Shown here piece after piece: positions 1 through 20,000 of a stretch of 20,000 nucleotides of DNA. The notes beneath the pieces were generated by a model. It did no database searches. It was not told the DNA's origin and saw nothing but the letters and a program-made list of their open reading frames with translations. Position numbers and translations under genes: made by a program. Numbering within the stretch: the first letter of the stretch is position 1; each line of letters opens with the position of its first letter. The stretch spans positions 60,603 through 80,602 of the forward strand of contig JAQUKH010000001.1 in assembly GCA_028719205.1 (NCBI GenBank). The letters run 5' to 3'. This stretch comes from a bacterium (GTDB lineage Bacteria > JACRDZ01 > JAQUKH01).

Positions 1-476
1 GCTACTCTGAATATAAACGGTTTATAATGGGGACTTTCAGTATTATGGCACTTTTTGCAGTCTTCTTCTGTGGGTAATATTAAACCAACTTCAATTGCTT
101 TTTTACGCTGCTGAGAATAATTTGTTTTATATTCATTTTCATTCATAATTTCTACATTTTTATACAGGCTTCCCGGCCCATGGCATGCTTCACATTGAAC
201 TCCGAAAAGATCTTTAGTTTCAATCCCTGGCGACATCGGTTCATTATAGCCGGTAACATGACATTTAAGACAAAATGGATTTTTCCTTTCTTCCTCACTT
301 AAGTCTTCATAAGCGCGCGCGTGTTCACTATCTTCCCACTTTTCGTAGATCATCCCTGCCTTTTGTCTCATATGGCATGTACGGCAGCGTTTACTGCCTT
401 CATAGGTGGCCTGAGACGCAAAAGCGAGCCTGATCGTTATAAAGAATATTACTATTAAAAATAATGATTTATTCAT
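1..476 (-). CDS. Exported multiheme c-type cytochrome, cytochrome c554-like, at least 4 CxxCH (3' end off window)
   Basis: Manual translation from ATG at 476: MNKSLFLIVIFFITIRLAFASQATYEGSKRCRTCH...W..SEHA.AY...CLKCHVTG...GVQCEACHGPGS...CKKCHNTESP. Signal peptide ending AFA and four heme-binding motifs. Starts 1 nt after the upstream TGA. Not in the ORF track. Confidence 0.92.
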   Translation of the reverse strand, partial: MNKSLFLIVIFFITIRLAFASQATYEGSKRCRTCHMRQKAGMIYEKWEDSEHARAYEDLSEEERKNPFCLKCHVTGYNEPMSPGIETKDLFGVQCEACHGPGSLYKNVEIMNENEYKTNYSQQRKKAIEVGLILPTEEDCKKCHNTESPHYKPFIFRV

Positions 477-477
477 G

Positions 478-1704
478 TCAAATATCACTTCTGGCAAATT
501 CAATAAATTTTTTGTAACTATTATTAGATTTTTTAAACGCTGAAATAGCTTCATCTGTATTTTTTTCATCTAAATACAGATTCGCAAGATCATAAAAAGC
601 ATTCCCCATATTTTGGGAAAGCTCATCTTTCAAAACTATATTATTACTATCATTTTCCTCAAATAATTTAATAGCTTCAATAAATTTTTCTTTTGCTTTT
701 TCTTTCTCGCCATTTTTAAAAAAGGCGGTCCCTAATCCGTATATTATACTGGGGTCCTTGGGAGCTAATGTTAACGCCTGATTAAACTCCCCAATGGATT
801 CAGCGATCCTATTAGCATCGCGGCATACGATCGCGTAATAATAATGTGTCTCAACATTTTTCGCGTCTAAATCTATCGCGGTAATAAACGACGCTGAAGC
901 GCTGTCAATGTTATCCTGGCGCGCGAATACTCTTCCCAGCAAACTATGACTCAAAGAATAATTTTCATCTTCTTTCAAGGATGTCATTAATTTTTCTTTT
1001 GCTTTCTCCATAAATCCCAATTTAAACATTTTAAGCCCAAAGTTATAATAAAATTGCGATTTCCCTTTTGGAATGTAGCCTTCAGCGACTTTTGGCCTGG
1101 CAACGATCTCTATTCCAAGAGGTTTTTCAAAAGCCTTTTTTACCAATCTCTCTCCTGAAAGTTTAGGGTACCCCGGCATTATTGATAAAATCTTATTGTC
1201 AATATCCATAATAGCTAAACTCGGAGTAGTCACAACCCCATATTGATTATAAATTTTCAAACCTTCATCTATAAGAACAGGAAAAGTAATTCCCTGTTCT
1301 GTTATTATCTTATTTACTTTATCTAATTCATCTACAGTTGTTTCTTTGTCGGAATTTGGCACGTAAACCGCTAAAATATTATAACCCGAACTTTTATATT
1401 TATTATACAGATCCTGCAGGACGCTTAATTCGTTAAGGGAATTTTCTGAATTGTAATTCCAGAAAATAACTCCGGTCGCAATATTTTTACCGGCAAATTC
1501 TTTTAAATTTATTTTATTTTTATTTACATCATTAAGCGTAAAATCTATAGCCGGTTCGCCTTCCCTGAGCCGTTTAAATGCCTGTCCTTTGGTTATCGGC
1601 AGGAAAACAAAAGCAACCAGACTTAATATTAAAATAAAAAATATATTTTTGCTGAAAGGATTCGCGGTTTTTAAAGCGATATTTTTTAACTTTGACATAA
1701 GCAT
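478..1704 (-). CDS. Exported TlpA/AhpC-TSA-like redoxin domain + TPR protein, CxxC replaced by SxxS
   Basis: N-terminal hydrophobic signal, then GEPAIDFTL..INLKEF.GK...FWNYNSENS...ITFPVLID..Y..YGV..TP (TlpA fold), then C-terminal TPRs. AGGAGG RBS at 1709-1714. Alternative start at 1698. Confidence 0.85.
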   Translation of the reverse strand: MLMSKLKNIALKTANPFSKNIFFILILSLVAFVFLPITKGQAFKRLREGEPAIDFTLNDVNKNKINLKEFAGKNIATGVIFWNYNSENSLNELSVLQDLYNKYKSSGYNILAVYVPNSDKETTVDELDKVNKIITEQGITFPVLIDEGLKIYNQYGVVTTPSLAIMDIDNKILSIMPGYPKLSGERLVKKAFEKPLGIEIVARPKVAEGYIPKGKSQFYYNFGLKMFKLGFMEKAKEKLMTSLKEDENYSLSHSLLGRVFARQDNIDSASASFITAIDLDAKNVETHYYYAIVCRDANRIAESIGEFNQALTLAPKDPSIIYGLGTAFFKNGEKEKAKEKFIEAIKLFEENDSNNIVLKDELSQNMGNAFYDLANLYLDEKNTDEAISAFKKSNNSYKKFIEFARSDI

Positions 1705-1729
1705 ATTACCTCCTGTAATAACTAAATTT

Positions 1730-2851
1730 TTAACAATCTATCTCTTCAAGTAACTCTAAAAATACCTTTGTAATTTTAGGGTCAAATTGTTTACCACTTT
1801 CCGCTTCTATTATTTTTTTGGCATCTTCTTTAACCAGCGCTTTTCGATAAGGCCTGTCAGATGTCATCGCGTCATAGGAATCAGCAACTGAAATTATCCG
1901 GGCCTCTATAGGTATTTCTTCCCCTTTAACCTCACCGGTATATGAGCCATAACTTCCTTTCAGATTACCGTCAAATCTTTCATGATGATATCTTATTATT
2001 TTACGAACATATTTTAATTTATCAATGCTTTTTATAGCTTCTTCTCCGATCATTGGATGTTTTTTTATCATTTCTATTTCAAGGTCATCTAAAGGGCCCT
2101 CCTTATTCAATATGGATCCTTTAACCCCTATTTTGCCAATATCGTGCAATGAAGCCGCGATTCTTACATTCTCAATCTGTTCTTGAGGTAAATTTAATTT
2201 AACAGCAATAGCAACCGCGTATTTACGGACGGTATGACAATGTTTACCGCCGGTATAGGGGTCTTTAAATTCAATAAGTTTGCCTAAAGCGTCAACCGTA
2301 TTTATAAAATCTTCATGTTGCTGAGCCGTCATTTTTAATTCTTTTTCACGGAATTCCTGCGATTGAAAACTGCTTGTAAGAGAAATTATATAAAAAAATG
2401 GCAAACGGATAAAAAAAGCAGGATCAATAATCTTATTAAAAGAACCGGTAGTTCTATAAATTATATAAATATATATCAGGCAGCTTAATGAGGATATAAT
2501 AAAAGTCATTTTTATATCCTGGCCTATAGTTGCCATTAAAATAGTCAAAAAGTATACTAAATAAAAATTACTGTCTATTTCACCGTTATAATAAATCGCG
2601 GCAGAAATAAATATAATATCTATAATAAATATAGTGTAATTCAGCCAACTATTTTCAAATATCTTGTCTCCAAAATAATTCAGGATAAAATTGCTGCTGA
2701 CATATAAAAAAATAAAACTTAGAATATAAACCGAATCAAATATGAATTTATCGTTTTGGATAAATATTAAAATGATTATAAATGTTATTAACCATCTTAA
2801 AATTACAAAAATATTTTTTTTGCTTAAAGTACCGCCCATTGTCATTTCCAT
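1730..2851 (-). CDS. Membrane-anchored HD-GYP domain protein (putative cyclic dinucleotide phosphodiesterase)
   Basis: About 5-6 N-terminal TM helices. Motifs E.KDPYT..H, LHDIGKIG, KHP, HHERFDG, GEEIP..ARII.VAD.YDAMTSDRPYR. The GYP loop is a variant (GSYT). Confidence 0.9.
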   Translation of the reverse strand: MEMTMGGTLSKKNIFVILRWLITFIIILIFIQNDKFIFDSVYILSFIFLYVSSNFILNYFGDKIFENSWLNYTIFIIDIIFISAAIYYNGEIDSNFYLVYFLTILMATIGQDIKMTFIISSLSCLIYIYIIYRTTGSFNKIIDPAFFIRLPFFYIISLTSSFQSQEFREKELKMTAQQHEDFINTVDALGKLIEFKDPYTGGKHCHTVRKYAVAIAVKLNLPQEQIENVRIAASLHDIGKIGVKGSILNKEGPLDDLEIEMIKKHPMIGEEAIKSIDKLKYVRKIIRYHHERFDGNLKGSYGSYTGEVKGEEIPIEARIISVADSYDAMTSDRPYRKALVKEDAKKIIEAESGKQFDPKITKVFLELLEEIDC

Positions 2852-2866
2852 ATATTTTCTCTTTAT

Positions 2867-3943
2867 TTAATATATTTTTTGACCGGTTATAATATTAATT
2901 ATAAAATTCTGGAAATACCTGCTTTTTTTTAATAAAAAAAAGCCGATCCTGCTGAATCTAAAAATAAAAAATGAAATAATCTTCGCATATTTAAAAGGTA
3001 AAACTATTTGATTATACACTTTTTCGTTATAAATGTTAAGAGAAATATTATCTTCTAAAAAATCAAGAATACTTTTAGCGGCTAATTGTCCGCTTTTAAC
3101 CGCGTAATAGATCCCTTCACCCAAAAAAGGATCAACAAGCCCGGCAGCATCACCGGCAAGCAGGATATTTCCTTGAACATTATTTTGCTTTATACCGCCT
3201 AAAGGAATAACACCCCCCTTATGCATAAAAAATCTTTTTCTGTCCGAAAGGCCCTGTTTCTTAATAAATCTTTTCAGCGTGTCAACTATATTTATTTTTT
3301 TAAGGGAGTATATTCCAACTGAAAATCTGTCCTTTCCGGGGAATATCCACGCGTAACCTCCCGGAACAAAACCAAAATCAAAGCCTAATGATTCTTTATA
3401 TTGTTCTTTATCCATTTCATTCATCTCAATTTCTGTAGCTACCGACACGATTCTATCGGGATATTTAATTCCTAAATGCCCGGCTGTAAAACTTAACGCT
3501 CCATCCGCGCCGATAACAAAACGCGAGGTAATTTTATCTTTTTTTAATATAACAGAAATTTTTTCTTCCCGGATTTCAAGAGACAAAACTTCGCTTTCAT
3601 CCCTGAATTCCGCCCCTTTTTCAATTGCTTTTTGGACCAGAAAATGATCAAATATTTCCCTGTTGACTATATAACCTAAATGATCATTAGATCCTAATTC
3701 AATAAATTCAGTTGTCTTGTAAAATATTTTAGCGGATTTTATTTTTCGTTCAAGAAGATGATCGACATTGAAATCAAAAAGCGCGTAAGCTTTGAGTGAT
3801 AGCCCGCCGCCGCACGCCTTAAAACGCGGGAATTTTTCTTTATCCAGGATTATTACCTTTAATCCGTTTTTAGCCAGTTCATAAGCCGCGGAACTGCCTG
3901 CCGGCCCGGCGCCTATTATCGCGACATCGTAAATCACAATCAC
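2867..3943 (-). CDS. Geranylgeranyl reductase family FAD-dependent oxidoreductase
   Basis: Motifs DVAIIGAGPAGS, FPRFKACGGG, IGADGA, GYAWIFP and GDAAGLVDPFLGEGIYYA. The true start is possibly GTG at 3937, with GAGG upstream. Confidence 0.9.
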   Translation of the reverse strand: MIVIYDVAIIGAGPAGSSAAYELAKNGLKVIILDKEKFPRFKACGGGLSLKAYALFDFNVDHLLERKIKSAKIFYKTTEFIELGSNDHLGYIVNREIFDHFLVQKAIEKGAEFRDESEVLSLEIREEKISVILKKDKITSRFVIGADGALSFTAGHLGIKYPDRIVSVATEIEMNEMDKEQYKESLGFDFGFVPGGYAWIFPGKDRFSVGIYSLKKINIVDTLKRFIKKQGLSDRKRFFMHKGGVIPLGGIKQNNVQGNILLAGDAAGLVDPFLGEGIYYAVKSGQLAAKSILDFLEDNISLNIYNEKVYNQIVLPFKYAKIISFFIFRFSRIGFFLLKKSRYFQNFIINIITGQKIY

Positions 3944-3984
3944 CTCAGTTAATTGATTAGAATAAATTCTTGCGGTATTGTGGT

Positions 3985-4013
3985 TTTATATCATATATTA
4001 TCAAATAAATCAA
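3985..4013 (-). promoter_or_regulatory. Candidate sigma-70 promoter for the reductase/HD-GYP/redoxin/cytochrome block
   Basis: Minus strand TTGATT-N17-TATAAA with a TGn extended -10. The AT-rich background lowers specificity. Confidence 0.4.
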
Positions 4014-4055
4014 ACGAATTATGTTTGTTTTGTAATCACAAATGCCTGTATTTCA

Positions 4056-7000
4056 CTATTTTAATTTCACCATTTGAAATCCAAATTTCTGATAAATATT
4101 ATCCCTGTCAACTGTCGGATGTTGTAAATTTTCACTGATTTTTGGGACTATATCCGATACATATTCCCGCAATTCATCAGTAGATATTATGCCATCATTA
4201 TTTTTATCAGCATCTTTTTGAGTCAGGCTGTTTAATATCGCCTTTGTAAAAAGTCCGTTCTGGTATTCATCTTTTTCGTAGGAGAATTCCCCGCCTCTTG
4301 AGGATGAAAATACAATTGCTCCGGACCTTCTCATCAGGTCATTATAGATGAATCTGTCTTTCTGAAACAAATATTCCCTTGGCGCTGGCGTTATATCTTT
4401 AGCTTCTACTTTTATTCCCCTTGTAGTCCTTGCCTTAAGCCCTCTGCTATCTGCCATAGCATAATATTTATCCTGAATATCCTTGTCAACTTCTCCTGAT
4501 TCACACGCGTCTATAAGAAAGACCTTTTTCCTGGGATTTATGCCCTGCAATATATCTTCTACTGATTCAAAATCTGCCGCTGTATTTTTCAGGTTCTTCA
4601 GTTCTGTCCCGTAAGTTAAATAATAGTAAGTTTCTTCTTCATCTATATCATGTACCCCATGGCCGGCTATAAACAGGATAAAGGTGTCATCAACCTTCGC
4701 GTTCTTCAGAAATTCTTTCGCGTTTTTAATATTTTCTATTGTTACTTCTTCATTAATATAGGTTTTAATGTGAACATTATTAAATCCATTCTTCATTTTT
4801 GCTAAAAGATTGCCTAAGGCCAGAACATCTTTGTGAGCGTATTTGAGATTTATATCTTTATTCTTATATTTGGATATACCAAAACCAATGTAATATAAGT
4901 CACCTTTAACATTTTCTTTATAATCTGCGTATATAAGGGCTCTAAAAGATTCCGCGCCTGCTTCATTTATACAAGTAACCTCAATTTTATTTTTGCCGCT
5001 TGTAAGTTCAACAATCTCTGTTTTACCTATATTGTTACCGGTTATTTCTTTGCCATAGGCACCAAATATAGGGACATCGTTAATATAGATGTTGTAACGC
5101 TTTAGATTGTATTTGTTATCACTTAACTTAAGGCTTAGATTCAGGAATTTACCTTCTTGCTTTGATTCTATTATTTCAGCCAGTGGGACTTGATAATCGC
5201 TCAAGAGTTTTTCTTCAGAAAGTCCCATTTTTCTGAGTCGTTTTTTATACTGCTGATAATAATGGTTTATTAAGGTTTCATTCCCAAGTCCTAAACGTTT
5301 TAAAATAATATCAGGCCGGTTGTTTTTTATGGCGAACTGGTCAACACCATAAGCAGTTAAATCATTTTTTACCATAGCAACAAGATCTCCGCCATTTTTA
5401 GAGGCATCAAAGTAACCATCAGGTGTATACATAATCCATTCATCACTATTTTCAGGGCTGATTAATGAAACGAAATCTCCGGTTTCAATATTCCAGATTT
5501 TGACTGTTCCATCTGAGGATGAAGATACTATTTGCTTACTATCAGGACTAAATGATACACCACAACTTGTACTTTGGTGTCCTTCAAAGCTTTTGATAAG
5601 ATCTCCTTCTATGCTCCATAATGTTATGATCCTGCCAGAAATAGAGACAATATACTTGCCATTAGGGCTAATTTGTATTCTGGAGTTTGAACTATGTTTA
5701 TCTTTAAAACTCTTTATAAGTTTCCCATCGATACTCCATAGTTCTAAAATAAAGTTTGAAATATTACCGGTAGTAGCATCTACGATAATATGTTTCTCAT
5801 CTGGACTAAATGAAAAGCGATTTATTAAACGTCCTGTTGCAATGGTTTTAGTAGATGTTCCATCTAAACTCCACAGTATAATTGCATTAGCATAGGAAAG
5901 AGCGGCAATATATTTTCCATCATGACTAAAAGATACTGATTCTGGAAGATTATACGTTGCTGATCGTTTTCCCTCAAAATCTTCTTCAAAATCCCTTATA
6001 TGTTTTCCATCTATATTCCATAGCTCTACTCTCATCATCCAGGAGTAACCTTTTTCATTAGGAACCTTTCTAGTCGTACCTGCGGCAATATATTTTCCGT
6101 CAGGACTTAACGCCATACCTATAACAGAAACCCCAGTTGTTAAAATTCTAACAAGTTTGCCATCTTTATTCCAGAGCCTTATTGTCCCATCCTCTGATCC
6201 TGAAATAATATAATCATTATCATAACTGAACATCACACAGTAAACTACACCTTTATGCCCTTTAAGTGTTCTAATAAGTTTTCCATCATTACTCCATATT
6301 TTTATCATTGCACCTGCTGCAGACACAATATGCTTTCCGTCACTACTAAAAGCCACATATTTAGATTCAGGGAATATTCCCCCATATGTTCTGATGAGTT
6401 CTCCATCAGTGCTCCAAAGGTTTATGGTATTCGAGGGAAACATTTTACATGCTAAATACTTACCATCCGGACTAAATACTACTGAAGAAGCTCTTGTGTT
6501 CTGGTTAAATGTATTAATAGTTTTTACACGTACCCCGTCTAAATTCCAAATGTTTATTTGTCCCCTCAAATCAATAGAAGCAATATGTTTTCCATCTGGA
6601 CTGAACGATAAAGCATCAGGCTGTTCTTCCCCAAAAGTTTTAATAAGACTTCCATTAACAGCCCATATTTTTATTCTTCCTTCCTTACCTATTGAACAAA
6701 TATACTTTCCATCAGGACTAAACTGTACTATTATGCCTCCACTAGCGCTAACATTAGGCTCTTCCTCAAAAGTTCTTATGAGCTTCCCATCAATAGCCCA
6801 AAGTTTTATTGTTTTATCTCGAGAACCAGAAACAATATATTTCCCATCAGGGCTAAAAGATAAACCAGTAATACTACTAGAATGTCCGATAAATGTTTTA
6901 ATAAATATCCCTTCTAAACTCCACAGTTCCAAAGTATTTTTCCAGGTTGCACATACAACATATTTCTTGTCAGGACTTAATCGCATCACAGCTATATTAG

Positions 7001-7352
7001 AAGGAACTTTTATCGTTTTAATAGGTGTTCCACCAAAATCCCAGATTTGTATTGTTGAAAATCCATCTGTACTAATAATATGTTTATTAAAAATCGAAAC
7101 AAAAGAATTTTGCCCTTTAGAAAATAATGTTTTAATAAGTTTGCCATCTATTCCCCAAAGTTTAATAGTATTATCCTCAGACGAAGAAACAATATATTTT
7201 CCATCAGGACTAAATTCCATACTATTAATTAAATCAGAATGCCCTTTCTGAACAACCATTTCCATATCAGAAACTTTTACAGTATCTATAGAGTAAGCTC
7301 TAGAAATATTAAAAATCAAACCTGCCAGAAAGATTAATATTATTTTTTTCAT
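4056..7352 (-). CDS. Signal-peptide WD40-repeat + caspase-like (peptidase C14) protein
   Basis: Signal peptide MKKIILIFLAGLIFNISRAYS. About 14 WD40 repeats (GH..., FSPDGKYI.S.S.D.TIKLW), a linker and beta-rich domain, then C14 dyad motifs FIAGHG (His 4659-4661) and IDACESG (Cys 4503-4505), NGLFT, and D.NNDG tail. Confidence 0.93.
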   Translation of the reverse strand: MKKIILIFLAGLIFNISRAYSIDTVKVSDMEMVVQKGHSDLINSMEFSPDGKYIVSSSEDNTIKLWGIDGKLIKTLFSKGQNSFVSIFNKHIISTDGFSTIQIWDFGGTPIKTIKVPSNIAVMRLSPDKKYVVCATWKNTLELWSLEGIFIKTFIGHSSSITGLSFSPDGKYIVSGSRDKTIKLWAIDGKLIRTFEEEPNVSASGGIIVQFSPDGKYICSIGKEGRIKIWAVNGSLIKTFGEEQPDALSFSPDGKHIASIDLRGQINIWNLDGVRVKTINTFNQNTRASSVVFSPDGKYLACKMFPSNTINLWSTDGELIRTYGGIFPESKYVAFSSDGKHIVSAAGAMIKIWSNDGKLIRTLKGHKGVVYCVMFSYDNDYIISGSEDGTIRLWNKDGKLVRILTTGVSVIGMALSPDGKYIAAGTTRKVPNEKGYSWMMRVELWNIDGKHIRDFEEDFEGKRSATYNLPESVSFSHDGKYIAALSYANAIILWSLDGTSTKTIATGRLINRFSFSPDEKHIIVDATTGNISNFILELWSIDGKLIKSFKDKHSSNSRIQISPNGKYIVSISGRIITLWSIEGDLIKSFEGHQSTSCGVSFSPDSKQIVSSSSDGTVKIWNIETGDFVSLISPENSDEWIMYTPDGYFDASKNGGDLVAMVKNDLTAYGVDQFAIKNNRPDIILKRLGLGNETLINHYYQQYKKRLRKMGLSEEKLLSDYQVPLAEIIESKQEGKFLNLSLKLSDNKYNLKRYNIYINDVPIFGAYGKEITGNNIGKTEIVELTSGKNKIEVTCINEAGAESFRALIYADYKENVKGDLYYIGFGISKYKNKDINLKYAHKDVLALGNLLAKMKNGFNNVHIKTYINEEVTIENIKNAKEFLKNAKVDDTFILFIAGHGVHDIDEEETYYYLTYGTELKNLKNTAADFESVEDILQGINPRKKVFLIDACESGEVDKDIQDKYYAMADSRGLKARTTRGIKVEAKDITPAPREYLFQKDRFIYNDLMRRSGAIVFSSSRGGEFSYEKDEYQNGLFTKAILNSLTQKDADKNNDGIISTDELREYVSDIVPKISENLQHPTVDRDNIYQKFGFQMVKLK

Positions 7353-7403
7353 TATCTTTTCCCAAATGAATTTAATATATTTTAATTACTTCTTTTCTTT
7401 TAT

Positions 7404-10400
7404 CTAATTCGGATCCCCTATTGACACAAAACCGCCCCAATAGAAAGGATTGGGATTCTTTTCTTTTATCTTAAGTTTTGCTTCTCTTAAGGCCTCAGCC
7501 TTACCCTTACCATCCGCCATGCGTTTATAAAATTCTATCATCAGGTCTTTCGTTTCCTCATCAGGCACTTTCCACAGGCTCATTACTAAAGTTTTAGCCC
7601 CCGCGAGAATAAATGCACGCTTAAGGCCAAACACACCTTCTCCTTTTTTAACCTCTCCTACCCCTGTATCACAAGCTGATAAGACAACAAGCTCTGTTCC
7701 CCTCAAGTTAAGCCCGCTTATTTTTTCCGCTACTACAATCCCCTTATCCCTGCCTGAATTAAGAGACGTATTTGCGCCTGATAACGCAATCCCTGAACGC
7801 AGCATAGGATTTCCTATACTTTGGCTTTCTTTATTAACTTTATCTTCTATAATTAATATATTTCTCATTTCTTCACCTGATAAACCTCTTGTATTTTCAG
7901 GATCATTTTTAGTCATCATATCCATCATCTCATCCGTAAGAAAAAAACCATGTGAGGCAATATGAAGTATTTTTGGATTTTTGTTATTCATCAAAACACC
8001 TTCTAAAGCCTGATCACCCAGAAATAATTTAGGTTCTTTTCCATATTTTTCTTTAAGAATATTCCTTATCACCTCCCCTTCCACCCTTGTCCCTGTAAGC
8101 CTTCCAAAATTTATCCCCCTCATCTCTCTGGAAAACTGTAGATTCTCTTTCCCCCCTGCATCTAATTTTGCTAAAAGCATTTCCTTTTTATCAGTACCAA
8201 GATCAAAATCAGGGTCAGCCATTATTATCATTTCATTATTTGACGGCTCATTTTTAGCTGTAAAGCGCATTATGTCTCTTCCCGCAGTGATATAATTAAA
8301 CTGGTATTGGTCGAGAAGATATTTTCCATCTGAAGAAATAAGGACTTCGAAAGGAATAAAGTTCAGATTGCCCTCCGGGCTGATAAAGATATTCTTCCCT
8401 TCACCGAGATAATCTTTAAGAGAAGCAAATATTTTATTGTAAAGTTTCTTTGCTATTTCATCCCGCCCCTTTTTAGATTCTTTTAAGACGCTTTCAATCC
8501 TTATATCCCTTAATTCTCTACTCTCCGAAACATTAGTCTTTCTTGTTCTTTCTTCTTCGTCTACTATCCCTTTAGCTTTTATCCGGTATTCCTCAATAAT
8601 TTTATTGATATTATCAGCTTTGCCAAGATCCACAAAACCTACAGGTCTCCGCTCATCTGATGAAAGAATAAATGCCAGATAATGTGCATCTTCAAATTTC
8701 CTATCTTTGAAATTATAAAATTCAGGGCAGACAAATTCTATAAGATAAGATCCTTTTGGAAGCAATTTTGCTATACTTTTACTATCTATTTGCCCAATTC
8801 TTTTTTCTAAGGCATAAGTTTTACTCATTGTACTCAATTTTGACTCTATCTTTTCCTTTTCTTCATCAAGAATGGAGAGTTTCTCTTTACCTTTCTTGTT
8901 ATCCATTTTTGCTGAGCTGGAGAAAGTAAGCCTGGTAATCTCTCCTTTTATTTCAATCAACCTTTTATAATCATTAATTATCATAGGATCGTTCGTATCG
9001 GAAATAAGCTCTTCATATCTTGACTGCGACTCTGTCACTATTCCCTTCCACTGAAGCCATTCATCAAGCCCGTCTCTTACAGAATTAATATCTTTAGATT
9101 GATATTGCGCGATATGACTAAAAAAATAATTCATCTCGGAATTTGTAGCGGAAATATAAGCTATTTTCTGCCTCTCGGAAAACAGACTGAATATATTATC
9201 TATATTCTTCATTCTTATATTTATTCCTAACATAAAATTAGTATGGGCGAGTTTGTGTTTCTCTGTTGAAACATAAAATAACGCTAAATTATTATAACCT
9301 TTTATTGAAACAGGATCCTCCTTCAAAGTCTGTTTATTGAGGAGTTCCGACTCTGTGTTACGGCCTGTTCTATTAGAAAGCAAAGACAGATTATCAAGCC
9401 TCGCTAACACTTCACTTCTTGGACTCAAGTTGTTTAATACTGGATCATCCTTATAAATCTCTAAAGACTGCAAATAGAGCTGTTCTGCTTCAGAATAACG
9501 TTTTGTCGTTTCATAGAGCAAGGCCAGATTTTTAAGACTCCTTAACAAATGAAATTCACAATATGTGGGATCATACTTGCCTAATATTTTATCACTCTCA
9601 CGAATCTCTAAACACCGCACATAGAGAGGTTCTGCTTCTGCATAACGGCCTGTTTTCATATAAAATCCAGCCAGATTGTCAAGGCTTTCAGCAATAGCTA
9701 TGTGATCCTTTCCTGATCTTTTATCACGAATCTTTAAGGATCGCACATAGAGCTGCTCTGCCTCTGAATAACGGCTCATTTTTTCATAATATCCAGCTAG
9801 ATCATCGAGTATTTTTACAAGATCATTGTAATAATCGTGATGTGTTGTATAAGGATCTATATAACCATCTCTTGGAAATTTCTCCTTCATCTCTAAAGCC
9901 CATTTCCCGTATTCTATTGCTTTTTCATATTGCCCAGAAGCATAGAAGTCTTCTGCTTTTCCAACAATGCCCCATATATCATAATACTTTTTACCATCAG
10001 GGCCATTGTCATATGCATCTTTTTCCTCATCATTTGACGGTTCATATTTTCCCAAGCTTCTTAAAGCTTTAACTACTACCGACTGTATTTCTTTATCTTT
10101 TATTTTATTTCTAAGAGGCTGAACAGCTCTTTTATCTTGTATATAACCTAAAATACAGGCCGAATATGCCCTTATATCCAAATCACTGTTGTCTAAAGCA
10201 ATTATTAATTTTTCAACTGCTGGAATACCTATTTGTAATAATGATAGAGCTACTGCATTTCTGACAGACGAATCTTCATTATTTAGTTTAGTAATGAGCA
10301 GATCAATCGGTAAATTATTTATTCCTCCAAAATATGCTCTAACAGCTGTCAGGATTTCATCATCCTCATCACTAAATCGGGTAATCAAGTAATCTCTGGA

Positions 10401-11588
10401 TTTATTATCGTTTATTTTACAGAGGGCTTTTATTGCTTCAGCACGGATATTCTCTCTCTGATAATAACCTGTACGTTTTTTTTCATTTTCAACTATATAT
10501 ATAAGATGATCTACAGCTCGATTGTCAACGATTTCACCTAAAGTCTTTACTACACCATATTTGACAGCTATCTCTCCATCATAAATCATTTTTAATAATT
10601 GAGGAACTGCTTCTTTTCCAATTTTCACACATCCATTCCAGTCTCTTTTAGCTATCAAAAAAGATATTTTATCATTAATATCCGCAAATTCATGTTTATC
10701 TAATATTTCTGCTGTTATTTCTCTTATACGATAATCTTTATCCTTTAACTTTCTTATAAATGGTTCAACTGTTAAATTACTTATTAAAACTAATGGTTCT
10801 ATTGTTTTATCTCTGTATCTTTCATCGTTTAATTTATTTAAAAGTGGATTAATCGCAGGTTCGCCTATTTTAACGATGGCATTTTTAGCTTCTGTACTCA
10901 CATCGCTGTTTTTATCTATCAGTAATGAAATTAATGGCTCTACCGCCTTACTATCTCCGATATTCCCTAAAGCTATGGCGGCATCTGCGCGGACATCTGC
11001 AGATTCATCTTTAAGGACATTTATAAGAAAATCTACCGCCCATTTATCCTTTATTTCTCCTAACGCGTAAGCCGCTTCGCATCGGACATCACTATTTTCA
11101 TCCTGAAGCGCGGTTATAAGGGCTTCCACCGCCTTAGGGCTTTTTATTTTACCCAAGGCTTCCGCCGCCCTCCACTTTATTTCACTATTATTGATTTTAA
11201 TTTCATAAAGAAGCGAGTCTACCGCGTCAACATATCCGATTTCGCCTAAAGCCTTTATTGCTAATTTATGATTATTGAGGTTACTGTCTTTTAAAGCGTT
11301 GATCAATGGTGGGATTGCTTTATTATTCTTAATTTTTCCTAACGCTTCGATTGCTTTTAAACGAACAAAAGAATGCTTATCATTTAACACTTCAATTAAG
11401 AATTCGACCGCTGAGGCATCTTTACTTTCACCTAACGCTTCAACGGCTTTTGAACGGATAGACCAATTTGCGTCTTTTAATTGTTCAATTAATATTTTAG
11501 TGTCAATTTGGGATCGCGCGGTTATCGGATGGGAAAAGATTACAATTGAAATAATAATGAAAAGTATTTTTTGTTTTCCTTTTATCAT
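7404..11588 (-). CDS. Signal-peptide HEAT-repeat + TPR + CHAT protease (paralog B)
   Basis: N-terminal hydrophobic signal, PBS-lyase-type HEAT repeats, kinesin-light-chain-type TPRs (Y.EAE.LY.RSL.I), and CHAT motifs ISPEGNLNFIPFE, HIASHGFF (His 7950-7952), VLSACDTG (Cys 7671-7673), MSLWKV.D, PFYWGGF. ATG at 11588 with AGGA RBS is preferred over TTG at 11594. Confidence 0.92.
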   Translation of the reverse strand: MIKGKQKILFIIISIVIFSHPITARSQIDTKILIEQLKDANWSIRSKAVEALGESKDASAVEFLIEVLNDKHSFVRLKAIEALGKIKNNKAIPPLINALKDSNLNNHKLAIKALGEIGYVDAVDSLLYEIKINNSEIKWRAAEALGKIKSPKAVEALITALQDENSDVRCEAAYALGEIKDKWAVDFLINVLKDESADVRADAAIALGNIGDSKAVEPLISLLIDKNSDVSTEAKNAIVKIGEPAINPLLNKLNDERYRDKTIEPLVLISNLTVEPFIRKLKDKDYRIREITAEILDKHEFADINDKISFLIAKRDWNGCVKIGKEAVPQLLKMIYDGEIAVKYGVVKTLGEIVDNRAVDHLIYIVENEKKRTGYYQRENIRAEAIKALCKINDNKSRDYLITRFSDEDDEILTAVRAYFGGINNLPIDLLITKLNNEDSSVRNAVALSLLQIGIPAVEKLIIALDNSDLDIRAYSACILGYIQDKRAVQPLRNKIKDKEIQSVVVKALRSLGKYEPSNDEEKDAYDNGPDGKKYYDIWGIVGKAEDFYASGQYEKAIEYGKWALEMKEKFPRDGYIDPYTTHHDYYNDLVKILDDLAGYYEKMSRYSEAEQLYVRSLKIRDKRSGKDHIAIAESLDNLAGFYMKTGRYAEAEPLYVRCLEIRESDKILGKYDPTYCEFHLLRSLKNLALLYETTKRYSEAEQLYLQSLEIYKDDPVLNNLSPRSEVLARLDNLSLLSNRTGRNTESELLNKQTLKEDPVSIKGYNNLALFYVSTEKHKLAHTNFMLGINIRMKNIDNIFSLFSERQKIAYISATNSEMNYFFSHIAQYQSKDINSVRDGLDEWLQWKGIVTESQSRYEELISDTNDPMIINDYKRLIEIKGEITRLTFSSSAKMDNKKGKEKLSILDEEKEKIESKLSTMSKTYALEKRIGQIDSKSIAKLLPKGSYLIEFVCPEFYNFKDRKFEDAHYLAFILSSDERRPVGFVDLGKADNINKIIEEYRIKAKGIVDEEERTRKTNVSESRELRDIRIESVLKESKKGRDEIAKKLYNKIFASLKDYLGEGKNIFISPEGNLNFIPFEVLISSDGKYLLDQYQFNYITAGRDIMRFTAKNEPSNNEMIIMADPDFDLGTDKKEMLLAKLDAGGKENLQFSREMRGINFGRLTGTRVEGEVIRNILKEKYGKEPKLFLGDQALEGVLMNNKNPKILHIASHGFFLTDEMMDMMTKNDPENTRGLSGEEMRNILIIEDKVNKESQSIGNPMLRSGIALSGANTSLNSGRDKGIVVAEKISGLNLRGTELVVLSACDTGVGEVKKGEGVFGLKRAFILAGAKTLVMSLWKVPDEETKDLMIEFYKRMADGKGKAEALREAKLKIKEKNPNPFYWGGFVSIGDPN

Positions 11589-11641
11589 AATCAATTCCTA
11601 ATTTTATCCAGCATATTTAATTACTGCCTGATTTATTTGGT

Positions 11642-14600
11642 CTAATCCGGATTTCCTATGGAAACAAAACCTCCCCAGTAAAAAGGATTGGGATTTTTTT
11701 CTTTTATCTTAAGTTTTGCTTCTCTTAATGCCACAGCTTTACTTTTGCCATCCGACATGCGTTTATAAAATTCTATCATCAGGTCTTTTGTTTCCTCATC
11801 AGGCACTTTCCACAAACTCATTACCAACGTCTTTGCTCCTGCAAGGATGAAGGCACGCTTAAGACCGAACACTCCCTCTCCTTTTTTAACTTCTCCGACA
11901 CCTGTATCGCAGGCTGACAATACAACAAGCTCTGTTCCTCTTAATCTAAGCCCGCTTATTTTTTCCGCTACGACAATTCCTTTATCCCTGCCCAAGTTAA
12001 GGGATGTATTTGCTCCAGCTAACGCAATCCCTGAACGCAGCATTGGGTTTCCTATGCTTGGACGTTCTTTATTAACCTTATCCTCTATTATTGATATATT
12101 TCTTATTTCTTCATCTGACAAACCTCTTGTACTATCCTGAGAACTACTTGTAAGCATATCCATCATCTCATCTGTAAGAAAAAATCCATGTGAGGCGATA
12201 TGAAGTATTTTTGGATTTTTATTATTCATCAAAACACCTTCTAAAGCCTGATCACCCAGAAATAATTTAGGTTCTTTTTCATATTTTTCTTTGAGAATTT
12301 TGCTTATGGCTTCTCCTTCCTCCCTTGTTCCAGATAGCCTTCCAAAATTTACCCCTCTCATCTCTCTGGAAAACTGTAAATTTTCTTTCTCCCCTACATC
12401 TAATTTGGCTAAAACTATTTCTTTTTTATCTGTTCCAAGGTCAAAATCAGGATCAGCCATTACTACAATTTCATTATTAGTAGAATCATTTTCTGCGTTA
12501 AAACGCATTATATCTCTTCCCGCAGTTATATAGTTGAATTGGTATTCATCTATAAGGTATTTCCCATCTGATGAAATGAGAACTTCAAAAGGAATAAAAT
12601 TTAGATTGCCCTCAGGGCTGATAAAGATATTCTTCCCTTCTCCGAGAAAATCTTTAAGAGGAGCAAATATATTATTATAGAGTTTCTTTGAAATTTCATC
12701 ACGGCTGTTTTTAGATATTTTTAGAGCACCTTCTATTTTTATATCCCTGTTCACTGAAACATCCTTATTACTGGCATTTTCTTCTTCATCCACAATCCAT
12801 TTAGCCTTTGTCCGATACTCCTCGATCAATTTATTAATATTATCAGCCTTCCCAATATCTATTAAACCTACAGGCTTCCCTTCATCCGAAGAAAGAATAA
12901 ATGCCAGATAATGTGGGTCTCCCATTTTTCTATCTGTGAAACTATAAAAATCAGGGCAGGCAAACTCTATCAGATATGATCCTTTGGGAAGCATTTTTGC
13001 AATACTTTTACTATCAATCTTTCCGATCCTTTTCTCTAAGGCATAGGTTTTACTCATTGTACTCAATCTTGACTCAATATTCTCTTTTTCTTTCTCCAAA
13101 ACAGAAAGCTTTTCTTTATACTCTTTATCATTTATTTTTCCTAAATCGGAAAATGTAAGTTTTACTATCTCATTTTTTACTTCAATCAATTTATTAAAAT
13201 CAATAATTACTTTTGGATCATTTGAATCAGAAAGAAGCTCCTCATACCTTGACTGCGACTCTGTCACTATTCCTTTCCACTGAAGCCAGATATCAAGCCC
13301 GTCTTTTACAAAATTAATATCTTCAGATTGAAACTGAGCAATATGGCTTAGAAAACAATTCATTTCTGAATTTACAGTGGAAATATAATCTATTTTCTGT
13401 CTCTCGGAATACTTGATAAATATATTGTCTATATTCTTTTTTCTTACATTTATTGCTGAAATAAAATTGGAATGAGCAAGTGTATGTTTTCCTGTTGATC
13501 CATAAAATAACGCTAAATTATTTATATATTTTGCAATATTTGGATTATTATTTCCTAAAGGTAATCCCATAATATTCAGATACTCCAAATAGAGCGGTTC
13601 TAATTTTTGATATCGGCCGGTTTTTTCATAAATAAATACCAGATTGTCAAGCATACTTATAGTTTTTTCACCTAAAGATGAAGAACTTGCCCAACCATTA
13701 ATGATTTTATCCAAATATATATTTATAGCCTTAATATAAAACGGTTCTGCTTCTTTATATTTACCAGTCATAAAGTAAATATCAGCCAAATTAATTAAGA
13801 TTTGAGATAAATCAAATGCAGCCGAACGCTTTTGAATGAACGAACTTCCAAAAGTTATTTTTTCACTATTAATATTATTGGCACCTAAATATTTCTCCAA
13901 AATATCTATAACCTTTTTTTCATGCGATATTGCTTCCTCATATTTCCCATCATTAAAAAGTATTTTAGCTTGCTGATACATTTTTTTAGCTTCCTCAATT
14001 CCTGTTGTATCTGGAAGATAACACTCTGCTTTTTCTTCATCATTTGACGGTATCCATTTCAACTTAGCTAGAGCATCAACAACTAACTTACGATTATCAA
14101 TGTTTTTATCCTTTAATATTTCAATTAACGGTTGAACAGCACTAGTATCTCCTATATCCCCCAAAGCTGAAACTGCACAAGACTTTACCTGACTCTTTTC
14201 ATCTTTTATTTTTTTAATAAGCGGCTGAACAGCCCTTCTATCTTTTATCTGACCCAAAATGTTGGCTGCGCTTTCACGAATACACCAATCACTATCATCT
14301 AAAACAATAATCAATTTTTCTACAGACTGGACACCATATTTTATTAAAGAATTACTCGCTTCTTTGCGGATATTTATATTCTCATCTTTGAGTTTAGTAA
14401 TGAGTATATCAATCGGGGGATTAGTTGTTTCTTCTGATAATAATTTTATAGCAATTAGTCTGATATCAGAATCATCATGGTTAATTTGACTAATAAGAAA
14501 ATCCTTAGTTTTATTATCATTTATATCATAAAGGGCATTTGCTGCTTTTTTTCGAAATACATAATCACCTTGTTTAACTAAATCTATAAGATAATTTATA

Positions 14601-17524
14601 GACCAGCTATTACCAATTTTTCCCAAAGCTTCTACTGCTCTAATTTTCATCTTAAAATTCTTATTATTAATTATATTTACTGCTGATTCGCCAAGACTTG
14701 CGTATTTATCCCACTCTTTTTTTGCCACATAGTATGAAACTTTATCTTCAATACTTTCTGGAACCCAACCCAGTTTAGCTAAAGCATTTGCAGCATCAGA
14801 AGATATAGAAACAAATTCATGATCAAGCGCGAGAATAAGGGGTTCTAATTTTAGTTCATTAATAGGCGGTTTTACTGCTGAGTTGGCGCCAACATTACCA
14901 ATAGCTTGTATTAATACATTATTATCAAATCTGTTCCCACTATTTTTAAATATTGCAAGCAGCGGTTCAAGTACGCTAATATCTCCTATTTCACCCAACG
15001 AATTTAATGCCGCCAAATTAACATAATAAGTTTCATGACTATATAATAAATCTAACAACGGTTTAACTGCCGGTTTACCTGCTTTGACAAATATTTTAGT
15101 TGCATTATAATGTTCTATCTTGTTCTCTCGGAGAGCCTTTATAGTAGGAACGATAGCTTCTTCTCCCATTTTTACCAACGCATCAATTGCTTCCATATAT
15201 TTTGATTTTTCATATACAGATAAAAAAGGTTGTATTGCTCTTATGTCACCTATTTCACTCAAAGCCTTTATCGCTGCAATACTAATATCCCTGTTTTCAT
15301 CATTAAGCATTTTTATAAGCTGTGGGACTGCTTCTTTACCAATTTTTACACATTCATTCCAACTTCTTTTCGCGATCAATATAGTTATTTTTTCATTAAT
15401 ATCCTTAGGTTCATATTTTAATTTAATTAATATATCTGCCGCTATTTCCCTTAAACGATAATCTTTATCATTTAGTTTTTTTATTAGCGGTTCTGCTTTC
15501 GAATTACCTATGTTAACTAATAATTCTATTGCCTTATTACTGAATCTATCATCGTTTAATTTTTTTACCAGCAGCTCAATCGCAGGCTCACCTATTTTGA
15601 CAATGGCATTTTTGGCTTCTGCAATAACTTCGTTATTTTTATCTGTCAATAACGATATTAACGGTTCAACAGCTTTACCATCTCCAATATTTCCTAAAGC
15701 GATAGCGGCCTCTATACGAACATTTTCATATTCATCCTTGAGAACATTAATAAGAAAATCTATAGTCTGTTTATCCTTTATTTCTCCTAGCATATAAGCC
15801 GCCTCGCTTCGTACATCGCTATTTTCATCCTGAAGCGCGGTTATAAGAGCTTCCACGTCCTTAGAACTTTTTATTTTATCCAAAGCTTCCTTCTTTCTGG
15901 ATTTTTTGCTTTTGTTTATAAGAAAATCTATATCCAGGCCATCACTATTTTCGTGTAAAATCTTTATTACACTAACTCGAATTTCTGGTTTCTTTTTTTT
16001 AAGCGAATCAATCAATTCTTCTACTGCCGGCTGTCCTATTTTTAATAAAACAATAGTTATCTGTCTATAATTCTTTTCATTTATTTTATTTATTAATAAA
16101 TTTACAGCTGTTTCCCCAAGATTTACACATTTATCCCATTCTTCTTTTACTACATAATATGAAGCTTTTTCATCAATACTTTCAGGTACCCACCCAATTT
16201 TACCTAATGCCAGTGCTGCTGTTTTTTTAACATTATCATTTTCATCATCTAATAATAATATTAGTGATTCAGCAGCAGGTTCACCTATTTTGATAAATAT
16301 TCTGGACGCATCTTCATCAGATAATATGCCTTTTCTGAAAGCAATTATACTTGGTTGTAAAGCTTCCATTCCTATTTTCCCTAACGCGTCTGCTACTTCT
16401 TTATGTGTTGAATTATCATATATAGAAAGAAGCGGTTTTATAGCCCTGCTGTCGCCTATTTCACCTAAAGCTTCAATTACAACACCGGCATTTTTATAAT
16501 TAAGCATATTAATTAATAGAAGTACTCCTTCATCACTCATTTTTGCGCAACCATTCCAATCTCTTTTTGATAGCATAAACAATAACTTTTCATTAATATT
16601 ATCCGGTTCATATTTTAATTTAATTAATATATCTACAGCTTTTTTCACTATACTATAATCTTTTTCATTTAACTTTATCCGTAAAGACTCTATGGTTGAG
16701 TTACCTATTAAAATTAATGATTCAATTACTTTATCAGAGAATTTATCATCATTTAATTTATCTATTAGCAGATTAATTGCAGGTTCACCTATTTTAACTA
16801 GGGCTGTTTTAGCTTCCAAACTTACATCGCTGTTTTGATCTATCAGTAATGGAATTAACGGCGCTACTGCTTTACTGTCTCCAACATTCCCCAAAGCAGT
16901 AGCAGCATCACGGCGAACATTTTCAGATTCATCTTTAAGAGCATTTATAAGTAAATCCTCTGCCGATTTAACCTTCATTTCTCCTAAAGCGTATGCCGCT
17001 TCGCTTCGAACATCGCTATTTTCATCCTGAAGCGCGCTTATAAGGGCTTCCATGGCCTTAGAGCTTTTTATTTTCCCCAGGGCTTCCACAGCTCTCCATT
17101 TTATTTCACTATCATTGCTTTTAAATTCAGAAAGAAGAATATCTACTGCTTCAATATCTCCGATTTCACCTAAAGCCTCTATTGCCGCCTTATGATTATT
17201 AAGATTACTGTCTTTTAAAGCGTTGACCAATGGTTGGACTGCTTTCTTATCCGTAATTTTCCCTAACGCTTCAATTGATTTTAACCGCACAAATGGATGC
17301 TTATCATTTAACGCTTCAATTAAAATATCTACGACTGAAGCGTCTTTACTTTCTCCTAATGCTTCAACGGCTTTCGAACGGATAGACCAATTTGCGTCTT
17401 TTAATTGTTCAATTAATACTTTTGTACCGACTTGTGATTGAGCCATAATCAGATTGCAAAAGATTACAAATAAATATAGAGTTAAAAACAATAGTATTCT
17501 TTTCTTTTCGATTATTATTATCAT
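11642..17524 (-). CDS. Signal-peptide HEAT-repeat + TPR + CHAT protease (paralog A, with internal HEAT duplication)
   Basis: Same architecture as 7404-11588. CHAT His at 12188-12190 and Cys at 11909-11911. The N-terminal and CHAT regions are visibly highly similar to paralog B at both protein and DNA level. Confidence 0.92.
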   Translation of the reverse strand: MIIIIEKKRILLFLTLYLFVIFCNLIMAQSQVGTKVLIEQLKDANWSIRSKAVEALGESKDASVVDILIEALNDKHPFVRLKSIEALGKITDKKAVQPLVNALKDSNLNNHKAAIEALGEIGDIEAVDILLSEFKSNDSEIKWRAVEALGKIKSSKAMEALISALQDENSDVRSEAAYALGEMKVKSAEDLLINALKDESENVRRDAATALGNVGDSKAVAPLIPLLIDQNSDVSLEAKTALVKIGEPAINLLIDKLNDDKFSDKVIESLILIGNSTIESLRIKLNEKDYSIVKKAVDILIKLKYEPDNINEKLLFMLSKRDWNGCAKMSDEGVLLLINMLNYKNAGVVIEALGEIGDSRAIKPLLSIYDNSTHKEVADALGKIGMEALQPSIIAFRKGILSDEDASRIFIKIGEPAAESLILLLDDENDNVKKTAALALGKIGWVPESIDEKASYYVVKEEWDKCVNLGETAVNLLINKINEKNYRQITIVLLKIGQPAVEELIDSLKKKKPEIRVSVIKILHENSDGLDIDFLINKSKKSRKKEALDKIKSSKDVEALITALQDENSDVRSEAAYMLGEIKDKQTIDFLINVLKDEYENVRIEAAIALGNIGDGKAVEPLISLLTDKNNEVIAEAKNAIVKIGEPAIELLVKKLNDDRFSNKAIELLVNIGNSKAEPLIKKLNDKDYRLREIAADILIKLKYEPKDINEKITILIAKRSWNECVKIGKEAVPQLIKMLNDENRDISIAAIKALSEIGDIRAIQPFLSVYEKSKYMEAIDALVKMGEEAIVPTIKALRENKIEHYNATKIFVKAGKPAVKPLLDLLYSHETYYVNLAALNSLGEIGDISVLEPLLAIFKNSGNRFDNNVLIQAIGNVGANSAVKPPINELKLEPLILALDHEFVSISSDAANALAKLGWVPESIEDKVSYYVAKKEWDKYASLGESAVNIINNKNFKMKIRAVEALGKIGNSWSINYLIDLVKQGDYVFRKKAANALYDINDNKTKDFLISQINHDDSDIRLIAIKLLSEETTNPPIDILITKLKDENINIRKEASNSLIKYGVQSVEKLIIVLDDSDWCIRESAANILGQIKDRRAVQPLIKKIKDEKSQVKSCAVSALGDIGDTSAVQPLIEILKDKNIDNRKLVVDALAKLKWIPSNDEEKAECYLPDTTGIEEAKKMYQQAKILFNDGKYEEAISHEKKVIDILEKYLGANNINSEKITFGSSFIQKRSAAFDLSQILINLADIYFMTGKYKEAEPFYIKAINIYLDKIINGWASSSSLGEKTISMLDNLVFIYEKTGRYQKLEPLYLEYLNIMGLPLGNNNPNIAKYINNLALFYGSTGKHTLAHSNFISAINVRKKNIDNIFIKYSERQKIDYISTVNSEMNCFLSHIAQFQSEDINFVKDGLDIWLQWKGIVTESQSRYEELLSDSNDPKVIIDFNKLIEVKNEIVKLTFSDLGKINDKEYKEKLSVLEKEKENIESRLSTMSKTYALEKRIGKIDSKSIAKMLPKGSYLIEFACPDFYSFTDRKMGDPHYLAFILSSDEGKPVGLIDIGKADNINKLIEEYRTKAKWIVDEEENASNKDVSVNRDIKIEGALKISKNSRDEISKKLYNNIFAPLKDFLGEGKNIFISPEGNLNFIPFEVLISSDGKYLIDEYQFNYITAGRDIMRFNAENDSTNNEIVVMADPDFDLGTDKKEIVLAKLDVGEKENLQFSREMRGVNFGRLSGTREEGEAISKILKEKYEKEPKLFLGDQALEGVLMNNKNPKILHIASHGFFLTDEMMDMLTSSSQDSTRGLSDEEIRNISIIEDKVNKERPSIGNPMLRSGIALAGANTSLNLGRDKGIVVAEKISGLRLRGTELVVLSACDTGVGEVKKGEGVFGLKRAFILAGAKTLVMSLWKVPDEETKDLMIEFYKRMSDGKSKAVALREAKLKIKEKNPNPFYWGGFVSIGNPD
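14660..17090 (-). repeat. Intragenic tandem duplication of a HEAT-repeat block (about 17090-16090 and 15890-14660)
   Basis: Both copies run from KIKSSK..EALI.ALQDENSDVRSEAAY to GWVPESI..K.SYYV.K.EWDK...LGE.AVN. Shared DNA ctattttcatcctgaagcgcg occurs at about 17016, 15818 and 11091. Confidence 0.85.
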
Positions 17525-17637
17525 CTGTTTTCTCTTTTATTTCTGTTTAGATCTGTTCTGAATTTTATAACCAATGTTCTTAGTTTTTTGTTATGTACTC
17601 TATATTTTATGCAAAACCTATTATACACGATGTATGA

Positions 17638-17697
17638 TTTCAAAAAACGGTTAATTTTTGAAATACAGAAATTTCTGTATTAATAGATTTTTCTATT
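17638..17697. promoter_or_regulatory. Cluster of operator-like palindromes upstream of CHAT paralog A
   Basis: TTTCAAAAA-N8-TTTTTGAAA (17638-17663), perfect 20-bp palindrome AATACAGAAATTTCTGTATT (17662-17681), and AATAGA-TTTT-TCTATT (17682-17697). A minus-strand TATAAT lies at 17620-17625. Confidence 0.45.
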
Positions 17698-17713
17698 TCT
17701 TTTACATTTACAA

Positions 17714-17917
17714 CTAATATTCTACATAATCTAATGGCAATTCAGACCATATAATAAAGAACAAAACAATTCCTATCGAAAGACTGATAATTCCTCCGAT
17801 TAATATATTTCTATACTCTATGGTTTTCATTCCTAAACAGCTAAGTGTTATCCATAAACCTATTATAATATTCATAATATTCAAGATCACTAATATTCCA
17901 TTCTTTTCCTTTTTCAT
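17714..17917 (-). CDS. Small 2-TM membrane protein (weakly SPW-repeat-like)
   Basis: AAGGAG RBS about 8 nt before the ATG. Two hydrophobic helices. The N...GLW...S / N...G pattern resembles SPW repeats but lacks PW. Confidence 0.65.
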   Translation of the reverse strand: MKKEKNGILVILNIMNIIIGLWITLSCLGMKTIEYRNILIGGIISLSIGIVLFFIIWSELPLDYVEY

Positions 17918-17953
17918 TCTTTTTTCTCCTTTTTTTAGTCTGGTTTTTAAAAT

Positions 17954-18073
17954 AAGCGTTCAGTACACAGCTCTCAGCATTCGGCCAGAATCAGGGGGAG
18001 GGAAACCCTTGATCCTTTTGGATTTTATAATCTTTAATTATTAAGATAGCTAATTGCTGGTGACTGAACGCTT
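17954..18073 (-). ncRNA. Candidate structured leader or small RNA closed by an 11-bp perfect inverted repeat
   Basis: AAGCGTTCAGT (17954-17964) pairs with ACTGAACGCTT (18063-18073), extendable with bulges, and encloses internal hairpins. It begins about 6 nt after the predicted sigma-54 start site. No family recognised. Confidence 0.4.
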
Positions 18074-18089
18074 CTGCATATAATTAATA

Positions 18090-18105
18090 TGCAAGACTCA
18101 TGCCA
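18090..18105 (-). promoter_or_regulatory. Sigma-54 (-24/-12) promoter
   Basis: Minus strand TGGCATGAGTCTTGCA matches TGGCAC-N5-TTGCW with exact GG-N10-GC spacing. It is intergenic and points toward the small ORF and the CHAT genes. Confidence 0.75.
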
Positions 18106-18232
18106 TAGACTAAACAAAAAAAGTGTTTTTTGCGGAAATAGCGCTAACTAGCTATAAACATTGACTATATATTTTTTCAGTTTTTTATTAGGATTTTTCA
18201 GAGGGTTTTAACTATTTTAACTTTGCGGAATG

Positions 18233-18270
18233 ATGCATGGAAAACCATGCATATATTTGATTCCATGCAT
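18233..18270. promoter_or_regulatory. Candidate enhancer (UAS) for a sigma-54 activator
   Basis: Perfect inverted repeat ATGCATGG-AAAA-CCATGCAT (18233-18252) plus a further CCATGCAT (18263-18270). It sits about 130-165 bp upstream of the -24 box, across an AT-rich spacer. Confidence 0.55.
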
Positions 18271-18342
18271 TAATTGTAGACGAGTAATCACTCTCAGCAA
18301 TCGGCAACGAAACGTACACATCTTTTGACAATCCATCCCACT

Positions 18343-20000
18343 TTACTTCATAACTTTTACCATTCCCAGAATTTCTGAATCGGAAAGTACACGATTGTAA
18401 ATACGGACATCGTCAATTAGACCAGAGAAATTATAAGTTCCTGTCGTACCATTATAGGTTCCTATATATAACGACACAGGGTAACTCAAGTCAGCCGCCT
18501 GTGCTTGTGAAACAATTTGTCTGCCATCTATATAAACTCTTACCATAGAATCATCATATATCCCCGTAATATGATGCCAATTAGTATCCCAAACAAAGGT
18601 TCCAATCGTCCACTTGTTTCCACCCACCCACATTGCTGGTTGATTAGCAACACCACTCAAATTCACAGCCATTGCATAACCCTGATTATAATAATTTGGA
18701 TTATACTTTTGAATAATAAACTTATAATCTTTTGTATCGGATAATTTAATCCAAGCCGAAATAGTAATATTTTTTGGGTTTAAAACCGCATTATCTGCCA
18801 CACTTATATAATCATCTTTCCCATTAAAGCTATACGCACTATTTTCATTACCAAATCTGTCTGTTGTTAATGTCGCCCCATGGACAACCCCATTATTTCC
18901 GTTCCCGCTTTCATCATTTGCGTTGCCGTTAAATGGATAGTAGGCGACTAATCCTCCAGATTTTTCATTGTTATAAAGATCATTAATTTCAGAATCAGAA
19001 AGTGCATAATTATAAATACGGACATCATCAATAGTTCCATTAAAATAACTCATCATCAAACTGCCATCAAACCAACTTCCTAAAGTTATCATACTTTCGC
19101 CGGATAATGGTGCCGCAGTCGATGTTTTACTAGATTCAAGAACGCCATTTATATATAATTTCTGCAATTTATTCGGATAATCCATAACAGCTGTAATATA
19201 ATACCATTGTCCATTTACAAAATTCTTTTTTGAAGTAACAGGTGTTCTATCTCTTTCATCGCACAATCCTTGTCCATCAGCAAGGAATGCCATTCTGTTT
19301 TGAGAAGAATATTCACTTCCAAAACCTAAATAAACATCTTCGCAAGGCGTTTGATCAGCCACTATAAATAAAGTCTGTCCTCTCCCATTTGAAATCCCAG
19401 TTGGAACACTCAACGGCTTAATCCACATGGACCAAGTATGTCCACTATTCGCATTTCCAATAGCAAATGAATTTTTTCCATAATTAATATAATTATCCAT
19501 ACCGTTAAAATTATATGCGCTATTTTCATTACCAAATCTATCTGTTGTTAATGTCGCCCCATAAACAGTTCCATTATTCCCGTTACCGCTTTCATCATCA
19601 GCATTCCCATTGAAAGGATAATATGCAACTAATCCGGAATTTTCTTTTTGTTGTGATTCTATCTGTTTTATCTTATCTTTTCCAAAATTAATAGATTTTT
19701 CCTTCTCTCTGGTTTCTTTTTCAATTGCTGCAATTTCTAACCGAAGAGATTCCGCTTTTTGCTTTTCATTAATATCTTTTTCTTGCAATTCCATCTGTTT
19801 CAGTTTATCTTTTTGTACCTTAAGTTCTTCCTCTAATTTTAAGCTTGTTTGCTCTGGTTGAGAATCAGAAGGCGATATAAAGACAAACTCTCCGCCCTCA
19901 GATCCCGGTAAGCTGCCAAATTCCGGCGTTTGCTCAGCTATTTCAGCTACTTTTGGCTGTATGTAGGCATTTATTTCTGAAGCAGTGATTATGCCATCGC
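18343..20000 (-). CDS. Caspase-like (C14) domain tail + coiled coil + two LamG/concanavalin-like domains (5' end off window)
   Basis: The frame stays open upstream of 19794 to the window edge: DGIITASEINAYIQPKVAEIAEQTPEFGSLPGSEGGEFVF, a typical C-terminus of bacterial C14 domains. An E/K-rich coil follows, then 2x GLVAYYPFNGNA.DESGNGNNG...F.G.IDDVRIYN..LS.SEI. Confidence 0.85.
   Translation of the reverse strand, partial: DGIITASEINAYIQPKVAEIAEQTPEFGSLPGSEGGEFVFISPSDSQPEQTSLKLEEELKVQKDKLKQMELQEKDINEKQKAESLRLEIAAIEKETREKEKSINFGKDKIKQIESQQKENSGLVAYYPFNGNADDESGNGNNGTVYGATLTTDRFGNENSAYNFNGMDNYINYGKNSFAIGNANSGHTWSMWIKPLSVPTGISNGRGQTLFIVADQTPCEDVYLGFGSEYSSQNRMAFLADGQGLCDERDRTPVTSKKNFVNGQWYYITAVMDYPNKLQKLYINGVLESSKTSTAAPLSGESMITLGSWFDGSLMMSYFNGTIDDVRIYNYALSDSEINDLYNNEKSGGLVAYYPFNGNANDESGNGNNGVVHGATLTTDRFGNENSAYSFNGKDDYISVADNAVLNPKNITISAWIKLSDTKDYKFIIQKYNPNYYNQGYAMAVNLSGVANQPAMWVGGNKWTIGTFVWDTNWHHITGIYDDSMVRVYIDGRQIVSQAQAADLSYPVSLYIGTYNGTTGTYNFSGLIDDVRIYNRVLSDSEILGMVKVMK
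18839..19562. repeat. Near-identical DNA repeat at the starts of the two LamG domains
   Basis: 18839-18881 and 19520-19562 match at 42 of 43 nt (offset 681). Confidence 0.85.

Follow-up and report, generated by a model that had tools for sequence, protein, structure and literature searches.

An uncultured bacterium carries a 35-kb accessory island encoding seven caspase-like proteases, all of which apparently reside outside the cytoplasm, and we consider the chances slightly better than even that this island is a self-contained, envelope-directed protease regulon whose products are parallel, separately targeted proteases and not the steps of a cascade. The window (the whole stretch of 20,000 nucleotides that was analysed) holds the distal operon of the island together with the final gene of the neighbouring island operon, and the four clan-CD protease genes at its positions 4056-20000 make up the distal third of the island (35.5 kb, G000:C1:64546-100041; Table 1). 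That these genes are co-oriented and carry WD40, HEAT plus TPR (twice) and LamG modules, as stated in a preliminary description, was confirmed by ORF analysis and Pfam searches. Reading on past position 20000 completed the last of them as a 794-aa C14-LamGx2 protein and revealed three additional, predictedly exported C14 genes upstream of the window, so the cluster is larger than had been described.

Table 1. Features of the window, with positions counted from its first nucleotide
Feature	Position	Strand	Remarks
Downstream (left) island border	3944..4055	.	In the congeneric G001, tRNA-Val comes directly after the FAD-oxidoreductase gene of this side
WD40-C14 (P0001), 1098 aa	4056..7352	-	Signal peptide, WD40 beta-propellers, beta-sandwich linker, C-terminal Peptidase_C14 with EF-hand-like loop
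HEAT-TPR-CHAT paralogue A (P0002), 1396 aa	7404..11594	-	Signal peptide, PBS-lyase-type HEAT array, TPRs, helical pre-CHAT block, CHAT
HEAT-TPR-CHAT paralogue B (P0003), 1960 aa	11642..17524	-	Plan as in paralogue A; HEAT module multiplied by internal duplication
67-aa ORF	17714..17917	-	Two hydrophobic segments, good ribosome-binding site; first ORF past the sigma-54 promoter
Sigma-54 type promoter TGGCAT-N5-TTGCA	18091..18106	-	174 bp upstream of the 67-aa ORF
Perfect 8-N4-8 palindrome ATGCATGG-N4-CCATGCAT	18233..18252	.	Centre about 144 bp upstream of the 18091-18106 promoter
C14-LamGx2, 3' part (P0004)	18343..20000	-	End of caspase domain, coiled-coil linker, two Laminin_G_3; ORF open at window end

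The island contains five C14 genes, two CHAT genes and one CHAT relic, which represent every clan-CD gene found in the genome of this organism, all clan-CD matches of which lie inside the island. Its further products include envelope lipoproteins (LPP20/FlgP-like, FlgO/CsgG-like and DUF4384), a lytic transglycosylase and a CHASE2-sigma54 activator. The distance from the FAD-oxidoreductase gene to the 3' end of tRNA-Val(CAC) is 35.5 kb in this genome (G000) and about 150 bp in the congeneric G001, where the same site lacks the island and only tRNA-Val separates the two flanking genes; such presence and absence at a conserved site beside a tRNA gene identifies it as a tRNA-associated genomic island. 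Neither of the two congeneric genomes (G001 and G002) contains any C14 or CHAT match. Pfam scans detected no integrase among the island ORFs, and no att-type repeat was found when the 25-nt tRNA end was searched for in the window with up to three mismatches allowed. PADLOC returned generic HEAT and caspase matches only. A KdsB-like gene adjoins the island and points to an LPS-bearing diderm host.

The three large genes of the window are separated by gaps of 47-51 bp. WD40-C14 contains at least 11 WD40 blade signatures (residues 47-601) and matches the Pfam families WD40 (E 5e-74) and Peptidase_C14 (PF00656; 59.5 bits versus a cut-off of 21.4). Paralogue A starts with TTG at 11594 or with ATG six bases downstream, and both HEAT-TPR-CHAT proteins match HEAT_2/HEAT_PBS, TPR_12/TPR_10 and CHAT (PF12770; 228.7 and 232.6 bits versus a cut-off of 24), while comparison of paralogue B with A gave matches of 80%, 65% and 60%, along with DNA repeats D1, D3, D4 and D5. 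About the last 45 residues of the caspase domain of C14-LamGx2 (Peptidase_C14, 61.7 bits versus 21.4) are inside the window and the rest lies beyond it, the gene starting 727 bp past the window end. The 67-aa ORF has no Pfam or PADLOC match and could be assigned to no known family, nor did it show a convincing neighbour in the atlas (top score 0.84).

Both protease families retain complete catalytic cores. The C14 catalytic His (xGHG) and Cys (DxCxSG) are invariant in all five island domains and in 45 of 45 C14 sequences, and these motifs of the island proteins align with the same motifs in AtMC4; by profile and dyad, the island domains are predicted members of Peptidase C14 (clan CD, metacaspase/orthocaspase type). 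Two Asp positions corresponding to the metacaspase S1 pocket, which we take to be those lining the basic-specific pocket, are also invariant in the island and collected C14 sequences, and an EF-hand-like DxNxDGxIxxxE loop ends the island domain, features that bear at most indirectly on cleavage after Arg/Lys, Ca2+ dependence and autoprocessing. The roles of metacaspase residues are partly covered in PMC6426788. The predicted model of WD40-C14 (md28cae1f47b4; pLDDT 80) has GSU0716, metacaspase-9 (also metacaspase-4) and MALT1 as its best folds, and matches of the C14 model to 3bij, 8a53, MALT1 and caspases (E 1e-10 to 1e-6) suggest a caspase-haemoglobinase fold for this predicted structure. The CHAT dyad, H455/C548 as numbered in the C-terminal 636 aa of paralogue A, is invariant in 41 of 41 CHAT sequences. 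In the predicted model of paralogue A (me5078aeafa09; pLDDT 83), the best folds for the CHAT module are the Craspase TPR-CHAT protein Csx29 (7xsq_B, E 4.9e-12), followed by separase and DdvA (8rot_A, E 2e-6), so that profile, dyad, fold and the preceding helical repeats together classify the window proteins as CHAT (separase/Csx29-like clan CD). Among the island paralogues, C14 cores are 83-85% identical with differing tails. The two CHAT modules share 80-84% identity, the HEAT arrays in front of them having been rebuilt, and a dN/dS of 0.10-0.22 for paralogue B versus A shows that this pair is under purifying selection.

Export was called with a custom signal-peptide/lipobox rule in strict and loose forms. 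The N-termini of the island proteases have the n/h/c layout of signal peptides, and six of the seven pass the strict rule; C14-RicinB, which has a paralogous N-terminus, fails at position -3 only. The strict rule was passed by 13 of 17 island ORFs, compared with 240 of 1142 (21%) ORFs of at least 300 aa in the same genome, and the background of the loose rule in this genome is 38% when ORFs are read from their first start and 47% when any early start is allowed. Judging from these N-termini, the island proteases are very probably extracytoplasmic, each with a different binding module, and the intact His/Cys motifs and signal-like N-termini reported in the preliminary description hold up in the alignments and under this rule. 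Nearly all collected C14 relatives (91/94 by the lax rule, 47% background) and roughly one in three of the closest CHAT relatives (46/131 by the strict rule, 21% background) also look exported. Exported C14 and TPR-CHAT proteins are widespread, and a 2012 paper already pointed out TM or signal segments at the N-termini of prokaryotic C14 proteins (PMC3501461). The statement that characterised CHAT/caspase systems are cytoplasmic is incomplete, considering that the periplasmic TPR-CHAT domain of DdvA, an anti-sigma factor of Myxococcus xanthus, has already been characterised (PMC11506125).

Promoters and operons were called from motifs and spacing. Exact TGGCAY-N5-TTGCA sites occur six times in the 2.59-Mb genome, three of them in the island, and the palindrome is present genome-wide as two exact copies and one copy with three mismatches, all three in the island and each with its centre 144-164 bp ahead of the centre of a sigma-54 promoter. 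The promoter-palindrome pair of the window is the third and matches two pairs upstream in the island, which assigns the CHAT/WD40-C14 operon to one predicted regulon with them; this third pair is new. The palindrome is the predicted binding site of the CHASE2-sigma54 activator, a 928-aa protein whose gene lies at the island end farthest from the window, and rpoN is present in the genome. With -24 GG/-12 GC promoters, an upstream site, an enhancer-binding protein (EBP) and rpoN all recognizable, the arrangement has the features of a putative sigma-54 regulon, and its motifs indicate that the three operons are probably co-regulated by one membrane sensor. NtrC-type enhancer-binding systems are similar in their -24/-12 promoters, upstream palindrome and AAA+ sigma-54 interaction domain, but the input of the island activator is a membrane-embedded CHASE2 and not a receiver domain. 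Among the 10 papers listed by a literature search on CHASE2 with sigma-54 or enhancer-binding proteins, none named CHASE2.

We compared the island proteins with known caspase-fold systems, and literature searches found neither a characterised system with this combination, in agreement with the preliminary description, nor a characterised member of the exported C14 subfamily. Gingipains and clostripain are exported caspase-fold cysteine proteases joined to binding or adhesin domains and serve as a working analogy; however, they belong to families C25 and C11 with other secretion routes and gave no Pfam match here, and gingipains are weak fold matches of the CHAT model (ranks 44-50). Metacaspases and orthocaspases (C14B: AtMC4, AtMC9 and Yca1), together with the uncharacterised bacterial GSU0716 (PDB 3bij), share profile and fold matches and the invariant His-Gly and Asp-x-Cys with the island C14 proteins, which differ in their predicted export, in their fusion to lectin or WD40 modules and in the EF-hand-like loop at the domain end. 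Csx29 of the type III-E Craspase has the same TPR-plus-CHAT plan and dyad, but its match to the 636-aa C-terminal module has low TM-scores (about 0.4) and 14% identity, and Csx29 is cytoplasmic, Cas7-11-bound and RNA-activated. A type III-E Craspase was rejected since no Cas or CRISPR-related domains turned up when the 16 larger ORFs of the island were scanned with Pfam, and a CBASS SAVED-CHAT system since there was no SAVED/CD-NTase domain, no PADLOC CBASS match and only a weak fold match to 8tl0_B (E 1.8e-3). STAND-type caspase-NACHT-WD40 and CHAT/caspase conflict systems also combine a caspase-fold protease with WD40/TPR arrays (PMC3501461 and PMC8195603), but the island proteins have the reverse order, with repeats N-terminal, as well as signal peptides, and a STAND/NLR-like caspase-NACHT-WD40 assignment was rejected because Pfam scans of P0001-P0003 found no NTPase domain. 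Considering that all of these proteins lack an NTPase switch, the proposed role of the repeat domains as ligand sensors is only one reading, and substrate-recruiting or anchoring functions are equally possible.

DdvA has a His/Cys CHAT domain after helical repeats outside the cytoplasm, a layout and, very probably, a location that the island CHAT proteins share, and it is distinguished by its TM-helix anchor, cytoplasmic zinc anti-sigma domain and ECF sigma partner (PMC11506125). In contrast, the island CHAT proteins have a signal peptide, an added HEAT array and a tandem arrangement without a sigma/anti-sigma partner, and they would be the output, not the input, of the sigma-54 activator. They were not considered DdvA-type anti-sigma factors because the signal peptide is directly followed by HEAT, Pfam scans found no ECF sigma gene in the island and periplasmic TPR-CHAT is the only feature that they share with DdvA.

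In the explanation that we favour, the extracytoplasmic CHASE2 of the membrane activator would sense an outside signal and its AAA+ sigma-54 output would act through the one palindrome recurring upstream of the three sigma-54 promoters, so that all three operons would be switched on together. Their products, five metacaspase-like C14 and two CHAT proteases, lipoproteins and the lytic transglycosylase, would be exported by Sec, and each protease would combine a conserved catalytic core with its own binding module (WD40, HEAT+TPR, LamG, ricin-B or Lcl_C). Because a conserved core is joined to differing binding modules, we read them as parallel proteases in the periplasm or on the envelope, whose most likely job would be to cleave particular envelope or foreign proteins upon induction, be it for remodelling, defence or conflict. 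Parts of this arrangement recur elsewhere: in locus L069, an orthologous CHASE2-sigma54 activator (55% identity) occurs with DUF4384, an exported-looking C14 and a sigma-54 promoter, in L120 tandem signal-peptide TPR-CHAT paralogues adjoin a CHASE2 match, and CHASE2 proteins occur in the vicinity of C14 relatives in 10 of 79 loci.

It is also possible, although unlikely, that the order is the other way round and the proteases feed into the CHASE2 sensor by DdvA-like regulated proteolysis, clipping it or making its peptide ligand; envelope proteolysis would then itself be the signal, with the regulon feeding back on itself. The periplasmic TPR-CHAT of DdvA was proposed as a site-1 protease (PMC11506125) and a C14-CHASE2 fusion is on record (PMC3501461). 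The CHASE2 proteins beside exported-looking C14 genes in the 10 of 79 loci have varied outputs (five SpoIIE, one cyclase and one sigma-54 activator among the seven scanned), and one of ten CHAT loci has a CHASE2 match. However, the CHASE2-C14 loci are not phylogenetically independent, several of them belonging to related MAGs of the Desulfobacterota. A signalling step would also hardly need seven proteases with lectin tails, and neither an anti-sigma nor an ECF sigma gene was found by Pfam scans of the island.

The island might instead encode gingipain-like surface exoproteases for foraging, Arg/Lys-specific enzymes that adhesin and lectin modules would keep on glycans or proteins and that would digest external proteins for nutrition. 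The lectin-type tails (LamG, ricin-B and Lcl_C), the invariant S1-pocket Asp positions, the presence of gingipains among weak fold matches of the CHAT model and the landfill metagenome from which the DNA derives (run label) agree with this. However, Pfam scans showed neither a dedicated secretion system nor a sorting signal in the island, which also lacks genes for peptide or amino-acid uptake; specific protein partners are suggested by the WD40, HEAT and TPR modules, and a function within the envelope by the lytic transglycosylase and FlgO/LPP20-like lipoproteins. Foraging is a doubtful explanation. Similarly doubtful is a more far-reaching scenario, a CHASE2/sigma-54-triggered "periplasmic caspase programme", in which an outside cue (phage, predator or kin damage) would flood the envelope with seven caspase-fold proteases and a murein-cutting enzyme, the diversifying lectin/WD40/HEAT modules would be receptors for foreign or damaged-self envelope structures, and either the invader would be destroyed or regulated self-lysis would follow, with the proteases possibly feeding back on CHASE2.

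The proteolytic cascade originally proposed, in which the proteases would cleave and activate each other in sequence after ligand sensing by the repeat domains, might be suggested by seven clan-CD proteases of two families in one predicted regulon, by a disordered 40-residue loop between the CHAT His and Cys in the model (residues 462-501, pLDDT <50) that could be a processing site, and by two other genomes (loci L089 and L092) in which an exported-looking WD40-C14 adjoins an exported-looking CHAT, but it appears improbable: homologues are largely not co-located elsewhere (CHAT near a C14 relative in 2/79 loci, and C14 near a close CHAT relative in 0/10), Pfam scans found no NTPase or adaptor domains for a hierarchy, and the C14 paralogues arose by recent duplication of one core whose tails were swapped, a pattern more in line with parallel targeting than with ordered steps. 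As CHAT and C14 genes are paired almost nowhere but in this island, both families may have met here without working together.

Bacterial caspase-fold proteases have been studied almost only as cytoplasmic effectors of death and immunity. The island, in which one predicted sensor-activator and three matching promoters are combined with seven proteases whose targeting modules can be swapped, offers a compact entry point to their apparently exported counterparts, and work on it would be heterologous because the organism is uncultured. It allows us to ask what exported caspases cut, what CHASE2 senses and whether both are coupled. If the periplasmic caspase programme were true, it would be an extracytoplasmic counterpart of caspase immunity and cell death that operates without an NTPase switch.

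The ORF search placed all sizeable ORFs of the window on the minus strand, and these ORFs, their Pfam domains and the genome sequence beyond position 20000, which completes the fourth product as a 794-aa C14-LamGx2 protein, establish that the four genes and domain fusions put forward in the preliminary description are real. Two of the products, HEAT-TPR-CHAT paralogues A and B, end in a CHAT domain (228.7 and 232.6 bits vs a cut-off of 24) and have both HEAT_2/HEAT_PBS arrays and TPR_12/TPR_10 repeats, and the 1098-aa protein joins WD40 repeats (E 5e-74; at least 11 blade signatures in residues 47-601) to a C-terminal Peptidase_C14 domain (59.5 bits vs a cut-off of 21.4). The 67-aa membrane ORF has no relatives in Pfam, PADLOC or the atlas; a holin-like role was considered for it and dropped, as nothing spoke for it.

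Features of the window and the surrounding island (plain positions are those of the window, which is G000:C1:60603-80602; L006 is island DNA beyond the window end, G000 the genome under study; genes upstream of the window are numbered in order away from it)
Feature	Position	Strand	Remarks
Multihaem cytochrome gene	3-569		
AhpC/TSA-TPR fusion	478-1704		
Multi-TM HD_5 protein	1730-2851		
FAD-dependent oxidoreductase	2867-3943		One island flank
WD40-C14 protein, 1098 aa	4056-7352	minus	Pfam
EF-hand-like DxNxDGxIxxxE loop	4059-4200		Homologous place in every island C14 domain
HEAT-TPR-CHAT paralogue A, 1396 aa	7404-11594	minus	Pfam
HEAT-TPR-CHAT paralogue B, 1960 aa	11642-17524	minus	Pfam
67-aa ORF	17714-17917	minus	Two hydrophobic segments
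Sigma-54 promoter TGGCATGAGTCTTGCA	18091-18106	minus	Motif match
Perfect palindrome ATGCATGG-N4-CCATGCAT	18233-18252		Motif match
C14-LamGx2 gene, 3' part	18343-20000	minus	Product ends in two Laminin_G_3 domains (Pfam)
CHAT relic	L006:2758-2985 = G000:C1:81360-81587		Just past window end
1, C14-RicinB and DUF4384 lipoprotein	Upstream of window		
2, SLT lytic transglycosylase	Upstream of window		
3, two small exported proteins and LPP20-like lipoprotein	Upstream of window		
4, cytoplasmic DUF4062-HATPase_c_4 protein	L006:10674-12176		Inside island, outside window
5, C14-Lcl_C and two FlgO/CsgG-like proteins	Upstream of window		
6, 486-aa C14 protein	Upstream of window		
7, 928-aa CHASE2-TM-sigma54 activator	Upstream of window		
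286-aa gene, then pyrG			Other island flank
Eight other HEAT-repeat ORFs	C9:60826, C2:99328, C2:103920, C12:49507, C44:7967, C23:43287, C1:182405, C1:191228		G000

Orthologues of the genes flanking this locus are adjacent in the congeneric genome G001, with tRNA-Val(CAC) between them; thus, a 35.5-kb island (G000:C1:64546-100041) is present in the genome under study and absent in G001, reflecting either gain in the former or loss in the latter. The tRNA-Val(CAC) gene here lies at the far island end with its 3' end toward the island; no integrase was found in the island, and no tRNA-Val end as a direct repeat at its left border. All own-genome matches to PF00656 and PF12770 fall inside the island (the fifth C14 gene was detected by hmmscan only), and neither profile has a match in G001 (98% complete) or in a second congeneric genome, G002 (92% complete). 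PADLOC returned only generic HEAT/caspase matches on the locus, which is therefore not filed under any catalogued defence system. The DUF4062-HATPase_c_4 protein, which also carries Fic-like_C, weakly matched the pAgo-associated and SIR2-PNTD models of PADLOC (E ~1e-10); its gene, located between two sigma-54 operons, may have been inserted separately as a gene of defence type. Outside the island and kept in G001 are genes for an exported AhpC/TSA-TPR fusion and an HD-GYP-like HD_5 protein, adjoined by the multihaem cytochrome gene.

Within the island, three C14 paralogues have cores 83-85% identical and different tails. Between the CHAT paralogues, identity is 84% for the CHAT domain, 72% for the preceding helical block and 77% for the first HEAT block, the HEAT module being multiplied in paralogue B, and their dN/dS of 0.10-0.22 shows that selection has maintained the function of both since they duplicated. 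Between C14-LamG and C14-RicinB lies a 76-residue CHAT C-terminus, 88% identical to paralogue A and interrupted by one TAA stop, a remnant of an earlier rearrangement among the protease genes. Among 38 full-length CHAT relatives (alignment A2), TPR was present in all 38 and HEAT was absent from the 25 commonest families; thus, the combination of HEAT, TPR and CHAT is unusual in that sample. The final 3' portion of each CHAT gene and the DNA immediately downstream (7375-7674 vs 11613-11912) share 83% identity. A search of sequencing runs found this DNA in three DNA runs of a single study, one of which may be its source, and in no RNA run. Public contigs that match the window identically end exactly at these repeats, which calls for caution with assemblies of paralogue pairs of this kind.

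Export was judged by N-terminal rules of our own, a loose one, considered too lax since 433 of 1142 own-genome ORFs of at least 300 aa satisfied it, and a stricter tripartite/lipobox rule (240/1142, 21%). The N-terminus of all seven island proteases shows a brief basic segment, then a hydrophobic one and a site of small residues, and six pass the strict rule, in line with the N-terminal signal segments proposed previously. The strict rule was passed by 13 of 17 island ORFs; the failures are the 67-aa membrane ORF, C14-RicinB (a paralogous N-terminus, but with Asp at -3), one FlgO-like gene with its first start placed 10 codons too far upstream, and the DUF4062-HATPase_c_4 protein, the only clearly cytoplasmic island protein. 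A KdsB-type gene adjoining the island suggests that the host is an LPS-bearing diderm; therefore, the periplasm would be the default destination of the exported island proteins, and nothing points beyond it. Signal-peptide-like starts were also seen by eye in all eight of the genome's other HEAT-repeat ORFs that were inspected, so that extracytoplasmic HEAT arrays seem usual in this organism. Exported HEAT proteins of the PBS-lyase type seem to form a family found throughout the lineage, and this is a likely donor of the HEAT arrays of the CHAT proteins.

The intact catalytic motifs of the preliminary description likewise withstood alignment. The AGHG His and DAC Cys are invariant across the five island C14 domains and throughout a set of 45 that takes in relatives from other phyla, and a profile of the five domains aligns both motifs to those of Arabidopsis metacaspase-4, yeast Yca1, metacaspase-9 and MALT1. 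All 41 aligned CHAT sequences share His455 and Cys548 (numbered within the 636-aa C-terminal module). Equally invariant in the C14 alignments are the KYAxxD Asp and an Asp two residues N-terminal to the Cys, positions that we take to be the acidic S1-pocket residues of metacaspases; cleavage after Arg/Lys is therefore predicted for the island C14 proteases. The accessible text of PMC6426788 backs this assignment of metacaspase S1-pocket residues. Close to the C14 domain end, a DxNxDGxIxxxE loop, the majority state in the 45 sequences, scores as an EF-hand and could possibly act as a Ca2+ switch favouring extracytoplasmic activity. Searched as single sequences, neither the CHAT nor the C14 domain had a PDB match at E up to 0.01, which made profiles and predicted folds necessary. 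The AlphaFold model of the window C14 domain (pLDDT 80) is nearest to the uncharacterised Geobacter protein GSU0716 (3bij), followed by metacaspase-9/4 and then MALT1 and caspases. For the CHAT model (pLDDT 83), the top fold match is Craspase TPR-CHAT/Csx29 (E 4.9e-12); behind it come separases and DdvA's periplasmic domain (8rot_A, E 2e-6), and SAVED-CHAT and gingipains match weakly.

Control by sigma-54 is predicted from promoter motifs. Only six exact TGGCAY-N5-TTGCA sites occur in the 2.59-Mb genome, in which rpoN is present, and three of them are the island promoters, each paired with a palindrome at 144, 153 or 164 bp centre to centre (one pair lies in the window). The exact palindrome has two copies genome-wide, both in the island, which also holds a 3-mismatch copy. 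The window promoter is located 174 bp upstream of the 67-aa ORF, after which the two CHAT genes and WD40-C14 come at intervals of 189, 47 and 51 bp; we infer that these probably form one four-gene operon, and by its motifs it would answer to the same activator as the two upstream operons.

The CHAT domain family comprises 103,656 representative clusters at E up to 1e-3. Among the best 150 CHAT relatives, 131 start with Met, and 46 of these pass the strict rule (background 21%) and 59 the loose rule (background 433/1142). Scanning species genomes with the C14 alignment gave 79 loci from many phyla, in which 91 of 94 C14 genes begin like signal peptides when the loose rule is applied to any in-frame start (background 532/1142), four further C14 genes being 5'-truncated. 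WD40 repeats lie just upstream of C14 on the same strand in 26 of the 79 loci, making signal peptide-WD40-C14 a recurrent architecture, and 12 loci have at least two C14 genes. CHASE2 was found near C14 in 10 loci, DUF4384 in six and CHAT in two (L089 and L092), counts drawn from loci that are not independent samples and by single-sequence tblastn, which is insensitive; LPP20 and CsgG-like queries gave no matches in the 79 loci by this method, which is insensitive for small lipoproteins. CHASE2 outputs scanned beside C14 genes (n=7) were five SpoIIE, one cyclase and one sigma-54 activator. L069 has an orthologue (55% identity) of the island CHASE2-sigma54 activator, together with a sigma-54 promoter, DUF4384 and an exported C14. 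Membrane proteins of the CHASE2-SpoIIE (PP2C phosphatase) type directly adjoin exported ~660-aa C14 lipoproteins in L052, L058, L063, L065 and L097, from Desulfobacterota and other MAGs, with four or five such C14 genes in a row in L063, and this pairing is recurrent. C14 and CHAT relatives are neighbours in a Nitrospiraceae MAG (L092:2129-9500), where three co-oriented genes encode an 887-aa signal/TM-WD40-C14 protein, a 1197-aa CHAT protein and an exported DUF4384-like protein. When the search started from CHAT, a relative at E up to 1e-40 turned up in 10 of 300 other genomes, and none of these 10 loci (2.9-20 kb of each) contained a C14 gene. One locus of an unrelated genome, L120 (G278:C77), has tandem TPR-CHAT genes (8568-9662 and 13485-14213) with nearly identical signal peptides and a CHASE2 match ~3.5 kb upstream, paralleling the tandem CHAT pair and CHASE2 of the island. 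The expectation that homologues would be co-located elsewhere largely failed for C14 with CHAT, a pairing that is nearly unique to the island, and exported C14 with CHASE2 and DUF4384 recurs.

A literature search covering few subscription journals and excluding supplements found no exported multi-caspase locus, no CHASE2-sigma54 control of proteases and no HEAT-TPR-CHAT proteins. The accessible text of a 2012 study (PMC3501461) gives N-terminal TM/signal segments for ~15% of prokaryotic C14 proteins, with an extracellular role possible, and that of a 2019 study (PMC6426788) proposes a TAT-like signal for cyanobacterial pseudo-orthocaspases. A signalling role, in which the proteases would act on, or upstream of, the CHASE2 sensor, is possible given the recurrent CHASE2 link and resembles the site-1-protease idea for DdvA, a characterised periplasmic TPR-CHAT protein, in the accessible text of PMC11506125. 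Complex prediction for the CHASE2 periplasmic domain (A5 35-382) and C14 (A1 27-320) scored 0.00 ("no answer"), which is evidence neither way. Exported clan-CD proteases such as gingipains are known, and a gingipain-like foraging role is possible. Parallel action is favoured over the proteolytic cascade initially proposed because the proteases combine constant cores with variable tails, because no NTPase or adaptor domain is present, and because C14-CHAT pairing is poorly conserved. The lytic transglycosylase and FlgO/LPP20-like lipoproteins place protease action in the envelope, and the best-supported reading is that the island would provide this organism with a signal-switched battery of envelope proteases, each targeted separately.
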